Program-made: the position numbers and the translations under genes
IMG/VR virus record: IMGVR_UViG_3300028591_000079
Span: 1 to 64,000 of that record
From: a virus
Taxonomy: Duplodnaviria > Caudoviricetes
Strand: one strand, 5' to 3'
DNA length: 64,000 nt
Shown: positions 1 to 64,000 of the stretch, one piece after another
Layout: every line of letters begins with the position of its first letter
Position numbering within the stretch: position 1 is the stretch's first letter
Notes under the pieces: generated by a model
Databases searched by the model: none
Seen by the model: the letters and a program-made list of their open reading frames with translations, nothing else
Told to the model about the DNA's origin: nothing

Positions 1-19
1 GCTATTTTCAGCCCCTTGA

Positions 20-33
20 TTCGAGGATAAGAA
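20..33 (-). repeat. Shufflon recombination site 1 (TTCTTATCCTCGAA), pointing off the left end of the window
   Basis: Exact 14-bp match to sites at 893, 9008, 10395 and 14848; nt 1-33 are the exact reverse complement of 10395-10427 (reads FLSSNQGAENS). Confidence 0.9.
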
Positions 34-78
34 TTAATTGTCAATATTTACATGGTTTCCAAATCAATTTTATTCTTA

Positions 79-85
79 AGTTCTA
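79..85 (+). promoter_or_regulatory. AGTTCTA putative late-promoter motif upstream of the tail-fibre gene
   Basis: Same heptamer is intergenic and co-oriented upstream of the capsid gene and at least 6 other genes. Confidence 0.6.
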
Positions 86-142
86 TCTAAAGTGGTCAAT
101 TGACAAAAACAAAAAAACAAACACCAATATTGGAGTAAACAA

Positions 143-1729
143 ATGGCAAAGTATGTAAAAAGTATAAAGTTTAGCACCAGTGGAGAAACCTACACAATTC
201 GTGATGCTGAACAAAAAGCAAGGTTGGATACTTTGGAACCAAAAGTTACAAGTGTTGAAACCGCTTTGGGTGGAAAACAAGATACTTTGGTTTCTGGTAC
301 CAATATCAAAACAATAAATGGTAAAACCATTTTAGGTAGCGGTAATTTAGTTATCGAAGGTGGTTCTGGTGGAACTTCTGATTATGAACAATTAGAAAAC
401 AAACCACAGATTGACGGCAAAGAGTTGAATAAAAACTCAACTGCTGAAAGTTTGGGACTAGCAACAACATCATCCTTGGAAGGTAAACAAGATGTTATCG
501 ACAGTACACATAAGTTGGATGTTAATTTGGTGGATGGTGCTGCAACTACAACAGCTTTAGAAACAAAAGCGGATGCAAGTGCTTTGACAGCACACACTGA
601 AAATAGTGACATTCACGTTACAGCATCTAAAAAAACAGAATGGGATGCAAAACAAGACAAACTAACATCTGCAAATGCAGGAGATAATATTACAATAACC
701 GAAGTTGGTGGTGTTGTAAAAATCAATTCTACAGGTGGTACAGGTGGTTCAACAAGTTTTGCAAATTTAACTGGAAATCCTGAAGATAATGATGCATTAA
801 AAGACGCACTTGATGCAAAGGCTAATGAGGCTACAACCCTTGCTGGATATGGGATTACGGATGCTTACACTAAGACAGAAGCAGACAGCGAGTTCTTATC
901 CTCGAATTTAGGCTCTGAAAATGCCGGAAAAGTCCTAGGCATTGATACAAATGGTGAGGTAGTTACAGTAGAAAATTCAGGTGCTCCAACTATTGAAGGG
1001 TATATAAAGATACAAGGTAAAAATCTATTCAATCCAAACACATGTACTTATAACGGTTATGCTATAGCCAGTGCATCTGCTGGTAAAATATCAATATATC
1101 CAGATTCTACTACTAGTTGGTCTATAATCATACCCATCGAACCAGGCAAAACTTATACAATAAGTCGTAGTAGCGAATCAACAAACAACAGATTTAGATT
1201 TGCAGCATTGAAAAAAGATCCATCGGATTGTACGCATAATGAAGCTTGTTTATATAATATAAACAATTGGACATTGGGTAGTATACCAATGACTACAGAT
1301 GAAGTATTAACAAAAACATTTACCGTACCTGTTGATAGCGATTTTTGTTATATATTTATCAATATCAGCAACGAAGCTATAGATTATACACAACTAGTTA
1401 ATTTCCAATTAGAAGAAGGTAATATTGCAACATCTTATGAACCGTACGGTGTATTTGATTCAGCAACACTTAGAGACAATGTGATTTTTACAAGCTCAGA
1501 TGATATATTGAACTTGAACATTACAGAACCAAATAATCCTTCTGTTGCATTTGGCAGTACAGTAAATTTTAGTAGTGGAAATATTGCAACTACATTTGTA
1601 TCGCCTAATATTATCTATAGGGGTGATAATACTGCAAATGGTATATTTACTCCTGTTTCCAATAAACGATATACTGTATTTTATTTTTATAATGGAATAA
1701 ATGTTTGTGGTTCAGTACAAGGAGTATAG
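143..1729 (+). CDS. Tail fibre/receptor-binding protein: constant N-terminus (143-~906) fused to currently expressed cassette A
   Basis: Phage fibre motifs KQDTLVSGTNIKTING, DYEQLENKPQI, HTENSDIHVT, ATTLAGYGITDAYTK; recombination site inside the ORF at FLSSN; GKNLF...QLEEGNIATSYEPY carbohydrate-binding-like domain. Confidence 0.85.
   Translation: MAKYVKSIKFSTSGETYTIRDAEQKARLDTLEPKVTSVETALGGKQDTLVSGTNIKTINGKTILGSGNLVIEGGSGGTSDYEQLENKPQIDGKELNKNSTAESLGLATTSSLEGKQDVIDSTHKLDVNLVDGAATTTALETKADASALTAHTENSDIHVTASKKTEWDAKQDKLTSANAGDNITITEVGGVVKINSTGGTGGSTSFANLTGNPEDNDALKDALDAKANEATTLAGYGITDAYTKTEADSEFLSSNLGSENAGKVLGIDTNGEVVTVENSGAPTIEGYIKIQGKNLFNPNTCTYNGYAIASASAGKISIYPDSTTSWSIIIPIEPGKTYTISRSSESTNNRFRFAALKKDPSDCTHNEACLYNINNWTLGSIPMTTDEVLTKTFTVPVDSDFCYIFINISNEAIDYTQLVNFQLEEGNIATSYEPYGVFDSATLRDNVIFTSSDDILNLNITEPNNPSVAFGSTVNFSSGNIATTFVSPNIIYRGDNTANGIFTPVSNKRYTVFYFYNGINVCGSVQGV
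893..906 (+). repeat. Shufflon recombination site 2 (expressed junction, encodes FLSS-N)
   Basis: Exact TTCTTATCCTCGAA, in frame within 143..1729. Confidence 0.92.
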
Positions 1730-1731
1730 GT

Positions 1732-2775
1732 ATGAATTTAAACTATTTAAAACCTGCTTTTGAAGAAAAAAGCCGAAAAACAAAAATATCAGGCGAAACA
1801 CCATTCTTAATAGATGGTGTTTCACCAAACAAAGATATAACCATGTCTGTTTTTGGTAACACATTTACTGATATTGAATTACCAGATGGAGCACAATTAG
1901 TTGAATATTTAGAAAGTGATGGTACACAATCTGCATATATAACTGATGTTCCATATAGTTCTGTAGAAACAGTTGTTACCATTATAGCTGAATCAAATGA
2001 TGTTGATAGAAACAGACAATGCTGTGGTTTTGGTAATAGTACAGGCAACTGGATTGGTGGATCAGATGTTTGGACTATCGGCGGAAATATTGATTCAGAA
2101 ATAGAAACAAGTCAAAAAACTACACTTGTAATTCGTTGGAATGCAAACAAACAATATTTTGTAACTGCAAACGACATTCCTGTATCAACCGCATCGCGTT
2201 CAGTAACTTCAAGTTCTACAAGTTATGAGACTAAAGGATATTTTAAATTATTTGGTTGCACCAACAGAAATAATGCTAATGTATTTAATGGAAAAATTTA
2301 TTTTTGTAATATTGTAAGAAATAATACTTTGATAAAAAATTATTTACCGTGTAAATATGATAATACAGTTGGTTTGTATGATTTAGTAGAAAAACAATTT
2401 CATGAGGTTGCTGGAGTAACTGCTGGTCCAAATATAAACGTAGAAGATTTAGATACAATAGCTAGACCAATTTGGAACTCTTTAACAAATCCGTGTCCTA
2501 TAACTACAAACAAAAATTTTCAAATCTTAATAAACAATGATGTTTATAATGTTCCTTATTCTTTAGCTGGTATTGATGAAACTTATTATGATGAATTTAA
2601 TACACTTTCTGGTGCTATAACCCGGCGTGTTGGAATAAAAATACTTGATGGTACAGAAACCATAAATAAAGTTGAAAATTCAAGTTATCCTCTTGGATAT
2701 GGTTTTACAGTTGATTGCGATGATGTCACACATAAACCAAGTTCAACGGGTATTGTGGACATTTCAAACACGTAG
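1732..2775 (+). CDS. Cassette A second gene, N-terminal part (tail-associated, lectin-like); probably continues into 2796..5231 via a frameshift
   Basis: AGGAG RBS before ATG 1732; VEYLESDG...GLYDLV fibre domain; frame 3 is open from 2736 (TKFNGYCGHFKHV) and joins the next ORF. Confidence 0.7.
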   Translation: MNLNYLKPAFEEKSRKTKISGETPFLIDGVSPNKDITMSVFGNTFTDIELPDGAQLVEYLESDGTQSAYITDVPYSSVETVVTIIAESNDVDRNRQCCGFGNSTGNWIGGSDVWTIGGNIDSEIETSQKTTLVIRWNANKQYFVTANDIPVSTASRSVTSSSTSYETKGYFKLFGCTNRNNANVFNGKIYFCNIVRNNTLIKNYLPCKYDNTVGLYDLVEKQFHEVAGVTAGPNINVEDLDTIARPIWNSLTNPCPITTNKNFQILINNDVYNVPYSLAGIDETYYDEFNTLSGAITRRVGIKILDGTETINKVENSSYPLGYGFTVDCDDVTHKPSSTGIVDISNT

Positions 2776-2795
2776 CAGATGGCAAATATGCAAGT

Positions 2796-5231
2796 ATGCT
2801 AGATGGCACATTTTATTGTCCCAGTACAAAAAATCGCTTTTTGTTTAATACTTCGTCTTACACAACAGTTGAAGAATTTACTACATTTTTAGTTGAGCAA
2901 TATCAAGCAGGAACACCAGTTACTATATTTTATCCGCTCGATTCTGAAACAATAGAACAGGAAGATCCTTTGGATATTGCTTTTGCATATGGAGATAACA
3001 ATGTTGATAGTTTTCCAACAGGCATTGAAATGGATCTTATATATTATGATAATAATCCAAAAGATTTCGGTGTTAATTTTTATCAAGGGTATGTAAAAAG
3101 CAATGGTAAACTGAGTACTCCAGCAGACGGAGCATCTCACTACCAATATGTAACAACTGATTTTATATATGGTGGCAAGGCTTTTATATTTATCCCAAGA
3201 GATGATTATTTAGTAGAATATGTTGCTTTATATGATACTGACGGAAATATTATAAGTTATAGATATGGTCAACCAAGTGGATCGAGTATATTTAGAAGTG
3301 GAAAATATTATTCTGAAATATTTACACAAAAACAAGTAATTAGAATAACAGTAAGGGCATATAACAAAGGGAAACCAATAAGTCCAGATGAAAAGATTGG
3401 AAAAATATTTGATTATATAACCCCTGACAAATATATACGCGCTTCAATATCAAATCCTATTTATAGAAGAGCAAGAAAGCGTGTATTTCAAGTGTGTGGA
3501 GTAGAAAACCCGGTTAAGGGTAGTACTGCGTATGGTTCAATTAGTGGAGCACATTTGTATGGTACAAGATATGCTAATGGCAACTACACAAATGGATTTG
3601 TTGGAATTGATGTTAGTAAAAGAACTTACGCAACCGCTGTGAATAACAAACATTCTGTTTATTATACTGAATGCCCAATACAAAACATTAGTGGATACGG
3701 ATATGAATATTATACAAATGGAATGAAAAACACAGCCCGATATTATTATGGCAATGTATGTAGTTCAATTCCTTCGGTTTTTTGCAATGCTGGTAGATTA
3801 ATAAATGAAGTTACATGGCGCGCAAGAATGACAGAAACTGCAGTATTAAATAGTGTCGAAGATATGATCAATGTTGAGCCACTAGATATTGTTTATACAT
3901 CAGGACATGTTTATATTATTATAGATAAAATTACTGATTTAGATGGTAATTTGAAATTTTTTGAATATGCTGAATCGACAAGTGCATGGGTATATACACA
4001 TATTTGTATTGTATCTCCGGAACATTTGTATGAGCGTATAGCTGGTGCTGGCGCAGCTGTTATACATAATGCTGTTGGTGATCAAGGTATTATCGATTAT
4101 GGTAATTTTGAAAAAGACGAACCAACAAACTTTATAGAAGAGGATTATGGTTGTTATTATGTGGATTATACATATAATGATGATATTTGTACTTTTAAGG
4201 GGGATTATACAACATTTTTGATCGGAACAAAAGTGTGGTTGAACATAAAAGGGGAAAACTGGGATAAAGTTAAATTATATAAAGACACTTATAATGATGA
4301 AAATGAGTGTATCGAACACTCTCTGGAACATGTTTTTGATATAACTCCTACCCCGGATACTAATGATAAAAATAATTATTGGGCAGATTTAGAAATAACA
4401 TCATATTTTACAAATAAAAATCAATCTGGATTTTATACAGCTACTGCATATAATTCAAACAATGATGTAGAATCTGAATCATGTCATTTTGAAATGTTAT
4501 ATGCTAATGTTGGTCATTTAAATCGTACCTATCCATTGTTAGGTAATGATTATGCAGAAACACGCGGTATGTATTATGATTTTGATGTTAGTGATAATAT
4601 AACAAGAGGTAAAGCGTATTGGAAGCGTCCTAATGGTCAATATGGCGAGACAGTATCTTATGTTGATTATCTAACTTCTGATAATTTATCTGAAGGTACA
4701 GGATTTGTTAGAGCTCAAAACTCAGATGAACTACCTTCTGGTATGACTGAAGATAATGCAGCAGTAGGAGATTTGCGTTATTATACAATTCAAAACAACG
4801 TAAATGTTTTATTTACTGGTGATTATCATAATTATGCACCAATATTGCTTCCAACAACACTTAAGACAAACTTATTGGTTGCAGATATTGCAAATAGGAC
4901 AACCAATACTACTATTGATATAGCTGGTATAGAAACTGAAGCAATTGGATTTAGTGTTACATCACATATTGAAGTACAACCAGATACAACATATGTGTAT
5001 TATTTTACTAAAACCAATAGTAATAATAAAGCTTTAGTTGTAAATGAATATGAAACAAGTGATTCTTCTGCTCAAGTTATAAAAACAACAACTTTGATCA
5101 CAGAAATACAAATGATCAATACAATAGATGGGCTTTATAAAAAAGCAGTTTTCACAACAGATTCAAACACACATTATATCAAAATAAACATGTGTGATTC
5201 TGATGATGGTAAAATGTTATGTGAATATTAA
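2796..5231 (+). CDS. Cassette A second gene, C-terminal part, with NlpC/P60-like Cys-His domain
   Basis: YYGNVCSS...PLDIVYTSGHVYII...EYAES; clear paralogy with 5363..8716 (TTDFIxGG, TAVxNxxSVYxTE, YNDDICTFxGD). Confidence 0.7.
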   Translation: MLDGTFYCPSTKNRFLFNTSSYTTVEEFTTFLVEQYQAGTPVTIFYPLDSETIEQEDPLDIAFAYGDNNVDSFPTGIEMDLIYYDNNPKDFGVNFYQGYVKSNGKLSTPADGASHYQYVTTDFIYGGKAFIFIPRDDYLVEYVALYDTDGNIISYRYGQPSGSSIFRSGKYYSEIFTQKQVIRITVRAYNKGKPISPDEKIGKIFDYITPDKYIRASISNPIYRRARKRVFQVCGVENPVKGSTAYGSISGAHLYGTRYANGNYTNGFVGIDVSKRTYATAVNNKHSVYYTECPIQNISGYGYEYYTNGMKNTARYYYGNVCSSIPSVFCNAGRLINEVTWRARMTETAVLNSVEDMINVEPLDIVYTSGHVYIIIDKITDLDGNLKFFEYAESTSAWVYTHICIVSPEHLYERIAGAGAAVIHNAVGDQGIIDYGNFEKDEPTNFIEEDYGCYYVDYTYNDDICTFKGDYTTFLIGTKVWLNIKGENWDKVKLYKDTYNDENECIEHSLEHVFDITPTPDTNDKNNYWADLEITSYFTNKNQSGFYTATAYNSNNDVESESCHFEMLYANVGHLNRTYPLLGNDYAETRGMYYDFDVSDNITRGKAYWKRPNGQYGETVSYVDYLTSDNLSEGTGFVRAQNSDELPSGMTEDNAAVGDLRYYTIQNNVNVLFTGDYHNYAPILLPTTLKTNLLVADIANRTTNTTIDIAGIETEAIGFSVTSHIEVQPDTTYVYYFTKTNSNNKALVVNEYETSDSSAQVIKTTTLITEIQMINTIDGLYKKAVFTTDSNTHYIKINMCDSDDGKMLCEY

Positions 5232-5258
5232 TCGTAAGTATTGTGTTTTGTTTTAAAT

Positions 5259-5290
5259 AAAACCCCCTTCTGAAAAATGAAGGGGATTTT
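5259..5290 (+). terminator. Rho-independent terminator hairpin
   Basis: CCCCTTC/GAAGGGG stem with A- and T-tracts between convergent cassettes. Confidence 0.75.
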
Positions 5291-5326
5291 ATGTTATATT
5301 ACAACTTTAATTAGCAATAAGTAAAT

Positions 5327-5360
5327 AAAAACCTCCCATTTTTTACGTGGGAGGTTTTTT
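5327..5360. terminator. Bidirectional terminator hairpin
   Basis: AAAAACCTCCCA...TGGGAGGTTTTT. Confidence 0.8.
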
Positions 5361-5362
5361 GG

Positions 5363-8300
5363 TTACGATATTCTTTTTATTGAGATATTTGAATTACCTT
5401 TCAATGCACCAATTCTCAATATTCTGCAACCAGATGGAACGGTTAGTTCCCAAGATGGATTGCTACCCGTTGCTGGTATAGTGCCTGATGATGTTGAATA
5501 GAATATTCCAGCTGTAACAGGTCCACCAGATACACCTGGATTAACGGTATCTTCTACAAAAGTACTGTTTTTATCATAGAATGCATATGTTTCGTAATTA
5601 TATGCAGAACTTAAATCACGATGATATGTATATCTATAAACTTCACCTGGATTGACGATTATAGTTACAAGATTTCTATATGAAGAATCTCTTATAACAC
5701 CAACCGAAGATACATCTTTTCCACTCTGCCAATATTCAGGTCCATAATAATTGAAACCAATACTGCGATCTATCCATTTCTTTATAGATATAGCACTGTT
5801 ACCTTTTAAAGCACCAAGTTTAAATATTGCTGCATTTTGTGGAGCAGTCAATACCCATAATGGTACAGAACCTAAAGCAGGAACATTTGTTGTAGGATAC
5901 AAATAACTTGCATTGTCACCTATTAGTGTTACATTTTCATCATAGAAAGCATATCTTTCATAATTATATGCATCACCTAATTGTCGTGTATATGTATAAA
6001 TGAAAACATCACCTTCTTCTATATCTTCATCAATTCTTACAAGATTTCTGTAACTATTATCAGTTTCAACGCCAGCTGATGTAATATCTCGATTCTCTGT
6101 ATAATATTCTGGATCATAATAGTTAGGTTGTGGTAGCTCATTCAAGTTGTAAAGAACCATTGAAGTATCTGCCTTGATAACCCCCATCTTAAGTTTTACT
6201 GCACCTTGTGGCACTGTTAATTCCCAATGATAGTACTTATTTACTTCTGGAATACTACTTGAGTCATAAAGAGATTGAACTTCACCTACTAATTCATCAT
6301 TTACATCGTAGTATGCGTATCTTTCATATGTATATGAAGCTGAACCCTTTCTATAGCAGAAAAATCTATAAGTGTCTCCAGGGGTTAAATTCTCTACAAC
6401 TACGAGGTCTCTATAGCTATTAGATGTCTCACTACCATCAGAAAGCAAATCTGTATTCGTTTTATAATAGTTTCCATCACAGTAATTTGTTGGTTCGCTA
6501 TAATTTGTCTCATATTTACCATAACCATATTCACCCTTACATCTTACACAAACATAAGGATATGCTGAATTAGGCATAGAATCACTACCCCACCAACAGA
6601 AATGATCTGCTAAATTTGTAACAGTTGGTTTCTTGAATCTTTTACTGTCAATTAAGCCAGCATTAGTAAATCCAGCACCTGATTCTGCAGTAATATACAA
6701 AGGTAAACCGTTTATTTGATCGATTGTATATTGATTCATACCACCAACATTATAACATTTCAATCTTACAGCTAAAACTTCAAAATATGTAGGATCTGAT
6801 TCTACAGTTTCATTTGAATCTTCACGTAAAACCAATGTGTGTTTTACTGTATCGTAAATTGAAACTGTTGCACTTACTTGAACAAACAAGTATGTTGCGT
6901 TTGCTCCAGTTGTTACAGTTACAGCAAATTGATCTGCACTTATTTCTGATTTATTTGTAATTGAGTAAACTGTTGCACTTGATGCTGTATTAACAAAATC
7001 TAGATTAGCCATAGTACCATAAGCTATTCTCAATAAACTATTAGTACTATTTGTTCTGTCTTGTGTCACAGTATAAGTTGTATTTGGTTTACATGGAATT
7101 GCCCAAGTGCGAGAACCATCACTTGAAGCTACAATTTTACCTTGATCTACTGATAAATAATAACCAGTTTTACCAGTAGAAGTTGGAGGTAATAATGTAT
7201 CTGTATGAGCGAAATCAAACAAGTTTTTGCAAGATGTTGTACAATATGCACGATATTTTCCATATTCATTACCATCATAAGGAAAATATGAAGAAATGTT
7301 GATATCACACCAATCAGTATCTAAATAAGCTGTTCCTGTTGTATAATCATTGGAGGTTCTCAAGTATTTCATAGGATAAACAGAACCTTTTGTAATATCA
7401 ATGGTTTGAAAAGATTCATATTGTTGGTTTATTTCATTCCATTTTTCAATTACAAGATTTTCCCAACCGTTGTAACGATGAACATTTAGATAGATTATTC
7501 CACCCCACATAAACTCGGCTTTATCACCTATAAATGTGCAAATGTCATCATTGTAAGCTATTGGTGTAAAATCATCTGTTAGATCATTTCCAATATAATC
7601 CAATAATGGTTCTTGTATCGTATTAATGTCATTTGGTAATCTTGTAACCTGATAACCAAGTTCACCTTCATTCTGTATTCTACTTAACCAACTTTCAACA
7701 CTATAGATAACTGAAGTATAATAAGTGTTTCCACCACCAGATTCACCACATCTTATAAATCTCGGAATACCTGAAGCATCTTTCCAAATTTCAGCTACAA
7801 TCCAGACGTGCGTAGGTTTTACAAGATTGTCTAAAGGTTTTACATTAGTACAATGTTCATCTGGAACAACTTCTGTAGCATTTAAAATCATATTACCGTA
7901 TTCTGATGTTGCAGAATAGTTTCTAGCGAAGTGTAATGCCTTATCATACCCACGAACAAAATCAACAGAGTTTGAACAGTTTTGACCAAACCATCCATTC
8001 GATGATCCATTTGTATCATGATATTTCCAACCATATTGACTTCTATGATTTTGTACATTTTCTGTCCAATAAACTGATCTAGGATTATGAACAGCTGTAC
8101 AATAAGTATATGGTGAAACTTCATAACCAACTCTTCCTGGTGTTTCGTTTTGATCTGAATACTTAACACCTAAACTAACCAATTGATTTTTATAGTTAGT
8201 TGGAGCTACAAAAGCTATATGATTCAATCTACGAAGTGCTTGTTCATATGAAGGATCTTCTGATTGAACAATATCAAAATAACTTCTATCAACGTAAAAG

Positions 8301-8716
8301 AAATCTTCAAATATATCTTCAGTTGGTGAAATATCTCTATCTGGAACAGCTTGTTCACTCACAGTATTCCATCCAACCTCTATTGTTCCATTATGAACGA
8401 TCCCCAATCTCATTCTTAAACTTTTATGAAGATGATGGGAATATTCAGTACATTCTTTATAACAACGTGGCCTAGATGAAATAACTGTTTCTTTCAATAG
8501 ATTGAAATTTTCATCATAAACAGATACCTTATTGATAAAAAATCCTTCTTTTAAATGACAAATAAAGTCTCTTCCACCAATAATAAAATCGGTAGTTACC
8601 CATTTAGAGTGGTCTGTGTCTCCCGAAGTTGACACAGAACCATCCTCTTTTATATAACCCTGTTGAAGACCGATATTACAGATTTCTACACCTTTACCAA
8701 TCAAATCTCTAAACAT
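5363..8716 (-). CDS. Cassette B second gene: large tail-associated protein with NlpC/P60-like domain and three C-terminal repeats
   Basis: WFGQNCSN...PLDNLVKPTHVWIV...GES; three repeats SYRxLV...YxYERYAxYD...WxLTxPxxA..LKxG; RBS GAGG upstream. Confidence 0.8.
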   Translation of the reverse strand: MFRDLIGKGVEICNIGLQQGYIKEDGSVSTSGDTDHSKWVTTDFIIGGRDFICHLKEGFFINKVSVYDENFNLLKETVISSRPRCYKECTEYSHHLHKSLRMRLGIVHNGTIEVGWNTVSEQAVPDRDISPTEDIFEDFFYVDRSYFDIVQSEDPSYEQALRRLNHIAFVAPTNYKNQLVSLGVKYSDQNETPGRVGYEVSPYTYCTAVHNPRSVYWTENVQNHRSQYGWKYHDTNGSSNGWFGQNCSNSVDFVRGYDKALHFARNYSATSEYGNMILNATEVVPDEHCTNVKPLDNLVKPTHVWIVAEIWKDASGIPRFIRCGESGGGNTYYTSVIYSVESWLSRIQNEGELGYQVTRLPNDINTIQEPLLDYIGNDLTDDFTPIAYNDDICTFIGDKAEFMWGGIIYLNVHRYNGWENLVIEKWNEINQQYESFQTIDITKGSVYPMKYLRTSNDYTTGTAYLDTDWCDINISSYFPYDGNEYGKYRAYCTTSCKNLFDFAHTDTLLPPTSTGKTGYYLSVDQGKIVASSDGSRTWAIPCKPNTTYTVTQDRTNSTNSLLRIAYGTMANLDFVNTASSATVYSITNKSEISADQFAVTVTTGANATYLFVQVSATVSIYDTVKHTLVLREDSNETVESDPTYFEVLAVRLKCYNVGGMNQYTIDQINGLPLYITAESGAGFTNAGLIDSKRFKKPTVTNLADHFCWWGSDSMPNSAYPYVCVRCKGEYGYGKYETNYSEPTNYCDGNYYKTNTDLLSDGSETSNSYRDLVVVENLTPGDTYRFFCYRKGSASYTYERYAYYDVNDELVGEVQSLYDSSSIPEVNKYYHWELTVPQGAVKLKMGVIKADTSMVLYNLNELPQPNYYDPEYYTENRDITSAGVETDNSYRNLVRIDEDIEEGDVFIYTYTRQLGDAYNYERYAFYDENVTLIGDNASYLYPTTNVPALGSVPLWVLTAPQNAAIFKLGALKGNSAISIKKWIDRSIGFNYYGPEYWQSGKDVSSVGVIRDSSYRNLVTIIVNPGEVYRYTYHRDLSSAYNYETYAFYDKNSTFVEDTVNPGVSGGPVTAGIFYSTSSGTIPATGSNPSWELTVPSGCRILRIGALKGNSNISIKRIS

Positions 8717-8727
8717 GGCTATACCTC

Positions 8728-9021
8728 TTATGCTATTGTTCCAATTACTACGATACCATTTACAACACTCATCACATAAGATGTTTCAGGCCTCATGATT
8801 GGTTGTAATGGACTATATTTTGCTGTGGCAGGTAGACTCATAGTAAATGTCGTATCTGTTGTAAAATATAGTGTTGCTTCTAAATCAGTATCTGTTGACC
8901 CAAAGGCCGTAATTGTCAATGAATCAATAGGATTAGAGCACGTGTAAACCGTATTATAATCTAATGTGGCTAATGTCACAGAAGTATCGGTAATTGTTTG
9001 ATGAGACTTCGAGGATAAGAA
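8728..9021 (-). CDS. Silent variable cassette B (3' half of the fibre gene; short adaptor domain)
   Basis: Frame is open from the site (FLSSKSHQTITDTSVTLATLDY...) into ORF 8728..8979; no RBS/ATG of its own. Confidence 0.8.
   Translation of the reverse strand, partial: FLSSKSHQTITDTSVTLATLDYNTVYTCSNPIDSLTITAFGSTDTDLEATLYFTTDTTFTMSLPATAKYSPLQPIMRPETSYVMSVVNGIVVIGTIA
9008..9021 (-). repeat. Shufflon recombination site 3
   Basis: Exact reverse complement of TTCTTATCCTCGAA. Confidence 0.92.
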
Positions 9022-9035
9022 CTTAATGTGTGTTT

Positions 9036-9644
9036 TTAGTCTGTTATTTCAATTATTACACGTCCATTTTTTATAGCTGGATCTAATATTTTCATAAATT
9101 TATCAAAACACTTTCTGGAATTATATACCCAACTTTTTGTTTGGCTTATTTTAGGACTATCACCAAGGATTAAACATCCAAAAGTATCATCTTTATGGTT
9201 TCCAGTGTGTATTCTAATTCCTTCATATAATGGTACGTTTAATATTTCAGGAAGTTTTTTCTTAAATGCATTTGAGTAAGAAATAATAACACGATAAGTT
9301 CCATAAGGTATAGCTGTTTCTCCATATATTTTTTTGAAATTTTCTTTTTTTGTGCCTTTTGGATTTCTTACTTTATCTTCTAATGTATTACAAACAAATT
9401 CTAAAACATCTGGAGATTCTGGATAGCTTACATATAAATCACCAATTGTATCACTCTCGTTGAATATTTTTCTTTTTACTGTTATTTTTAGTGCCCAATC
9501 TACATTTTCTTTTTTTTCTTCAACCACTTTATTCTCCTTAGATGTTTCTTTATTTTCTTTATTATCAGCAACAATATTAGGGACATTATTATCTTTCTTT
9601 TTTTGAAACAATGAGGTTATGAATGTTAATACAGTTTTCCACAT
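9036..9644 (-). CDS. DUF5675-family protein (putative cell-wall/lysis enzyme)
   Basis: TIGDLY...CNTLED...GETAIPYGTY...GIRIHTGN...DTFGCLILG signature. Confidence 0.75.
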   Translation of the reverse strand: MWKTVLTFITSLFQKKKDNNVPNIVADNKENKETSKENKVVEEKKENVDWALKITVKRKIFNESDTIGDLYVSYPESPDVLEFVCNTLEDKVRNPKGTKKENFKKIYGETAIPYGTYRVIISYSNAFKKKLPEILNVPLYEGIRIHTGNHKDDTFGCLILGDSPKISQTKSWVYNSRKCFDKFMKILDPAIKNGRVIIEITD

Positions 9645-9673
9645 TTTGTTTTTCCTTTTTCGTGTACACTATT

Positions 9674-9705
9674 TAGAACTTCTTTTTGTCATGTTCAGAG
9701 TTCTA
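9674..9705. promoter_or_regulatory. Divergent pair of AGTTCTA motifs (minus at 9674-9680, plus at 9699-9705)
   Basis: Back-to-back copies between divergent genes 9644(-) and 9715(+). Confidence 0.6.
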
Positions 9706-9714
9706 TATAGTATC

Positions 9715-10086
9715 ATGAAGAACAGTATATTAGCCTATTCAATTCAAAAAAACATTGTATCAGTTTATTACAAAGATATAATAGATAACCCACTGACAGA
9801 TGGTAAAACAGTTGGGGATATTATTGCGTTGGTAGAAGAAAAAAACCTCCCAGATGTAGTATCAATAAAAAATATAAAAACTGATGTAACAAAAGTAGGA
9901 AATAAATACAGACTAATAACAAATCTTACATATATATCTGATGGCGAATCTGAATCTTCTTCTATTGTTTTTGATGGTGAAGAAGAATATATACAAGATG
10001 AACAAAAAGTTATAATTCTAAACACCAGATATGAAGTTATAAGCGATGAAAGTGGTGATATTGTTTTAGATTATATAACAGAGTAA
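9715..10086 (+). CDS. Hypothetical protein
   Basis: In-frame ATG at 9715 just after the AGTTCTA motif; the upstream part of the track ORF overlaps the opposite gene. Confidence 0.6.
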   Translation: MKNSILAYSIQKNIVSVYYKDIIDNPLTDGKTVGDIIALVEEKNLPDVVSIKNIKTDVTKVGNKYRLITNLTYISDGESESSSIVFDGEEEYIQDEQKVIILNTRYEVISDESGDIVLDYITE

Positions 10087-10107
10087 TAAAAATCAAAAGG
10101 AATAAAG

Positions 10108-10326
10108 ATGGCATTAACAGCAATAGATACATATACGGTTACAAAAAACGGTGAATATGATAAAACAACAAAAAATACAGAAAAAACAAAAATAAACAAT
10201 GATCAAATAGTTTTTGCAAAAGAATTAGAATTAAAGTTTGACCCAAAAGACACAGAATCAGTACAAGTGGCAAAAATGTATCTAAGCAATGGTATGTCTA
10301 TAATAGTAGCAAAAACAAGCATATAA
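10108..10326 (+). CDS. Small hypothetical protein
   Basis: AAGGA RBS; followed by terminator. Confidence 0.7.
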   Translation: MALTAIDTYTVTKNGEYDKTTKNTEKTKINNDQIVFAKELELKFDPKDTESVQVAKMYLSNGMSIIVAKTSI

Positions 10327-10347
10327 AAACTTTGTATAGCAATTTAA

Positions 10348-10386
10348 AATAGCCTCCAAATGTTGTTTTTTGGAGGTTATTTTTTT
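10348..10386 (+). terminator. Terminator insulating silent cassette C
   Basis: AATAGCCTCCAAA...TTTGGAGGTTATTTTTTT immediately before site 4. Confidence 0.75.
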
Positions 10387-10394
10387 ATAATAAG

Positions 10395-10408
10395 TTCTTA
10401 TCCTCGAA
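10395..10408 (+). repeat. Shufflon recombination site 4
   Basis: Exact TTCTTATCCTCGAA. Confidence 0.92.
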
Positions 10409-12968
10409 TCAAGGGGCTGAAAATAGCGGTAAAGTCTTAGTTACAAAAAATGATGGTGAAGTTGTTTTAGCAGAGCCTGATGATACAATTACTGTGTATT
10501 CTGGTATGCGTCATGGTAAAAACTTCATAAATCCAGATGATCCCGATTGGAGTGAAACATCGTTTATAAACGCATCTGGTCAAAGAATTGCAACTCAAGG
10601 TGAAGATCCATCATCGTCATATCAAGATAATTTTGGTCATACCGGTTTGTGCCCTGTAAAAGAAGGCTATACTTACACATATTCGTCAGATTGTACTGGA
10701 ACTGGTAATATTAGAATTCACGCTTATGATGCTAATGGTAATTGGCTTCAACAAATTTGGTATACTTCAGGTCCAAATTGGACTGGCTCAAAAAGCTTTA
10801 CTACACCAGCTGGGTGTAAATTTGTTTTATGCAACTTTTTCAAAGAAAATCGTACATTTATTCAATTAGAAGAAGGCAATACAGCAACCGAATATGAACC
10901 ATATTATGAAGAAAGCGTATCAACTATCGGCGCTAATATTGATATGGAAGCGGTTACAGAAACAATAGAAGAAAAAGTTGAAGAAGTTGTTTCTGAAATG
11001 GATTTAACTCCTGTCGGAAAAATGCATAATCCACCTTTAAGAATGGATAAAAGTACATTCAGAGTTTTAGATATCGGTAATTCATTTACAAAAGACTGTA
11101 TTTCATATATATCAAGTCTTATTACTCATTTAGGTGTTGATGCTTCCAATATGTCATTTACTTCTGCTTATAGAGGTGGTGCATCATATAAAAACTGGTT
11201 TGATATATTCCACGATAAAGATACTTCAAGTTATACAATCGAAAAAGTATTTGGTGGATTGACAGAAACTTATCCAGGTAGTCATGGCGCAGGTCAAGGT
11301 GAATGCTTCCGTAATTGTTTGAAAGACCACCATTATGATTTGATTATTATTCACCAAGTTTCTACATATTCTGGTGCTTATCAAGGTTGGGAAGGCAGTG
11401 GTGCTGATGGTTATCTAAAAGAATTTATTAGACTGTTAAGATTTTATCAACCACAAGCTCATATTGGTTTCTTGATGGTACATGCTTCACCTAGACAACA
11501 ACAATCTGGAGAAGCTAACACTAGACCACAATGGGGAAGAATAGCTGAAAGTACAAAATGGTTGGTTCAAAACTATGATATAGACTTCATAATTCCAGCA
11601 GCAACAGCAGTAGAAAATCTTCGTATATCTACAGATGCTAAAAATGCTGCCCATCAACTAACTAGAGATAATCATCATATGGCTTATGGATTGTGTCGTT
11701 ATACTGGAAATTGCACATATTACGAAACAGTCTTCGCCCCATACTTTGGAAAATCTATGTATAACTCTGGATGGATGCCAACAACAGAAGCAGCACCTTC
11801 AGGTTATGAATCAGATTGTATTTCTTTGACTAATGTAAATATTCAAGTTGGTCAAATGTGTGCCATGTTGGCTATAAATGATAAATGGACACTAACAAAT
11901 CCTGATGGTTTATATATTGGTCCAGAAGAAGATGTTCCAGTTCCACCAACTCCAGTAGATCCAACTGAAGGTATGGTTCAATTGAATTTACAAGCCCCAG
12001 GTAACATGGAACAAGGATGGTGGGCATGGAGTGATAGTGCAACACCAACAGCATACGATGTTACTGCTGGAGTTTTACTAGATGACGGTGCTGTAAATGG
12101 TGATTGCGATAGCAATCCAACTGGGACGCTTACCGATTTGATAAACAACAACAGTGCAACTCAAGTGTTTTTCAGACCAACTGAATCAACGTTAGTTCCA
12201 GTAGGTTCTAAAATCAAATTGCCAACAGGATATAGTGCAAGATGCAACTGGTATGGTGAAAATTATGGTTGGTGGAGAAGTGCTAATACTCTAAATGGTG
12301 ATGGTACAACGTATTTTGAGTTAGAACCAATTTCATTAGATGGTGTTCCATCAGACCATCAATTCACAAGAGTATATTTGAGTATCTATAGAGTAGCTGA
12401 TCAAGGAAGTGGTTCAGGTAAAGGTAGATCAATACTTAACGATACTTACATCAACGCTAGAATCGCAGATGGTATTGAAATCTGGGTACCTGAAGGACCT
12501 TATCCCGAATATGAAGAAATGATTTTAAATACTACTAACGTTCTTCCAGGTTGGTGGAGATGTGCTGCAGGTTCAACAGGGACAACGGTTAATACTATAA
12601 TGAGTATACCTTCAGGATACCCAATGTTAGTAACAAATCATACCACTACACCCTATATTGGTTTGCCCGAAGTTGATATGGGAAGTAAATTAGTCATTCC
12701 AGCTGGTTATTCAATGAGACCACAATATATCAACTCCACAACACAACAGGCTATAAGAGATGGTGCAGAAGTTGAAGGTCCAGTAACATTCAACACAGCA
12801 ACTGATTATAACTGCCCAGCTGCAACAATGGAAACTTTGAATCCAGATAAAGTAAGAATGCATTACTATAAAGTTGCAGATGTAGGTCAAGGTGGTGCAA
12901 GTGTTGATACTGCATACATTGAAGCTAATTTACCAGGTTTTGTTATGTATATACCTGAAAATGAATAA
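10395..12968 (+). CDS. Silent variable cassette C: fibre C-terminus with SGNH/GDSL esterase (DUF4886-like) domain
   Basis: Open from the site (FLSSNQGAENSGKVL...) in frame with 10494..12968; RVLDIGNSFT, YDLIIIHQVS, IIPAATAVENLR, RDNHH motifs. Confidence 0.8.
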   Translation, partial: FLSSNQGAENSGKVLVTKNDGEVVLAEPDDTITVYSGMRHGKNFINPDDPDWSETSFINASGQRIATQGEDPSSSYQDNFGHTGLCPVKEGYTYTYSSDCTGTGNIRIHAYDANGNWLQQIWYTSGPNWTGSKSFTTPAGCKFVLCNFFKENRTFIQLEEGNTATEYEPYYEESVSTIGANIDMEAVTETIEEKVEEVVSEMDLTPVGKMHNPPLRMDKSTFRVLDIGNSFTKDCISYISSLITHLGVDASNMSFTSAYRGGASYKNWFDIFHDKDTSSYTIEKVFGGLTETYPGSHGAGQGECFRNCLKDHHYDLIIIHQVSTYSGAYQGWEGSGADGYLKEFIRLLRFYQPQAHIGFLMVHASPRQQQSGEANTRPQWGRIAESTKWLVQNYDIDFIIPAATAVENLRISTDAKNAAHQLTRDNHHMAYGLCRYTGNCTYYETVFAPYFGKSMYNSGWMPTTEAAPSGYESDCISLTNVNIQVGQMCAMLAINDKWTLTNPDGLYIGPEEDVPVPPTPVDPTEGMVQLNLQAPGNMEQGWWAWSDSATPTAYDVTAGVLLDDGAVNGDCDSNPTGTLTDLINNNSATQVFFRPTESTLVPVGSKIKLPTGYSARCNWYGENYGWWRSANTLNGDGTTYFELEPISLDGVPSDHQFTRVYLSIYRVADQGSGSGKGRSILNDTYINARIADGIEIWVPEGPYPEYEEMILNTTNVLPGWWRCAAGSTGTTVNTIMSIPSGYPMLVTNHTTTPYIGLPEVDMGSKLVIPAGYSMRPQYINSTTQQAIRDGAEVEGPVTFNTATDYNCPAATMETLNPDKVRMHYYKVADVGQGGASVDTAYIEANLPGFVMYIPENE

Positions 12969-12986
12969 CTAACAGTATTTGAGTCT

Positions 12987-13028
12987 AAAAACTAACCCTC
13001 CCACTTTTATTGATGGGAGGGTGTTTTG
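12987..13028. terminator. Bidirectional terminator between cassettes C and D
   Basis: ACCCTCCCA/TGGGAGGGT stem with flanking A/T tracts. Confidence 0.75.
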
Positions 13029-13036
13029 TTAAGTTT

Positions 13037-14071
13037 TTATGCTGGTACATTATAACTATCAGCACTTTTCAATATTTTATCTGCAACATATCTACAAAGA
13101 CCAAGAACATTAGGGCCATTTGATAAGATCAAATCAAGATACATTCCATCATCGTTACGTAATATGTCACCTGTTTGTTCATTGAAATCTGTTCCACTAT
13201 CTGGAATACAATCTTTTTCACTCAAAGAATGATATTCCAATAGATTTATTCCAGAATCCATAAAAATAATTGCTGACATAATTTTTGTTGTGGAAGCTGG
13301 ATTGAACTGAGTATCAGCACTTTGCTCGAACAAATATGTTGGTGTAAAATTGGTCCATGTTTGTGGAAATGCTGGAACCGGTAAATATGCAGCACAACCA
13401 TATTCAGCATGTGTTATACTAGATGGTACAGGTTCTGGAGTTTCACCTGGATTAAGACGTGAATTTCTGATTTCTGCAGCACAAATATCGAGAATTTCAC
13501 AAACAGCCATAGCTCTATGTTCTCTTCCTGTATGTCCATCTTCTGTTCCACTTATACGTGAAATGACTGCTGTTACGTATTCGTTTTCAACTAAAGCGTT
13601 TACAATATAACAATAGCATCTTTGTGTTGTTGGTGTTGTCCAACCACCACCTTTAGAAGCAAGCACTTTATAAGGAAACACTATTGTACTATCATTGTGA
13701 AGAGTTTTATAAGCATTTGCAAAGCTTTCTTGAGCATTAGATGTAAGAGTATAAGTTCTTGCATGATCACCATAGACAGGTATTTGTCTTGTACCAGCAA
13801 ATGAACAGTATTGTATGATTTGTGGATATCCACACATGAAAATACCCAACTTCAACAAATCTCTTGCAGTACTCACATTATAATCGGAATACATTGAACC
13901 ACCATATGGATTATTGAATGTAGTATTTGTCATTCCAATTAGTTGTGCTTTTTTGTTCATCAAAGATACAATTACCGCATATTTTTCTTCATCAGTATGT
14001 TGTATATCTGTATTTTGTGAAATAATTGACTGCCATTGATTATTTTCATCTTTATATTTCAAAACTGACAT
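13037..14071 (-). CDS. Cassette D second gene: circularly permuted serine D-Ala-D-Ala carboxypeptidase (peptidase S11/PBP)-like protein
   Basis: MNKKAQLIGMTNTTFNNPYG, STARDL and KGG precede PASTTKIM (SxxK) and LILSN; N-terminal MSVLKYKDENNQW resembles fibre-associated proteins. Confidence 0.75.
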   Translation of the reverse strand: MSVLKYKDENNQWQSIISQNTDIQHTDEEKYAVIVSLMNKKAQLIGMTNTTFNNPYGGSMYSDYNVSTARDLLKLGIFMCGYPQIIQYCSFAGTRQIPVYGDHARTYTLTSNAQESFANAYKTLHNDSTIVFPYKVLASKGGGWTTPTTQRCYCYIVNALVENEYVTAVISRISGTEDGHTGREHRAMAVCEILDICAAEIRNSRLNPGETPEPVPSSITHAEYGCAAYLPVPAFPQTWTNFTPTYLFEQSADTQFNPASTTKIMSAIIFMDSGINLLEYHSLSEKDCIPDSGTDFNEQTGDILRNDDGMYLDLILSNGPNVLGLCRYVADKILKSADSYNVPA

Positions 14072-14088
14072 GACATATTCCTTTTGTT

Positions 14089-14861
14089 TTATATTAAGCC
14101 GTTTGCTACATCTGGTCCCTTAGTAACAAATGGGTTGCCAAAAGATGTCCAAAATGGTGTATTAGTTTGTGGGCAAATGTTTCCTTCCATGTCGTAAAAA
14201 CCTATTACATTATCAGATAATCTATAGCATGGGACGAAATGGAAACTCTTATTTGAGTCTGTCAAAATTATATCATAAACATTCGCATAAATCCAACGTG
14301 CATAACTATCTGCAGAATGATTACATAACACAGAAAGAGTTTGATTTACAGTAAACGTTTGTGTTGATGGGGTGTCAACAAACTAGACCCATAATAGAAC
14401 GAACCGTCATGTAAAGAATAAACTCTTCTATCTGTTATTGCACCACCTGAAGGAAGATTGCCACTTATTTCAGTCAATGTTCCCCATAATATTGCATATT
14501 TAGTACCACTTACTCTATAAGCAAAGCGTGGTGTGTCTGTGGTTTCATAAGCACCAGCAAAGCATACTTGTGTACTAGGTGTTTGTGTTATTTTGGCATC
14601 AATATAAAAGCTTAAATTATTAGTTGGATTGAAACCTAAATCAAGATATTGACTACCTTCTGCTACTACATATTCAACTCTTTGATATTCAGGCGCAGTA
14701 GATGTATCTAACCAAAATTGATAAAATGAATCTGTTGGTGCAGTATTTCCAATATAGATAACTTGATTCGTTGTACTACCGCTTGCAGCAACAACTTTAC
14801 CTTGTGAATCTACTGCTAAAAACTTACCTTCATTTTCAGAACCTTGGTTCGAGGATAAGAA
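14089..14861 (-). pseudogene. Silent variable cassette D (3' half of fibre gene), with an apparent 1-nt frameshift near 14375
   Basis: Open from site 5 (FLSSNQGSENEGKFL...YQRVEYVVAEGSQYLDLG) to a stop at 14346; the adjacent frame continues TPSTQTFTVNQTL...FVPCYRLSDNVIGFYD to 14089. Confidence 0.7.
14848..14861 (-). repeat. Shufflon recombination site 5
   Basis: Exact reverse complement of TTCTTATCCTCGAA, 14 bp past the recombinase stop codon. Confidence 0.92.
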
Positions 14862-14875
14862 CTTGATTGATGAAA

Positions 14876-16171
14876 TTATACATAAAATACGACCATACCT
14901 TTGACTTTTTTACCTATAATTTTAGATACCGCTTCTTTAAGTGTTTTGTCTGATATTCCTGTTTGAATCATTACATTGTTTGCTCTTTTTTGCTTGTCTT
15001 TTATCCATTTCTTACCCAATAAGAGCGCTATATAAGGGTATGTAATTTGATTTATTGCATCCATCATTGCCAATGGAGATGTCTCCATTGATATTTTTGT
15101 ATATGTTTTAGCCGCTATAGAATTGTTGCTTGATTTGTTTCCGGCAATAGCTTCAAGCATTTCCAATGGAATTCCTACTTTTACATTTGCAGAATAAAAA
15201 CACTTTTTAAAAGAGTGAAAGTCTTTTATATATTTAGATTCTTTTTCTGGTTTGATTTCCAAAGCTTCCATTAATGCATTTATATTTGAGTTTATGACCG
15301 ATGGATTGTATGTGTTGTTTTTTGTCAACATAACTTCTTCAAAAATAAATGAGTCTTTTCCATATTCTTTTTCATGGTTTACTAAATAGCTTTTAAAATT
15401 TAATCCAGTAAATAATAATTCAGAAATTGGCAAAACTCGAGATGATTCTTCCGTTTTTAAATGTTTATATGATTCTCTTTCATCTCCAATATTTATCAAA
15501 GCTTTGTCGCAATGTATATTTATTAGTTGTTGTTTTATGTCAATATCTCTATGTCTAATTGTACAAGAGGCGTTTGCACGAGATCCTGTAAATAAAGAAA
15601 TTAAAATAGAATAATAATGTTGCTCTGGGAATTTTTTTATCATTTCCAGTTTTTTCTTCAATTTTTTATGTTTTTTTATTAATATATCAAGATCTGCAAA
15701 ATTACCCTTTTTTATTTTTGCCATCATACCAAATAATTTTTTATAATCCAAATCATTTAGTGGTATTCTGTCTTTTTTAGGGTTTAATTCTTTTACTTGA
15801 CTACAATTCAATAATGATAATTTTCTAAAAATTTTGTCAGTATTTTTTAGTTTTGAATTTTCATCAGCAACTCTAATTATTTGTCTAAAAAGTCTAAAAA
15901 ATTCTTTAATTGTCTTATGTGAATACTTCTTACCCTTGTTTTTTCCACTTGGTTGAACGTATGAAAATAGTTTTTGTTTCATATCATCAATTATACCAGG
16001 ATTTTGATCGATTTCTCTTATGTCCTCTACACCACATAATTTAATTAATAACTCAACACGGGCATCCGCAGTTACCCTATCTTTTTTACCAAAATTATGC
16101 TCTACACTCTTATACCATATTTTTCTTATGTTATATTTTGTAATGTAGTTTTTGTTTTCATTTTGTACCAT
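14876..16171 (-). CDS. Tyrosine recombinase (putative shufflon invertase)
   Basis: LFTGSR (Arg), LKTEESSRVLPI (Lys), FHSFKK (HxxR-like), IAGN...KTY (Tyr); adjacent to the repeat array. Confidence 0.85.
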   Translation of the reverse strand: MVQNENKNYITKYNIRKIWYKSVEHNFGKKDRVTADARVELLIKLCGVEDIREIDQNPGIIDDMKQKLFSYVQPSGKNKGKKYSHKTIKEFFRLFRQIIRVADENSKLKNTDKIFRKLSLLNCSQVKELNPKKDRIPLNDLDYKKLFGMMAKIKKGNFADLDILIKKHKKLKKKLEMIKKFPEQHYYSILISLFTGSRANASCTIRHRDIDIKQQLINIHCDKALINIGDERESYKHLKTEESSRVLPISELLFTGLNFKSYLVNHEKEYGKDSFIFEEVMLTKNNTYNPSVINSNINALMEALEIKPEKESKYIKDFHSFKKCFYSANVKVGIPLEMLEAIAGNKSSNNSIAAKTYTKISMETSPLAMMDAINQITYPYIALLLGKKWIKDKQKRANNVMIQTGISDKTLKEAVSKIIGKKVKGMVVFYV

Positions 16172-16361
16172 TTTGTCACCTCAAAATTATATTGTACTAA
16201 AAATATTTTAGTCAATTTTTGTCAAGAAGTCAAATTAAAAATTAATCAGAATTTTTAGTTCTATTATATTAGTAAGTACAGTATGTTATTTGCGCCGTAG
16301 CATACTTTATCTTACAAGATCTCAAATCAACAAGGCGCTTATAAATTAAAGAGGTCAAAAA

Positions 16362-16628
16362 ATGGCAGCAGTAATCAAATCTCATGTATATGAAAACAAA
16401 GTAATGATTGATGGTGCAGAAAAAACTGTAAAATATGTACACGCAGTCTATAATGATGTAGAAGATGCAGCACGTACAGAAGCTCTTACACTAGATGCTA
16501 TCAAAAGTGGTGTAACTGATGCTCCAGCAGTAACTGAATTGCGCACCTTACGTACAACTTGCAGCAAACTACCTGGCCAAGAAAAATGGGCAGTTCGCGG
16601 CGTTTTACGTTATATCAATGTTGCATAA
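16362..16628 (+). CDS. Small, probably highly expressed (virion?) protein
   Basis: GAGG RBS, AGTTCTA at 16257, own terminator at ~16652-16688, capsid-like codon usage. Confidence 0.7.
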   Translation: MAAVIKSHVYENKVMIDGAEKTVKYVHAVYNDVEDAARTEALTLDAIKSGVTDAPAVTELRTLRTTCSKLPGQEKWAVRGVLRYINVA

Positions 16629-16727
16629 TTTTGTATTACATTAAATCAAACAAAACCCTTCTAGATTTGTTTTTTTAGAGGGGTTTTATATTTTTCATAG
16701 TTCTAATATTATATAAAAGGCCAAATA

Positions 16728-16973
16728 ATGAAACAAACAGACCAACAACAATATGAACAAGAAGTAAGAACAGAACTAAAAAGAACACCAGGAATACCTT
16801 TGAATGGTTGTTTTTATCTTATTATTCTTGGTGCTTTGGCTTGTATATCGGTTAAGGGTTGTAAAATGGTGAATATGAAATATGAAGAACAAAAAGCTAA
16901 ACATGAATTATATATGGACAGCCTAAACAAAATAAATCCCAATATAGTAAATTATAAGAGCAAACAAAAATGA
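16728..16973 (+). CDS. Hypothetical membrane-anchored protein
   Basis: One hydrophobic segment; AGTTCTA at 16699. Confidence 0.6.
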   Translation: MKQTDQQQYEQEVRTELKRTPGIPLNGCFYLIILGALACISVKGCKMVNMKYEEQKAKHELYMDSLNKINPNIVNYKSKQK

Positions 16974-17239
16974 GAATAGATAAGTCAACATACAAACTTT
17001 TTACTGATCATGTTGTTTATGAGCCTGTTGCTGGTGTTGAAATTAGAAGAGCTTTACAGGATGGAATAGAAATATTTGAGTTTGAAAAGATGCCTGTGGA
17101 AGTAAAAATGAATGATGTTGTAATAATTGTAAATAAAAATGCAAAACTTGATAAACTCGTCAATGAATATTTTGTAAAGCTTGAAAGAAAAAGTAGACAG
17201 CCTTATAATGCAGCTTATCATAGAGGTATAGTTAGATAG
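16970..17239 (+). CDS. Hypothetical protein
   Basis: ATGA overlap with the upstream gene. Confidence 0.6.
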   Translation: MRIDKSTYKLFTDHVVYEPVAGVEIRRALQDGIEIFEFEKMPVEVKMNDVVIIVNKNAKLDKLVNEYFVKLERKSRQPYNAAYHRGIVR

Positions 17240-17248
17240 GAGACTACA

Positions 17249-18415
17249 ATGGGAAAGAAGGTTTTGATTTATGAAGGCGCTTCTGGTCATGGAGAATGTT
17301 TATCTTCATATTATGCGTTTTTTAAAAAATTAGGGTATGATGTTGACTTTGTAATAAGAGATGTTGTTGAAAACGAAAAACCGTTATGGATGATAGAGGA
17401 AAATGTTACAACATATATAATAAAAAATCCATCTTCTTGCTATTCTGCACAAATAAAAAAACATATGGATGAAATAAAATCAAAAGTCCCAAATTTATTT
17501 TCTTATGATTTTTATTTTATATCAACATTAAATCAACCAGAATATTTTTTTGTGTGTTTATTGTGCAAGAACGGTGTTGATAAACAAAGAATATTACATC
17601 AAAATCATTTAGATTATATGAAATTTTTAAAAGATACGCACAACGATATTACACTTGCCCAAAATGGTTTTACTTTAGGTACTGTTAATGGGTTTTTCCC
17701 TCAATTATCTCCTAGTGTAAATATTTCAAAAATAAATCATCAAAAAAGAAAAATTGACAAAAACGAAATGACAATTTTTATATCTGGGCTTGCTCGTATA
17801 CATTTTAAAAATTTTGAATTGTTGGTTGATTCTGTGGAAAAACTAAACAGCGAAGGAATGAATATAAGCATAAACATAACTGGTGTGCGAGAACAACGTG
17901 GTTATGAATTACCAAAATCAAAATATATAAATTATCTTGGTAGAATTGATTTTAAAAACATGGCAAAACATTATTGTGAAGATGATTTTTTACTTGTTTT
18001 ATTTGATGAAAACGCTTTGGTTATGCAAAAAGAGCATGATACTTTTCTTAATGGTCGAGTATCTGGAAGTAGAAATATGTCAATTATGTATAAAATACCT
18101 CTTGTTGTACAAAAACCATTTCAATTATCGTGGGGGCTGGATGATAACAATTCTATAAGTTTTTTAGGTCATGATTATGAAAAAGTATTATTAAAATTAT
18201 TTTCAATAAAAAAAGAACAATATAATAACATAATAGAATCATTAGAAAAAAAAGAAAAAGAAGAATTTGACTTTTGTGTTGAAAATTTGAAAACAAAAAT
18301 AGCGTCACTTGATAAAAATAAATACAATAATTATGTAAAAATTGTTTATAAAGATCCACCAAAACCAAGAACAGATTTTATACATTATGGACCAAGGAAA
18401 ACACCATGGATTTAG
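17249..18415 (+). CDS. Putative GT-B-type glycosyltransferase
   Basis: GHGE...GYDVDFV N-terminus; INYLGRIDF...YCEDDFLLV resembles a GT4 C-terminal Rossmann segment. Confidence 0.5.
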   Translation: MGKKVLIYEGASGHGECLSSYYAFFKKLGYDVDFVIRDVVENEKPLWMIEENVTTYIIKNPSSCYSAQIKKHMDEIKSKVPNLFSYDFYFISTLNQPEYFFVCLLCKNGVDKQRILHQNHLDYMKFLKDTHNDITLAQNGFTLGTVNGFFPQLSPSVNISKINHQKRKIDKNEMTIFISGLARIHFKNFELLVDSVEKLNSEGMNISINITGVREQRGYELPKSKYINYLGRIDFKNMAKHYCEDDFLLVLFDENALVMQKEHDTFLNGRVSGSRNMSIMYKIPLVVQKPFQLSWGLDDNNSISFLGHDYEKVLLKLFSIKKEQYNNIIESLEKKEKEEFDFCVENLKTKIASLDKNKYNNYVKIVYKDPPKPRTDFIHYGPRKTPWI

Positions 18416-19200
18416 TATATATTGTAAAAGAAGATGAAAACAATGAAGAACTTAGATACTCTCTTCGTTCTATTGAAAAATTTGTAAAATGCGACAAGAT
18501 ATGGATAGTTGGTTATAAGCCTTCTTGGGTGCAAAACGTAGAATATATACATACAGAACAAAATCAAGGTAAATGGAAAAATTCAGTAAACAATATAATA
18601 GCCGCATGCAATAATAAAGATATATCAGATAATTTTGTGCTTATGAATGATGACTTTTTCGCCATGAGACAAATAAATGACCTTGAAAAGTCTTGTAATG
18701 TTGCATTGGGTACTTTAGATCAGGCAATATCAAAATATATAAATCACAGGGCAGGATGGTTTGATGCATTTAAAGAAGGATATGAACTATTAGAGCAACT
18801 TGGGACAGAAAAACCTTATTATAATTATGAATCACACTCTCCTATAATAATAAATAAAAAAGATTTCATGGATTTTATCAATCTACCACAAGTACAAGAA
18901 TTCATAAAAACAGATAAGGTATTACACAAAAGATCTATCTATAAAAACATCTATAAAATAACACCTAGAATATTACCTGAAGATGTTAAAATAGAAAAAG
19001 ACAATGATATAAAAACAAAAACAAAAATATTAGAGTGGATCTCCGTGTACGACAAACAAATACATAATCTAGAGTTTCCACAACTAAATTATGTACTAAA
19101 ACAACTATTCCCAATACAATGTAAATATGAAGCTTTTGTAACTCCAATAAATCCTTTCGGAAATCCACCCAGAAAAAAGAAAGATTTTATACATTATTAG
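18406..19200 (+). CDS. Stealth-like sugar-phosphotransferase/glycosyltransferase
   Basis: MDLVY...EELRYSLRSIEK...KPSWV...FVLMNDDFF motifs (Stealth CR1/CR2-like). Confidence 0.65.
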   Translation: MDLVYIVKEDENNEELRYSLRSIEKFVKCDKIWIVGYKPSWVQNVEYIHTEQNQGKWKNSVNNIIAACNNKDISDNFVLMNDDFFAMRQINDLEKSCNVALGTLDQAISKYINHRAGWFDAFKEGYELLEQLGTEKPYYNYESHSPIIINKKDFMDFINLPQVQEFIKTDKVLHKRSIYKNIYKITPRILPEDVKIEKDNDIKTKTKILEWISVYDKQIHNLEFPQLNYVLKQLFPIQCKYEAFVTPINPFGNPPRKKKDFIHY

Positions 19201-20548
19201 GATTTTTCCAAACATAAGTTGCTTGCCCACAATCATAAACAACAACATATCCATTTTCTAACATAAGCTCATCATTGTTTTCTCCTTTTTGATGCTCTGT
19301 GTATTGATTATCATTATGAAGTTGGCTAAACCCCCTTTGTCTTAATAAATTATCTGTTATATGTCTTTTGGTTTTCATATTATACCAATGTCTGGATGGT
19401 TTTTGATATGATATAGCTTTAAATTCAAGATCAATATAAGTTTTTCCACTAAATTTTGATTTGTCGCAGTATGATATAATTGATTTTGGATTATAAGTTT
19501 TTATAAAGTAATCAAACATTTTCTTTGTTCCACCCATAACAGTATATTTATCACAATAACACAACCTTAATAATTCCCATTCTATATTTTTATTATATCT
19601 AGGTAAACCAAAAACCATCAACCCTATTAACTCATTATTATAAAACAGTCCTATTGATTTTTTTATTCCTCTACATGTATTTTGTATATGATATGTATTC
19701 AAAAAATTGTTTACTATATTTATATCATCAATTTCTTTTATTTGACATAATCTTCCACCAATACCTGTTTTAGGACTCAACATTTTTTTTATTTTTTCTT
19801 CTTCATCCCAATCCCAAATATGAAAACACTCAAAACCATGCTTATTTGCAACACATGTTTTTTTTATATGATATGTTGGATCTTTGGGGTCTTTACCAAA
19901 TATACTATATGTAGAGTTATGTGTTTCTGTTGGGTTTATTTCTATCAATGTTTGTCCAATTTTCAAATCAAAAGAAAAACCATCAATAGCAAATTCTAAA
20001 TCTTCTTCTGGTACGTTTAGTAGGTTTTGCCAATATCTATTCTTTTTTGAAATTGTTATGTGATTATTTGCTTCTGGCCTTAAACAATTCCAATCAACGC
20101 CATATTTATCTCTACATGATTGTCTTATTTTTTCTAGTATATCTGGATTTTTCATTGCGTTTTTTGTTGCAACAGATATATGTTCCCGATTTTCTTTGGT
20201 CATCATTTTTTTCATTATTTCAGAGTGTTTTTGTAATAATTCTGGATTAGACCAAGCCTTTTTTTGTATTTGAGATTGTTTTTCTTTTTTTTCATCTGTC
20301 CATGCATTTTTTACAGCCATAATCATTTTTTCTTTTTCTTCTGTGGACATTTTGCGCCCTTTGTTCCAGGCCGGTGTTCCTTTTCTACTTGCACTTATTT
20401 TTGCTTTTTGTTCTTCACTTTTTTTCATAATACCATGTTCTTTGTTGTATTTGGTTGAACAATCTCTACAGCAAAATTTAGATGTTTTTCTTTCTGGGTG
20501 AAATAATTTACCACAATTTAAGCATTCAATATTTTCTTTTTTTTTCAT
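19187..20548 (-). CDS. Hef-like free-standing homing endonuclease with Zn-finger/NUMOD3 repeats
   Basis: CxxC...CCxxC, KKSEEQKAKIS...AWNKG, KYGV, FDLKI...LIEIN...HIWDWD, WELLRLC...ISYCDKSKFSG. Confidence 0.7.
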   Translation of the reverse strand: MKKKENIECLNCGKLFHPERKTSKFCCRDCSTKYNKEHGIMKKSEEQKAKISASRKGTPAWNKGRKMSTEEKEKMIMAVKNAWTDEKKEKQSQIQKKAWSNPELLQKHSEIMKKMMTKENREHISVATKNAMKNPDILEKIRQSCRDKYGVDWNCLRPEANNHITISKKNRYWQNLLNVPEEDLEFAIDGFSFDLKIGQTLIEINPTETHNSTYSIFGKDPKDPTYHIKKTCVANKHGFECFHIWDWDEEEKIKKMLSPKTGIGGRLCQIKEIDDINIVNNFLNTYHIQNTCRGIKKSIGLFYNNELIGLMVFGLPRYNKNIEWELLRLCYCDKYTVMGGTKKMFDYFIKTYNPKSIISYCDKSKFSGKTYIDLEFKAISYQKPSRHWYNMKTKRHITDNLLRQRGFSQLHNDNQYTEHQKGENNDELMLENGYVVVYDCGQATYVWKNPNNV

Positions 20549-20624
20549 AATTATAGCTCCAATACTACTCTGTTATTATAGTAGTAGAACTACTAAAATC
20601 AATATTAAAATATAAAATTAATAA

Positions 20625-20650
20625 TAAAAAAGAGGCTCCGAAGAGCCTCT
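20625..20650 (-). terminator. Terminator of the capsid gene (cUUCGg tetraloop)
   Basis: Minus strand AGAGGCTC-TTCG-GAGCCTCT-TTTTT. Confidence 0.9.
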
Positions 20651-20669
20651 AGATTTCCAATCGTTACAA

Positions 20670-22229
20670 TTATGCAACGTTGAAGTTTGTGATAGCACCC
20701 TTGACCAAGTATTTTGGTTGGTTGATGAACAAATCATAGAATGACAAGCATCCTTTATGATTTTTCAAGTTTGGTGCTTGGAATGTTGGAGTGAAGTATA
20801 ATGGAACCCATTCTGCTACGATCACACCAGCATCACCGATTTGATAACCCTTGAACCCGAAGATAACTTCGTCTTCTGCTAATGGGTTGTTAGCGCCAGC
20901 TGTATAAGGAACTGCGATAACGGAGATTGTACCGTCACGTAATGTACCTGCCAAATATGGACCAACTGGTTTCTTTGCTTCTGGAGCTGCTTTGAAGCCT
21001 TCGATTTGTTCGACAACTGTCAAACCTGTAGTTGCTGAAACGATCATATAGTCGACAGCACCACGGCCCATAGCTTTTTGGATTAAACCACGAGCTGTTG
21101 AAACCATAACGTCATAAGAACCATAACGTTGTTTCAAAGTCAAGTTTGTACCATTTGCTGAGCAGTCGAATGTCAATTCTGGTTGTGCAGCTGCTGCTGT
21201 GGAAACTTTCTTGATCAATGCCAAGTCACGTTCCCAACGGATTGTGCCAGCCAATTCATTGGAGATCAATTCGTCAACATCCAATGCCATGTGAGCGTTA
21301 GCAACCAATGCTGAAGCTACTGAGTATGAGCTCATCAATGGGTGTTCTTCTGCACGGACTGGTTGTTCCAAGATATCGAATTCAACTGTACGGATTGTGT
21401 CATCGTTGATTTCTGTATCACGAGCTGCTTGAGCTGTAACTGTTGCACCTGCTGCGATAGCATCTGCAAAATATGTTGCATCCAAGTTCAATGTGATAGC
21501 ACCTGTTGCATAATCTACAACTGATGTATTCAAAACGCCCTTACCAGCAATTTGGCCTGTGCCAAAGTCACGAGCAATTTCTTTACCACCAATGAATACA
21601 CGGATGGAACCTGCACGTACTGCGTAGTTTGCAGTTGGAATTGAGGAACCAGATTCTTCGAATGGAAGACCGCCGTCTTTATTCAATGTTAAATTAACAG
21701 AAGCTGCTGCTGTAGCTGGATTATAAACATACCATTCAGAAGCATAAGAACCATCTGTTGCTTTTTCGAAGATAATATCGCCTGCTGCAACACCTGCTGC
21801 TGACATACCATAGCGAGATTTGATAACGAAAATTTCGCCTGTTTGACGATCCAAAGCTTGGATGTCTGCGATGTGATGAGCAACCATTTGAGGATAGAAG
21901 ATGTTAACGATATCAACAACGCGTGGAGTCAAAGAAGCGACACCTGGCATCAAAGATGCTGTAGCTGATGTGACATCTTCTGTCAACAAGCCTTTATAAC
22001 CTGCGGATTCATACAAAGCTGCAGTGTTATTCAAGACGTTTGTTAAGACAGCTGCTTGATATTTATCTGCTTTGTTTTGAGATTCGAACATAGCAGCCAT
22101 TTTTGGGCAGCGTTTTGCCAAGCCAGATTCTGTAAACAATTTAGCTGCTTTAGCAATGCGGCCTTCTTTTTTTGCAGAAGCTTCAACCATAGATGCTGCT
22201 TCTGTCATTACTTTTTTTACTAATGCCAT
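20670..22229 (-). CDS. Major capsid protein (T4 gp23-like, HK97 fold)
   Basis: IADIQALDRQTGEIFVIKSRY, PVRAEEHPLMSSYS...HMALDVDELISNELAGTI, GPYLAGTL, GFKG...DAGVIVAEWVPL; strong codon bias; AAGGA RBS. Confidence 0.88.
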   Translation of the reverse strand: MALVKKVMTEAASMVEASAKKEGRIAKAAKLFTESGLAKRCPKMAAMFESQNKADKYQAAVLTNVLNNTAALYESAGYKGLLTEDVTSATASLMPGVASLTPRVVDIVNIFYPQMVAHHIADIQALDRQTGEIFVIKSRYGMSAAGVAAGDIIFEKATDGSYASEWYVYNPATAAASVNLTLNKDGGLPFEESGSSIPTANYAVRAGSIRVFIGGKEIARDFGTGQIAGKGVLNTSVVDYATGAITLNLDATYFADAIAAGATVTAQAARDTEINDDTIRTVEFDILEQPVRAEEHPLMSSYSVASALVANAHMALDVDELISNELAGTIRWERDLALIKKVSTAAAAQPELTFDCSANGTNLTLKQRYGSYDVMVSTARGLIQKAMGRGAVDYMIVSATTGLTVVEQIEGFKAAPEAKKPVGPYLAGTLRDGTISVIAVPYTAGANNPLAEDEVIFGFKGYQIGDAGVIVAEWVPLYFTPTFQAPNLKNHKGCLSFYDLFINQPKYLVKGAITNFNVA

Positions 22230-22418
22230 TTTAAATTTTCCTTTAATAAAAACTCTTCCCTAATTATTTATTTTTTTATTGTTGTGGGAGAGCTAAAGGT
22301 ACTTGAATATATGGGATTACTTATTATTCTTATTGGGACTAGCATTGTGATAAGAGGCTAGATCGCTAAGGGTATTCATCTCATATATAGTCCAGAATAG
22401 AAATTTATATATAATGAA

Positions 22419-22425
22419 TAGAACT
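22419..22425 (-). promoter_or_regulatory. AGTTCTA putative late-promoter motif for the capsid gene
   Basis: Motif in the intergenic region, oriented toward the MCP. Confidence 0.55.
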
Positions 22426-22538
22426 ATAAAAAAATAAAAAGTGTGTGTAAAAAATAATTAATGTGAAAAATTTTTGGTGGCTATAAGATTTTTAATTAGC
22501 TTTGATATGAATTTATGGTATTATTTTGTATATAGAAT

Positions 22539-22949
22539 ATGGATATGGACATGGAAGACATAAGATTTTTGAAAGATTATGATAGTTTTACGGTTGGTGT
22601 GGGTGTAAGTGGTGTAGAAAAAGAAGTTATTAAAAATATTGGAGAAGATTATGGGTTGACGGAGTATTTAGGTTTGATGTTGGTTGACAAGAATATATAT
22701 AGATGGGAGGGTAAAGATAAGTATATTCAGTTTTGTTTTAGATGTAATGAGTGTTGGGATTTTGTTATAGACATGTTAGAAGATGGGAGTTCAGCCAACA
22801 GATTTTATAGATTTTGTTGTGAAGGTGATGAGACGCATAGGTTGGTTAGTAGAGATAGAACTAGTACTGATATATTTTTTTATAGTAGAATATTTAGTAT
22901 AGACAGTTGGGAAAAAGAGATGAGAGAAATATTAGACATGGTGATATAG
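22539..22949 (+). CDS. Hypothetical protein
   Basis: ORF with strongly G/T-biased coding strand. Confidence 0.6.
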   Translation: MDMDMEDIRFLKDYDSFTVGVGVSGVEKEVIKNIGEDYGLTEYLGLMLVDKNIYRWEGKDKYIQFCFRCNECWDFVIDMLEDGSSANRFYRFCCEGDETHRLVSRDRTSTDIFFYSRIFSIDSWEKEMREILDMVI

Positions 22950-22953
22950 AAAA

Positions 22954-23664
22954 ATGAACATGGGTGATTGGATTTTGAATAATATATCTGGAACCTACTC
23001 TATTATAAAAAAGGAGTGGGATTGGTTAGATATTGGTAGAAAATGTAATGTAAATTGTTATATGGCTTGTAATTTTATTGACGGGTGGATATTTGATGAG
23101 ATTTTAGAGATAGAGATAACAGATTGTGGTGTTAAAGGGTTATTGATTACTTTAGATTATGATGGATATAGTAAAAGGAGAGAAAGTTGTGAAATGGTAA
23201 AACAGACAAAGATAGAAGTTTTGAAAAGCATTATGGTGAATTGTTTTGGTTTTGTAAGAGTAATGGAAAACAAAAATGAAAGATACTTTTTGGAAGGGTA
23301 TAATATTTGGAAGTTTTTTAAGGAATGGAAAAAAAGAGTAAAAGGTAGAAATTTCATAAAGGACGGCAAGACTGATTATAAAATATTTGTAGATGGTAAG
23401 TTGAGTTATTTTTGGTTGAATTCGAAATATTTTATGAATTTAGGTTTTGAAAATAATATATGCTACTGTGGTGTTTATGATATGATTGAGAACAAGGTAA
23501 AGTTTTCATTATGGTCTGATGGTGGAATTTTTGGCGGGGTAGTTTCGGATAAGTATATAAATTTGTTTGATGGCAAGGATGTTTGGGGTAAAGGAGTATA
23601 TATGTGTGAGTTCAATGGATCATTAGAAGAATTTGATATAACGTGTGGTTTTTTGTGTAATTAG
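22954..23664 (+). CDS. Hypothetical protein
   Basis: ORF directly following the previous gene, same bias. Confidence 0.6.
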   Translation: MNMGDWILNNISGTYSIIKKEWDWLDIGRKCNVNCYMACNFIDGWIFDEILEIEITDCGVKGLLITLDYDGYSKRRESCEMVKQTKIEVLKSIMVNCFGFVRVMENKNERYFLEGYNIWKFFKEWKKRVKGRNFIKDGKTDYKIFVDGKLSYFWLNSKYFMNLGFENNICYCGVYDMIENKVKFSLWSDGGIFGGVVSDKYINLFDGKDVWGKGVYMCEFNGSLEEFDITCGFLCN

Positions 23665-23667
23665 TAC

Positions 23668-23695
23668 TTGAAAACGTAATTAAATGTGATAGAAT
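23668..23695 (+). promoter_or_regulatory. Sigma70-like early promoter (TTGAAA-16-TAGAAT, AATTAAA in spacer, extended TG)
   Basis: Matches a consensus repeated at 43157, 48557, 51525, 52944 and 55043. Confidence 0.65.
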
Positions 23696-23954
23696 GATTG
23701 GTGTAATAAAGGAGAAAAAGTTGGTAGAAACAAAGAAAAAACTATTTGAAAAGAAAAAAGTAGAGGATTGGGAACAGACTTATGGAATAGAACATAAACA
23801 TGAATATAATCCGGCATATGTGGTCTGTCCTTTTTGTGGGTGTAAACAAGAAATAAGAAATATAGACTTATGGAATGGTGTTAATTGTTCTTGTGGAGCT
23901 ATAATACTAAAAGAAGGTAAAGAAGTGTACGCAACAAAAGAAAAAGAGGATTGA
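23694..23954 (+). CDS. Small Zn-ribbon protein (true start may be TTG ~23721)
   Basis: CPFC...CSC; AAGGAG lies before 23721. Confidence 0.55.
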   Translation: MIGVIKEKKLVETKKKLFEKKKVEDWEQTYGIEHKHEYNPAYVVCPFCGCKQEIRNIDLWNGVNCSCGAIILKEGKEVYATKEKED

Positions 23955-23957
23955 TAA

Positions 23958-24194
23958 ATGACAGGTATACAGATTTTTGCGCTTTGTGCTTTGTGTTTTT
24001 TGTTAGGAATTGGCTTTGTGTTTGGTCTAATTAGACTGTGTGGATGTGAACACGAATACGAAATGACACAAAGAGATATGAGACATTTATTTTCTGATGG
24101 AACAACACACTATACAGAATTGATTATTATTCAGAGATGCAAGAAATGTGGAAAAATAAAAGTAAAACAAATAACGCCAAAAGGAATAATGTAA
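23958..24194 (+). CDS. Small membrane-anchored Zn-finger-like protein
   Basis: N-terminal TM, CEHEY...CKKCG; similar to 26224..26475. Confidence 0.6.
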   Translation: MTGIQIFALCALCFLLGIGFVFGLIRLCGCEHEYEMTQRDMRHLFSDGTTHYTELIIIQRCKKCGKIKVKQITPKGIM

Positions 24195-24386
24195 ATGGTT
24201 GAATTTTTGAAGATTTTTGCTTATACTATATTGGGATTGATCGCTTTTGCTGTTATAGCTTTATTTGGAGTATGGATGTTGATTTTATTATGGCCAATTG
24301 TAATTATAGCTTTACCGCTTGCATTAATCATATATTTATCTTTGGTGGTATATAAATTGGTAAAAGAAGAAAATAAAAAGAAATAG
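24195..24386 (+). CDS. Small membrane protein
   Basis: Almost entirely hydrophobic. Confidence 0.55.
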   Translation: MVEFLKIFAYTILGLIAFAVIALFGVWMLILLWPIVIIALPLALIIYLSLVVYKLVKEENKKK

Positions 24387-24390
24387 AATA

Positions 24391-25053
24391 ATGTCGACAA
24401 TTGAACAAGGGGTTATAAATATGAAAGAAGATAGTTTGAAACATACAGTTGGCCAAGTAAGTGGTGATAAAGCCAATATTTGTTTTATTACTGCATATAG
24501 GCCAAATCAAACAACAGAGGAAAATGAAGCTGCGAATAAAGATTTGGAGCGTGATATTCGTAGATTGGGATGTGGTTTTACTAAAACGATAGGCGGTTTT
24601 CAATACAGTACTGGTGGGGTTGGTGAAGAACCTGGATTCAAAGTTGGTGTAAAAGAAAAAGACCCTCAAAGATTTATAGATGAAATGTTGGCACTTGGAC
24701 AAAAATATGGTCAAGAATCTGTACTTATTAAAGTTCCAGGTAAGAAAGCCGCATATTATAACACATCTGATAATTTTGGTAATATAGATATTGAATTTGA
24801 TAAAGTAAGCAATGCAAATCCACAAGACTTATCTACTTGGTCTGTTGGTTATACACAAATGAAAAAAGATAAAAATAAAAATCCAACAAAAGCGTTTAAA
24901 TTGGAGGATATAGAAAAATTGACAACACTTACAGAAGAAGAAGAAAATAATCTACCAGAAGAAAACAATAGATTTGGTGGGCGTAATTTCAGTTCATCTT
25001 CTGGATGGATTGTATATAGATTGTTTAGAGAAGGTTTAGGATTAGAACCATAA
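24391..25053 (+). CDS. DUF3293-like conserved phage protein
   Basis: FITAYRP...EENEAANKDL...LGQKYGQESVL. Confidence 0.55.
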   Translation: MSTIEQGVINMKEDSLKHTVGQVSGDKANICFITAYRPNQTTEENEAANKDLERDIRRLGCGFTKTIGGFQYSTGGVGEEPGFKVGVKEKDPQRFIDEMLALGQKYGQESVLIKVPGKKAAYYNTSDNFGNIDIEFDKVSNANPQDLSTWSVGYTQMKKDKNKNPTKAFKLEDIEKLTTLTEEEENNLPEENNRFGGRNFSSSSGWIVYRLFREGLGLEP

Positions 25054-25081
25054 ACAAATAAAACAAAAAAAGGAGTAAAAA

Positions 25082-25441
25082 ATGAAAAAACTTTTAGTAA
25101 CGTCTGTTATTGCTTTATCTACTATGGCTTGTTTTGCATCAGATTATATTCCACAAGAGGTAACATCTGAAGTTTATACAACAGAACAAGTAACGACCAC
25201 TAATGAAAGTTATCAATACACAAACCACAGAAACTTTAATTCAACTTATTGCCAGTATAAAGATGATCGTGGTTATTGTAATCGTAATGTAGTCCCTCGT
25301 TCTTATAAATTACAACCGGTAGCAGTTTATACAGGGAAGACAGTAACCGTTCAAAAACACTATGATGTTTACCAACCAAAAGTAGTCTATGAAAAAGTGA
25401 ATTCCTATACAACAACACAAACTTGTGAATATTGTAAATAA
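25082..25441 (+). CDS. Secreted/periplasmic protein
   Basis: AGGAG RBS; signal-peptide-like MKKLLVTSVIALSTMACFA. Confidence 0.65.
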   Translation: MKKLLVTSVIALSTMACFASDYIPQEVTSEVYTTEQVTTTNESYQYTNHRNFNSTYCQYKDDRGYCNRNVVPRSYKLQPVAVYTGKTVTVQKHYDVYQPKVVYEKVNSYTTTQTCEYCK

Positions 25442-25463
25442 TCAAGTAAAAAAAGGACTTGAA

Positions 25464-25805
25464 ATGACTAAATATGAAATTTGGCAAGATCTTAGAAAAC
25501 AAGTAAAAGTAGCAAGAGCAGAAAGGGATACTCAACAAGCCGCCATTACAAAATGTGAATGGAATGATCCAGAAAAATCTTGTATTACAGTCTTTCAAGT
25601 CCAATCTGTCGGTGTTCCGAATGAAAATTTATCAGATTGCAATTTTTCATTGAGGTATTGTGATGAATTTGGTAAACCATGTGAAAATAAAGCCTGCCCA
25701 ATGCATCCAGCAAATCGTGAATATGAAGAAGCAGAAATTGTATTACAGGGATTGAAAAGAGCAAGAAATAAAGCATTTTGGAATATGTTTGTAAGAGGCA
25801 AGTAA
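25464..25805 (+). CDS. Hypothetical Cys-containing protein
   Basis: ATG (MTKYEIW) after AAGGA; CENKACPM. Confidence 0.55.
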   Translation: MTKYEIWQDLRKQVKVARAERDTQQAAITKCEWNDPEKSCITVFQVQSVGVPNENLSDCNFSLRYCDEFGKPCENKACPMHPANREYEEAEIVLQGLKRARNKAFWNMFVRGK

Positions 25806-25806
25806 G

Positions 25807-26205
25807 ATGAGTAAAATAAAAATAACAGATGTAAATAACCAGCATAAGTTTATTTGCTTTAGATTAGAAGGTTTAAAAGATGGAATTATTGTTGGACTTA
25901 CCCATCCTGAATTAGATATAGAAGACCCAGAACAAGGAATTTCTATTGGTTATCAAGGAGAAAGTGTTGTTGTGCCATTTAAAGTTGGTTTATCTAAATT
26001 TGGAAAACAAAGAATTGAAAGATATGGATCGGATTTAGATGAGGCAATAGAAGAAACTGGTATATTTAAATCTGGCAGTTTAGAAAATATGATAGCTGAC
26101 ATTGAAAAAGGAGAGGTGGATATGAAGCAAGTTGAGGCAATGAAAAAAGCGTTCAAGGGCATAGAAAACGTAGAAGTAGAAATAGTAGATGGGACATTAA
26201 AATAA
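25807..26205 (+). CDS. Hypothetical protein
   Basis: GAGG RBS, contiguous ORF. Confidence 0.6.
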   Translation: MSKIKITDVNNQHKFICFRLEGLKDGIIVGLTHPELDIEDPEQGISIGYQGESVVVPFKVGLSKFGKQRIERYGSDLDEAIEETGIFKSGSLENMIADIEKGEVDMKQVEAMKKAFKGIENVEVEIVDGTLK

Positions 26206-26223
26206 AAGCAAAGAGGGAGTAAT

Positions 26224-26475
26224 ATGGTAGAATTTTCGAGAATTGTTATTATTTCGTTAACTGTTATAGGTGGATTTTTTTTCATATTTGCATTTTGTGG
26301 TTTGTTAATAGGTAAGAGTGCTTGTAAAGTTTTGGGACACGATTGGGAGCATATAAGTAGAGACACTATAGATAAAAAAGATGGAAGTATAGAGATTTGG
26401 ACAAAAGATAAATGTCGAAACTGTGGAATAACACGAAAAGCTCATTATATATATCAACCAGAAGAAGAGGATTAA
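26224..26475 (+). CDS. Small membrane-anchored Zn-finger-like protein
   Basis: TM then CKVLGHDW...CRNCG. Confidence 0.6.
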   Translation: MVEFSRIVIISLTVIGGFFFIFAFCGLLIGKSACKVLGHDWEHISRDTIDKKDGSIEIWTKDKCRNCGITRKAHYIYQPEEED

Positions 26476-26478
26476 TAT

Positions 26479-26985
26479 ATGACAAGTATAATGAATATGT
26501 ATTGGTTAGGAGATGACAACAGAGATATGCTGGCTTGTGCTCGATATATTTTGTTTAGATGTTGTAAAAAAGTAAAAAAATATAAATTAGGACAAGATAT
26601 AGAAGATTGGGAAAAATCTATAATGACCGAATATTTACCAATGAATTATATGGATTTTAAGTGGGTAGTAGACAGGTGTAATTTTGAGTTAGCTAAAAGT
26701 TTCGGGACTGATTTATTACCCAACAGTTTTTTAAGTTGGCATCAAGACAGTCATTTGGTTCCGGAATATTTTGATACAGATTTTACTTGTGACTATAAAA
26801 AACTAAAGAATGGAAAATGGAAAAAAATAGAATCTAACAGTGAAGAAGGTGATTTTATTTCTGCTGCTGAAGTTTGGGCTATGAACAAAGTGATAAAAAG
26901 ATGGAAAATATATGGGAAATGGCTTGTAAAATTAGATAGTTGGTGGTATAATTTAAAAAACAAAATCATAAAACAAAAACAATAA
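26479..26985 (+). CDS. Hypothetical protein
   Basis: GAGGA RBS, contiguous ORF. Confidence 0.6.
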   Translation: MTSIMNMYWLGDDNRDMLACARYILFRCCKKVKKYKLGQDIEDWEKSIMTEYLPMNYMDFKWVVDRCNFELAKSFGTDLLPNSFLSWHQDSHLVPEYFDTDFTCDYKKLKNGKWKKIESNSEEGDFISAAEVWAMNKVIKRWKIYGKWLVKLDSWWYNLKNKIIKQKQ

Positions 26986-26990
26986 AAGGC

Positions 26991-26997
26991 AGTTCTA
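26991..26997 (+). promoter_or_regulatory. AGTTCTA putative late-promoter motif heading the radical-SAM operon
   Basis: Motif followed by GGGAG RBS and ATG 27019. Confidence 0.6.
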
Positions 26998-27018
26998 TAT
27001 AGGGAGTAATAGTGTATC

Positions 27019-27963
27019 ATGAAGAAGATTTACGAGTTTCTACTTTGGAATAATTGTGGTAATAACTGTAGTTTCTGTCATCAAAGAATGCATGAAAGAA
27101 AAATTGATGATAAAATACTAACCCCAAAGGAACAAGTTGAGTCTTTAAAGTTATGTAAAAAGTTTTTGGACACAGAGTTTGAAAACGGAAATCATATACT
27201 GTTAGTTGGCGGTGAAATATTTGATGTAAGGGATGAAGAAGTAAAGAAATCGTTGAAGTGGTTATTGTTGCGAGTTGTGGAAAAAATGACACTGAACGAA
27301 ATTGAACTTTTATATCTAAACACCAACTTATTATATGAAGATACTGGTTTATTGCATTGGTTTTTAGATGTTATAGAAGCCAATAGACTGTTTGATAGAT
27401 TACACTTTACGACCTCTTATGATATAGTTGGTCGTTTTTGCGTAAAATCAGAGTCTTTGTTTTATAAAAATCTAAAAACTCTAACAGACAAATATAAAGA
27501 CATACACATAATCGTAAACACCATATTAACAAAAGAAGCGTGTAAAAGAATATGTGAAGATCGTTTTGGTGCTGATTTTTTACTTGATTATCTAAAAAAA
27601 CAAGGAAAAGAAAATCACACACTAAAAGAATGGGCAGATTATTTTAGAGTTCAGATCAATACAATACCATATATAATGCTGAACTATGATAAGGCACCAG
27701 AAGCACCAACACGTAATGAGGTTTTTGATACATTAATACACTTAGATACAATTATTCCTGGGTACCTAAAACAATATGCAGAAAACATAGCTCTAACTCA
27801 GGAAAAATTACTTTACGAATACCACAAGAAAGATGGAGGATATGTTTTTTGTTCTTCAAATATGTCTGATTGTGGTCATTCTGTAAATTTCAAATTATCT
27901 TTTGCGGATAGTGACAAATGCTTTCCGTGCGAGATAAAAAAGTTGCTAAAATATAATAAATAA
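27019..27963 (+). CDS. Radical SAM protein (paralog 1)
   Basis: WNNCGNNCSFC (CxxxCxxC), LVGGE, TSYDIVGRF, C-terminal CGHS...DSDKCFPC. Confidence 0.85.
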   Translation: MKKIYEFLLWNNCGNNCSFCHQRMHERKIDDKILTPKEQVESLKLCKKFLDTEFENGNHILLVGGEIFDVRDEEVKKSLKWLLLRVVEKMTLNEIELLYLNTNLLYEDTGLLHWFLDVIEANRLFDRLHFTTSYDIVGRFCVKSESLFYKNLKTLTDKYKDIHIIVNTILTKEACKRICEDRFGADFLLDYLKKQGKENHTLKEWADYFRVQINTIPYIMLNYDKAPEAPTRNEVFDTLIHLDTIIPGYLKQYAENIALTQEKLLYEYHKKDGGYVFCSSNMSDCGHSVNFKLSFADSDKCFPCEIKKLLKYNK

Positions 27964-27968
27964 AAAGG

Positions 27969-28703
27969 ATGAAAAATATGGAACCTATTGAATTGACTTT
28001 TGATAATAATACTGTTATTGAAGATTTATTTAAAGATCTTGAAAATGGAAAACAGCGCATTATTAATGTGCAAGAAAATACTAGCTTAGAAAAAATAAAA
28101 GAATTATTGAAAAGTGTTTCTGGGTTGCCAAATTCTGCTTTTAAGTTTTTCGATATTAGGTTAAAAGCACTATCATCCGAAGATAAAGCGGAAATCTTGA
28201 AATTCGTAATCAAAGAAGAATTGTGTATTACAAATCTTATTGAAACCATTGTATTATTAATCAACTCAAGCAACAATTATAATCAAGAATTTTTCAACAA
28301 TCCAGTTGTGTTTTTCTCTTCTGTTGTTGATTATCTTGATGTTTGTGATGCATTAGAAACAGAAATAAACACAGTTAGAGAAAAAGTTGCATTTTACTTT
28401 TTAGCAACAATGAAATCTTATGTGAATCACCCAAGATTTGTTTTGAACGAATCTGGTAATTTTGAAACAATGCCAATGATGTATGAATGCATTTTGATGT
28501 TGTTGGACTTCTTCAATATTTCATTTATATTAAATACTCCAAACATCAATATTCCAAGTTTTTCAGAAATTCCAAACAATATGAAATCAGAAATCAAATT
28601 ATTAGATTTGTGGACTGATAAACAAAAATTTGTAGTATCAACATTGTCAGAATTATCAAAAACAATCAATGAAAAATTAGCAGCCGAAGTAGAGGACAAA
28701 TAA
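27969..28703 (+). CDS. Hypothetical protein within the rSAM operon
   Basis: RBS, contiguous ORF, no recognised motif. Confidence 0.65.
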   Translation: MKNMEPIELTFDNNTVIEDLFKDLENGKQRIINVQENTSLEKIKELLKSVSGLPNSAFKFFDIRLKALSSEDKAEILKFVIKEELCITNLIETIVLLINSSNNYNQEFFNNPVVFFSSVVDYLDVCDALETEINTVREKVAFYFLATMKSYVNHPRFVLNESGNFETMPMMYECILMLLDFFNISFILNTPNINIPSFSEIPNNMKSEIKLLDLWTDKQKFVVSTLSELSKTINEKLAAEVEDK

Positions 28704-29221
28704 TGACAGATAAAGAAAAACAGCAATTTTTCAATGGTCTTGTTGAAAAAATGGGGACAACACCTCATTGGACTGCAACTGGGTTTATTTTGCCTGACGG
28801 CACAATGTTGAATTTTTCTAACACAAACATATATCCAGATCCAGCTGTTGCTGTATATACCCACGAGGATCTTGAAAAATTCTTTGGTTATAAACAAGAA
28901 GATGTTTTAAAATATGGTGGAATAAGGGTCGGATACTGTGATGCAAATGACAAACCATTTATTCAAATATTGTTCAAAGATTGTGAACCAACGGATTTTC
29001 AGTGGACAAAAATAGACGAATTATTGCATACCGACACTGGAGAATTAGATGTTGAAGCAAATACAATTTTAAATAATGACTCTACAGCTTTTTACAAAAA
29101 GTATGTAGCATCAACAAACACCATAGATGACATAAAAGATGATTTAGATGCCTATTTAGATGGTGATACAACTAATTTGGGTACATATAGTGAAAAATTA
29201 GGAATAAAAGATTCAAACTAA
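28703..29221 (+). CDS. Conserved phage hypothetical protein (GFILPDG motif)
   Basis: TGFILPDGTML...HEDL...GGIRV. Confidence 0.6.
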   Translation: MTDKEKQQFFNGLVEKMGTTPHWTATGFILPDGTMLNFSNTNIYPDPAVAVYTHEDLEKFFGYKQEDVLKYGGIRVGYCDANDKPFIQILFKDCEPTDFQWTKIDELLHTDTGELDVEANTILNNDSTAFYKKYVASTNTIDDIKDDLDAYLDGDTTNLGTYSEKLGIKDSN

Positions 29222-29232
29222 GAAGGAATGTT

Positions 29233-29895
29233 ATGGCAAATTATACGATAACATATGGAACACTAAAACAGCAAGTGATCAATTTGATAAAAGCAAATGT
29301 GCAAAATATTGATCAACTAAATGTTCCAAATACATTAAAAACACCATATGCATATACAATTGCGGGTGGTGGAACCCAAAACGGTTGTCAACTGGTTGCT
29401 ACAGGACTTGATTTACCAATACAATATTCTACGGAACAATTAGAAACTGATTTTAATAATTTTTGTACAACATATGGTATAAACAGTAAATCATCAGATG
29501 TCGTAACCACAAATGGACTGTTGAATTTTTATAATATAGTGGCAAATTTTGTTGCTTCTCGTGTTGTAGAATATACAGGTCTTCATGCCGCAGGAGGAGA
29601 ACAAAGAGTTATGATTTATACACAAACAAGAGGCGCTGGACAATATCCAACTCCACACACACTTGTTTCTGCGGATGATACTGAATTGGCTATTGCAAAT
29701 TCTACTGGCGATGTCGTAAATACATTAACAACAATTATGAAGAAAAATGTATCAGTAAACAATCCTGCACACTACGAAATTAGCATTTGGAGTTGTTCAT
29801 GTTCTTCATCTTCATCTAGTAGTTCATCATCAAGTTCATCATCATCAAGTTCTAGCTCAAGTATATTTATAGCATATCAAAATATCGAGGTATAA
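29233..29895 (+). CDS. Poly-Ser-tailed protein 1 (candidate modified precursor/virion protein)
   Basis: Ends SCSC-S20-IFIAYQNIEV; paralog of the next gene (ITYGxLKxxV, FNxxxxxxG, LLNFYN). Confidence 0.8.
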   Translation: MANYTITYGTLKQQVINLIKANVQNIDQLNVPNTLKTPYAYTIAGGGTQNGCQLVATGLDLPIQYSTEQLETDFNNFCTTYGINSKSSDVVTTNGLLNFYNIVANFVASRVVEYTGLHAAGGEQRVMIYTQTRGAGQYPTPHTLVSADDTELAIANSTGDVVNTLTTIMKKNVSVNNPAHYEISIWSCSCSSSSSSSSSSSSSSSSSSSSIFIAYQNIEV

Positions 29896-29897
29896 TT

Positions 29898-30554
29898 ATG
29901 GCAATTGCAACAAATAATATTATTACATATGGCGACCTAAAAGATTTGGTTTTATCAAAAATAAATTCGCTTGTGAAAAATGTTGGTGGTTATGCCAGTG
30001 GTGTTCCAAACGAAATGAAACCTGGTTTTACACAAACAATAACAAGAGATAGGTCATCTGTTGTTATAAATGTTGATGCAAACACAATTATTTCAACAGT
30101 TACATCTGCAGAAATTGCAAATCAATTTAATGATTATTTGGTACAAAAAGGTGTTTCTGCTGCTGCAAATACGGTAATGACTGCAACCAGTTTATTGAAT
30201 TTCTATAATGTTGCTGCTGCATTTATTACGACAAAAGTTGTTATGGTTACATCATATTTATCTTCAACAACGGTGCCAATGTATAATAAAAACTCAACGA
30301 ATTGGCCAACAGTTCCAGTTATTTCGGCAATTGATCCGGATGCAATACCTACCACTATAGATAATCAAAATGTTCAAAACGCCATGCAATTTTTGGAAAT
30401 GTTTGATAGATCCAGATTGAGTGCTCATATTATGGCTTACACATATAATTATACTTGTTCTAGTTCATCATCCTCATCTTCTAGTTCAAGTTCTTCGTCA
30501 AGTTCTTCAAGTTCATCATCAAGCTCATTTATTGCTTATATGACCCTTGAATAA
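29898..30554 (+). CDS. Poly-Ser-tailed protein 2
   Basis: Ends TC-S23-FIAYMTLE; mixed Ser codons. Confidence 0.8.
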   Translation: MAIATNNIITYGDLKDLVLSKINSLVKNVGGYASGVPNEMKPGFTQTITRDRSSVVINVDANTIISTVTSAEIANQFNDYLVQKGVSAAANTVMTATSLLNFYNVAAAFITTKVVMVTSYLSSTTVPMYNKNSTNWPTVPVISAIDPDAIPTTIDNQNVQNAMQFLEMFDRSRLSAHIMAYTYNYTCSSSSSSSSSSSSSSSSSSSSSSSFIAYMTLE

Positions 30555-30579
30555 AAAACAAAAAAGAAAGGAGATGTTT

Positions 30580-31560
30580 ATGGGTAAGATGGTACAATAT
30601 GGTTTGTGGCCAGATTGCAGTAATAATTGTGATTTTTGTCTTTTAGAGCATCATGGTAGAAAAACATCGAAAGAAGACAAAATATTACAGCTTGATGATA
30701 CTATTGCAAATATCAAAACAATAGATTGGATTAATGAATTTTCAGATGGTATTTCGCTTTTGGGTGGCGAGATTTATTTTATGCGTGATCCAGATCTTCA
30801 AGCAAAATTTTTAGAAGTCATTGATACGATTATAGAGTATGTGTTGTTACCAAATAAGAATAATGGAAATATGAAATGTCGTTATTCTACTGTAACAAAC
30901 GGAATTTATGATCGTACTTTTTTATTTCAAGTATTAGATAAAATAGTTGAAGCTGTTGGTATTCATTTTGTAGATATAAATTTCTCTTATGATTTGAAAT
31001 ATCGTTTTCATACAGAAGCCGCTCGTCAATTGTGTATAGATAATATTAATGCCGTGATTCAAAAATATAATTATGAATTAGGTGTGCAGATGATATTAAC
31101 ACAAAATTTGATAGATTCTGTGAAAAGTGGTGAGTTTGATATAGACAAATTTGAGAATGAAACATGCCCAGGAAGTAAGTTGTGCTTATTATATCCTCAT
31201 CCTGTTCATGGTGGTAAAGTTCTTCCAGGATTTCAATTTGCAAGACAACCATTTTTGAGTTTTTTATTAGAAGAGTATCCAAAGCACAATAGGTTGATTA
31301 GAGATTTTATTTTTTCACTTTATCATTCTGGTATTTATAAATATTCTGGCATGTATTGGAAACGACATATTGGGGATGATGGATATTTTTATGAGAAAGG
31401 TGAAACATCGCAACCACCAATTTTATCAGATGGAAAAGAAGTATTGATGGATTGTGGGCATAGTGTGTTGTATAAATGTTATTCTGATTCTGACAAGTGC
31501 TGTTTATGTGATGTAAAGAATATATTTAAGCAAGAAATATTGGAGTTGAATAATGAGTAG
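30580..31560 (+). CDS. Radical SAM protein (paralog 2)
   Basis: WPDCSNNCDFC, LLGGE, STVTNG, SYDLKYRF, CGHSVLYKCYSDSDKCCLC; AAGGAG RBS before 30580. Confidence 0.85.
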   Translation: MGKMVQYGLWPDCSNNCDFCLLEHHGRKTSKEDKILQLDDTIANIKTIDWINEFSDGISLLGGEIYFMRDPDLQAKFLEVIDTIIEYVLLPNKNNGNMKCRYSTVTNGIYDRTFLFQVLDKIVEAVGIHFVDINFSYDLKYRFHTEAARQLCIDNINAVIQKYNYELGVQMILTQNLIDSVKSGEFDIDKFENETCPGSKLCLLYPHPVHGGKVLPGFQFARQPFLSFLLEEYPKHNRLIRDFIFSLYHSGIYKYSGMYWKRHIGDDGYFYEKGETSQPPILSDGKEVLMDCGHSVLYKCYSDSDKCCLCDVKNIFKQEILELNNE

Positions 31561-32479
31561 AGTTCAATATGGTATTTGGCCTAATTGTTGTAATGCTTGT
31601 GATTTTTGTTTGAATCTACGAGAGGCTTTTTATGGTGTAGAAGAACAGATAAACATGATTAAGAACGTTAGACATAATATCAGACTTCTTGATTGGAAAA
31701 ACACTTATTATCATGGTATTTCTTTGTTGGGTGGCGAATTATATTTTGTAAAAGATAAAGGTATACAAGAAGAATTTTTAGGTCTTATAGATGACATTAT
31801 AGAATTAGTTGTTTGTAAAGAAAATGGTCCACTATGTAAATATTCAACCGTTACTAATGGACTTTATGATCCAGAGTTTTTATTCAAAGTATTAGATAAA
31901 TTTGAAGAAAAAGGGTTGATGAGTGCTGTTGATTTGAATTTCAGTTATGATTTGAAGTATAGATTTAAAACAGAAGAAAGAAAAAAATTGTGTGAAGATA
32001 ATATAGTAAAGACGGTTGAAAGGTATCCAGATCTAAAAGTGAATGTACAAATGATTTTAACACAGCACCTTATCAATGAATACAATAAAAATAACAACAT
32101 ATTGAAAGAATTAGAAGAAAAACTGCATATTGAATCTATAAATCTTCTTTTCCCACACAAACACAACACTGGAAAGACTCTTGTTGATTTTTATTTGAAG
32201 AGAAGTGATTTTTTGAAGTTTTTATATGAGCTAAATAATACAGATCATAAAAAAGTAAGACAGTTTGTGGATAGTATTGTAAATGTGGATGATAATGCTT
32301 TAATTGGACTTTATAGAAGAGATAAAATTGAAAAAAATGAAATAAACATAGACCAATTACCAATGAAGGAAGATAATAAAACCGTAATAAATCCAAAATG
32401 CGGACACTCAACATTATATCAGTGCTATGAAGACTCTGATAAGTGTATGTTTTGTGATATAAGAAAGTTTCAGTGCTAA
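31553..32479 (+). CDS. Radical SAM protein (paralog 3)
   Basis: WPNCCNACDFC, LLGGE, CGHSTLYQCYEDSDKCMFC. Confidence 0.85.
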   Translation: MSRVQYGIWPNCCNACDFCLNLREAFYGVEEQINMIKNVRHNIRLLDWKNTYYHGISLLGGELYFVKDKGIQEEFLGLIDDIIELVVCKENGPLCKYSTVTNGLYDPEFLFKVLDKFEEKGLMSAVDLNFSYDLKYRFKTEERKKLCEDNIVKTVERYPDLKVNVQMILTQHLINEYNKNNNILKELEEKLHIESINLLFPHKHNTGKTLVDFYLKRSDFLKFLYELNNTDHKKVRQFVDSIVNVDDNALIGLYRRDKIEKNEINIDQLPMKEDNKTVINPKCGHSTLYQCYEDSDKCMFCDIRKFQC

Positions 32480-32499
32480 TCATCTAAAAGGAGGAGGAA

Positions 32500-33630
32500 A
32501 TGATACCACTATTTAAAGTTTTTATGGCAGATTCAGTAGATAAGCCATTATTAGAAACACTTCATTCTGGTTTTATTGGTGAAGGTCCAAAAGTACTAGA
32601 ATTTGAAGAAACACTTAAAAAACATCTTAAAACAGAAAATGTATTAACTACTAATTCTGGTACTTCTGCATTATATCTTATTTATCATATGATAAAACAT
32701 CCAAAAACTTCACATGTGTTGCGAAAAACAATTATAACAACACCCATAACTTGTACGGCAACAAATAATCCAATTGTTCTAAATGATATAGACATTGCTT
32801 GGGCTGATGTTGATCCAATTACGGGAAACATTACTCCAGAATCGTTACTGGAAGCGCTGATGATAGAGCCAAATGGATATGCTTACAACACCCAGGGTGT
32901 ATCTATAGTTCATTGGGGTGGAAATCCTTGTGATATAGAGGATATAGCTAAAATATCACATTCTTATGGTCTAAAACTTATAGAAGATGGTGCGCATTCA
33001 TTTGGTATGGAATATAATGGAAAACCTTTTGGATATTATTCAGATTTTGCTATGCACTCATTTCAAGCAATAAAGCATATAACTGCGGGGGATGGTGGTT
33101 GTTTAATATGTAAAAATAAGGATGATTATGAAAGAGCCAAGCTATTAAGATGGTATGGTATAGATAGAGAAATAAAAGAAGGCATAGATCTAAGATGCGA
33201 ATTAGACATTGCTGAAGCTGGATATAAATTTCACATGAATGATTTAGCGGCAACAATTGGTAATGAAAATTTTAAATATCTACCACAAATATTACAAAAG
33301 CATAGAGATAATGCAAAATTTTATGACAAAGCATTTGAGGGAAAAGTAAAATATGCACCAGAAAATCCAAATGGTAAATCAGCTTATTGGTTATATACTA
33401 TTCATGCCGAAAATAGAGATGAATTGATGCAAAAACTAAAAGAAAAAGGTATTATGGCATCAAAGGTACACTCAAGAAATGACACTCATAGTATGTTTAA
33501 GAGTTTTCAAAGACCATTGCCAGGAGTAGAAGAATTCAATCGTACCCATCTTTGTATTCCTGTTGGTTGGTGGGTTACAGAAGAAGATCGTGAATATATT
33601 GCAGAACAGGTGATAAAATATGCAAGATAA
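32500..33630 (+). CDS. DegT/DnrJ/EryC1/StrS PLP-dependent sugar aminotransferase
   Basis: NSGTSAL, ADVDP, VHWGG, IEDGAHSFG, SFQAIKHITAGDGG, GYKFHMND. Confidence 0.9.
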   Translation: MIPLFKVFMADSVDKPLLETLHSGFIGEGPKVLEFEETLKKHLKTENVLTTNSGTSALYLIYHMIKHPKTSHVLRKTIITTPITCTATNNPIVLNDIDIAWADVDPITGNITPESLLEALMIEPNGYAYNTQGVSIVHWGGNPCDIEDIAKISHSYGLKLIEDGAHSFGMEYNGKPFGYYSDFAMHSFQAIKHITAGDGGCLICKNKDDYERAKLLRWYGIDREIKEGIDLRCELDIAEAGYKFHMNDLAATIGNENFKYLPQILQKHRDNAKFYDKAFEGKVKYAPENPNGKSAYWLYTIHAENRDELMQKLKEKGIMASKVHSRNDTHSMFKSFQRPLPGVEEFNRTHLCIPVGWWVTEEDREYIAEQVIKYAR

Positions 33631-34459
33631 ACCAAAACTTTCAATTGTAGCCGGTATTTATTTTCCTCTAGAGATTTGTTTTAGAAGGTTTTTGGATGCG
33701 TGTCTTAGTCAAACAATAAAAGATGTTGAATTTATATTTCTATTAGATTCGCCTGAAGATAAACAATCAAGAAATATATTAGAAGAGTATAAAGACCTAT
33801 TGGATAACCGCTTTATAATTGTAGAAAATGAAAAAAATTTAGGGGTTGTTGATACATATTTGAAAGGTTGTGAGTTATCTAAAAGTGATTGTGTTATGAT
33901 AGTTGACTCAGATGATTTTTTTGATAATGACCTAATTGAAAAGATGTATAATTATTTTATTGAGCATGGTTTAGATTTTTTAGGCCCTAGAATATTGATG
34001 AGTTATCTTGGTGAATTAGATGTTTTTTATGCCTTAAACAATAACGATGATCCAACAGATACAGGAATAATGTTTAGAAAGAAGATTTTGGGTGAATATG
34101 AGGAATTTAGAAAATATATCAATTACACACTTATAAATACAATAAAAAAGACCAATTACAAAGTTGATGTTTTACCGTTAGATTTTGAAAGTTTTTATTA
34201 TTATACAGTCACCAATAGAAGTGCAACAAGTAGTTTTATATTACAAGACAACGGTGAAGTTCCCAAAAGCAAAGACTATCAATATTATAAAGATGGTGTG
34301 ATTAGATTTATAGAGACATTTTTGAGCAATACAACAAATAAAAAGATCAAATTTGAAGATTATACATTAGATGAATTGAAAGATATGGCAAAAAAGTATC
34401 TTGATTTAGACAATTTATTAGAAAACGACCTAACCTGTGAAGAGCTAAAAAAAATCTGA
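33620..34459 (+). CDS. GT2-family glycosyltransferase
   Basis: LSIV...CLSQT...ENEKNLG...IVDSDDF (DxD). Confidence 0.8.
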   Translation: MQDKPKLSIVAGIYFPLEICFRRFLDACLSQTIKDVEFIFLLDSPEDKQSRNILEEYKDLLDNRFIIVENEKNLGVVDTYLKGCELSKSDCVMIVDSDDFFDNDLIEKMYNYFIEHGLDFLGPRILMSYLGELDVFYALNNNDDPTDTGIMFRKKILGEYEEFRKYINYTLINTIKKTNYKVDVLPLDFESFYYYTVTNRSATSSFILQDNGEVPKSKDYQYYKDGVIRFIETFLSNTTNKKIKFEDYTLDELKDMAKKYLDLDNLLENDLTCEELKKI

Positions 34460-34812
34460 TGAATGAATATTATAATATCTTAAAAGAAAATCATAAAAAC
34501 ATAAAATACCATCCTGGTTTTGATATGCTAGTTATTAAGTGTACAAATATAAAAGAACAATTGACAGGCCTAAAAAAGATTGTAAAAACGCTCATATTTG
34601 GTATTCAATCTAAAAAAATAAACAAAAATTCGATTATAATAGAGATTAATGGTGAAGATTTTATTAAAGATGATATTATAATACTACTAAACATTATGAA
34701 ACTCACTAAAACGTCTCATTATTTCAATATAGTGGTCAAAAACGGATTAGATAGTAGGATAGAGTTTATAAGATGCAAATATAGAGGAGTAAAAATAAAT
34801 GAAGGGATATAA
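34459..34812 (+). CDS. Hypothetical protein coupled to GT2 (related to 36045..36527)
   Basis: TGATG overlap; LKKIVKTLIFGIQSKKI vs LKKLINMTLYMIQTKKL. Confidence 0.55.
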   Translation: MNEYYNILKENHKNIKYHPGFDMLVIKCTNIKEQLTGLKKIVKTLIFGIQSKKINKNSIIIEINGEDFIKDDIIILLNIMKLTKTSHYFNIVVKNGLDSRIEFIRCKYRGVKINEGI

Positions 34813-35209
34813 AGTAATAGATTTTGAAGTGCACCCAGATGAGAGAGGAAAATTGACTGCTGTATCTGAAATGAAAGAGATACCGTTTGAGATAAAAAGA
34901 ATATACTACACATGGGATATGCCAAAAGAAGCAATTAGGGGAGGACATGCACACAAGGTTTTAGATGAAGTAATGATTTGTTTGCGTGGTTCTTGTGATT
35001 TTGTGTTAGATGATGGAAAAGAAAAAATTACAATCACACTAGACAGACCAAACAAGGGATTATATGTGTCAGCTCATTTATGGAGACATTTTACTAATTT
35101 TTCTCCAGACTGCGTTGTTATGTTGATTGCCTCAGACTATTTTCACCCAGAAGATCATGTAAAAGATTATAATGAGTTTTTAAAGCTAAGAGCAGAAGAT
35201 GAAGAATAA
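34799..35209 (+). CDS. fdtA: FdtA/QdtA-family dTDP-4-keto-6-deoxyhexose 3,4-ketoisomerase (cupin)
   Basis: DERGKL...IPFEIKRIYY...RGGHAHK...GSCDFVLDDG...LDRPNKGLYV...W...FSPDCV...AS. Confidence 0.88.
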   Translation: MKGYKVIDFEVHPDERGKLTAVSEMKEIPFEIKRIYYTWDMPKEAIRGGHAHKVLDEVMICLRGSCDFVLDDGKEKITITLDRPNKGLYVSAHLWRHFTNFSPDCVVMLIASDYFHPEDHVKDYNEFLKLRAEDEE

Positions 35210-36044
35210 TATAAAAATTTCTGTTATTACTGGAGTTTATCATCCGAATGAGTCTTTATTTCGGAAGTTTTTATATTCCTGCTTAAATCAAACTCTAGAT
35301 GGAATACAATTTATTATGGTTTTTGATGATCCAGAAGATAAAAATTCTAGAAGCATAATAAAAGAACACCAAGAACAAATAGATAATAACAAAAATACTT
35401 TTACGATACTAGAAAATAATAAAAACTTGGGAATATATGAAACACAAATGAAAGGATTGAAAAACGCATTGGGTGAATATATTGTGTTTTTTGATGATGA
35501 TGATTTTTTTGATTTTGAATATTTAGAGATAATGTACAAATATGCTAAAGAGTTTGATGCAAATGTCATAAAAGGCTGGGCATTGACTCATTATTTTGGA
35601 GATATAGATTTGAATTTTACTTTTATATGTCAACACGAAAATATATTCAATGAAGACGATTGGTTATATATGTACAAAAAAGATTTCTTCGTTAATTATT
35701 TCTATTATTCTAAAATGTACACTTCTGATACGGCAATAACAAACAGATCAAAAGAAAAAGAAATAATATTACAAATTCCATTTTATGAGGGTGTATTTTA
35801 TCATTATGTTAGGCACTGTGATAATACATCTTTTGTTCCAATTACAGAAGAAAATTTTAGCATCAGCAACAGTGAGGGTGTGGAAGATCAAAGAAGAATA
35901 TATGAAAGGTTTATGAAGGATGTAAAAGAAGAGTTTGATATAGAAAAAACAAACAAGCAAAAACTAACGACTATTTTACAAAATCATTTAAGACTAGATA
36001 ATACATCAAACGACTATAATTTTGAAAGACTGAAAGGATTATAA
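35199..36044 (+). CDS. GT2-family glycosyltransferase (paralog of 33620)
   Basis: ISVI...CLNQT...ENNKNLG...GEYIVFFDDDDF. Confidence 0.82.
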   Translation: MKNNIKISVITGVYHPNESLFRKFLYSCLNQTLDGIQFIMVFDDPEDKNSRSIIKEHQEQIDNNKNTFTILENNKNLGIYETQMKGLKNALGEYIVFFDDDDFFDFEYLEIMYKYAKEFDANVIKGWALTHYFGDIDLNFTFICQHENIFNEDDWLYMYKKDFFVNYFYYSKMYTSDTAITNRSKEKEIILQIPFYEGVFYHYVRHCDNTSFVPITEENFSISNSEGVEDQRRIYERFMKDVKEEFDIEKTNKQKLTTILQNHLRLDNTSNDYNFERLKGL

Positions 36045-36527
36045 ATGAACATAGGTATAGATATTTATAAAAACAGTCTTCATTTATCTAATCAACAGGC
36101 TATAAGTATAATAAAAAGAGCTCGTTATATGTTATCTGGACTGCAAACACAAAAAGAAGATATTATTGGATTTAATTTTGGTGGCATATTTACAAAAGAA
36201 GAAAAAGTATTGTTAGAGCTAAAAAAACTAATCAATATGACACTATACATGATACAAACAAAAAAATTAGATGGGATAGTATTATATATAGATGAATTGA
36301 TTGATAAAGAAGAATTTAGAAATATAATAGATCTTGCTAAATTTTCTGGTATAACAAACAGATTAAAAATAAAAACTAAAAGCATTAAAGATAAAGATTT
36401 TTTAATGTATTATCCTGAATTAAAAGTTGAAATTATTGAAAAAGATGATACAATATTCAGTAAAAGATATGTATTAGATCAAAAGGAAGAGTTTATTTGC
36501 AAATTATATGAAAATGGAGAAAAATAA
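36045..36527 (+). CDS. Hypothetical protein, possibly a Cys-less rSAM-derived fragment
   Basis: QKEDIIGFNFGGIF resembles QKYDFEGFGIIGGEFF of paralog 7. Confidence 0.5.
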   Translation: MNIGIDIYKNSLHLSNQQAISIIKRARYMLSGLQTQKEDIIGFNFGGIFTKEEKVLLELKKLINMTLYMIQTKKLDGIVLYIDELIDKEEFRNIIDLAKFSGITNRLKIKTKSIKDKDFLMYYPELKVEIIEKDDTIFSKRYVLDQKEEFICKLYENGEK

Positions 36528-37474
36528 TGCAGTTAGATAGTAGGTTTTTGCAATTAGTTTTATGGGTAGATTGTAATAGTCATTGTGCTTTTTGTTTGAA
36601 TCGAAGAGGATTAATGAATAAAGACTTTCACGAAGATAAGATAGAAAATATACATAAAGCCTTAGAAATAGTAAAAAACATAAAACAGGGACAGTATGAT
36701 TTTGTTGGTATTATCGGTGGCGAATTTTTTCAAGGACAAATAACGGAAGAAGTTGCACCACATTATCAAGAACTAGTAGATGAAATAAAAAGCAAAATTG
36801 ATAAAGGATATATAAAAAAATTGTTTGTGGCCAGTTCTTTGATGGGTCCGGATAATTATAATGAGTTTCAGAAATATTTTAGTGCATTTGATAGGTCTGA
36901 AATATTAATCTGTACATCATATAATACTTGGGGACAGTTTGGTTTTTTCCCTGAATCTAATTGGCAAGAAAACTACAAAAAATTTACAGATAATGGGTAC
37001 CAACTGCACATTGAAATTATAGCATCAGAAGCAAATCTAAATGCAATACTTGAAGGAAAATTGAATTTACTTCCTTGGGTTAGAAACAATATTAGAATAG
37101 ACTTCCTTAGACCAATTGATTTCCTAAATGAACCAAAACAAAAATTTCCATGCTTCTTTCCAAAACGAGAAACATTCATAAAATTCATGATGTTCTTAGA
37201 AGTCAATTTCCCGCAAATGATGGATGACTTCATGAGTCTAAAACAAAGAGCTTCGTTGCTACATAACTTTACATTTGATCAAACAGTAGAAAGAAAAGAA
37301 GAGTTTAACGAAGGTGAAGGTTATATAATGGATTGTGGACACTCTAGTTTATTTAAGGCATATATAGATTCAGATCATTGTATGGCTTGTGATATTTTGG
37401 CTTTTTATAAACGAAACAAATATAGAACAGTTGACAAAGATTTACCACAGGAGAAGAAAGATGGCAATGAATAA
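36527..37474 (+). CDS. Radical SAM protein (paralog 4)
   Basis: WVDCNSHCAFC, IIGGEFFQGQ, CTSYNT, CGHSSLFKAYIDSDHCMAC. Confidence 0.85.
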   Translation: MQLDSRFLQLVLWVDCNSHCAFCLNRRGLMNKDFHEDKIENIHKALEIVKNIKQGQYDFVGIIGGEFFQGQITEEVAPHYQELVDEIKSKIDKGYIKKLFVASSLMGPDNYNEFQKYFSAFDRSEILICTSYNTWGQFGFFPESNWQENYKKFTDNGYQLHIEIIASEANLNAILEGKLNLLPWVRNNIRIDFLRPIDFLNEPKQKFPCFFPKRETFIKFMMFLEVNFPQMMDDFMSLKQRASLLHNFTFDQTVERKEEFNEGEGYIMDCGHSSLFKAYIDSDHCMACDILAFYKRNKYRTVDKDLPQEKKDGNE

Positions 37475-38459
37475 AAGAATAATACAATATGAAGTTTGGA
37501 AGGAGTGCCATAATCACTGTAAATTTTGTTTTTTGAAAGATGATATACTTCACACTCCTGATCATGTAAAATTGGGTGGTATAAAAAACGCCATAAATCA
37601 AATCACAGATGATATAAACAATAAAAGAATAGATGGTGTAGGTATTATTGGTGGAGATTTTTGGCAAGGTGAAATTACAACAGAAGAAATAAGAACAGAA
37701 TTTTTCAAACTTATAGATTTATGTTTCAATTATCTAAAAAACGGAGACATAAGTGAAGTTTGGTTATCTGCAACATTAACATTAGGAGCTCAAGAAGATT
37801 TATATAGGGCTCTTGATATGTATAATGAAATGATTCCAGATGAAGAAAAAGAAGATAAAAGACTTTGGATCTGCACTTCTTATGATACAATTGGAAGGTT
37901 TCATATACCAGCAATGTTAGAAAACTGGGAATATCACATGAAGAATATTGGCGAAAAGTATCCAAAAGTCTTTAAAAACACATCATTTATTATAACCAAC
38001 GATCTAGTAAAGAAAACATTATCTGGCGAATTTGATTTTATAAAGTTTGAAGAAGAATTTGGAACCAATGTATATATGAAAACCCCATCACACATTTACG
38101 AAGATTGGGAAGAAGGTAAGAAGAAATTTCAAGAGACGGTGGGTGATTTCTTTTTAGAGCGCAAACCAACTATTGAATTCTTACAAAAGCTAAACGAGGT
38201 GTCTCCAGAGTTGTTGAACAAAATAATGAACAATGACTTAAGGGCTAATGTTTTGGTTGGACACAGTAATGATGGGAATTTTGATGTAATGATAAGAGAC
38301 CAAGAAGACCATCATAAAAATATTAGTGTGGCAACTGGCGGAGAAAACACTGAAAAAGCTCAAATAATGGCCTGTGGACACGAAAAACAGTATAAGTGCT
38401 ATATAGACTCAGACAAGTGTTTTATGTGCGATCTACAACGATTATTCAAGGTATTATAG
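37461..38459 (+). CDS. Radical SAM protein (paralog 5)
   Basis: WKECHNHCKFC, IIGGDFWQGE, CTSYDTIGRFH, CGHEKQYKCYIDSDKCFMC; start at 37461 or 37467. Confidence 0.85.
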   Translation: MAMNKRIIQYEVWKECHNHCKFCFLKDDILHTPDHVKLGGIKNAINQITDDINNKRIDGVGIIGGDFWQGEITTEEIRTEFFKLIDLCFNYLKNGDISEVWLSATLTLGAQEDLYRALDMYNEMIPDEEKEDKRLWICTSYDTIGRFHIPAMLENWEYHMKNIGEKYPKVFKNTSFIITNDLVKKTLSGEFDFIKFEEEFGTNVYMKTPSHIYEDWEEGKKKFQETVGDFFLERKPTIEFLQKLNEVSPELLNKIMNNDLRANVLVGHSNDGNFDVMIRDQEDHHKNISVATGGENTEKAQIMACGHEKQYKCYIDSDKCFMCDLQRLFKVL

Positions 38460-38467
38460 GGGGGAAA

Positions 38468-40078
38468 ATGAAAAAATATACTCTATTAGTTGAAGAAGAT
38501 ACAATACATGACAGTGATGTTGTATTGTTAGATGATAAAAAGATATTATGTATACTAGAAAATGAACGTGTAACAAAACATAAGCACGCAGTATATGAAA
38601 AATGTGATGCTATTATAGACTATGTATTGAAACGTTATAATATTGGCAAAGATGAAGTTAATATTGTCAAAGGAATAAATACACAACATAACAGCCATCA
38701 CGAATTACATGCTTTGGCCACATACCTTTCTTCTGGTTATGATAAAGCAAGTATTTTAGTTATAGATGGATATGGAGACCAAGATGATTCTGTGACTTTG
38801 TTTGCAGGGAGAGGTCAAAATATTTACGAATTAAAGAAGTATCACGTAATGTATTCTTTGGGTAATCTTTATAATTGTGCTTCTAGGTTACTCTATGATA
38901 ATGCTGGATATAGTGAAGGTAAGATGATGGGGTTGTCTTGTTGTTCTGAACCTGAATATAGTATACCAAGTCCAATACAATATCATGAAGATGGAACTGT
39001 AGAGTGTATTGCTAAAATAGATGAAAATTGTCCGATAGAAGAAAATATTATGAACTATATAAAGGAACAGTTTTCATATTTGATTGGTAATGATGGCAAT
39101 GTAATGGGTGTTGATATATATAAAGCTAAAATTGCTGCAACTGTTCAATGGTGGTTTACAGAGCAAGTTGTTAATCTGGTCAAATATATCAAAAAGCTAA
39201 ATCCTAACACTGAAAATCTTTGTGTTTGTGGTGGATGTTTTCTAAATTGCGAGACCAATGGAATTATAGACAGACTTGAATTATTCAAAAATATATATTG
39301 TATTCCAGCTCCTGCAGATAATTCAATAGTTTTAGGTAGAGCTCAACAATTTTTGGTAGAAATAGGATCAAAACCACAAACAATAAAAAGTCCATATTGG
39401 GGCCCTGACTCTGATAAAACTTTTGAAGATTTATTGGAAGAATTTAAAATAAAAGAAGTAGATGGTAAATTTAGATCACAAATAACAAATGCTCATGATA
39501 TAAGTAAGTATTCAGAAGATTGGGTTATTGAAAGACTAAAGGCAGATAGGGTTATTTTATGGTTTGATGGTGGTTCTGAATTTGGGCCTCGTGCATTAGG
39601 ACATAGATCGTTTTTAGCCAATCCTGCAACAAATGAAATGTTTTGGAGACTCAGTGTAAAAATCAAAAGTAGAGAAAACTATAGACCACTTGCGCCAATT
39701 ACAACAGATGAGCTATATCCAATGATTTTTGAAGATCCCAATCCAGAAAATCTTACACAATTTATGCTAAAAACAGTAAAAGTAAAAGATGAGTGGAGAT
39801 CTAAACTAAAAGCTGTTACACACATAAATCAAACAGCTCGTCCCCAACGTTTAACTGAAGATGTAAATCCAGTTCTATATTCATTAATAAGCAAATGGTA
39901 TAAAGAATCTGGACTGCCTTGTCTTATAAATACATCTCTAAATCTAAAAGGACAACCATTATTGGAAACATATGACGATTTAAAATCAATTCTTATAAAT
40001 CCTAACATTTTATTGAACAAGTGTAGTGTAGTAATTGATCATAAGTTGTGTTTTGATATTTACGAAGGAGCAGCATAA
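38468..40078 (+). CDS. Carbamoyltransferase (NodU/CmcH/TobZ family)
   Basis: ERVTKHKH, HHELHA, VIDGYGD, EGKMMGL, GGCFLNC, EFGPRALGHRS, RPLAP, TARPQ, INTSLN. Confidence 0.9.
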   Translation: MKKYTLLVEEDTIHDSDVVLLDDKKILCILENERVTKHKHAVYEKCDAIIDYVLKRYNIGKDEVNIVKGINTQHNSHHELHALATYLSSGYDKASILVIDGYGDQDDSVTLFAGRGQNIYELKKYHVMYSLGNLYNCASRLLYDNAGYSEGKMMGLSCCSEPEYSIPSPIQYHEDGTVECIAKIDENCPIEENIMNYIKEQFSYLIGNDGNVMGVDIYKAKIAATVQWWFTEQVVNLVKYIKKLNPNTENLCVCGGCFLNCETNGIIDRLELFKNIYCIPAPADNSIVLGRAQQFLVEIGSKPQTIKSPYWGPDSDKTFEDLLEEFKIKEVDGKFRSQITNAHDISKYSEDWVIERLKADRVILWFDGGSEFGPRALGHRSFLANPATNEMFWRLSVKIKSRENYRPLAPITTDELYPMIFEDPNPENLTQFMLKTVKVKDEWRSKLKAVTHINQTARPQRLTEDVNPVLYSLISKWYKESGLPCLINTSLNLKGQPLLETYDDLKSILINPNILLNKCSVVIDHKLCFDIYEGAA

Positions 40079-42145
40079 ATGACATTTAAAGAGAAGATGG
40101 TAGAATTTTTACAGAACACAGATAAAGATAAAGTTCGTACAAATCTAAACGAAAACAGTATGAGCATATCTATTGGCTGCGACATAAACCATATAGAAGC
40201 TGAAAAAATTCGTACAATGATCAAAAATGCAAATGAGAACTATAAGGTTTGTATTATTCATACTTGTACTGCATATGGACAATTTATAGACTTGACGAAA
40301 GATGTAATCAATTTTGTATCTAAAAATCTTCCAAAGTCATATAGTTTATTTTTGGCTGGTTGTGGGGTAGATACATTTGCAGAAGAATTTCCAAAACTAA
40401 CAATAATATCTGGAAATGCAAAATTTGATGTAGAAAGTTATAATATTCCAAAAGTTGATGATGGCAAATCTGCAGATGCTCCAATGGGAATAATACAAAT
40501 TCAAACAGGATGCAATAATCAATGTTCATACTGCCAATTTCCAATGTTAAAAGGTCACAAATCAATATCTACACCTAAAAAAGAAATATTAGATCTGGTA
40601 AAATATAATATAAATAATGGAGTAAGAGACATAACATTGACAGGAGTAAACATCTGCCAGTATAAAGATCCAAATGATGAAACAGATCTAATTGGACTAC
40701 TAAAATATATAGTCAAAAATAGTATAGGGCTAAATAAACTTTCAATGTATTCGATAGATCCAGCTTATGAAGATATATTTAAATTGATTGATTATATAGA
40801 AGAAGAACCATTGATGAGTAAAGATTTGTATTTGGCAACTCAATCTGGTTCCGATAAGGTGTTGAAAAAAATGAATAGAAGACACAACACTTTTCGCATG
40901 AACTCTATAATAAACTATGTAAAAAATGTAAAACTAAGACATGATTTTATAATTGGGCACCCAGGCGAAGAAGATGAGGATTTTCAACAATCTTTACAAT
41001 TATTAAGAATGACTCAAGAAAACGAAATTGTTGGTGGTATAGCCGAGTTTTATGCGCACGAAGGAACAGCATCTTATTATATGGAAGACAAAGTAGATTC
41101 AAAAATAGCCCATGAAAGATATGAACTCATGACAAATACGCTAAATAAAATAACTAATCTAATAAAACAAGAAGTTAGATGTATTCAATTTGAACTTTGG
41201 CATAATTGTACTAATGAATGCAAATTTTGTTATTTAAATGGTTGTAGAAAGTGCTTTACCGAGGAACAAAAACAAAAATCAATACAAAAAGTTTTAGATA
41301 TATTAGAAACAGATAAAATAAATGGTTTCAATGCTGTTGGGCTTATAGGCGGGGAATTATTTATGGGGCAACAAGGAGATGAAAGAACACAAAACAAATT
41401 TCAAACACTGATACGCAAAATAAAAACATTCCTAGATAAAGATGAAATAAAGGAAGTCTGGTTAACATCCAATCTAATGACGGAAAACATTGGACCACTT
41501 ACGGAGACTTTAGATATATTGATGGAAAAATTGCCTAAATATCAAAGAATCATGTTGTGCACTTCTTATGATACAAAAGGAAGATTCCATACAGAGGCTG
41601 CTTATAAACAATGGTATGATAATTTATTGAGGCTTCGTGAAATTTATCCAAGACTCTGTATTCATATTCAATCTATTTGTACACAAGAATTAGTAAATGA
41701 GTGGTTGACTAACAAAGAAAAGTTTGTAGATTTTATAGATAGAGGCTTCTTAATTGATTTTAAACCACCTGCTACCAATGCTGTAGATTTTATATATAAC
41801 AACACAGGACATGATTCATACAGGGAAAATCTAGAAAAATTTGCAAAAACACAAGACTATAGATACTTAATTGATTCAAGAGAAAAGTTTATGAAATTCT
41901 GGGAGGTTGTATATAATACTTTTCCAGATGGGTTACAAAAACTAAAAGACTTTAATAGTAATCATGTTAAATCTGAGTGTTGTTATTCTGTCCCTTGGAA
42001 TGAATGGTTTGAAAATAGATGGGATAATAATATAGAAAACGCACCTTGTGGACACTGTTGGGATGGTTATTGTTATAAAGATCACCCGGATAGATGTGCC
42101 AAATGCGATGTAGAAAAACTAATAAAAATGTTGGAGAAAAAATAA
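40079..42145 (+). CDS. Fusion of a MiaB/MtaB-like methylthiotransferase-type rSAM with radical SAM paralog 6
   Basis: IGC..N..E/HTC/LAGC (UPF0004-like), QTGCNNQCSYC, QSGSDKVLKKMNR, DFIIGHPGE; second WHNCTNECKFC, IGGE, CTSYDTKGRFH, CGHCWDGYCY...CAKC. Confidence 0.85.
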   Translation: MTFKEKMVEFLQNTDKDKVRTNLNENSMSISIGCDINHIEAEKIRTMIKNANENYKVCIIHTCTAYGQFIDLTKDVINFVSKNLPKSYSLFLAGCGVDTFAEEFPKLTIISGNAKFDVESYNIPKVDDGKSADAPMGIIQIQTGCNNQCSYCQFPMLKGHKSISTPKKEILDLVKYNINNGVRDITLTGVNICQYKDPNDETDLIGLLKYIVKNSIGLNKLSMYSIDPAYEDIFKLIDYIEEEPLMSKDLYLATQSGSDKVLKKMNRRHNTFRMNSIINYVKNVKLRHDFIIGHPGEEDEDFQQSLQLLRMTQENEIVGGIAEFYAHEGTASYYMEDKVDSKIAHERYELMTNTLNKITNLIKQEVRCIQFELWHNCTNECKFCYLNGCRKCFTEEQKQKSIQKVLDILETDKINGFNAVGLIGGELFMGQQGDERTQNKFQTLIRKIKTFLDKDEIKEVWLTSNLMTENIGPLTETLDILMEKLPKYQRIMLCTSYDTKGRFHTEAAYKQWYDNLLRLREIYPRLCIHIQSICTQELVNEWLTNKEKFVDFIDRGFLIDFKPPATNAVDFIYNNTGHDSYRENLEKFAKTQDYRYLIDSREKFMKFWEVVYNTFPDGLQKLKDFNSNHVKSECCYSVPWNEWFENRWDNNIENAPCGHCWDGYCYKDHPDRCAKCDVEKLIKMLEKK

Positions 42146-43104
42146 TGAAAGTTTTGCAAATATCTCCTTGGTCTAATTGTAAAAACCACTGTGCCTTTTG
42201 TTCTCAGCGTGGGGATAGACCTTTTACGATTGAAGAAAGAAAACAGCATTTAGAAGATATATATTCTGAATTTATGGATGGTAGTATTTTTCAGAAGTAT
42301 GATTTTGAAGGTTTTGGTATTATAGGTGGAGAGTTTTTTGCCGGACAGATAGATGGAATAGAGGATGTTTGGTATAAGCTGGTTGAACATTTTGCAGAAC
42401 TATTGAAAACACACAAGCTAAAACAAATATGGATCAATAGTAATCTTATACAGGTCAATATGGAACAAATAGAAAAAACCTTTGAAAAATTTGACTGGGA
42501 TAGTTTGGGTGAAGATCAGAAAGTTTTATTACCAACCTCTTATGACACCAAAGGAAGATTTCATACAGAAGAAGATAAGACTCAATGGTATAAAAATGTG
42601 GAATATATAGCTAAAAAATTTCCAAAACTAGAAGTATATGGAACAGCTATTACCACCCAAGCATTTATTGAAGAATTGCTTGAAGATCGTTTTGTTTATC
42701 CAACTGGTCTTAGAGCTTTAAATTTATTGGTGCCAAGACTAACAGATGCAGATTATTTTAGCCCACAAACACACACAAAAGCGTATCGTGAAATTTTATT
42801 ATCTAAATTGAATGAATATCCTGAGTGGTTTTTCCCAAAGTCTAGAAAACAGTTTGTGCAATTTTTATATAAAGTAAGGGAAGTATTGGGAGATGGTGTG
42901 CTAAGAAACTTTTATGAGGTTGAAAGGCATTCTTCTGATGTGTTTACTTATTTTCCAGCTAAAAACACTTACTTTGTAGATCGTCATACTAAATGTAACT
43001 GTAAAGAAAACATGCCTTGTGGACACCCTTATACGTCTTGTTGTTATTTAGATTCTGATAAATGTTGCCACTGTGATGCTCAAAATATTGTAAAGTTTGA
43101 TTAG
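42145..43104 (+). CDS. Radical SAM protein (paralog 7)
   Basis: WSNCKNHCAFC, IIGGEFFAGQ, TSYDTKGRFH, CGHPYTSCCYLDSDKCCHC; TAATG overlap. Confidence 0.85.
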   Translation: MKVLQISPWSNCKNHCAFCSQRGDRPFTIEERKQHLEDIYSEFMDGSIFQKYDFEGFGIIGGEFFAGQIDGIEDVWYKLVEHFAELLKTHKLKQIWINSNLIQVNMEQIEKTFEKFDWDSLGEDQKVLLPTSYDTKGRFHTEEDKTQWYKNVEYIAKKFPKLEVYGTAITTQAFIEELLEDRFVYPTGLRALNLLVPRLTDADYFSPQTHTKAYREILLSKLNEYPEWFFPKSRKQFVQFLYKVREVLGDGVLRNFYEVERHSSDVFTYFPAKNTYFVDRHTKCNCKENMPCGHPYTSCCYLDSDKCCHCDAQNIVKFD

Positions 43105-43124
43105 TATAACCTAACAAAAAGCAC

Positions 43125-43155
43125 AACCCATTGGATAATTCTGATGGGTTTTTTG
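43125..43155 (+). terminator. Terminator ending the rSAM operon
   Basis: AACCCATT...GATGGGTT-TTTT. Confidence 0.75.
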
Positions 43156-43156
43156 T

Positions 43157-43184
43157 TTGATTTTTATATTAAATATGTTATAAT
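43157..43184 (+). promoter_or_regulatory. Sigma70-like early promoter (TTGATT-16-TATAAT)
   Basis: Consensus with ATTAAA spacer and extended TG; AGGAG RBS follows. Confidence 0.7.
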
Positions 43185-43204
43185 AAAATCAAAAGGAGTA
43201 AATA

Positions 43205-43447
43205 ATGTATTTGGTAAAATGCACAGCTGAAGATGGAACATTTGTACTAATCAACCCTAAAGATATACGATGGATAAAACAAAACGAAAAAGATGCTCGA
43301 ATTGAATTTATGAATGGTGAGCAGGTTACTGTGTTATGTGATGATTTTGATGATTTAGAACAAAAAATATTGGATGCAAGTATGCCAGAAATAGATTTAA
43401 AGTCTTTCGATGGTATAAAAGTAATCATTGAAAAAGAGGATAAATAA
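43205..43447 (+). CDS. Small hypothetical protein
   Basis: AGGAG RBS; LINPKDIRWI. Confidence 0.65.
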   Translation: MYLVKCTAEDGTFVLINPKDIRWIKQNEKDARIEFMNGEQVTVLCDDFDDLEQKILDASMPEIDLKSFDGIKVIIEKEDK

Positions 43448-43532
43448 TGAAAGTAATTGGATTATTGCTTTGTGCTATTTTTATTTTTACCATTTTGTAT
43501 CAAGAAATCAAAGGAATAAAAGGAGACAAATA

Positions 43533-44126
43533 ATGGGAGAGTTGTTGAGTTGTTGTGATGAGTATTTAGAAAAGATTGATCCAGTTGATAGAGATACTGT
43601 TCATAAAGAAGGAATCTGGCATAAAACTTCTCACGTCTGGTTGTATGATGAAGAAGGTTATGTATATTTTCAAGTAAGGGCTGATGCAGATAAACTTTAT
43701 ACTTCAGCTTCTGGTCATGTAAGAGCAGGAGAAGATCCGAGATATACAGGCTTAAGAGAAACAGCTGAAGAATTAGGATTTAGAATTGATGGTGAAGATA
43801 AGTTGGAATTGATAGAAATAGATGCGTGGAAATTAGATAACGAAGTAAAACACGACCATGCATTTGCTTATATCTATATCTGTAAAATACCTGCAAACTA
43901 TTCTTCTTTTAGTGTTGATCCAAATGAAGTATCTGATGTGGTAAAAGTAAAAGCAAAAGAACTACTTGGATATTTACTTGGTTTACCTTGCGCATGTGAA
44001 CAATTTGATGTGCATGGAAATAAACTAAAGAAGAATAAAGACCTACTACTGATGAACGGTGAAGTTAGTATTTTGAAGTATGGAAGAATTTTAAAAGCAA
44101 TTGTAGAAAGGATAAACAATGAATAA
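43533..44126 (+). CDS. Nudix hydrolase (IPP-isomerase-like subfamily)
   Basis: HKEGIWH; Nudix box GHVRAGEDPRYTGLRETAEELG; AGGAG before ATG 43533. Confidence 0.85.
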   Translation: MGELLSCCDEYLEKIDPVDRDTVHKEGIWHKTSHVWLYDEEGYVYFQVRADADKLYTSASGHVRAGEDPRYTGLRETAEELGFRIDGEDKLELIEIDAWKLDNEVKHDHAFAYIYICKIPANYSSFSVDPNEVSDVVKVKAKELLGYLLGLPCACEQFDVHGNKLKKNKDLLLMNGEVSILKYGRILKAIVERINNE

Positions 44127-44374
44127 TATATTGTGGAAGCTTAGAAAATTGTTTTGTTGGCATAGTTGGGAGTTTTTTACCGAGTATGATGAATATAATG
44201 GTAAAAAAGACTATCATTATACTGTTTATCAATGCAAAAAATGTAATCAAGTGAAAATAGAAAGAAGAATAAAGGATTAATAATGAATAATGTTTGGGGT
44301 TATGTATTTTGTTTTTTGGTTGGATATATAATGGGTGCAATAAATGATTACTATCAAAATAAAGAGGGTAAATA

Positions 44375-45109
44375 ATGAATAAAATAATGTTAGATATCGA
44401 AACCACTGGAAATATTGTAAACACAGCCATTATTCAACTCTCAATGGTTAGATTTGATGAAGAGGGGGGTGTTGGAGACTTTATACGTATTAATATTGAT
44501 GCAGAAGAACAATATAAGTTAGGGGCTCAATATACTCAAAATACTTTAGACTGGTGGCAGGAAACAAACAAAGAGCTCTTTGAGTCTATTACAACTAAAA
44601 ACGTTCTATCGGTAAATACAGCATTGGACATTATAGATGCTTTTGTTACTATGGATGATCAAATTTGGTGTCATGCTACTTTTGATATGCCAATACTAGA
44701 TAATCTTTACCATTTAGCAGGCAGAGATAAAAGACCGTGGAAATATACAAAAATAAGAGATATTAGAACAATTGTGGAACTCTCTGGTATTGACCTTTCA
44801 ACATATAATTGGGGAAAAGAAAAAACACACGACTCTTTGGATGATTGCAGATTCCAAATAAAATATACAACAGATGCCATGAAAATGTTGAAAATCAGTA
44901 AAAATGGTGTTGAAAATTTGGAGCGTATGATAAAAGGACTCTGTGAAATGGAAAATTATATTGTAGGACTCAAATCACCATCTAAAGACACAATAGAATT
45001 AGGTAATAAAATATTCAATCTACGTGTCGAACAAATGAAGGCTATGGATCTAATTAATCAAAATAATGAATATTCTTACTCTAATTGGATAGAAGGCGCC
45101 GATGATTAG
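44375..45109 (+). CDS. DEDD 3'-5' exonuclease (phage Rv2179c/DUF5051-like)
   Basis: MLDIETTG, TLDWW, FDMPIL, RDIRT, HDSLDDC. Confidence 0.82.
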   Translation: MNKIMLDIETTGNIVNTAIIQLSMVRFDEEGGVGDFIRINIDAEEQYKLGAQYTQNTLDWWQETNKELFESITTKNVLSVNTALDIIDAFVTMDDQIWCHATFDMPILDNLYHLAGRDKRPWKYTKIRDIRTIVELSGIDLSTYNWGKEKTHDSLDDCRFQIKYTTDAMKMLKISKNGVENLERMIKGLCEMENYIVGLKSPSKDTIELGNKIFNLRVEQMKAMDLINQNNEYSYSNWIEGADD

Positions 45110-45148
45110 TTCTATAAAATATCAACAATACAAACAAAAGGATAAATT

Positions 45149-45733
45149 ATGACACAACTACTTATCGGGATTGCTTGTTGTTTGGGTATGGCAGGAAGTC
45201 TTTGGGGATATTTAAAATGGACTAAAAATAAATATTATGGCGGGAAAGATCAATCAAGTCTATCAAATACATTTTACCATACTGGCTGGAAATTTAGGGC
45301 TTTATTGATTGTTATGGCTTTATTTTTGATTTATCCAGTATTATTGGCCAATGGAGTTTATACATCTTACGGTTGGGAATTATCTGCACCATATACGTTG
45401 TTATCTTGGAGTAAATTTGCTTTTGCATTGGCTGTTGGTGGAATTATTGGTGTTGCTCTTGATAGTGATTTTATGAAAAAAGAAAACACAGCTCATGTAG
45501 TATCTGCTGTTGGAGTTGCTGGTGGTGGTGCCTTGGCTGGTTGTTTGTTGCGCAATGAATGGTATATTGGGTTAGGTATTTGGCTTGCTTGGTTAGTATA
45601 TTTCCTTATCAAAAACTACAAAAATAATAAAAAAGGGAACCCAAACGCATTAGATTTATATTTAGAATTGATGGCCTTCTATGCCACACCAACCTGCTTA
45701 ATTGTTTACATGATAATGACGTATTTATTCTAA
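45149..45733 (+). CDS. Multi-pass membrane protein
   Basis: Several hydrophobic helices; AGTTCTA at 45108. Confidence 0.7.
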   Translation: MTQLLIGIACCLGMAGSLWGYLKWTKNKYYGGKDQSSLSNTFYHTGWKFRALLIVMALFLIYPVLLANGVYTSYGWELSAPYTLLSWSKFAFALAVGGIIGVALDSDFMKKENTAHVVSAVGVAGGGALAGCLLRNEWYIGLGIWLAWLVYFLIKNYKNNKKGNPNALDLYLELMAFYATPTCLIVYMIMTYLF

Positions 45734-45749
45734 AAAAACAAAAGGTTTT

Positions 45750-46709
45750 ATGATGGCAATATTAGATTTACAAAAATCGAATGTGAGATTCATAAAAGAA
45801 GCATCAATTAGATGTGAAGATGTTTTTAGAGATGATGATGAACTAAAAATATCAAAAGCTATATATAATAGAATAAAAGATTCTATTTATGCGTCAATGA
45901 GTCGCAGTAGCAGAAGTAAATATTATAGAATAACATATAATACCTATAATAATCAAAACATAAAACTAACCTTAAATAAACAAAAAACAACACAAAATGG
46001 GTATTTGGGGTTTTTATATAGTGTTGCCACTTATATGTTTGGAAAGTTGTATAAACTAAATGTGTTTCTGCATATAAACACTCAAAATGATTCTAATATA
46101 GAAGAATTTGCGGCATATGATACACAAACAAACACATTGTTTTTACCGTTATTAAATGATGACTTGACACTAAATTCAAGATTGTTTTTAGCTTTTGAAG
46201 GTTCATCTTGGATAATTACACATGAAATGACTCACAAACTTGATTTTGATAATATGATTTTTACAGAAGATGATTTTATAGATGCACAGAATAGTGTAAA
46301 AAACGAACAAGAATATTACAATAACGAACCTGAATTTAGTGCACATTCAAAAGAGTTGATGCATTTTGTTTTGGATTGTTTTATGTCTTATTTGGTTGGT
46401 CAAAAAAGTGAACTAGATAATTTTTCTAATCCAGAATATGTAAAAGAGGCTTTTGATTATATTTTCAATAACAAATACACAGTGATGGATAGATTTCAAA
46501 AGATTGCAGATATAAAAAAAGATCCATATACAAAAAAAGAGTCATACAGTTTATCTGTTTTTTACAATGCATTAACTGACAAAAACAAAACAAGATTAGC
46601 AAATGATTTTGCGAGAAGAGTTGATAAAATAATAAAACCAAAATATGAAGATAAAAATGGCTACAAAGAGGTAATATTACAAATTTTGGATGGGTTATAT
46701 GATGAATAA
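45750..46709 (+). CDS. Putative zincin metallopeptidase-like protein
   Basis: HEMTH (HExxH) plus downstream YYNNEPEFSAH. Confidence 0.55.
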   Translation: MMAILDLQKSNVRFIKEASIRCEDVFRDDDELKISKAIYNRIKDSIYASMSRSSRSKYYRITYNTYNNQNIKLTLNKQKTTQNGYLGFLYSVATYMFGKLYKLNVFLHINTQNDSNIEEFAAYDTQTNTLFLPLLNDDLTLNSRLFLAFEGSSWIITHEMTHKLDFDNMIFTEDDFIDAQNSVKNEQEYYNNEPEFSAHSKELMHFVLDCFMSYLVGQKSELDNFSNPEYVKEAFDYIFNNKYTVMDRFQKIADIKKDPYTKKESYSLSVFYNALTDKNKTRLANDFARRVDKIIKPKYEDKNGYKEVILQILDGLYDE

Positions 46710-47106
46710 TAAAACAAAAGCTATTTACTGTGATATAGATGGCGTGGTGACTCATAAGTTTGCTGTGCCTAACTATGATCATTTTGGAGAACCTAATGAA
46801 AAAATGTTGCCAATACTAAAATGTTTAGGCCAAGAGTTTACAATTGTATTTATAACCGGTAGATGGGCAATGGGACAAGAAAAAGTAGAAAAACTATTGA
46901 ATGAGTTGTTGCCAAATATAAAGAAAAAAGTCTACTGTAAACCACATGATTATCCTGGAACAACTGCAGAATATAAACTTGCTAAAATAAAAGAATTAGA
47001 GGAAGAAGGATTTGATTTTCACTTGGGGCTAGATGACCATGGCGCGGTGGTTGGTTTAATGCATAATCACGGTATGTTCATGGCTCAAGTGTGGTCAGAA
47101 AAGTAG
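46699..47106 (+). CDS. HAD-family phosphatase (polynucleotide kinase 3'-phosphatase-like)
   Basis: CDIDGV, FITGR, EYK, GLDD motifs; exact start uncertain. Confidence 0.75.
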   Translation: MMNNKTKAIYCDIDGVVTHKFAVPNYDHFGEPNEKMLPILKCLGQEFTIVFITGRWAMGQEKVEKLLNELLPNIKKKVYCKPHDYPGTTAEYKLAKIKELEEEGFDFHLGLDDHGAVVGLMHNHGMFMAQVWSEK

Positions 47107-47129
47107 AACCGAAACATAAGGAGGTAAAA

Positions 47130-47375
47130 ATGGTTCAAAACAAAAGAGTGGCCGATGCAAAAAATGACAACTGGGAATTGTTCTTGTTGGGACATGTAAA
47201 TGAAAAACAACGTAAGGCTTTGATTCTAAATATTCTAACAAAAGAAGAGTTAGATGCAAAAGTTTCAATTTATGAAGACAAAGCAAAAACTACATATATT
47301 GTTACTGAAGCTGTGGATCCAAAGAAAAATATGTTTGTAGATTTTGCCAAGTCTTTTGTTGTAAATCATCGCTAA
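47130..47375 (+). CDS. Hypothetical protein
   Basis: AGGAGG RBS before ATG (MVQNKR). Confidence 0.55.
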   Translation: MVQNKRVADAKNDNWELFLLGHVNEKQRKALILNILTKEELDAKVSIYEDKAKTTYIVTEAVDPKKNMFVDFAKSFVVNHR

Positions 47376-47464
47376 TTTTCCACCCACTTAATATAATTAC
47401 TTCTTGTTGTTATGTTTTGTGGGTGTTTTTTATGTTCTATTTTTTATCAAGAAGAGGTGGCGTA

Positions 47465-47659
47465 ATGCAAATAGATCTAACCACAATGAAAGCAATAATG
47501 GAAAATGATGTTTTTGCTTTATATATTATAAAAGAGTTAAAAAAAGACCAATATGAAGGTGTTAGGCTAGATAAAAGAACAAACAAGCAAGTTGGAGTAT
47601 ATATACAAAAAACAAACCTTCCAAAACCACCTTATAGAGTAATTGGTTTTTGCAGATAA
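47465..47659 (+). CDS. Small hypothetical protein
   Basis: GAGG RBS; TGTTCTA variant motif at 47433. Confidence 0.5.
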   Translation: MQIDLTTMKAIMENDVFALYIIKELKKDQYEGVRLDKRTNKQVGVYIQKTNLPKPPYRVIGFCR

Positions 47660-50600
47660 TTAAGAGTAAAGCATAATTAGATTTTCTAGTGCACTCATAT
47701 CTAATTCTAAGACTTTATATTTACAGTTGAGTTGATTGGTTTTTATTTCAAGTCCTTCAGTCATCTTGGCCAAGGGATTTATTATTGATAACGCACCTAA
47801 TCTTCCAACATCTAAAAAAAGAGTATAATTATTTTTATTCTGGCTAAATACGGTTAATATACAGTCCTGCCACTTATATGTTTCGTTTATTGCGCCTGTT
47901 TCTGACATGTTGAATTTGTTCACAAACATGTTAGCAAGATACAATAAGAAATTTTTACGGTCTTTGAAGAAATTTAAACTTTGATTACAGAATGTTTCTA
48001 TTTTTTCTTCTGCAGTATCATCTTTCATTGATTGTCCATTTAAACTATTGAAGAATATATGATTAAGAGTTGATTCTACTATTTGAGTTGGTTTATTATC
48101 TACCATATAAAAAAAAGATAACCTATATACTTTCCATTGTTTATCATAGCCGAAAAAGCAATTGCAAGATGTACCGAAGTTTTTTCTTATCATTCGGTTT
48201 ATTTTTCTGGTTGTTTTGTTATAATTAAAATCTGTGGTCATAAGTTTGTATATCTCTTATCTTTTTTCCAAATATTGGTTAGTTCTTCTTCAATATCATA
48301 TAAAGATCCTTCTAATGTCATTTTTTTGGTCACAGACACGTATTTCTTTATTGATTCAGGAAAGTAGTCTGATTTGTGTTTTATTGTTATTTTCCAACCA
48401 TTTTTGACTCTTTCTATTGAATCTACCCAGTTAAAGTTTTTGGGTGTTTGTTCTTCTACTTGTTCAATGATATACCCCAATAGTCCAATAGCCAATTTTG
48501 TTTCATTGAATTTAGGACATGGTTTTTCTGTCATAATATATTCTCCTTTTTGAAGTATAATAGCATAATTAATTCTTACTTCAAGGCATTTTCACAAACT
48601 TTTTTTATATAACCTATTGCTTTACTGTCTATATGCGTTACAAAATCTTTCGAATATGAAGTAACGTCTGATTGGATAACTTCATCAACACCCAAAGAGC
48701 TGAACAATGGAAAACTTCTAACCGTAAAGACTGGATATTGATTAACTTGGCTAGTAATATAATCATGAAACATATTACAGCTCACATGATCTTCAAACAA
48801 TGTGGGATGTTTATGTTTTATAAGATTTATATTTTCTTTATTCATTGATTATTTCCACAATTGCCTTTATTTCTTCTAGTGTCATCCAATTATCAACCAG
48901 CGTTTCAACTTTGCTATTATATTTATAGCCTGCTGTTTTTGAAAGTCTATATTCAACTTTGTCATCTTCTTTTTTTATATCTATATTTATTCCTATTCCA
49001 TAATCATCCATATTTAAATTCAATTTTTCAAACAGCATATCTACTAAAATAAATTTATATATCATTTTTTGAATCTGTTTTTCTGTTTCTTCTAATACTC
49101 TTTCTGGTGTTATGTCTGGTAGATTCATTTTTTCCGTAACCAAATTGAAATTATTTTTACTAATATATTTTCTATTCCAATCATACCCTGTTATTTTTAA
49201 TTTATCTATTTGAACATAAAAATAAAACCTTGGACTTAATGAATTCCTATCTGTATCAAACTTTACATGCACATTATAATCATAACTTTCTTTTTTACCT
49301 AGATCAACAATTTGAAGTTTTTGTATTATGGATTGCTTTATCGAATGTTCCAACACACGAAAAAAGTCAGCGGCATGACTATTGTCATACACTATTGATG
49401 GATTTATACATAACTGGTGCGGCAATTGGGCTGGCATAATCAATCCTTTATGATAATATAAGTGTTCCAATGTAATAAATCCATGCCAGTGATGCGATTA
49501 TTGCTCCGGCTCCAACTAAATACCCCCCGAAATCAAAAAACACATCTTGGGTTGATAATTTTTTTGCAACCAATGAACCAGTAATTCCAAACATAAAACC
49601 CAATAATATCATAATAATTCCAATAAACATACACTCTAAAGCTGTCATTTTATATCCTTTTGTTCTAGTGCCGTTATTTCATTTATTGTTTCCTGTGCTA
49701 CTACAGAATCATAATTATCGTCATACCAATGAAGAGTGTCTTTTGCGATATCCAATGCCTTACGAGCATATATAAGTTCTTGCCAGAGCATTTCAGTTCC
49801 AAGATTGCGGCATTTAGGACAGCCACGCAATATACCATCAACGCCGCCAATTTCTAACTCATGCTGACAGAATGGACATTTCATATTACTCATTTTACAT
49901 CCTTTTTTAAGTTTATATCTTATGGCAGTCTTTCCACATAATAAAACCTATTATTTCCAAAAATGTTTCTATACACGCAAAAGTCATACAAATATGAATA
50001 AAAGTTTCATTAGGTGTATAATTCCACAACCATACCAAGAATTTCATAAGTAGTGTTATTATCATTATTTATCCTTTTGTTTTACCATATTATATAAAAG
50101 AGTGTTGCATTTAATGGTATGGCAATTATAATAAAAACTATAAATAACCATATTCCAAATCTAACAGCGTCTTTTCCTAAATAATCAAACGCATCATATA
50201 TAAAAGCACACAATCCGAATACATAATAAATCGTAATCAATGCAATAAAAATAGATGATACTTTTAGAAATAATTCTAATAAAAACAATAACACTTCAAT
50301 CATATAAACCTCCTATTATAAGAACTCCCATATTGTTTTGTTTTCAGACAATTTTTCAACATCTAAATCGTAGAACCAAATTGTGCTAAGATTTACCGCT
50401 TGTGATTTTTGTTTTTCATAACCTAATAATTCTAAAAATTTTATAAGTTTTCCAAGGTCAGAACATATACTTTCTCCGTATGGATTTATTGATATTGTTA
50501 ATTTATCGGCAGTATCTAAATAAAAATTATCCATATATCTAAAACAGCAACAATCAAAATCTATATAATCCAAAAAATTATAAATTTCTTTTAATGCTTT

Positions 50601-53600
50601 TAGTTTTTGTTCAAACTCTAATAATTCATTTTTTCTATTTGTTCCTTGCCAATCTCCAGAACCAAAAGAGAAGAAATAAGCACATGCCGATACTTGTCGT
50701 ATTGCCCTTTCTATTGCCTTCATTGCTTTGAGAATATATTCTTCATTTATTCTTGGACCCCAAAAATTACTACCTTTATCTATGTATAATTTTGCGGCCT
50801 TTGTGTTCAAAAACTCTTTTACATTATTTGCACTAATTGATACGCGTATATTTTGTCCTTTACCTTTGTTGCAAGCCTTTATAAAATGCTTACATAAAAC
50901 AAATCTTGGATCATTTAAATCTACTATATCCATTTTCATTTTAATATCTCCTCTAATACACACTTAGCAAAAAGATCTACATAATTTTCTGCCGCAACAT
51001 AGTTTTTTATATACCAAATTCCACCAGATAAGCTCAGAAAAAACCTTGAATCGTGTAATAAAATTTTATCCTTTTTCTTTTTTGGTTTTATTGTGTAATT
51101 TGAATATAACCCATCTGCAGTTATAAGACCTATTTGCCTAAAATAACAATGACCATCTTCAGAATATTTATCGGTCCCATCATCTATTATTTTGATGTAT
51201 CCTCCATATCTTTTTTTTACCAAAGATCTAAATTCTTCTATTTTCATTTGGTGGCATTTAGTTTTTCTTCTGTATAATAATATACTACCCCATAAGTGCT
51301 TGATTCTATTTTTACTAGATTTATTTTTATGCCGTGGCGGGCGTTTGCGTCTACAAAGTCTTGAAAATATATATCAGCAAGACCAACAGTAACACAATGT
51401 GGGTGAAATTTTTTTACTTTTTCAGCATTATTCCACTTTTCTGGTAAGCCCAGTACGCACGCAATTATGATCAAAATAAAACATATGACACAAGCAACAA
51501 TCATTTATTATCTCCTTTTGTTTTATTTTATCATGTTTAATTATTATTTCAACAATTCTTCTATAATTTTTTTCTTACCAATCAGCGTTATGTGTTTTCT
51601 GTTTCCAATGTCCCAGTTGCCTATGGCATACACAGATATCGGCCTTATCTTAATTGTTTCGTCTATATTTTGTGCCAATTCAAAGCTAAAAAAAGCCCAC
51701 TGTAATTCTTTTTTAGCAGAAAAAGAATTATAATATCTAACATAGTCTTTTTTATACCACCCACCTTCTGATTCTGAAAAAAATCTAGCCCCTTGTGTAT
51801 GTTTTCCCCAACAGGCTTTTGTAAAATGAAAAAGATGTGTTTGATTATTCATGATAATAATTTTTCCAATATTCCCTTGTCGGTTATTATGATGTTTTCA
51901 ATAATATGTGTAACACTTTCTTTTATTTTTTCTAATTCCAGAAACACACATTGTTTGCTTGGATTGAATATTTCATTGTTACCAATATCATAAAACGAAA
52001 ACATTCTACCGCTAAAATCAAAATTTCGAAATTCCAATGTTAAATATAAATCGAGAACTTCACCATTGCGCAACACAACTCTTGGATGGGCACCTTCTTT
52101 ATTTGGATCCATTGGATATGATATTCCTGCAATATTGTTTCTTTCTATAATAATCCCTTTTATCACAATAAAAACTCCATTATTTTATTTATATTAGAAA
52201 CAAAACCAACAATCCTATTATCTTCCAACAACACAATAAACTTTTTTGGTTGTTCAAATTTTACATAGTCATAATCATCTTTTGCTATACTATTAAAACA
52301 CGATCCACTTTTATTTGTTATATACCAAGTTGTCGTTTTTTCGTTTACTTTCCATGTATCGCTTCTATTATAAAATTTTGTAAAAGCAGCCATTACTCCA
52401 TTACTATTAGAAAACCAAAACCATTTATCCATACTTAGTCCAGATTCCCAAGTGCAAAGCTTGCAACAAAAAACCCCCTCAATAGGTACAACCAAACAAG
52501 AAGTCCATCTATTTTTCCCATCTGTCATATTCCATATCCAATCGTATTTATCCATTTCTCACTCCAATAACATTTCTAATATTGTAACATGTGAATCTTT
52601 TGCTAATTTTGCATCGTACATATATAAAAAGTCTTCAAGAGCATTATTATAACTCATTGTTTTTCCACAAGTTTTCCAATCTGAACTTATATTTTCACCA
52701 GCATAAGTTGTATAATACATTACTTTTCTATTTTGGTTCATTGTTTTTATTGTTGGCCAAACTTTTCTTATGTGTGATTGTGGTAAATGTTCATAATTGT
52801 TGCTTCTTATAAAATCACCCTCCCACTTGTTACCATTAATATCAACCATAAACCTATTACCCATCTCGTCTTTCTCCCAATGGTCTATTTTTACATAATG
52901 CTTCCAAGATGTTAGTTTTGTCACCATTTTTCCTTTTTAACCTATTCTATCATGTTTAATTCTTAACTCAACAACATTTCTAAAACTTCATCTACCCCTT
53001 TCCAATCATTATGAGGGTTTCTTGTCAAAATAGCTATTGTCATCTCACACAAACAGTCTCTAAGTAACCATTCTAATACAAAGCGTTTATCACCCAACTC
53101 CCTTCCTTGAGCTGCATACCAAACCATTTGTGTTATATCTTCTCCTGTTGTTGTTATTCTTCTAACCATTTTTCTATATCTTCTTTTTTTACTCTTTCTA
53201 CCCAAACCTCCCAGCAACAAGGAACATTGGTACTATCTTCTGTTTTTACCCAATACCCCGCTTTTTCAATATATCTTACATGTAGTCTTTCTTTCAATTC
53301 TTCTGTGAGCTCGACAAAAACATAATACCAATAACCATCGTATCTTGAATTAACTTTATATTTAGCTTTCTTTAAAATCATTTTAGTAACTCTTCTAATA
53401 TTTTTTCTATACCAACGCAAGTCTCTTTACAGTCTATTATGCTTATTATTCCTTCTGCTCTTTTTTTATCTACCAATGCCCAATTCTTCTTTTTTATTAG
53501 TGACAATGTGGTTTTTAGGTTTGGATTTGAATGATACAATGATGTTCTATATTGTATGCGATCAAGAGGAAAATTACTTATATACCATTCGCGAGTAGCT

Positions 53601-54203
53601 TTTCTTCCTGTTCCTTCTAAATATGTCTCACAATAAAGAAGCTCAATCAATTCCATCTATTTTTCCCTTATATAATGCCTTTCTTATTATTTTAGTAGCT
53701 CCCTCAATATTAGATTTACTTTTATTATAGGACAACCTTCTCTATATTCATCATCAATTATACTTAAGGCTTCTGCATCTTCTTCTGGTATTAAAGCCCA
53801 ACCATTATACTCTCCATATTCCGCCAGTCGTCTTGTGTTAAATCGTAAAAAGCCATTTAAATTTCTATTTATAATATATACACCTTTCCCAGTATAATAT
53901 TCTATCACCGGCCTTGCTTCTATCCAGTTAGTTGTTTTCGTATAATAATAAAGCTTTACCAGTATCATTTTTATTCCAACCATTTATTTATTTGTCTATC
54001 TGTTACTTTATGTGTCAAATGCTCAAAACAATATCTCTCAAGGTTGTCTGGATTGGGCGCTTTCTCATCTACCCAAACCCAATAATCATCTAATTTTACA
54101 GCTTTTTTTACGCTCAACCAAGATTTTATATCATCATCCAAATCCACAAATACAAGATAAGTATAACAATCATATTCAGACCAAACCTTGTATTTTGCTT
54201 GTC

Positions 54204-54593
54204 TTATTGCCATCTGTTTTTACCATTTATTTTAGCTAATTCTGCTCTTGTTATTACTTTCAAATTACTTAACTCATTGTTCATAGGGTCTCCGTCTATA
54301 TGATAAATGACTTCTAACCTATCTAACTTTCTACCCAATTCTTTTTCCATCAGCCATTTAGCATAACTTACTCGCTTTTGATGCATATAGACTTTACCAT
54401 TACGACTTCTAATTGGTGTCTTTTCTTCACTAACACACACTAATTGATCTTTTCCTTGCATAACTTTACCAATATGTCTCTTAGATTCTGCATCTTCTTT
54501 AGTAAAACTTGTGCAATTGGCTCCCATATACCCAAACAGGCCTTTATTCCAAGTCTTATGCCCTTTTATAAATTGTCCACTATTAGTTTTCAT
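54204..54593 (-). CDS. HNH endonuclease with NUMOD-like N-terminus
   Basis: GQFIKGHKTWNKG; MEKELGRKL...YHIDGDPMNNELSNL. Confidence 0.75.
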   Translation of the reverse strand: MKTNSGQFIKGHKTWNKGLFGYMGANCTSFTKEDAESKRHIGKVMQGKDQLVCVSEEKTPIRSRNGKVYMHQKRVSYAKWLMEKELGRKLDRLEVIYHIDGDPMNNELSNLKVITRAELAKINGKNRWQ

Positions 54594-55042
54594 GTTTTTT
54601 CTTCCAGTTTAAGTACATTTTCATATTATCTGATTTTTCTTTTGATTTTTCTTCGGCTCTTTCAACACTGGTAGCCACAATGCCCAAACCACCTTTTTTA
54701 TTCCAAACAAATTTATCATAGGAAAAACAAAATTCCATACCTTTATTCATTACTAAGTTATAAAAGTAATCAAAGTCAGCCTGTTTATTGATCATACGGC
54801 TAACCCATTCAAAAGCAACAATAATATCTGTACCATACTTTGCAATAATCTTTTCCATACCTTTAGGCCCCAATGAATATGAACCTTTGCCTAGTACATA
54901 TATTTCTTTTTCCAAACCAGGCCCATAAACACTATCTACATATTCACCCAATTGAGATGCCCATTCTTCTGCTGTTACTGCACTGGTTTCTTTTACTACT
55001 AATATTACTTTTTTATTCATATTGGCTCCTTTTGATACTACT

Positions 55043-55070
55043 ATTATACCAAATTTAATTATTATGTCAA
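55043..55070 (-). promoter_or_regulatory. Sigma70-like promoter TTGACA-16-TATAAT
   Basis: Perfect hexamers, AATTAAA in spacer, AGGAG RBS before 55020. Confidence 0.75.
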
Positions 55071-57180
55071 AACAACAGGCGCTCTAATAATTTTGACCTT
55101 TCTATTATTTTTCCTTCATAAACTCTACGATATAAAAAAGAATTTAGATCATTACTCTTTTTGTAAACTATCATTAAGTCTTCTTGTTTTATTTCAGCTC
55201 CAACTTTATATTCCATTCCATCTTTTAGTTTCAGTCCATTATTTGCATAGGTTGGTTCAGATTCTGTATGTTTACTACCTATACATTCCCATGATGATGT
55301 GTTTTCCCTTTCCCATACCAAATTATCTTCATCCACATAGGCTTTCATACGATCTATATACCTAACTATGTTCTTAATTCTGTATCCACTCATTTCAACC
55401 ACCAATCCAATACCAATTTTTCTAATTCTTCACTCAACCTTCCCATCTTCTTTGCATATATGATTGATCCAATATCCAAACTACCAAGAAAATGAGCCCA
55501 TATATCTTCTGTATTCATTTTTATTTCCTTTTGGATATCCTTATATCTAAATTCAAAAAATCTCTCTGTACGGTCAAATTTACTACTATAACGTTCATTT
55601 TATTCTAACAACCTATCTATAATCTGTTCTGGCCCAAAATAAAAGTTCCAACCCCAATGACCGATACTTATTGTTCCATAGTAATCAAAACTCAAAATAC
55701 CATGTTGTACCGTATGATCTACTCCAACACCTACTAACAACCAAAAATCTGCAGGTGTCCAATCATATTTATCAAGATCATATTTTTCACATACACCATT
55801 ACCAATAACTTTTATTTCAGAGGCCGTCTCAAATACATCTCTATCAGACTTAACATATTTAAGCTCTGCAATATCTTTCTTTCTTATAATGGCTTTGACT
55901 TTTACTAATTTTATCATTTCAACAGCTCTTCTAGTATAAAACCTGTATTGACGACCATTAAACTACCTGAGCTCTTCTCTTTGTTTTCCATACATATTAC
56001 CCAGAAACCAGGCTCCGTTGTTGCTCTTATACTTGTTATTGTATTCATTCTAACAAACTCCCAATTTCTTTTATTTGATCCAACCCATACCCCATCAAAA
56101 CCCTTCCAGGTACCTCTAATTCATTTCCATATTTTTTCAATTCTATTATAACATGCTCTTTACATTCTTCAAAATTAAAATCGCTACGTTGAAAACCAGT
56201 GGTCCCAAAAAATATCCACCAACGACCCCTAAATTTTATCATATGTGAGTTGTCTTCATCTAAAACATAGGCGGCTAATTTTTTATCTTTCTTCCAATAT
56301 ATCTTCCAAAATACTTTATAAACACGATTCATCTTAGCCACCTATTGATTATTACACCCTTATCTTTTTCAGTTAGTTCATCATTTTCACTCATAAAATC
56401 CATATAATTACCATCCTCAAAATCAAAATACTCTAGGCAGTCTTCTAAACATCCCCTAAACAATTCTTTTCCACCAACTCTATAAACAACCCACCTATCC
56501 TCTTCGATTTTATGTTTATATGTACTACTCCAACGCTCTATTTCTTTGTATATTCCATTTTTCCATTTTTGAATTTTATTAGGTCCACCCAGTTCATTAG
56601 ATAAAACACACCAGCCATCACCCAATTCTTTCCAAATCCTTAACATCAAAATCATCTAACAACCTCCTTAATATTTCTTTTTTTATTTTTTCTAGTCCAA
56701 TTTGTTCAATATATACACTACTTATTTCTTTGTTATAATAATTCGCCAATACACCAACCCAAAAAGACACATCAAAACTCATTTCAACAACTCTTCTATC
56801 ATTTCTTCAACATTAATCCATAAAGACTTTATTTCTCCTAATTTTTCTAACCAATCTCCAGTCTTTTCAATCGTAAACTCACAATAAATCAATGCATATT
56901 TGTTTGATACTGGTTTATATTTTCCTTCCCAAAACTTATTTCCAAGACCAACATTCCATCCTATATCATCTGTTTTTGGACTTACCCAAGATGTACCATC
57001 AACAGACCAATCCCATATCCATCTATTGTCTTCGGTCACAAAACCCTCCATTCCGTTTCTATTATCAAACACTCCAATACATTTTACAAGTAGATACATA
57101 GTTCAAGTCTTTTCTTTTATTAATTTTCTTTTTAATTTAAATTTTAATATTAATTTAATTAAATATATTAATTAAACAAA

Positions 57181-58041
57181 TTATCCTTTCTTTACGAGTT
57201 TCACCATGTTATCTAATTCCTCATAAGTTCCTTCAACGATTAAGCTTCCATACTCATTAGGTTTACCGCATATCGCCTCTATCCACTTCAATTCTTTATC
57301 CTCTTCTCCATGAAACAATTCCCAGTAATTAAATTCGACACGATATATTTCATTACCTAAATCTACCACTTGACAACAATTTCTGCCCAGTTTTTCTATA
57401 CCTTCATCTCCTTCTTGTAAAAATAATTTGGCAACTTTTACTTCTTTACTTGTTGATTCTATTTTATTTGTTATTTCTTTTATGGTTGATTCACTTACTA
57501 TTCCATCATAATCTGTTTCAATTTCATAATCATCCATCCAATTAAAGTTTATCAATCTGTAAGGAATACCATCTCTGCGATTCATTATAAGCTTTTCTTT
57601 TCCAATTTCTCCATCCAAAACTATATCAACACTTAAATTTGCCATCTCGTCATCTGAATCAACAAGAAGATCAATTTCAAATCCAACATGATATATTTCA
57701 CTTCTTTTGTTATATAATCTTCTCAAATACTTGCATACATCTTCTTCTTCAATAAAAACACCAATGTCACCTAAAAAACTGTCCACCCACTTGTTTATAA
57801 ATCCATCATCATAGTCTTTATTGTATGTTTTTTTCCCTCTTTTCAAATACTTACCCTCAAATCTGCCAAAAATTTTTAAATTCCATTCCAACACTTCCCT
57901 TAATGTAACATATATAAAACAATTATCTTGACCTTTAGTGTCCAGATCTACCCCAAAGAAATCTCCACAATCAAACTCTTTATCTCCAAAAACCTTCTTC
58001 TTCAAAATATCTATAACTTTTTCATACATATAACAACTCAT
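57181..58041 (-). CDS. Hypothetical protein
   Basis: Long ORF; C-terminus similar to 58372..59100 (EELxxMVxLVxxG). Confidence 0.65.
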   Translation of the reverse strand: MSCYMYEKVIDILKKKVFGDKEFDCGDFFGVDLDTKGQDNCFIYVTLREVLEWNLKIFGRFEGKYLKRGKKTYNKDYDDGFINKWVDSFLGDIGVFIEEEDVCKYLRRLYNKRSEIYHVGFEIDLLVDSDDEMANLSVDIVLDGEIGKEKLIMNRRDGIPYRLINFNWMDDYEIETDYDGIVSESTIKEITNKIESTSKEVKVAKLFLQEGDEGIEKLGRNCCQVVDLGNEIYRVEFNYWELFHGEEDKELKWIEAICGKPNEYGSLIVEGTYEELDNMVKLVKKG

Positions 58042-58371
58042 TTTAATACCTCTTCTAAATACCCTTCCAATGTTCTTGTTGCAATTACATAATCTTCACC
58101 AAACCGATTATAATACGTTACATACTTTGCCGGACCAGTTACCCACACAATTATATTTTTTCCGTTTCCCAATCCAGCTAAAAACTCTCCAACATATCCG
58201 TTCATCTACCACCTGCCATCATTAATAAACTTAGACAAATCATCCCCCATCCAAATATAAACAAGCCAAATCCCTCACTAATATACCCCCACTGCTTCTT
58301 TTCTATATACATACCAATAAATAACCCTACAAAAAATAATATCACAATCCCAATCGCTAACAACATAATAA

Positions 58372-59100
58372 CTACCCCCTTACTAAATTTACCATTGTTT
58401 CTAATTCTTCAAAATCATCAAACTCTATTATTTTCCTACCATCTTTTTCTATTGCCAGTGTTTCTAATCTGTCCCCATTCCATTCATCGCCCACTAATTC
58501 TAAATAATTCTCGTGTAACTTATATTTCTTAATCTTTTTATAATACGAAACATCAATAAATAAATCCCATATAAATTTCCACCTCTTATAATACTCTAAT
58601 GTTCCCTTCTCACATAATCTATCTAATGCATCTAAACATTCTTCATTAAACGCATAAATACCATTCCCATAATCAGATCCTACGCCTAAAAACTCCCCTA
58701 TCCTTATCGCATCATCACTACTGTTTATCATCAAGCATATCCTATTCCCATCATGCCTCGCCCATATGTTTACCATACCGTAGTTCTTCAATATCTCTTC
58801 GTTCAATTCCACTCTCTTCTTAACCCAATCACCCATCTCTATCAATCTTTCATTTTTCTCCAAGATATCTATAGCGTCTGTGTTTCTTCCACTTATTATA
58901 TCTTCTACCATGCCACTTATACTATCATACTCCCCACAAAATTTCCCACATACATATAAATACCTACCATCCCCTACAACAACCTCATTACAAAAACCAA
59001 ATACCTCCTCCCCAAAATAATAAGTCCCATTACAATAAACTATCCCACTCTGTGACTCTAACCATTTTCTTCCTAACTCTAAATGCTCTTCTATCGTCAT
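58372..59100 (-). CDS. Hypothetical protein
   Basis: Long ORF with AAGGA RBS. Confidence 0.65.
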   Translation of the reverse strand: MTIEEHLELGRKWLESQSGIVYCNGTYYFGEEVFGFCNEVVVGDGRYLYVCGKFCGEYDSISGMVEDIISGRNTDAIDILEKNERLIEMGDWVKKRVELNEEILKNYGMVNIWARHDGNRICLMINSSDDAIRIGEFLGVGSDYGNGIYAFNEECLDALDRLCEKGTLEYYKRWKFIWDLFIDVSYYKKIKKYKLHENYLELVGDEWNGDRLETLAIEKDGRKIIEFDDFEELETMVNLVRG

Positions 59101-59135
59101 AATTTTATCCTTTTTAATAACATTCCTTTGTATTT

Positions 59136-59909
59136 TTATGATTTACTATTTGGACTGTTGGGATATAACTCATCTAAAAAATTGCTTTTCATATATCCAC
59201 GTTTCACTCCCTTAAACATAGTACTTAAATAAAACATCCCAGACCTTTCTTCTGTCTCACTATTACTATAACACTTCAACTCCTTTACAAAAAATAAACA
59301 TATCCCTTCTTTATCATACACATATCTCACATCTATTGAATCATGCTCTAAATCAAATTCATCAATAAGCCACCGTACACCTTCACACACCTTCCGTACT
59401 AATCCTACCTCGTCTTCATTATTGTATCTCGGTATTAGTAAGTGTAAATGCCAAAAACTACTCTCACCACGATCCATACACCCAATAAAATGTAACGGAT
59501 GCCTTCTCCAATTTTTCCCATATAAATGACACTCAAAACTACCTACCAATTTTTTATATCTCTCAAATGCTTCTTCACACTTCCTCGTCTTTTCTATCCC
59601 CTGTATATTTTTTGTTGGTAATGTCATAGTAATAAGAAGCGTGTAATCTAACCCTATCAATTTGTTATACCATCCGCTTTGATAATTGTTTATATTCACT
59701 CTATGTTCACGATATGCTTCCCCAAATACACTCTTATTATATAAACAATATTCTTCTCTTATTATCTTGTCTATTAATTCTGCATTGTCTTCCATATCTT
59801 TATTTGCCCTTTTGTTTTGTTCTTTTTTGAGAAGGGTTAGGTTTAGCTTATAGATGCGATCCCCTAACTCACCCGAAAGTCCATAATTAATCTCTTTATT
59901 CCTTCTCAA
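59136..59909 (-). CDS. HUH-superfamily (rolling-circle Rep-like) protein
   Basis: Motif I LITMTL, motif II WHLHLLI, motif III position reads LFFVKE. Confidence 0.6.
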   Translation of the reverse strand: MRRNKEINYGLSGELGDRIYKLNLTLLKKEQNKRANKDMEDNAELIDKIIREEYCLYNKSVFGEAYREHRVNINNYQSGWYNKLIGLDYTLLITMTLPTKNIQGIEKTRKCEEAFERYKKLVGSFECHLYGKNWRRHPLHFIGCMDRGESSFWHLHLLIPRYNNEDEVGLVRKVCEGVRWLIDEFDLEHDSIDVRYVYDKEGICLFFVKELKCYSNSETEERSGMFYLSTMFKGVKRGYMKSNFLDELYPNSPNSKS

Positions 59910-60274
59910 AACTCTTTCTACTTATTTCATTAATACTTCTAACCACTCTTTCTTTGCTTTACTATCTACAAAATATATCCCCACACCTTTCTTTATATAC
60001 TTCACTAAATCCCATACCGTTATATCTTTTACCCTCTTCAATATCGCATCCCCATATCTGCGTCCACCACCTTTTTCACATATACACCCCTTACCGTCAG
60101 CCCCAATAAATATATATAATCCACCAGCCTTTACTTTATAATCATCACCATACCAAGGATCTTTATAATAAACATACATATCACGCCCAAAACCAAATCC
60201 CTCTAGCTCTATTATATCATCATCTACTAATCTTACTTCCTTATAACTCATCTATCCACCCCCTTCTTACTTAA

Positions 60275-60601
60275 TCAAGCTTCATAATAATCAGTCGGTT
60301 TATAAAATTCAATGTCCTCCGCCCCGTCATATTCACTAATCCTAAATACCTTACCCTTCTCAACCCATATAACCGTCAAACCATCTACCCCACCATAATA
60401 CCCGTCTGCACCAAATAATTCCTCCGCCTTTTGTATTATCTCTTCTTCCCCTGCACCCCTTTCTACTAATTCTATAATCTCAGGACTAAATACCATCTCT
60501 TCAACTTTATCAGGAACCCCACACCAAGTACTCCAACCAGCCCCATACCCACATGAAATCAATACCCCAATCTTTCCATCACGTTCTACTTTCTTTACCA
60601 T
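60275..60601 (-). CDS. Conserved phage hypothetical protein
   Basis: GVLISCGYGAGWSTW...FRISEYDGAE motif seen in many phages. Confidence 0.7.
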   Translation of the reverse strand: MVKKVERDGKIGVLISCGYGAGWSTWCGVPDKVEEMVFSPEIIELVERGAGEEEIIQKAEELFGADGYYGGVDGLTVIWVEKGKVFRISEYDGAEDIEFYKPTDYYEA

Positions 60602-60909
60602 ACCTAATCACCCCTTTTCGTTATATGTGCTTCGTTCCCTATAAGACCCATTTCATTCCCTAAACAGTCTCAAAACCCCATCAGTAAAGTGTCATCTCCC
60701 TATATCAATAAAAAGACTCTATATACACTAGACTAAACTACCCCTCATGCTGTTTTAGACTCTTTTTTCTTATACTTTACCATATTTAATTCCGCTAACA
60801 ACATTAATTATCCCATACCCCATTTAATACCATACACTACCATATCATACCATCTTCACCCATAACTATACATAACAATACATAAAAAACCAAAGAAAAG
60901 CACCGAATA

Positions 60910-61340
60910 ACAGGACTCTAAGGCTCAAAATAAGGACTCCAAAAGACTATAAAAAGGGACTCCAAAAGACTGAAAAAAGACTCCAAGGACTAATTAACAA
61001 CTGTTTTCAAAGCCTAAGTCCATTTTGAGTCTCATAGCACGCATTTAATTCTAGTCCTTTCAAAGTCTTATTCAGTCCGGCCCAAAGACTATTATAAGAC
61101 TTATTTTTATGGACTATGAGATGGGATAAAAGTCTTGAATGTATAGTTGTGGCCCAAGATAATAAAAGTCTCTGTACGGTCAAAAAAAGTAGGTTTATGG
61201 AGACTTTGTATTTTTAGATTTTAGATGGGTGAGATTTTTTTATTATGAGTTGATAGTGGGGTGAGACTAATATATAGAGATGATGCGGTAATAAAAGAGA
61301 CTATATTAGGACTGGAGAGGACTATTAAAAGACTAAAAAG
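60910..61340. repeat. GACT/AGTC-rich repeat cluster; candidate origin or terminus region
   Basis: GGACTCCAAAAGACT direct repeat (60934, 60957), about 25 GACT/AGTC words, C-rich to G-rich strand switch. Confidence 0.45.
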
Positions 61341-61499
61341 GGGAGTTTTGTATTGACAGATGTATATACAAAGGCAAGGAAATTCTTAAGAGGAAAAGGA
61401 AGGGGTAAAAAATAAAAAATGTAGTAAATTCAATAGATTAGAAAAAATAAGGCTAAAAAGTTTGTATAGACATTTGTATAGACATTATGAAGATTTGGG

Positions 61500-62080
61500 T
61501 ATAAAAAAGAAAAGTCCCGATCTAGGAGTAGTAAGATTGGGACTAAAAAGGAGTTATGGAATATGTCTTAGGCCTAGAGGAGAGAGAATGTAGGAGGGAG
61601 ACTAGGACCTAAGACTTGTGTGTGTATATGAATGACTAAGAGGTACTATAAGTAAAACAAACCAGTCAAAACAAGAACACGCGGTAGATTATAGGATGGT
61701 TTAGGATGGGTGTCAAGATTAATGTTTTATGGGAGGATGATAAGAAAAAGAAAAACCCTCCTAGTCTATGCTCTAAGAGGGTTACGCAACATGTTTATAA
61801 TCTACATCGTCTACTTTTGTCCTTGAGACTGGAGGATTTCTATAAGACTGAACAGATATCAATAAAAAGATCTTATAGATAAACCAGACAAGGGGGTACA
61901 TCAAGCAAACGGATCTATGGTAGAGGAGAGAGAATGTAGGAAAGGGAATCTACCATAGGCCTGTTTACTCTAGCTGAGGGGATAAGATGAAAGGAAGGAA
62001 AGGAGAAATTTGGACTACTGGAGAAAAAGAAATAATAACGTTCAACGAGTCCAAAAAGATCTTATCCCCCTTGCTGAGTA
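61500..62080. ncRNA. Candidate structured non-coding RNA with repeated hairpin loops
   Basis: No ORF of 60 aa or more; two hairpins share the loop TAGAGGAGAGAGAATGTAGGA; further long stems; minus-strand promoter TTGATA-17-TATAAT at 62088-62116. Confidence 0.4.
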
Positions 62081-62112
62081 CGAATACATTATAAGCCTAT
62101 TTAATTATATTA

Positions 62113-63857
62113 TCAAGCTTTATTTTTCTTATTTTGATTAATTTTATTAGGTTTACATGTATTATTTGGTGTTTTGAATGTTTTAGTTATTGGTTTTGTT
62201 CCTAGGGCCTGAGAGAATGCTTGACCAACTTGAGAGAATGAGGTGTTAGTATTTAGGCATTTGATCAGGTTTTTCATAAGGTTATCTTGGATTTGTTTAT
62301 TTGTTTTAGTCATTTATATCTCCTTCATCTTCGTTATAGTCTTCACCCCATTTTTCTGCTTCTTCTTTCCATTTAGACTTTTTATATTCTTCCTGGGCGA
62401 TTTTGAGGTTACGGTCTATCATGATTTGTTCTATTTTCTGGCGTGCTTCTTCTGCTAATTTTTGGGTAGAGAATAGGCAGCGGTAAGGTAAGACATCATA
62501 TACAGGTCCTCTACGTTCTTTAATATCCACACCAAATTCCCAATACTGTTTAGCCACCTTCATAAATTCTTCTACAGTCTTTGGTTTAGTCCCATCTGGT
62601 GCATGTTTGGTTGATACGATTCTGGTAGAGACTTTATAGATGTGTTGTTTTTGTGTGATTTTAGGTGTGTTATTGATGAGTGTTGTTGTTTGTTTTATTG
62701 CCATTTATCCCTCCTTTGGTTTGTTTAGGCGTTGATCATTACAGTCATTTTGAAGTTATTATCCATCAAAAAGAGTTCATCATATCTAACAGTATCCCAG
62801 TCTATATTTAGGTTAGGATAGTTTTCTTTTACGTATTGGGTTAGTTTTTCTTCCAGCTGCGCATATAATTGATCCAGGACTTTTTGTTGTTTATACATTT
62901 CTTTATCTGGTACATCTGGGAAGAAGGTAGATTTCCATATTTCTGTATTCTCTCCCATGCCTGCTTCCATTGTCAATTCATCACCTTCTTCATTTGTATA
63001 TACGCTGATGGATAATGGGATGGATTTGTTATTATAGGTTAGTTTGATTTCGTTCATTTGTTATATCTCCTTAGTATTGTAAAAAAAGAAACCCCATCAA
63101 AAGGACTGTAGCATATGATGGGGATAAGTCAAAATTAAATCATATCTTTTTGTTAACATTTAGGGGGCTGATTACTAGACGGTTCGAACTTGATCTTATA
63201 CCCATCTTTCCACGTAGCCCCCAATCTAACATTCCGATATTTTCCAGACCCGATTATTACACCATAGTAGTTTCCCATAGAGTAAGTTCTGCCGGCCCAA
63301 GGTTTTCCGTTAGATTTTAGTACAGGATTTCCACTAGAGTCTACAACAGAATAGGTTCCAGTCACACCAGTATAGTTCTTTCTATTGAATTTTGTTATAA
63401 AGATATCTGACATAATTCCTCTCCTTTTCTTTGAGTTGTTGTTTAATAGATTGCCAAAAGTTTATAAAATCCTTTGTTCATCTTGCTTACAACCATATCA
63501 TTAAAAAACATTAAGGTACAGCTGTTTTTTTATATCTCCCAAACATTAATTTCTTGCTTTTATCTCCTTTATCATTTATACTTATTTCGGACTTATTTGC
63601 GGTTATTGATTCTACTACCATTTTTTGTTTATGATATTGTTTTGAATCACGATTAGTTCAGAGTCTTTCATCCCAATTTCTTTCAAAACCTTCTTTATTT
63701 CTTCTTCTGCTTTTTTACGTATTCTCTTGGCCTCATTCTCTTTACCCAATCTCATAAGTGTCGCGTATTGTTCTACCTTTTTCATGACTCCGCGTTCTTC
63801 CAGCATTTTATTTGCTTTGTTATATTTACGTTTGATTCTATATTCTTTGAAAAACAT
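62113..63857 (-). other. Small hypothetical early genes (62113-62313, 62306-62704, 62725-63057, 63153-63413, 63615-63857)
   Basis: Each is preceded by an AGGAG/GGAGG-type RBS. Confidence 0.65.
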
Positions 63858-64000
63858 ATCCGGTCTCCTTTTATTTATTACATTGCCACTGTAGAATCTG
63901 TTATTAGTGTTTTGTTGTTATCTAAAGCCTCAATTTTATATCCATCATCTGTCAAATAAATCAAGACTGTCAGTTCATCATTTACCTTCACCTCTATTGC

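Follow-up and report, generated by a model that had tools for sequence, protein, structure and literature searches.

A likely tyrosine-recombinase shufflon exchanging the 3' cassettes of a fibre gene in a T4-capsid-type jumbo phage

Genes and sites of the locus

The window analysed here is a stretch of 64,000 nucleotides from a phage of the sheep gut with a genome of about 240 kb, for which a record of 231 kb, rated 96% complete, is available. In it, the constant 5' part of a fibre gene, four 3' cassettes (A to D), their partner genes, and a tyrosine recombinase are arranged around five exact copies of a 14-nt site, TTCTTATCCTCGAA (Table 1). Three more copies lie at the far end of the record (220394+, 225188-, and 231017-), where cassettes E to G are found. 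The Gp23 capsid gene is about 5 kb from the locus. The window opens inside the array of sites, not upstream of it. Comparison with the source reads reveals two single-base errors in the record, a missing T after 2752 and another at 14372. Since the reads carry the first T, the open reading frames 1705-2775 and 2796-5231 are one gene; with the second, cassette D grows from 172 to 257 aa.

Table 1. Features of the locus within the window.
Feature	Position	Strand	Description
Site S4	20..33	-	bounds the invertible constant segment on the left; fused here to 19 nt from the start of cassette C
Upstream region of the constant gene	34..142	+	motif AGTTCTATCTAAAGTGG at 79
Constant 5' part of fibre gene	143..892	+	250 codons; ends ...YTKTEADSE before site 893
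Site S5	893..906	+	putative crossover of the expression site (F-L-S-S)
Cassette A	907..1729	+	274 aa; presently joined to the constant part as a 528-aa protein; weak CBM_4_9 match
Partner gene of cassette A	1705..5231	+	single 1166-aa gene, start near 1732
Hairpin terminator between A and B	5264..5285	+	separates convergent modules
Partner gene of cassette B	5363..8716	-	1117 aa
Cassette B	8728..9007	-	short 97-aa ending, silent
Site S6	9008..9021	-	source-run contigs break here
Invertible passenger segment, S6 to S7	9022..10394	mixed	
DUF5675 gene	9036-9644	-	in the passenger segment
155-aa ORF	9619-10086	+	in the passenger segment
72-aa ORF	10108-10326	+	in the passenger segment
Hairpin	10346-10383		in the passenger segment
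Site S7	10395..10408	+	junction piece 10378-10421, about half depth in the source run
Cassette C	10409..12968	+	857 aa, DUF4886 domain, silent
Hairpin terminator between C and D	12995..13022	-	separates convergent modules
Partner gene of cassette D	13037..14071	-	344 aa; short Peptidase_S11-like stretch
Cassette D	14089..14847	-	split in the record into 14346-14847 and 14089-14331
Site S8	14848..14861	-	14 nt past the recombinase stop codon, co-oriented with the recombinase gene
Tyrosine recombinase	14876..16171	-	431 aa; core-binding and catalytic domains, no arm-binding domain

The original prediction, made from the window, had placed exact sites at 20(-), 893(+), 9008(-), 10395(+), and 14848(-), and these coordinates and strands were all confirmed. 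It had also proposed that the sites are read as F-L-S-S-x in one frame, each opening a different 3' part, and this is true of all eight copies: each encodes F-L-S-S-(N/K), and the frame is open into a distinct cassette (A to G). Only the copy at 893 is preceded by a coding constant part, again as proposed; the DNA upstream of the silent copies is non-coding and unrelated from copy to copy, and the identity among copies begins abruptly 1-3 nt before the 14-mer. This word is the most frequent 14-mer of the genome, the next unrelated one having five copies; as against the five exact sites of the window, 0.46 would be expected by chance even with two mismatches allowed. The constant segment is bounded by the inverted sites 20(-) and 893(+), and hence can itself flip.

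The predicted count of at least four alternative endings was too low. The record holds at least seven, and probably two more lie in DNA absent from it, the site map being drawn from a record with a missing segment. The remaining cassettes, E, F, and G, have 598, 976, and 838 aa and carry SGNH/GDSL esterase domains. The modules are of two kinds: C, E, F, and G are fused distal domains, while A, B, and D are short adaptor endings with a large downstream gene. The largest cassettes measure about 3 kb, a length that grows to about 4.5 kb when partner genes are counted, and eight or more sites are spread over at least 25 kb. The invertible segments also carry trx, nrdG, nrdD, and DUF5675 genes as passengers, and HSP20 in the part missing from the record. 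The pairs A/B and C/D are convergent and separated by hairpins, as anticipated; each of these terminators, described as bidirectional in the prediction, was scored on one strand only.

The N-terminal repeats of the constant part are common to many phage proteins that end in the Pfam domain Phage_tail_C. The motif Y-T-K-x-E-A-D-x-E-F-L-S-S is a repeat common in phage fibre proteins, and the constant part has 2640 database matches. In cassette E, the esterase domain is covered by a match to PHROG 5240, "tail fiber protein" (E 4e-16), whereas the final 35 aa resemble the C termini of head fibres; a search of NCBIfam gave no family for the fibre. We infer that the product is a virion fibre, which may be located on the tail. 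The block upstream of the constant gene (34..142) is 83% conserved at the same place in a relative (L046), and the motif at 79 is a candidate phage promoter. A sigma-70 promoter scan of the region was uninformative, giving fewer matches than shuffled sequence.

The recombinase and the evolution of the site

The recombinase is the only tyrosine recombinase in the record, and its reading frame ends 14 nt from site 14848, as had been noted before. The Pfam match to PF00589 (E 2e-6, 27.9 bits) is barely above the cut-off of 27.1, NCBIfam gave no family, PHROGs gave weak integrase matches only, and the best hit in a sequence search of solved structures had an E value of 0.05. The AlphaFold (AF2) model (pLDDT 83) has as top PDB matches only tyrosine recombinases, among them Brujita Int, XerA, Tn1549 Int, lambda Int, and Cre, with around 340-380 aligned columns, and the predicted structure has the core-binding and catalytic domains of this superfamily. 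Candidate catalytic residues, assigned by motif order and not by superposition, are R198, K239, H319, K322, N345, and Y357. Across 16 homologs, R198, K239, H319, and Y357 do not vary. At the second-Arg position the enzyme has K322, where P0015, P0020, and P0022 have R, and at the His/Trp position it has N345, where P0015 has H. No match to the serine recombinase domain PF00239 (Resolvase) was found in the 231-kb record, whereas a control matched in 12 of 14 genomes; the gene typical of a serine-invertase switch (Gin/Cin/Min) is hence not found in this record. Nor was there a match to the reverse transcriptase PF00078, so that the record lacks what would identify a diversity-generating retroelement.

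Relatives are informative about the association between enzyme and site. A site directly follows the recombinase gene also in a distant relative (L053), even if the recombinases of the two lineages are only 48% identical; in L039, with a 99%-identical recombinase, there is no site after the stop codon. In relatives there are several classes of site, all with CCTCGA but with different 5' halves (TTCTTAC, TTTTTAT, TTCCTCA, TTCGTTT, and TTTCTAA), and they lie about 60 nt apart in successive 20-residue shaft repeats. Given this pattern, we prefer to read the site as a variable crossover half plus a conserved arm, which appears to fit the variants better than the TTC/GAA arms around an 8-bp core originally proposed. 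Searches for related loci with the constant part returned short motif matches only, and those with the recombinase returned nothing. Two pattern scans of JGI metagenome contigs (constant end plus site; site plus conserved cassette start) and one pattern scan of IMG/VR for close relatives found none. A scan of IMG/VR for a 16-nt site gave 23 single matches, about the number expected by chance, none of them DNA-related to the phage, and the recombinase was absent from the two large records among these.

Could the cassettes simply be paralogous fibre genes sharing a shaft motif, on which general homologous recombination acts, the recombinase being a lysogeny integrase or having some other role? 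The abundance of the motif in phage fibres is in line with this, as are the longer homologs of the recombinase, which are integrase-like genes in bacterial chromosomes. Furthermore, cassette D with its partner gene, nearly identical in an otherwise diverged phage, has one boundary of the exchange at a terminator and not at a site. Yet the silent cassettes retain the 14-mer with nothing coding upstream, and the 14-mer is invariant at the DNA level, whereas the downstream motif G-S-E-N-x-G-K is kept at the protein level only. General recombination would also be inefficient over only 14-16 nt of identity. Unlike the integrase-like homologs, the phage enzyme has no arm-binding domain, and a site lies directly after the recombinase gene in two lineages whose recombinases are so diverged. 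We therefore consider paralogy very unlikely. A shufflon is recognized by short sites that number more than two, lie in both orientations, and each open a 3' cassette in one frame, by a single constant 5' part, and by a dedicated site-specific recombinase encoded at the locus, and all of these are present here.

Alternative junctions at the sites

Both ends of the record are themselves alternative junctions: its start consists of the first 19 nt of cassette C joined to site 20, and at its end the flank of site 220394 reappears as its reverse complement. In the source run, contigs stop at sites 20, 9008, 10395, and 14848, with 30-nt overlaps. There, the piece joining the flank of S7, the site, and cassette C has a depth of 9.5 against about 18, and a 43-nt piece at site 14848, with exactly three changes, fits a junction of recombinase flank, site, and cassette C at a depth of 7.2. 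An ENA assembly (ERZ27256846), known from its gene tables and presumably linked to the source run, since its proteins are identical to those of the record, has one contig that begins exactly at site 20 and is collinear with the record up to the 72-aa gene. Past site 10395 it continues with a different cassette (624 aa), a 784-aa gene, an HSP20 gene absent from the record, and then an F/E-like pair. Many apparent joints linking the DUF5675 and recombinase regions had sides of only 21-28 nt and were treated as cross-matches from other phages. Runs X2, X3, and X8 contained diverged relatives only.

Pairs of relatives extend these observations. L053 and L054, which are 99.97% identical, differ by one clean inversion of 6.8 kb that ends in GTTTTTATCCTCGAAT and swaps the 3' parts of two convergent GDSL fibre genes. 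L048 and L049 have a backbone 99.6% identical and the constant part joined to different cassettes, with breakpoints in site motifs. Hence, at the level of contigs, the record ends, the source-run graph, the ENA assembly, and these two pairs all give isomers with breakpoints at sites.

These results should be read as junctions between assembled contigs, of the source run and of other assemblies, and not as single reads. A repeated word and odd contig ends might come from the mis-joining of different phages, the more so as the record ends inside the region and has two single-base errors against the reads. But three independent assemblies (IMG/VR, Logan, and ENA) agree on the segments between sites, and relatives from other samples have the same architecture, which makes an assembly artefact extremely unlikely.

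A different concern is that the shufflon is a relic, or a slow one, whose variants are now fixed differences between co-occurring strains instead of ongoing switching in one lineage. The source sample does hold related strains, as seen from an allele bubble at 992-1054 and from a depth two to three times higher over backbone genes, namely those of the recombinase and DUF5675; some junction variants could therefore be fixed strain differences, and strains and isomers are inseparable from contigs. In addition, the junction of constant part, site, and cassette A is unbranched in the source run (piece 19-991), so no change of the expressed cassette was seen there. Against this, L053 and L054 hardly differ apart from the inversion, the two cassette C pieces sum to about full depth (9.5 + 7.2 against 18), and all eight sites are still exact. 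We regard the relic as unlikely. The evidence for activity is indirect but consistent, and the locus is, in our judgement, likely to be an active multiple-inversion shufflon of a T4-capsid-type jumbo phage, in which a tyrosine recombinase swaps 3' cassettes on one fibre gene. The proposal of such a shufflon is thus supported by the exact in-frame sites, the recombinase fold encoded next to them, the alternative junctions in the same phage, and the clean inversions in relatives.

Known systems, mechanism, and implications

Systems of this kind have precedents. In Mu and P1, the invertases Gin and Cin flip DNA so as to swap the 3' parts of tail-fibre genes, Sv being inverted together with the whole downstream gene U. 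This resembles modules A, B, and D, and it means that the carrying along of whole downstream genes, first taken as unusual here, is not new. Min, Gin, and Cin are serine invertases that work with an enhancer and Fis, whereas this record encodes no serine recombinase. The R64 shufflon uses the tyrosine recombinase Rci to exchange the tips of the PilV adhesin through seven sites, with convergent pairs that need successive inversions; its sites are asymmetric, only one side and the centre being conserved. Compared by description, it shares with our locus the recombinase family and the convergent pairs, but what it varies is the conjugation pilus of a plasmid and no part of a virion, and its cassettes, a few hundred bp long, have no partner genes. 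Among phages, Min of the plasmid-prophage p15B exchanges tail-fibre 3' parts by inversion at six crossover sites, giving many isomers (PMC6109161). Rin, from Bifidobacterium breve and B. longum prophages, is a phage-encoded tyrosine-invertase shufflon for a receptor-binding protein, and different isomers were observed when prophage and virion DNA were compared (Mavrich et al. 2018; PMC6109161). It also has a tyrosine-family invertase beside the locus, one constant 5' part, and dissimilar 3' cassettes headed by a short asymmetric repeat, but it belongs to small temperate siphophages, its five cassettes are each a few hundred bp long, and its site is the 11-bp TTCCCTAACCC (PMC6109161), which we looked for here and found absent. 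Compared by architecture, our locus differs from Rin in its phage of about 240 kb with a Gp23 capsid, in having the constant segment inside the shufflon, and in its housekeeping genes as passengers. BV01-like phages of Phocaeicola vulgatus have an active, recombinase-flanked shufflon whose several cassettes encode the distal end of a tail fibre that binds carbohydrates, and all of its configurations were found in reads (2026 preprint, PMC13596623); these phages are temperate, and the system spans 1.7 kb with three cassettes and 10-bp motifs. The kind of system is thus already known from p15B, Rin, and BV01-like phages. New features are its size, its multi-kb cassettes that bear enzymes and come with passenger genes, and the clade to which the recombinase belongs.

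The switch may work as follows. One constant segment (143-892) bearing the candidate promoter would encode the proximal 250 residues of the fibre, and the promoter-less 3' modules, at least seven, would each begin with the same 14-nt site in the same frame. The recombinase, presumably the adjacent one, would bring together two sites in inverted orientation, carry out strand exchange within the invariant 14-mer, and flip the intervening DNA, so that a different module becomes seamlessly fused to the constant part. The constant segment, flanked by inverted sites, could face modules on either side, and, as in R64, a module on the wrong strand would come within reach once its convergent pair had been inverted. 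The outcome could be a mixed progeny, with fibres that recognize or de-acetylate different surface glycans, a form of bet-hedging on host range.

We advance more tentatively, as possible but rather doubtful, the idea that the short sites act as a common docking code through which a whole clade of rumen jumbo phages draws on one pool of fibre modules. Recombination would be confined to sites of the same class, resulting in nested, combinatorial assembly of shaft and tip, and during co-infection the sites would also let modules pass from one phage to another. In support of this, cassette D and its partner gene share 99.1% identity with a phage that elsewhere is only 71-86% identical, and this identity begins exactly at the site. 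If true, the locus would be an integron-like exchange system for receptor-binding modules, not a closed switch.

These findings bear on how such phages are studied. Metagenomic assemblies break and lose DNA at exactly these loci, which here leaves about 4% of the genome missing. For further study, the locus also provides naturally occurring fibre modules that bear esterases and can be exchanged, together with a recombinase and site that form a compact pair. The host range of a phage is commonly regarded as set by its genome sequence. Here, one large, apparently lytic phage could carry seven to nine alternative modules that recognize or modify receptors, spanning about a tenth of its genome and expressed singly, which would help explain the persistence of jumbo phages on rumen bacteria with variable surface glycans.

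A repeated in-frame site and a single recombinase

The original prediction listed five exact copies of TTCTTATCCTCGAA in the window, and word search recovered all five on the expected strands. Three further copies lie at the opposite end of the record, which spans 231,064 bp, is rated linear and 96% complete, and has the window as its first 64 kb. The chance expectation for this word is 0.46 matches, even with 2 mismatches permitted. In a whole-record count it is the commonest 14-mer (8 copies, against 5 for the next unrelated word), and a second class of related site (TTYNTNNYCTCGA) was found nowhere in the 231,064 bp. All eight copies encode F-L-S-S and continue in frame into differing ORFs, so the proposed common reading frame extends to the three further copies. 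Identity among the copies starts 1 to 3 nt ahead of the 14-mer, and the DNA upstream of the silent copies is non-coding and mutually unrelated. Downstream, five cassettes share N-x-G-S-E-N-x-G-K at the protein level only, with synonymously different codons. The 14-mer is therefore conserved as DNA and not just as a peptide.

The ORF beside site 14848 is the sole Phage_integrase match in the whole record, in which we found neither a resolvase-type recombinase nor a reverse transcriptase. Its sequence signal is weak: Pfam scores it at 27.9 bits where the cut-off is 27.1, the top PDB sequence match has an E value of 0.05, and no NCBIfam family matched. Its AlphaFold model (pLDDT 83, from an alignment of 16 homologs) matches tyrosine recombinases only (Brujita Int, XerA, Tn1549 Int, lambda Int, IntI, XerH and Cre), across the core-binding and catalytic domains, in agreement with the predicted enzyme type. 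R198, K239, H319 and Y357 are invariant among homologs; the second-Arg position is K322 (R in some homologs) and the His/Trp position N345 (H in one). We infer that this protein catalyzes the exchange, and the crossover position is likewise a probable one. Homologs of about 550 aa have an additional N-terminal domain, are sited next to tgt in bacterial chromosomes and look like integrases of integrated elements; the phage forms (406 to 431 aa) are without this domain. One such homolog (556 aa) follows tgt in an 894-kb bacterial contig (L056, 10001-21671). Behind it come a DNA methyltransferase, a 1465-aa BigA-like protein and an AAA/RloB pair, an arrangement suggestive of an integrated island that carries defence genes. 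In L039, a strain whose recombinase is 99% identical, homing-endonuclease genes and no site lie behind the recombinase gene.

Constant part, cassettes and passenger genes

As predicted, site 893 alone is preceded by a coding constant part (250 codons). The inverted sites 20(-) and 893(+) bound this segment, which can therefore be inverted itself and point towards the modules of one side or the other. An AGTTCTA motif (AGTTCTATCTAAAGTGG at 79; window 79-95) precedes the constant gene, a position in which it is conserved in L046, a relative's locus. The genome has 62 copies of it, including those at 9680(-), 9699(+), 16257(+) and 16699(+) ahead of other gene starts, with none upstream of silent cassettes, and may be a phage promoter element. 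The expected T4-type capsid is represented by a Gp23 homolog (20670-22229, E 4e-22), and the fibre is putatively a tail fibre.

Where at least four alternative endings had been claimed, the record holds seven, and both the terminators between convergent cassettes and the enzymatic payloads were recovered.

Features of the shufflon in the record (3' cassettes A-D lie in the window, E-G at the record's far end)
Feature	Position	Size	Content
TTCTTATCCTCGAA, window	20(-), 893(+), 9008(-), 10395(+), 14848(-)		exact copies
TTCTTATCCTCGAA, opposite end	220394(+), 225188(-), 231017(-)		exact copies
Constant part	143-892		5' portion of fibre gene
Recombinase	14876-16171(-)
Cassette A		274 aa	weak CBM_4_9 match (Pfam); followed by 1166-aa gene
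Cassette B		97 aa	short ending, then own 1117-aa gene
Cassette C		857 aa	DUF4886 (Pfam)
Cassette D		172 aa in record; 257 aa corrected	then own 344-aa gene
Cassette E		598 aa	GDSL/SGNH esterase (Pfam)
Cassette F		976 aa	GDSL/SGNH esterase (Pfam)
Cassette G		838 aa	GDSL/SGNH esterase (Pfam)
Hairpin terminator	5264-5285		between convergent modules
Hairpin terminator	12995-13022		between convergent modules
Passengers in invertible segment	between sites 9008 and 10395		DUF5675 gene, two small ORFs
Passengers in invertible segment	between site 225188 and cassette G		thioredoxin, nrdG, two-part nrdD

The short endings A, B and D each precede a large gene of their own, and the gene behind D contains a short Peptidase_S11-like stretch (Pfam). 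Contigs from the source run, the sheep-gut run that probably gave the record, have, at full depth, one more T than the record behind each of positions 2752 and 14372. The missing T at 2752 splits the 1166-aa gene (1705-5231) in two ORFs and that at 14372 truncates D; gene calls of two further assemblies match the corrected forms of both.

Among the passengers, nrdD (anaerobic ribonucleotide reductase) consists of 606-aa and 144-aa ORFs with a gap of 12 nt (14181-16448 in L009, the locus around site 225188). In relatives, a DUF7487 or HNH gene lies between or beside the halves (L046 5126-8175). The flank of site 225188 (record 225188-225213, L009 13188-13213) has an in-frame ATG four codons ahead of the site, from which cassette F might be translated by itself in the record's arrangement. 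In ENA assembly ERZ27256846, the F-like gene is called 21 codons shorter, with an internal start, beside a different flank.

Alternative junctions in the sample and in relatives

The ends of the record themselves reveal rearrangement. The flank upstream of site 220394 recurs, exactly and in reverse complement, as the record's last 34 nt and is therefore joined to both E and G. The first 19 nt of the record match the start of cassette C, which is thus joined to the flanks of both site 10395 and site 20. In the source run, where the evidence is at the level of contigs (k=31), the contigs (19-991, 1055-9022, 8993-10407, 10392-14877 and 14848-16357) break at sites 20, 9008, 10395 and 14848, with 30-nt overlaps; site 893 shows no such break. 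Depth is 9.5 in a 44-nt piece that spans site 10395 and about 18 in the flanks. Another of 43 nt at site 14848 (depth 7.2) has 3 differences from the record, exactly those between the C and D starts, and so we read it as a probable recombinase flank-site-C junction. The constant-A junction is unbranched in these contigs, with no change of expressed cassette seen in that sample, in which related strains co-occur. In two sheep-gut runs, depth is 2 to 3 times higher over the DUF5675 and recombinase genes (window 9300-10393 and 14770-16400), and other phages in the same samples share these backbone genes.

The 202-aa, 344-aa and 528-aa proteins of the window have identical counterparts in ENA assembly ERZ27256846, which on this ground is probably linked to the source run. 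One contig of this assembly starts at window 20 and is collinear as far as the 72-aa gene. Past site 10395 its cassette is a different one (624-aa call); behind this lie a Peptidase_S11 gene of 784 aa in convergent orientation, a gene of 70 aa, HSP20 and an F/E-like pair of GDSL genes. A second contig extends from Gp23 across the recombinase, D, the 344-aa gene and C, ending at C's site. HSP20 is absent from the record, which therefore is without a shufflon segment, consistent with its 96% completeness.

Relatives provide further rearrangements. L053 and L054, whose recombinase is 48% identical to the window's, are 99.97% identical apart from one 6.8-kb inversion (1159-7975) ending in GTTTTTATCCTCGAAT, 1 base off the window's site. 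The convergent fibre genes encode 1022 and 1151 aa in one orientation and 1157 and 1016 aa after the inversion. Another site variant lies 11 nt past the stop codon of the L053 recombinase and, like the site in the window, is co-oriented with the gene. L048 and L049 share a 9.7-kb backbone (99.6% identical) with the constant part fused to different cassettes, and the breakpoints fall in CTTCTTACCTCGA and TTTTTATCCTCGAA. In L046, a G-like cassette lies immediately upstream of the constant gene, which supports closing the record with sites 231017 and 20 as one site. Cassette D and its partner gene are 99.1% identical in L046, a 237.7-kb phage contig otherwise 71 to 86% identical; the shared block (window 12994-14863, L046 9208-11078) starts 2 nt ahead of the site and stops inside the terminator between the cassettes, a sign of recent module transfer between phage lineages. 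The relatives' site classes (CTTCTTACCTCGA, TTTTTATCCTCGAA, TTCCTCACCTCGA, TTCGTTTCCTCGAA and TTTCTAACCTCGAG; one class only in the window's genome) lie about 60 nt apart within successive shaft repeats (L048 4140-4360 and 13790-14010; L046 14985 and 19809).

Proposed mechanism and comparison with known systems

The recombinase would pair two inverted sites and invert the DNA between them. A module brought behind the constant part would fuse seamlessly at F-L-S-S, because all sites have one frame; for modules on the constant part's strand, the convergent pair would have to invert first. Among the site variants of relatives, CCTCGA is kept and the preceding 7 to 8 nt vary. By analogy with the R64 sfx sites, we read the former as a putative binding arm and the latter as a crossover region that would need a match between partners. 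The variants fit this reading better than the TTC/GAA arms of the original prediction.

Fibre-tip exchange through inversion is classical, as in Gin, Cin and the six-site Min. Among phage shufflons, the phage-encoded tyrosine invertase Rin acts on a receptor-binding protein (2018, PMC6109161), and BV01-like Bacteroidaceae phages are reported to have an active tail-fibre shufflon (2026 preprint, PMC13596623). Our literature search found no paper on such a shufflon in a jumbo phage. The in-frame sites, the recombinase fold, the alternative junctions in contigs and the relatives' inversions together support the predicted tyrosine-recombinase shufflon that swaps fibre cassettes. The shufflon is real and its type is already known; the present form differs from known phage shufflons in its larger scale (at least 8 sites and at least 25 kb), its multi-kb modules bearing enzymes and accompanied by partner genes, the position of the constant segment within the shufflon, housekeeping genes as passengers, a recombinase of a separate clade, and, in the cassette D block, signs of module exchange across phage lineages.

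Follow-up and report, generated by a model that had tools for sequence, protein, structure and literature searches.

In an uncultured gut/rumen phage (genome of 231 kb, 96% complete) we identified an operon in which seven paralogous radical-SAM (rSAM) domains, together with enzymes that transfer sulfur, carbamoyl groups and sugars, surround two serine-tailed proteins, F1a and F1b. We give slightly better than an even chance to the reading that this operon is a phage-encoded cassette for the post-translational modification of the F1 proteins, acting on their C-terminal Ser/Cys tract. No description of this rSAM family combined with a Ser-tailed protein was found in the literature, as a previous reading of the DNA, made from the sequence alone, had anticipated.

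Organization of the operon

The window, a stretch of 64,000 nucleotides of the phage genome, contains a single operon of 18 genes between positions 27019 and 43104, all on one strand (+, as are all features given below). The sequence-only reading had counted 16 genes; the number was corrected, and the single operon between an upstream motif and a terminator stood. The true starts at 30580, 37461, 38468 and 42145 were set against the close relative L008/L013. An intrinsic-terminator-like hairpin with an 11-bp stem, followed by a T-run, is located at 43125..43150, in agreement with the terminator claimed before. Three genes code for proteins of unassigned function: F7 (172 aa, 28703..29221), with a homologue in L013 and L016, a 117-aa protein (34459..34812) downstream of the first GT2 glycosyltransferase gene and a 160-aa protein (36045..36527) downstream of the second. 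The genes flanking the cassette differ by locus: helicase and SbcC-like genes are found in some, and NUDIX and Rv2179c-like exoribonuclease genes lie downstream of the operon here and in L008.

A promoter-like motif, AGTTCTA(T), is located 21 nt 5' of the first gene (26991..26997). Within the window, AGTTCTA was not significantly enriched (13 copies seen versus 10.5 expected). In the whole genome, of which 8% is intergenic, 41 of the 62 copies fall between genes, and these usually lie 6-90 nt 5' of a start codon, which identifies AGTTCTA as a real regulatory motif. The motif had been taken to be of a capsid/tail type favouring virion decoration. This part of the claim was lost: AGTTCTA precedes the major head, tail sheath and head protease genes but also helicase, exonuclease and HNH endonuclease genes, and therefore does not favour virion decoration.

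Serine-tailed proteins and their radical-SAM partners

F1a (29233..29895) consists of an N-domain of 186 aa followed by CSC(S)20 and IFIAYQNIEV; its paralog F1b (29898..30554), 33% identical, ends with C(S)23 and FIAYMTLE. Both poly-Ser proteins of about 220 aa with Cys-(Ser)20-23 and FIAY were thus present as described from the sequence. No known fold was detectable for the N-domain (about 185 aa). A profile search with this domain alone yielded 391 cluster representatives; among the best 150 of these, 90 had a Ser/Cys(/Thr) stretch at the C-terminus, 8 residues or longer, and almost all showed an ending of the FIAYM type. The domain was also found in tail-less paralogs. The sequence N-terminal to the tract, previously called a long leader, is a folded 185-aa domain.

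In 125 tails, the tract was composed of 83% Ser and 14.5% Cys, with a median length of 22 residues (range 8-43). Cys occurred in 121 tails, typically 2-4 per tail and enriched at the tract start, with irregular spacing and no fixed positions; the remaining four tails lack Cys, and the tails in the window hold only one or two. The tract is followed by a near-invariant hydrophobic octapeptide, [MFVLI]-F-I-A-Y-M-x-[IL], in which F, I and Y were each found in 90-93 of the 125 tails. Over the last 42 codons, the window and L013 differ synonymously in 14-16 codons and by 2-3 amino-acid changes, two of which are Ser/Cys swaps; tract length is identical in this comparison, which covers one close ortholog pair. 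TCN and AGY codons are mixed in the serine tracts. The Ser/Cys tail, for which flexibility is predicted, is under strong purifying selection.

The seven rSAM domains are located at 27019..27963, 30580..31560, 31553..32479, 36527..37474, 37461..38459, in the C-terminal half of 40079..42145 and at 42145..43104, and no other match to the family was found in the 231-kb genome. The invariant columns (W-x2-C-x3-C-x-F-C, GG, SY-x5-F and CGH...D-x-D-x-C-x2-C) reproduced the motifs noted earlier. The 27019 paralog belongs to orthogroup B, present in 27 loci; those at 30580 (start taken from the 326-aa L013 ortholog) and 31553 belong to orthogroup A, the latter as a lineage-specific duplicate. The paralogs at 36527 and 37461 (start taken from the 332-aa L013 ortholog) fall into a fast-evolving clade. 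At least two of the rSAM orthogroups are ancient. The family is undescribed, and six of the seven domains in this operon score under the Pfam rSAM cut-off.

An AF2 model of the 42145 paralog (pLDDT 89.6) gave tied top matches to BlsE, SkfB, anSME, viperin, CteB, SuiB and ChlB (Z 12-14). The modelled fold sits among the SPASM/Twitch peptide maturases, anSME included, in line with the sequence-only reading; nucleotide-acting enzymes (viperin, BlsE, MoaA) are also among the best matches, with tied Z values.

Thirty other giant-phage loci hold the rSAM family; a tailed protein was encoded within 10 kb of it in 28, and the remaining two lie on truncated contigs. The 30 loci comprise four fetched via rSAM homologues, all with tailed F1 proteins, and 26 from IMG/VR anchored on one rSAM orthogroup, A; in 24 of the latter, both the tailed protein and F3 lie within 10 kb, the other two contigs being truncated. 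F3 (27969..28703) is an acidic helical partner of 244 aa with no known family in Pfam, PHROG or Atlas; 28 of the 30 other loci have its gene next to that of the tailed protein. The unit of F3, F1 and rSAMs occurs twice in L014 and in L035. The rSAM genes were therefore not often found apart from the poly-Ser proteins, and this gene association supports a functional link between the two. The core of the system is the tailed protein, its partner F3 and four or more rSAMs. Relatives also carry NifS-like paralogs and TYW3-like proteins.

Accessory enzymes

All the accessory enzymes named in the sequence-only reading were present, and the Pfam scores of the aminotransferase, ketoisomerase, glycosyltransferases and carbamoyltransferase exceed the curated cut-offs. 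The 40079..42145 gene codes for a fusion of a MiaB/RimO-like methylthiotransferase N-half with a phage-family rSAM C-half. The N-half keeps the three N-terminal Cys of the UPF0004-type region and the rSAM core, and it resembles RimO, whose target is a protein residue, as closely as it does MiaB (E about 1e-16). It differs from both in scoring under NCBIfam cut-offs (178 bits against TIGR00089, for which 251 bits are required) and in having an rSAM paralog in place of the TRAM domain, which is absent.

A NodU/CmcH/TobZ-type carbamoyltransferase is encoded at 38468..40078 (PF16861, 163 bits; PF02543, 95 bits). The sugar genes lie between rSAM genes, within the same motif-to-terminator operon. 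They encode a DegT/DnrJ/EryC1-type PLP sugar aminotransferase (32500..33630; Pfam 230 bits), an FdtA-type dTDP-4-keto-6-deoxyhexose 3,4-ketoisomerase (34799..35209; Pfam 159 bits; PDB 2pa7 at 1e-38) and two GT2 glycosyltransferases (33620..34459, Pfam 68 bits; 35199..36044, Pfam 69 bits). The pairing of FdtA-type isomerase and DegT-family aminotransferase resembles the dTDP-3-amino-3,6-dideoxyhexose pathways (FdtA/FdtB, QdtA/QdtB) that serve S-layer and O-antigen glycans. Here, however, the two genes belong to a phage rSAM operon, and RmlA, RmlB and an N-acyltransferase are missing from the window. Moreover, the nearest solved relatives of the aminotransferase are 4zwv, 4xau and CalS13 (E about 1e-72), which we take to be sugar 4-aminotransferases, so that the 3-amino-3,6-dideoxyhexose product suggested previously is not secure.

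Of 31 loci, 3 have sugar genes and 7 the carbamoyltransferase, which marks glycosylation and carbamoylation as lineage-specific add-ons; O-glycosylation with a carbamoylated amino sugar, suggested previously beside or instead of rSAM processing, is not part of the core. Since the carbamoyltransferase is present without sugar genes in L010, L028, L032 and L043, its acceptor is not necessarily a sugar.

Candidate tail modification and its alternatives

The analysis shows the gene content, the co-occurrence of the gene families, the selection on the tail, the structural neighbours of the rSAM fold and the sharing of the promoter motif; we infer the tail as substrate, the type of chemistry, the sugar and carbamoyl acceptors and the biological role. 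The octapeptide after the tract may serve as a recognition handle. Several specialized SPASM/Twitch-like rSAM paralogs would attack C-H bonds within the tract. Ser and Cys interchange freely there, so the chemistry probably treats both alike; candidates are C-beta oxidation to formylglycine, C-alpha epimerization and thioether formation. The first is the reaction of anSME, which oxidizes Ser or Cys in the target motif of a folded protein to formylglycine, in keeping with the interchange of the two residues in the tails, and whose structure (PDB 4k36) gave the longest, full-length alignment to the AF2 model (268 residues, Z 13.3). The phage tails lack the C/S-x-P/A-x-R sulfatase motif, and the phage rSAMs show neither the SPASM two-cluster Cys pattern nor detectable sequence similarity to anSME. 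In this lineage the core would be elaborated by the sulfur-inserting fusion and the carbamoyltransferase, and the nucleotide-sugar branch may O-glycosylate the tract or a product of it.

The maturases of sactipeptides (SkfB, CteB), ranthipeptides/SCIFF and streptide (SuiB) likewise combine an rSAM core with a C-terminal Cys-rich extension, and their genes adjoin one coding for a Cys/Ser-rich C-terminal region. The phage-encoded cassette differs in its proposed substrate, a tail on a folded 220-aa protein in place of a short leader-core peptide, and in having 4-8 paralogous enzymes versus one. The SPASM motif has seven Cys, whereas the phage family conserves only four C-terminal Cys; Pfam detected no SPASM domain in the seven domains, and no RiPP recognition domain was recognizable in the rSAMs. 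A Pfam scan of the operon identified no protease or exporter, so the product is probably retained on the protein, which resembles protein modification more than the released RiPP envisaged earlier. A gene for a SAM lyase is found 2 kb upstream, on the same strand; if co-expressed, the lyase would strip the rSAMs of their cofactor, and this counts against a tail-modifying cassette. So do the tied matches to nucleotide-acting enzymes, the Pfam scores of six domains under the rSAM cut-off, the lack of SPASM and RiPP recognition domains, the rarity of sugar genes and the varying neighbours of the cassette.

A rather unlikely alternative is that F1 is a scaffold or carrier, with a small molecule or cofactor built from or on its Ser/Cys tail and then released or passed on, in analogy to scaffold-peptide pathways (pearlins, PQQ, mycofactocin) and to the C-terminal Cys of HypE carbamoylated by HypF. 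The many distinct radical enzymes, the predicted tail flexibility and a carbamoyltransferase from a family that, like HypF, has YrdC-like and Kae1-like domains would fit such a role. A sulfur-insertion enzyme, with NifS-like paralogs in relatives, adds to the resemblance to cofactor-maturation machinery. Against it, the operon has no release enzyme such as a protease, Cys positions vary, and a tract of 8-43 residues, its length kept between the window and L013, exceeds what a swinging arm or single-residue donor needs.

That the enzymes hypermodify phage DNA or tRNA, with F1 and F3 as linked structural or accessory proteins and not substrates, appears quite unlikely. In its favour, Foldseek ranks viperins, whose substrate is CTP, as the top matches of the rSAM model. 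Modification of tRNA at A37 is the classical role of MiaB/MtaB-type and Kae1/YrdC-type enzymes, and the TYW3-like proteins of relatives and the NUDIX and exoribonuclease genes after the operon point the same way. However, the tailed protein accompanies the rSAMs wherever the locus is not truncated, the F3/F1/rSAM unit is duplicated within loci, and the methylthiotransferase lacks the RNA-binding TRAM domain. No tRNA genes were found in the 64-kb window, and the 96%-complete genome contains no homologue of thymidylate synthase/hydroxymethylase or of TGT/DpdA; no hydroxymethyl-pyrimidine or deazaguanine route of DNA modification was found.

The view of the tail as an appendage that binds metal or Fe-S clusters or donates sulfur, servicing the rSAMs instead of being their substrate, is improbable: the frequent Cys at the tract start, the sulfur-consuming methylthiotransferase and the NifS-like proteins of relatives agree with this, but the preponderance of Ser, the few Cys in the window, the Cys-free tails and the irregular spacing do not, and the octapeptide is left unexplained.

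Least probable is that the tract serves only as a flexible linker, perhaps O-glycosylated, in a virion or surface protein, and that the rSAMs belong to some unrelated metabolism. Glycosylated serine-rich or C-terminal tails are known from streptococcal serine-rich repeat adhesins and from mycobacteriophage capsid and tail-tube proteins, cellulases have serine-rich linkers, and this phage has a Ser tract beside two GT2 genes and an amino-sugar branch, a promoter motif shared with head and sheath genes and a first GT2 matching GalT1 (5hea), a member of the Fap1 serine-rich-repeat glycosylation pathway; but that match is weak and generic (E 2e-8 over 115 residues), the motif also precedes replication genes, octapeptide conservation and scattered Cys are not usual in linkers, and in 28 of 31 loci tail and rSAMs are kept while sugar genes are absent, the rSAMs being the constant partner.

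Modification of the F1 tail is thus the reading that we prefer. The pairing of rSAMs and tailed protein in some 30 other giant phages suggests that these phages probably encode a system, so far undescribed, for the chemical rebuilding of a protein tail.

Organization of the operon and its genomic setting

The operon located at 27019-43104 on the plus strand comprises 18 genes, abutting or overlapping one another, in place of the 16 counted in a previous reading made from the sequence alone. The terminator proposed in that sequence-only reading was found as a hairpin followed by a T-run at 43125-43150, and the DegT aminotransferase, the FdtA protein, the two GT2 glycosyltransferases and the carbamoyltransferase that it had named all scored clearly over the Pfam cut-offs.

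The heptamer AGTTCTA, which precedes the operon at 26991, is insignificant there when the window is considered alone. Over the whole genome it proved to be a real element: 41 of its 62 copies fall in intergenic DNA, which represents 8% of the sequence, and they lie mostly 6-90 nt before a start codon. AGTTCTA(T), together with the A/T-rich stretch that follows it, is a genuine phage promoter-type element; its copies in the window are at 79, 16257, 16699, 20585 (minus strand), 22419 (minus strand) and 26991. The motif was found upstream of the major head gene (by 189 nt), of the tail sheath gene and of the head-protease-like gene, and also upstream of genes for a DNA helicase, a repair exonuclease and an HNH endonuclease. 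It therefore defines a broad transcription class and is not a marker of virion genes, so that the earlier argument from this motif in favor of virion decoration does not hold: replication- and repair-type genes share it.

The IMG/VR record, of which the window is the initial 64 kb, is 231,064 bp long, with a GC content of about 30% and an estimated completeness of 96%. The genome is of the giant myovirus type: the major head gene is in the window (20670-22229, minus strand), and the tail sheath gene and a head-protease-like gene are elsewhere in the genome. Directly downstream from the major head gene lies an HNH/homing endonuclease gene (19187-20548, minus strand; phrog_3339, E 6e-50), which carries a separate copy of the promoter motif. 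A gene for an S-adenosylmethionine (SAM) lyase family protein (24391-25053, plus strand; PF23780, 39 bits against a 28-bit cut-off) precedes the operon, with its eight SAM-dependent radical enzymes, by 2 kb on the same strand; given this closeness, an explanation is needed of how the two are kept apart, in time or otherwise. After the terminator, genes for a NUDIX hydrolase and an Rv2179c-like 3'-5' exoribonuclease follow, both in the window (43428-45109, plus strand) and in its close relative L008 (11310-12868). The neighbors of the cassette vary from phage to phage: this pair is present here, and SbcC-like and helicase genes are found in others.

No nucleotide match to the operon was obtained by megablast against 50,697 GenBank phage records, and tblastn of a tailed protein (see below) and two radical-SAM (rSAM) paralogs against the same records found nothing; the system is not known from any cultured phage of that collection. 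A scan of 185,579 species genomes located the cassette on contigs of metagenome-assembled genomes (MAGs) only (L044-L052). The bins were labelled Muribaculaceae, Succinivibrionaceae, Bacteroides, Bacilli, Melainabacteria and Erysipelotrichaceae. Since these labels are mutually inconsistent and three of the contigs measure 245-283 kb, the MAG contigs are probably giant-phage genomes mis-assigned to bacteria. Full-text literature searching found no paper on the combination of rSAM enzymes with Ser/Cys tails.

Tailed proteins and their association with the radical-SAM genes

The two paralogous 220-aa proteins F1a (29233-29895) and F1b (29898-30554) are 33% identical and consist of an N-domain of about 185 aa, a Ser/Cys tract and a FIAY-type follower, ending in CSC(S)20-IFIAYQNIEV and C(S)23-FIAYMTLE, respectively. 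The tract in 125 tails had a median length of 22 residues (range 8-43) and was composed of 83% Ser, 14.5% Cys and 2.5% Thr. At least one Cys was present in 121 of these tails, enriched in the first four positions with no fixed spacing. The follower usually has eight residues, [MFVLI]-F-I-A-Y-M-x-[IL], and is better conserved than any part of the N-domain, in which just a handful of columns are near-invariant.

The last 42 codons were compared with those of L013, a 215-kb Logan contig which is the closest relative of the window: 14-16 differences were synonymous and 2-3 non-synonymous, two of the non-synonymous tail changes were Ser/Cys swaps, and the tract length was the same. Taken together, the synonymous excess, the swaps and the equal length indicate a tail that is translated, is under selection and accepts exchange of Ser and Cys. 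A slippage artefact or untranslated repeat was ruled out by the mostly synonymous changes, by the same length in the L013 ortholog and by the serine codons of F1a and F1b, in which TCN and AGY are mixed.

In the predicted structure of F1 (pLDDT 78.6), the N-domain is a confident alpha/beta fold and the tail is disordered. The candidate substrate is thus unlike the short leader-core precursor of a RiPP: 185 of its 220 aa form a confidently folded domain, which also exists in tail-less paralogs. No credible match to the fold was obtained in the PDB with Foldseek (best E 0.35), in the wide VIA search (best Z 4.6), in BFVD (best E 0.19) or in the Atlas (TM <=0.32); Atlas feature searches with F1 and with F3 (27969-28703), its acidic helical partner, reached <=0.86, which is about chance level.

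The rSAM genes were searched for with a profile of the seven operon paralogs, which, among the candidates scored, matched 455 proteins at E <= 0.001; all were metagenomic, and many came from contigs of 180-290 kb. Four diverged loci fetched through rSAM homologues (L010, L013, L014 and L016) each contain one or two Ser/Cys-tract proteins of 220-260 aa with a FIAY-type end. In a wider sample of 26 IMG/VR loci, anchored on one rSAM orthogroup by a single-orthogroup alignment, a tailed protein was present in 24: 23 identified by HMM, and L038, whose two tailed genes have N-domains too diverged for the HMM. The contigs of the remaining two loci end beside the anchor.

Overall, the presumed modifying enzymes stand beside a tailed gene in 28 of the 30 other loci, the adjacency looked for in a RiPP locus, and the two exceptions are the contigs cut off. 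The link between the rSAM family and the poly-Ser proteins, which the sequence-only reading would have given up had the family often occurred without them, was in this way upheld. F3, of no known family, adjoins the tailed gene in 28 of the 30 other loci as well, and the unit of F3, F1 and rSAM genes is repeated twice in L014 and twice in L035. The co-fold score of F1 with F3 was 0.01, a value that speaks neither for nor against binding.

The association was also seen from the opposite direction. A word-based search for F1 homologues returned nothing, and they were found solely by exhaustive HMMER searching with a profile. This profile, built from the N-domain without the tail, collected 391 members from 1.8 billion representatives. 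Among the best 150, 90 have a C-terminal run of Ser/Cys(/Thr) of at least 8 residues, nearly all finishing in the same hydrophobic motif; the remainder are mostly fragments, or paralogs that lack the tail and end precisely at its usual starting point.

Structure and classification of the radical-SAM family

The seven rSAM domains of the operon (starting at 27019, 30580, 31553, 36527, 37461 and 42145, and in the C-terminal half of 40079-42145) form one paralogous family with pairwise identities of 24-30%, and matches to the family in the whole genome are limited to them. The motifs reported earlier were recovered as columns across all seven: the invariant W, C-x3-C-x-F-C, GG, SY-x5-F and CGH...D-x-D-x-C-x2-C. 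The cysteines of the CX3CX2C motif near the N-terminus (C29, C33, C36) are invariant in the paralogs and in a 102-member family alignment, and the invariant GG is followed by E or D, as in a GGE-type SAM-binding motif. A further small radical-SAM-like ORF of 174 aa, which does not belong to the cassette family, lies outside the window at G000:C1:225787-225963; it may be the activase of an anaerobic ribonucleotide reductase.

The AF2 model of the rSAM paralog (pLDDT 89.6) is a partial TIM barrel with a C-terminal extension carrying four conserved Cys, and matched solved rSAM enzymes with Z 10-14. The family thus has the cluster motif, the GGE-type motif and the partial TIM-barrel fold of the Radical SAM superfamily, and misses the cut-off of PF04055: the paralogs scored 19.8-25.3 bits or went undetected against a gathering score of 29.5 bits, and Pfam assigned to them sub-threshold Radical_SAM or Fer4_12 only. 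The MiaB-like half of the 688-aa fusion (40079-42145) alone passes PF04055, with 90 bits.

The seven-Cys SPASM motif is absent, and no Pfam SPASM match was obtained at E<=0.01. The conserved C-terminal pattern is C-x7-C-x6-C-x2-C (C292, C300, C307, C310) with His 294; the model aligns at full length to anSME (268 residues, spanning the whole model), CteB and ChlB, and the four Cys, candidates for a single Twitch-like auxiliary cluster, may bind either a cluster or zinc. The structural search against representatives gave tied top matches at Z 12-14 to BlsE, SkfB, anSME, viperin, CteB, SuiB, ChlB and MoaA, with viperins ranked first by Foldseek, and the rSAM profile found nothing better than E 0.3 among PDB sequences. 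On these tied matches, the modelled fold places the family in the SPASM/Twitch neighborhood, where peptide maturases and nucleotide-acting enzymes are found alike.

A tree of 159 rSAM domains resolved one orthogroup present in 30 loci (window copies 30580 and 31553), a count that is partly by construction, as this orthogroup was the anchor used for fetching. A second was present in 27 loci (window copy 27019). The four other copies of the window fall in the fast-evolving remainder of the tree.

Accessory enzymes and candidate reactions of the tail

The smallest cassettes (L018 and L024, for example) are made up of F3, one or two copies of F1 and four or five rSAM genes. Within 10 kb of the anchor, methylthiotransferase-like genes occur in several loci, and a carbamoyltransferase in 7 of 31, four of them without sugar genes. 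The window's carbamoyltransferase is of the NodU/CmcH/TobZ type, both its domains exceeding the Pfam cut-offs (Carbam_trans_N, 95 bits; Carbam_trans_C, 163 bits). The N-terminal half of the fusion is a MiaB/RimO-type methylthiotransferase: the three Cys of the UPF0004 domain (in GC, HTC and GC, at about residues 34, 62 and 95) precede the rSAM core, with a weak PF00919 match and RimO/MiaB at E about 1e-16. TIGR00089 gave 178 bits on the fusion, below its 251-bit cut-off, and no TRAM domain was matched; the phage rSAM paralog is fused at that place.

Many relatives encode one to three paralogs of 330-430 aa that are, by profile, weakly similar to NifS-like cysteine desulfurases (4ixo, E 3e-6), for instance at L010 6827-10001, L014 4329-7765 and L016 8865-9977; the window has none. 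The tail could, with these desulfurase-like neighbors and its Cys content, be taken for an Fe-S or sulfur donor, which we regard as very unlikely for a tract made mainly of Ser.

Of 31 loci, only three (the window, L013 and L016) have sugar genes within 10 kb of the anchor. L013 has in addition, inside its cassette, an RmlB-like 4,6-dehydratase gene (7831-8853) and an ornithine/aspartate-carbamoyltransferase (OTCase)-like gene (10001-10927), both absent from the window. The FdtA protein corresponds to a 3,4-ketoisomerase (FdtA cupin Pfam, 159 bits; PDB 2pa7, E 1e-38), and the DegT family assignment is equally clear (230 bits). The best solved relatives of the latter are 4zwv/4xau/CalS13 (E about 1e-72; all others 1e-34 or weaker), which we take to be 4-aminotransferases of aminopentose pathways. 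The 3-amino-3,6-dideoxyhexose predicted earlier is thus plausible, not secure. A small gene comes after each of the two GT2 genes, encoding 117 aa and 160 aa, respectively (window 33620-36527), and L016 has the same pairing (151 aa). The first GT2 matched GalT1 (5hea, E 2e-8 over the first 115 residues), an enzyme of Fap1 serine-rich-repeat glycosylation; this match, being generic, carries little weight. That the tail is a plain glycosylated linker we likewise regard as very unlikely.

The mechanism that we consider most likely, and favor slightly on balance, is that the F1 Ser/Cys tail is the rSAM substrate, that the octapeptide serves as recognition handle, and that the product is kept on the protein. 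Several specialised rSAM enzymes would act by hydrogen abstraction, treating Ser and Cys alike; the fused methylthiotransferase would insert sulfur, the carbamoyltransferase would cap hydroxyl or thiol groups and, in this lineage, the GT2 enzymes would add an amino-dideoxy sugar. Retention of the product on the protein is expected from the lack of an encoded protease or exporter: a search for peptidases and transporters gave no match among the 18 operon genes. For the same reason we consider it unlikely that F1 is a scaffold for a released product.

The cassette could also be devoted to nucleic-acid modification, consistent with the nucleotide-acting enzymes among the structural neighbors of the rSAM family; this we judge improbable. 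Neither a thymidylate-synthase/hydroxymethylase homologue nor a TGT/DpdA homologue was found in the genome (96% complete), so that the phage lacks both of the routes best known for hypermodifying phage DNA, and DNA modification via hydroxymethyl-pyrimidine or deazaguanine was rejected.

In a more tentative proposal, which we hold to be possible but rather doubtful, at least four specialised rSAM families of a new lineage would convert the Ser/Cys tract, residue by residue, into a non-proteinogenic polymer on the phage protein, here also thiomethylated, carbamoylated and glycosylated. Candidate polymers are poly-formylglycine, D-residue stretches and a thioether ladder. The sulfatase target motif C/S-x-P/A-x-R, of anSME-type formylglycine formation, is absent from the tails, which have neither Pro nor Arg.

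If the tail is the substrate, these genes would constitute a large, conserved and phage-exclusive protein-modification pathway, the tailed family having hundreds of cluster representatives, which come exclusively from uncultured giant phages of gut and rumen. Its radical-SAM enzymes, a lineage to which no solved structure was detectably similar in sequence, would then act on an unusually simple substrate, following a new substrate logic in which a folded carrier bears a homopolymeric core and, at its C-terminus, a handle. The window contains the most elaborate version of the cassette seen here, and thus offers a natural series of enzyme subsets for reconstitution. The pathway would also raise the question of why giant phages devote 8-16 kb to decorating one protein. 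Should the polymer proposal be true, viruses would be producing a hypermodified protein appendage of a new class, which may serve adsorption, virion protection or counter-defence.

Follow-up and report, generated by a model that had tools for sequence, protein, structure and literature searches.

The closest described systems are those in which radical-SAM enzymes act on a ribosomal product. In sactipeptides and in ranthipeptides/SCIFF (CteB, PapB) the substrate is ribosomal, carries Cys in the region that is modified, and is encoded next to its dedicated radical-SAM genes; contacts between substrate Cys and the auxiliary cluster in thioether-forming maturases are the subject of PMC10177961. 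The enzymes anSME and AtsB work on a folded protein target and treat Ser and Cys alike, abstracting hydrogen from C-beta to give formylglycine. Several radical-SAM enzymes act on one ribosomal core in the proteusins (polytheonamide, PoyB-D) and a single one does so in YydF/YydG, while RimO methylthiolates a protein. Here we describe a gene cassette of uncultured phages that shares features with each of these, and we propose that the two serine-tailed proteins at its centre, P0001 and P0002, are probably substrates of a new, phage-specific, multi-enzyme radical-SAM maturation system.

The cassette was found in a window of 64,000 nucleotides, the first 64 kb of the 231-kb record of an uncultured gut/rumen phage (~96% complete according to CheckV), with a G+C content in the window of ~30%. 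Among GenBank phages nothing was matched by tblastn with P0001, P0155 and the group A radical-SAM protein, or by megablast with 12.5 kb of DNA. The T4 late-promoter motif TATAAATA showed no enrichment, and no account of the system came to light in full-text searches of the literature. Both tailed genes lie in a tight co-directional block extending from 27019 to 43104. The capsid gene and the two tailed genes are as follows.

20670–22229, minus strand: T4-type major capsid gene (Pfam Gp23)
29233–29895, plus strand: tailed protein 1 (P0001), 220 aa, with N-domain at residues 1–186, SCSC followed by S20, and cap IFIAYQNIEV
29898–30554, plus strand: tailed protein 2 (P0002), 218 aa, with N-domain, C followed by S23, and cap FIAYMTLE

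The two tailed genes are adjacent and co-directional, each with a Shine-Dalgarno-like sequence on its 5' side, and their products are paralogs in tandem, aligned by BLASTP across 226 columns at 33% identity (E 2e-10) and sharing ITYGxLK, FN and LLNFYN..A.F as invariant blocks; the alignment of the N-domains proposed in an earlier, sequence-only reading is thereby confirmed. P0001 ends in WSCSC-S20-IFIAYQNIEV and P0002 in YTC-S23-FIAYMTLE, and the serine runs occupy 29803–29862 and 30459–30527, exactly where that reading had placed them. At ~7% Ser, a run of 20–23 serines is impossible by chance. Both codon boxes are used, with four kinds of codon in P0001 (TCA10/AGT5/TCT4/AGC1) and six in P0002 (TCA10/TCT5/AGT5/TCC1/TCG1/AGC1), and TRF reports only short, imperfect periodicities of 6–15 nt, thus these runs are not simple microsatellites. 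TCN and AGY codons are likewise mixed in all 41 of the homologous tracts for which DNA was examined, in keeping with the earlier proposal that the tracts are selected at the protein level. Both window tracts are nearly free of Cys, that of P0002 having a single one.

Relatives were sought by an exhaustive HMMER search of 1.84 billion proteins, using a profile of the two N-domains without their tails (alignment A2). This returned 236 relatives at E<=1e-3 and 80 at E<=1e-10, all from uncultured phages or phage-like contigs of metagenome-assembled genomes (MAGs). A word-index protein search for the tailed proteins gave no match, nor did scans of IMG/VR with a degenerate FIAYMKI pattern and with P0002 alone. 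The tail is present in 75 of the 152 sequences examined (the 150 listed matches plus P0001 and P0002), and the sequences without it are mostly fragments at contig ends. They also include a class of complete proteins, 168–198 aa in length, whose C-terminus lies exactly at the point where a tract would begin, and a few longer forms with a Gly-rich C-terminal part, one of which (P0088) matches Pfam Gly_rich_2 (PF21722) at E 2.7e-6.

The profile matches and the loci described below together supplied 142 distinct tails. Their tracts are 8–35 residues long (median 22) and consist of 84% Ser and 15% Cys, with only 18 other residues among ~3,000 positions, nine of which are Thr. Cys occurs once or more in 140 of the 142 tracts, with enrichment over their initial tenth and depletion toward the end; it is a regular component across the family, a point the earlier reading had overlooked. 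The tract is followed by a cap with the consensus x-F-I-[AG]-[YFW]-M-[KND]-[IL], in which the favoured residues occur in 116 (F, position +2), 117 (I, +3), 115 (A/G, +4), 123 (Y/F/W, +5), 82 (M, +6) and 114 (I/L, +8) of the 142 tails, and the C-terminus falls exactly at cap residue +8 in 83 of these proteins. The conserved FIAY first noticed in the two paralogs thus extends to the whole family, and homologs do vary in tract length and in Ser and Cys content with the cap retained and with almost no Thr.

The near absence of Thr is informative, since TGY (Cys) and ACY (Thr) codons are each a one-step bridge between the TCY and AGY codons of Ser, and only Cys has been kept. We take the exclusion of Thr together with the retention of Cys to argue for a chemical need for a beta-carbon that is unbranched and carries OH or SH, rather than for a generic polar linker. 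An alpha-helical periodicity of Cys was considered and rejected, as representatives at 50% identity show nothing beyond a deficit at spacings 3 and 6 and an excess at 11–12. Cys-Cys spacings of 4 are not enriched over shuffled tracts (z 0.1), and Cys content does not correlate with the presence of the carbamoyltransferase described below.

Around the tailed genes the block encodes a divergent radical-SAM family represented by seven domains, in the ORFs at 27019, 30580, 31553, 36527, 37461 and 42145 and in the C-terminal half of 40079–42145. These genes, together with two smaller ORFs between group A and P0001, are as follows.

27019–27963, plus strand: radical-SAM group A (Pfam Radical_SAM, E 1.8e-4; phrog_1802, E 5.5e-9)
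27969–28703, plus strand: protein X, a ~230-aa helical partner with no Pfam or PHROG match and no catalytic-looking invariant residues (alignment A5)
28703–29221, plus strand: ORF of 172 aa, specific to the window phage, with no homolog in any other locus
30580–31560, plus strand: radical-SAM group B, copy 1 (likely start ATG 30580 after AAAGGAG), ending CGHSxLYKCYxDSDKCxLCD
31553–32479, plus strand: radical-SAM group B, copy 2 (42% identical to copy 1)
36527–37474, plus strand: radical-SAM group E (Pfam Radical_SAM, Fer4_12)
37461–38459, plus strand: radical-SAM group C (start uncertain, 37389–37461; Fer4_12)
40079–42145, plus strand: fusion of a MiaB/RimO-like methylthiotransferase (residues ~1–365; TIGR00089, E 2e-52) with radical-SAM group D
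42145–43104, plus strand: radical-SAM group F (start uncertain, 42094–42145; Pfam Radical_SAM, E 1e-3), with C-terminal CGH...CxxCD

Group A carries CxxxCxxC at residues 13–20 and CGHS..NFK..C..C at its C-terminus, and has orthologs of 32–66% identity in most loci. The most conserved enzyme of the cassette is copy 1 of group B (42–55% identity elsewhere and 81% in L014, the closest relative, where copy 2 also has a 72% ortholog). Of the 30 loci tallied, 26 have orthologs of group C (30–39% identity), with one to three copies each, and eight have orthologs of group E. Comparison with the ESM Atlas indicates that the family is virus-specific; its named structural neighbours there include SPASM-bearing clusters of the peptide-maturase class (TM 0.73–0.75). 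Pfam SPASM matches none of the seven window domains and none of seven group B orthologs, an NCBIfam scan of the radical-SAM domains found no peptide maturase and only viperin-like N-terminal traces, and the domains match just the generic Radical_SAM and Fer4_12 among Pfam and NCBIfam families and no PDB sequence. The C-terminal motif CGH-x-C-x-DSD-x-C-x2-C (Cx7Cx6Cx2C) bears a weak likeness to a zinc ribbon (eS31, E 0.07), which is equalled by its likeness to an auxiliary Fe-S site, and it could bind either Zn or Fe-S.

The sequence-only reading had tied the tail to the neighbouring enzymes, and we examined this association in both directions. In the forward test nine independent loci with N-domain homologs were fetched, eight of them tailed (L003, L004, L005, L007 and L009–L012) plus L013. 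All eight tailed loci encode protein X, between one and four tailed proteins, and radical-SAM enzymes of groups A–D (32–44% identity for group A, 44–51% for group B and 31–39% for group C, with group D present too); the fusion of group D to a methylthiotransferase recurs in L005 and L007. In L013 the N-domain has a Gly-rich C-terminal part instead of the tail, and there is no radical-SAM gene nearby. In the reverse test a group B probe alone (alignment A4) recovered 32 loci, 22 from IMG/VR (on contigs of 16–314 kb) and 10 from GTDB. The GTDB loci are all on contigs of uncultured genomes or MAGs, with animal-associated sources where these are named (buffalo rumen, rabbit), and several are on contigs of 245–283 kb that resemble whole phage genomes binned with bacteria.

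A tailed protein was encoded on the same contig, within the flanks, in 28 of these 32 loci. Two of the exceptions (L017 and L042) have a contig end right beside the probe. In L036 there are N-domain matches elsewhere in the assembly (at ~67 kb on contig C6, possibly another contig than that of the probe), and L044 belongs to a fragmented assembly with N-domain matches on other contigs, one of them with a partial tail. No complete counter-example was found among the 32 group B loci, and the linkage between tail and radical-SAM genes is near-absolute over ~40 loci. A tail-less paralog is often found immediately 3' of the tailed gene in these cassettes, and homologs lacking both tract and cap where the enzymes are kept, which would have spoken against the association, always adjoin a tailed one. 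The profile of protein X picks up 33 members, which cover 29 of the first 30 loci (the exception being the end-cut L017), and it also has members in seven of the 10 GTDB loci; predictions of a complex between P0001 and protein X scored 0.38, 0.01 and 0.21, which is evidence neither way. The position of the cassette differs between genomes: it adjoins gp23 in the window and in L010, lies amid Laminin_G-type fibre genes in L005 and L007, and is close to ligase and polymerase genes in L009. It travels between such regions as a unit. Since the family always occurs beside its own radical-SAM set, we infer, as the simplest account, that the tail is the substrate of these enzymes and is probably rebuilt chemically by them.

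The number of radical-SAM genes per cassette varies from three to eight across loci, and the window cassette is the most elaborate seen, with its seven radical-SAM domains, methylthiotransferase fusion, carbamoyltransferase and amino-sugar pathway. The last two are encoded by the following genes.

32500–36527, plus strand: accessory sugar block (Pfam matches at E 4e-68, 1e-18, 6.5e-47 and 7e-19), made up of the next six genes
32500–33630, plus strand: DegT-type aminotransferase (Pfam)
33620–34459, plus strand: first GT2 (Pfam)
between the first GT2 and FdtA, plus strand: ORF of 117 aa, a member of the sugar block
34799–35209, plus strand: FdtA ketoisomerase (Pfam)
35199–36044, plus strand: second GT2 (Pfam)
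after the second GT2, plus strand: ORF of 160 aa, the last in the sugar block
38396–40078, plus strand: NodU/CmcH-type carbamoyltransferase (start uncertain; Carbam_trans_C, E 4e-48; Carbam_trans_N, E 7e-27; both above gathering cut-offs)

These genes raise the question of whether the tract is instead a dense glycosylation platform, as the sequence-only reading had suggested it might be. Under this explanation poly-Ser would be a mucin-like site of O-glycosylation on a virion protein, the sugar being the 3-amino-3,6-dideoxyhexose made by FdtA, DegT and GT2, with the radical-SAM enzymes tailoring the sugar or unrelated to it. SunS, for instance, is a GT2 enzyme that glycosylates peptides at Ser or Cys, mycobacteriophages are known to have glycosylated virion proteins, and in the window phage the tracts are almost pure Ser while DegT, FdtA, two GT2s and the carbamoyltransferase share the same tight co-directional block. 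However, the conserved partners of the tail are radical-SAM enzymes rather than glycosyltransferases, and sugar or glycosyltransferase genes occur in none of the 36 other tailed loci (the carbamoyltransferase being found in seven of the 36 and the methylthiotransferase in five, or ~6 of 37 cassettes with the window). In L014 copy 2 of group B is followed directly by group E and protein X abuts the first tailed gene, which identifies the 4-kb sugar block and ORF 28703–29221 as insertions in the window phage, that of the sugar block being recent. The exclusion of Thr (nine of ~3,000 tract residues) and the frequency of Cys are also unlike mucin-type platforms. With its sugar genes unique to the window phage and inserted relative to the closest relative, glycosylation is at most a local add-on, and as an explanation for the tail we consider it quite unlikely. 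As an addition to radical-SAM maturation it is more plausible: the carbamoyltransferase, the GT2 enzymes and the methylthiotransferase all fit -CH2OH, -SH or C-H acceptors, which agrees with a polymer of Ser and Cys, so glycosylation and carbamoylation of the tract are plausible here as lineage-specific steps.

The fold of the N-domain, which the earlier reading had proposed to predict, could be modelled with confidence and has no convincing relative. With an alignment of 80 sequences AF2 gave a confident alpha/beta model of residues 1–186 (mean pLDDT 80.7, against 52–53 for the tract and 62 for the cap), the two paralogs alone having yielded an unusable one (pLDDT 41). Foldseek found no convincing match to this model in the PDB (best E 0.74), VIA-align against 48,161 PDB representatives gave at best Z 5.7 over 65 residues of ABC-ATPase helices, which is not convincing either, and the same was true of BFVD and of the ESM Atlas (TM <=0.35). 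Pfam and PHROGs gave nothing consistent for the tailed proteins and 80 family members. The N-domain must have a function of its own, since tail-less paralogs lie in the same cassettes and the domain also stands alone; the fusion to a Gly-rich part and the frequent siting among capsid and fibre genes hint that this function is structural.

The tail could alternatively be a structural tether: a flexible linker or loop of Ser and Cys leading to a cap that, as a beta-strand, clasps the N-domain or a neighbouring virion subunit, with the radical-SAM enzymes acting on nucleic acid, a small molecule or some other protein. The residues preceding the tract and the cap do both look beta-strand-like, the cassette is often located in structural gene regions, and the N-domain occurs tail-less or, as in P0088, fused to a Gly-rich domain. 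However, linkers tolerate Gly, Thr, Asn and Pro, which the Ser/Cys tract does not, and a tether accounts neither for the near-absolute association with dedicated enzymes nor for the nearly universal presence of at least one Cys. We therefore regard the tether as unlikely.

The same structural evidence bears on whether the tail is the core peptide of a RiPP or cofactor precursor, modified and then cut off to yield a peptide toxin, signal or redox cofactor in the manner of PqqA or MftA. The layout is RiPP-like, with a precursor beside several radical-SAM enzymes, a small non-enzymatic partner (protein X) that may have a recognition role, and a modified element at the C-terminus as in MftA. However, the 'leader' would then be a folded domain of ~185 aa with independent homologs, known also in tail-less and Gly-rich-fused forms; across the fetched loci the cassette has no conserved gene for a protease, a transporter/exporter or immunity; and the phages are of lytic type, T4-like or jumbo. 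The suggestion of a core peptide, if a released one is meant, is therefore very unlikely to be correct.

We return to maturation of the tail in place by the radical-SAM enzymes, for which we propose the following scheme. The substrate would be a three-part protein, comprising the folded N-domain of ~185 aa, the Ser/Cys tract and an eight-residue hydrophobic cap (x-F-I-A-Y-M-x-[IL]). The dedicated radical-SAM enzymes (groups A–D in every cassette, and seven domains in all in the window phage) would remove a hydrogen atom from the alpha- or beta-carbon of the unbranched -CH2-OH and -CH2-SH residues, with the near-universal Cys and the cap as docking elements, and the tract would be rebuilt iteratively by oxidation, epimerisation and/or thioether formation. 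In the window phage it would probably be decorated further by methylthiolation (the MiaB-like fusion), by O- or S-carbamoylation (the NodU-type enzyme) and by addition of a 3-amino-3,6-dideoxyhexose through FdtA/DegT and the two GT2s. The cap may serve for docking, may act as a clasp in the form of a beta-strand, or may be modified in its own right. Several points weigh against the scheme: the radical-SAM domains match neither SPASM nor any NCBIfam peptide maturase by sequence, their C-terminal Cys motif is as much like a zinc ribbon as like an auxiliary Fe-S site, and the N-domain has a function of its own. In addition, four to eight enzymes working on a homopolymeric tract are hard to rationalise, and the true target could instead be the cap, or the radical-SAM enzymes may act on a non-protein substrate.

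In its most specific form, which we put forward tentatively and as somewhat less than an even prospect, large phages of anaerobic gut and rumen communities use four or more radical-SAM enzymes to turn the poly-Ser/Cys tract of one of their own, possibly virion, proteins into a new modified polymer (poly-formylglycine, D-Ser or thioether-braced), here also carbamoylated, methylthiolated and decorated with an amino sugar. If true, a virus would for the first time be known to own a system that matures protein by radical-SAM enzymes. Should the tail be the substrate, a virus-specific radical-SAM family widespread in uncultured gut and rumen jumbo phages would carry out a post-translational chemistry that is as yet undescribed, and could supply peptide engineering with new enzymes. 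Because a homopolymer that ends in a fixed cap is an unusually simple substrate, the chemistry is directly testable in vitro, and the window is a good entry point for both the core and the accessory steps because it holds the most elaborate version of the cassette.

Set against the known systems, the cassette has with sactipeptides and ranthipeptides/SCIFF in common a ribosomal substrate, Cys in the region thought to be modified and dedicated radical-SAM genes adjoining it, and as in the thioether maturases an auxiliary cluster could provide the docking site for the substrate Cys. It differs from them in that the phage enzymes are without a sequence-detectable SPASM or twitch domain, number three to eight per cassette and are phage-encoded; that the substrate is a folded protein of 200–240 aa with no short leader-core peptide and no protease or exporter; and that the tract is 84% Ser and can contain a single Cys, as in P0002. 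Nor is there an NCBIfam match to the CXXX-repeat peptide or TIGR04115 maturase, or a Cys at every fourth residue. The folded target and the equal treatment of Ser and Cys by anSME and AtsB would fit a tract that excludes Thr, yet the anSME motif (C/S)-x-(P/A)-x-R is not found in the phage tails, which have no Pro/Arg motif, anSME modifies one residue rather than a run, and the phage enzymes have no anSME/SPASM sequence match. Epimerisation of the kind found in the proteusins and YydF would be plausible on a homopolymer; unlike the PoyD and YydG systems, the phage proteins have no NHLP or Nif11 leader and no NCBIfam or Pfam match, and their core is of Ser and Cys only, with a C-terminal cap. 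The N-terminal half of 40079–42145 has the three-Cys N-terminal region and CxxxCxxC radical-SAM core of RimO and MiaB and is equally similar to MiaB (PDB 7mjz, E 5e-16) and RimO (4jc0, E 3e-15), while its TRAM domain is replaced by a second radical-SAM domain and its score against TIGR00089 (178 bits, cut-off 251) is, like the others, below all NCBIfam cut-offs. By analogy, then, the phage system resembles the radical-SAM maturation of ribosomal peptides, and would be set apart from it by its substrate, its enzyme family and its viral owner.

Relative to the closest relative, L014, two segments of the window are insertions: the amino-sugar/GT2 block (32500-36527, compared with L014:10875-12478) and a 172-aa ORF (28703-29221, compared with L014:7905-9324). 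In L014 the group E gene directly adjoins the second group-B radical-SAM gene, B2, and the tailed gene directly adjoins protein X.

Variants of the cassette in other contigs include a 640-aa protein bearing the same tail as the tailed family (L035:5682-7601), two complete cassettes side by side in tandem in one phage (L030:4686-15463) and four tailed paralogs at one locus (L033:2748-8496). The tailed homolog at L004:529-1230 matches its database protein only when TGA is translated as Trp, and a recoded stop codon is therefore in use in some cassette carriers.

At about 17 loci, among them L013, which lacks radical-SAM genes, the N-domain genes are accompanied by a member of an additional family of ~300-350 aa with no Pfam or PHROG match; the genome of the window's phage contains no member. 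Members include, among others:
L013:8911-9951
L005:12680-14681
L009:9062-9976
L011:15876-16901

Two further ORFs of the window lie outside the cassette:
19187-20548, - strand, 453-aa ORF carrying a NUMOD3 motif (DNA-binding, of the homing-endonuclease type)
24391-25053, + strand, ORF with a match to the S-adenosylmethionine (SAM) lyase family (PF23780, E 9e-10)
The former immediately adjoins the major capsid gene. The latter lies 2 kb 5' of the cassette, which holds eight radical-SAM domains, all SAM-consuming; the two would seem to be at odds over SAM.

MiaB-like methylthiotransferases occur in the cassettes of L005, L007, L016, L037 and L041 and in the window (40079-42145, fused to a group-D radical-SAM domain). 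Encoded tract Cys is low in these cassettes (0.04-0.15 against a mean of 0.13, in a small and partly non-independent sample), which hints that sulfur may be put in place by enzymatic means.
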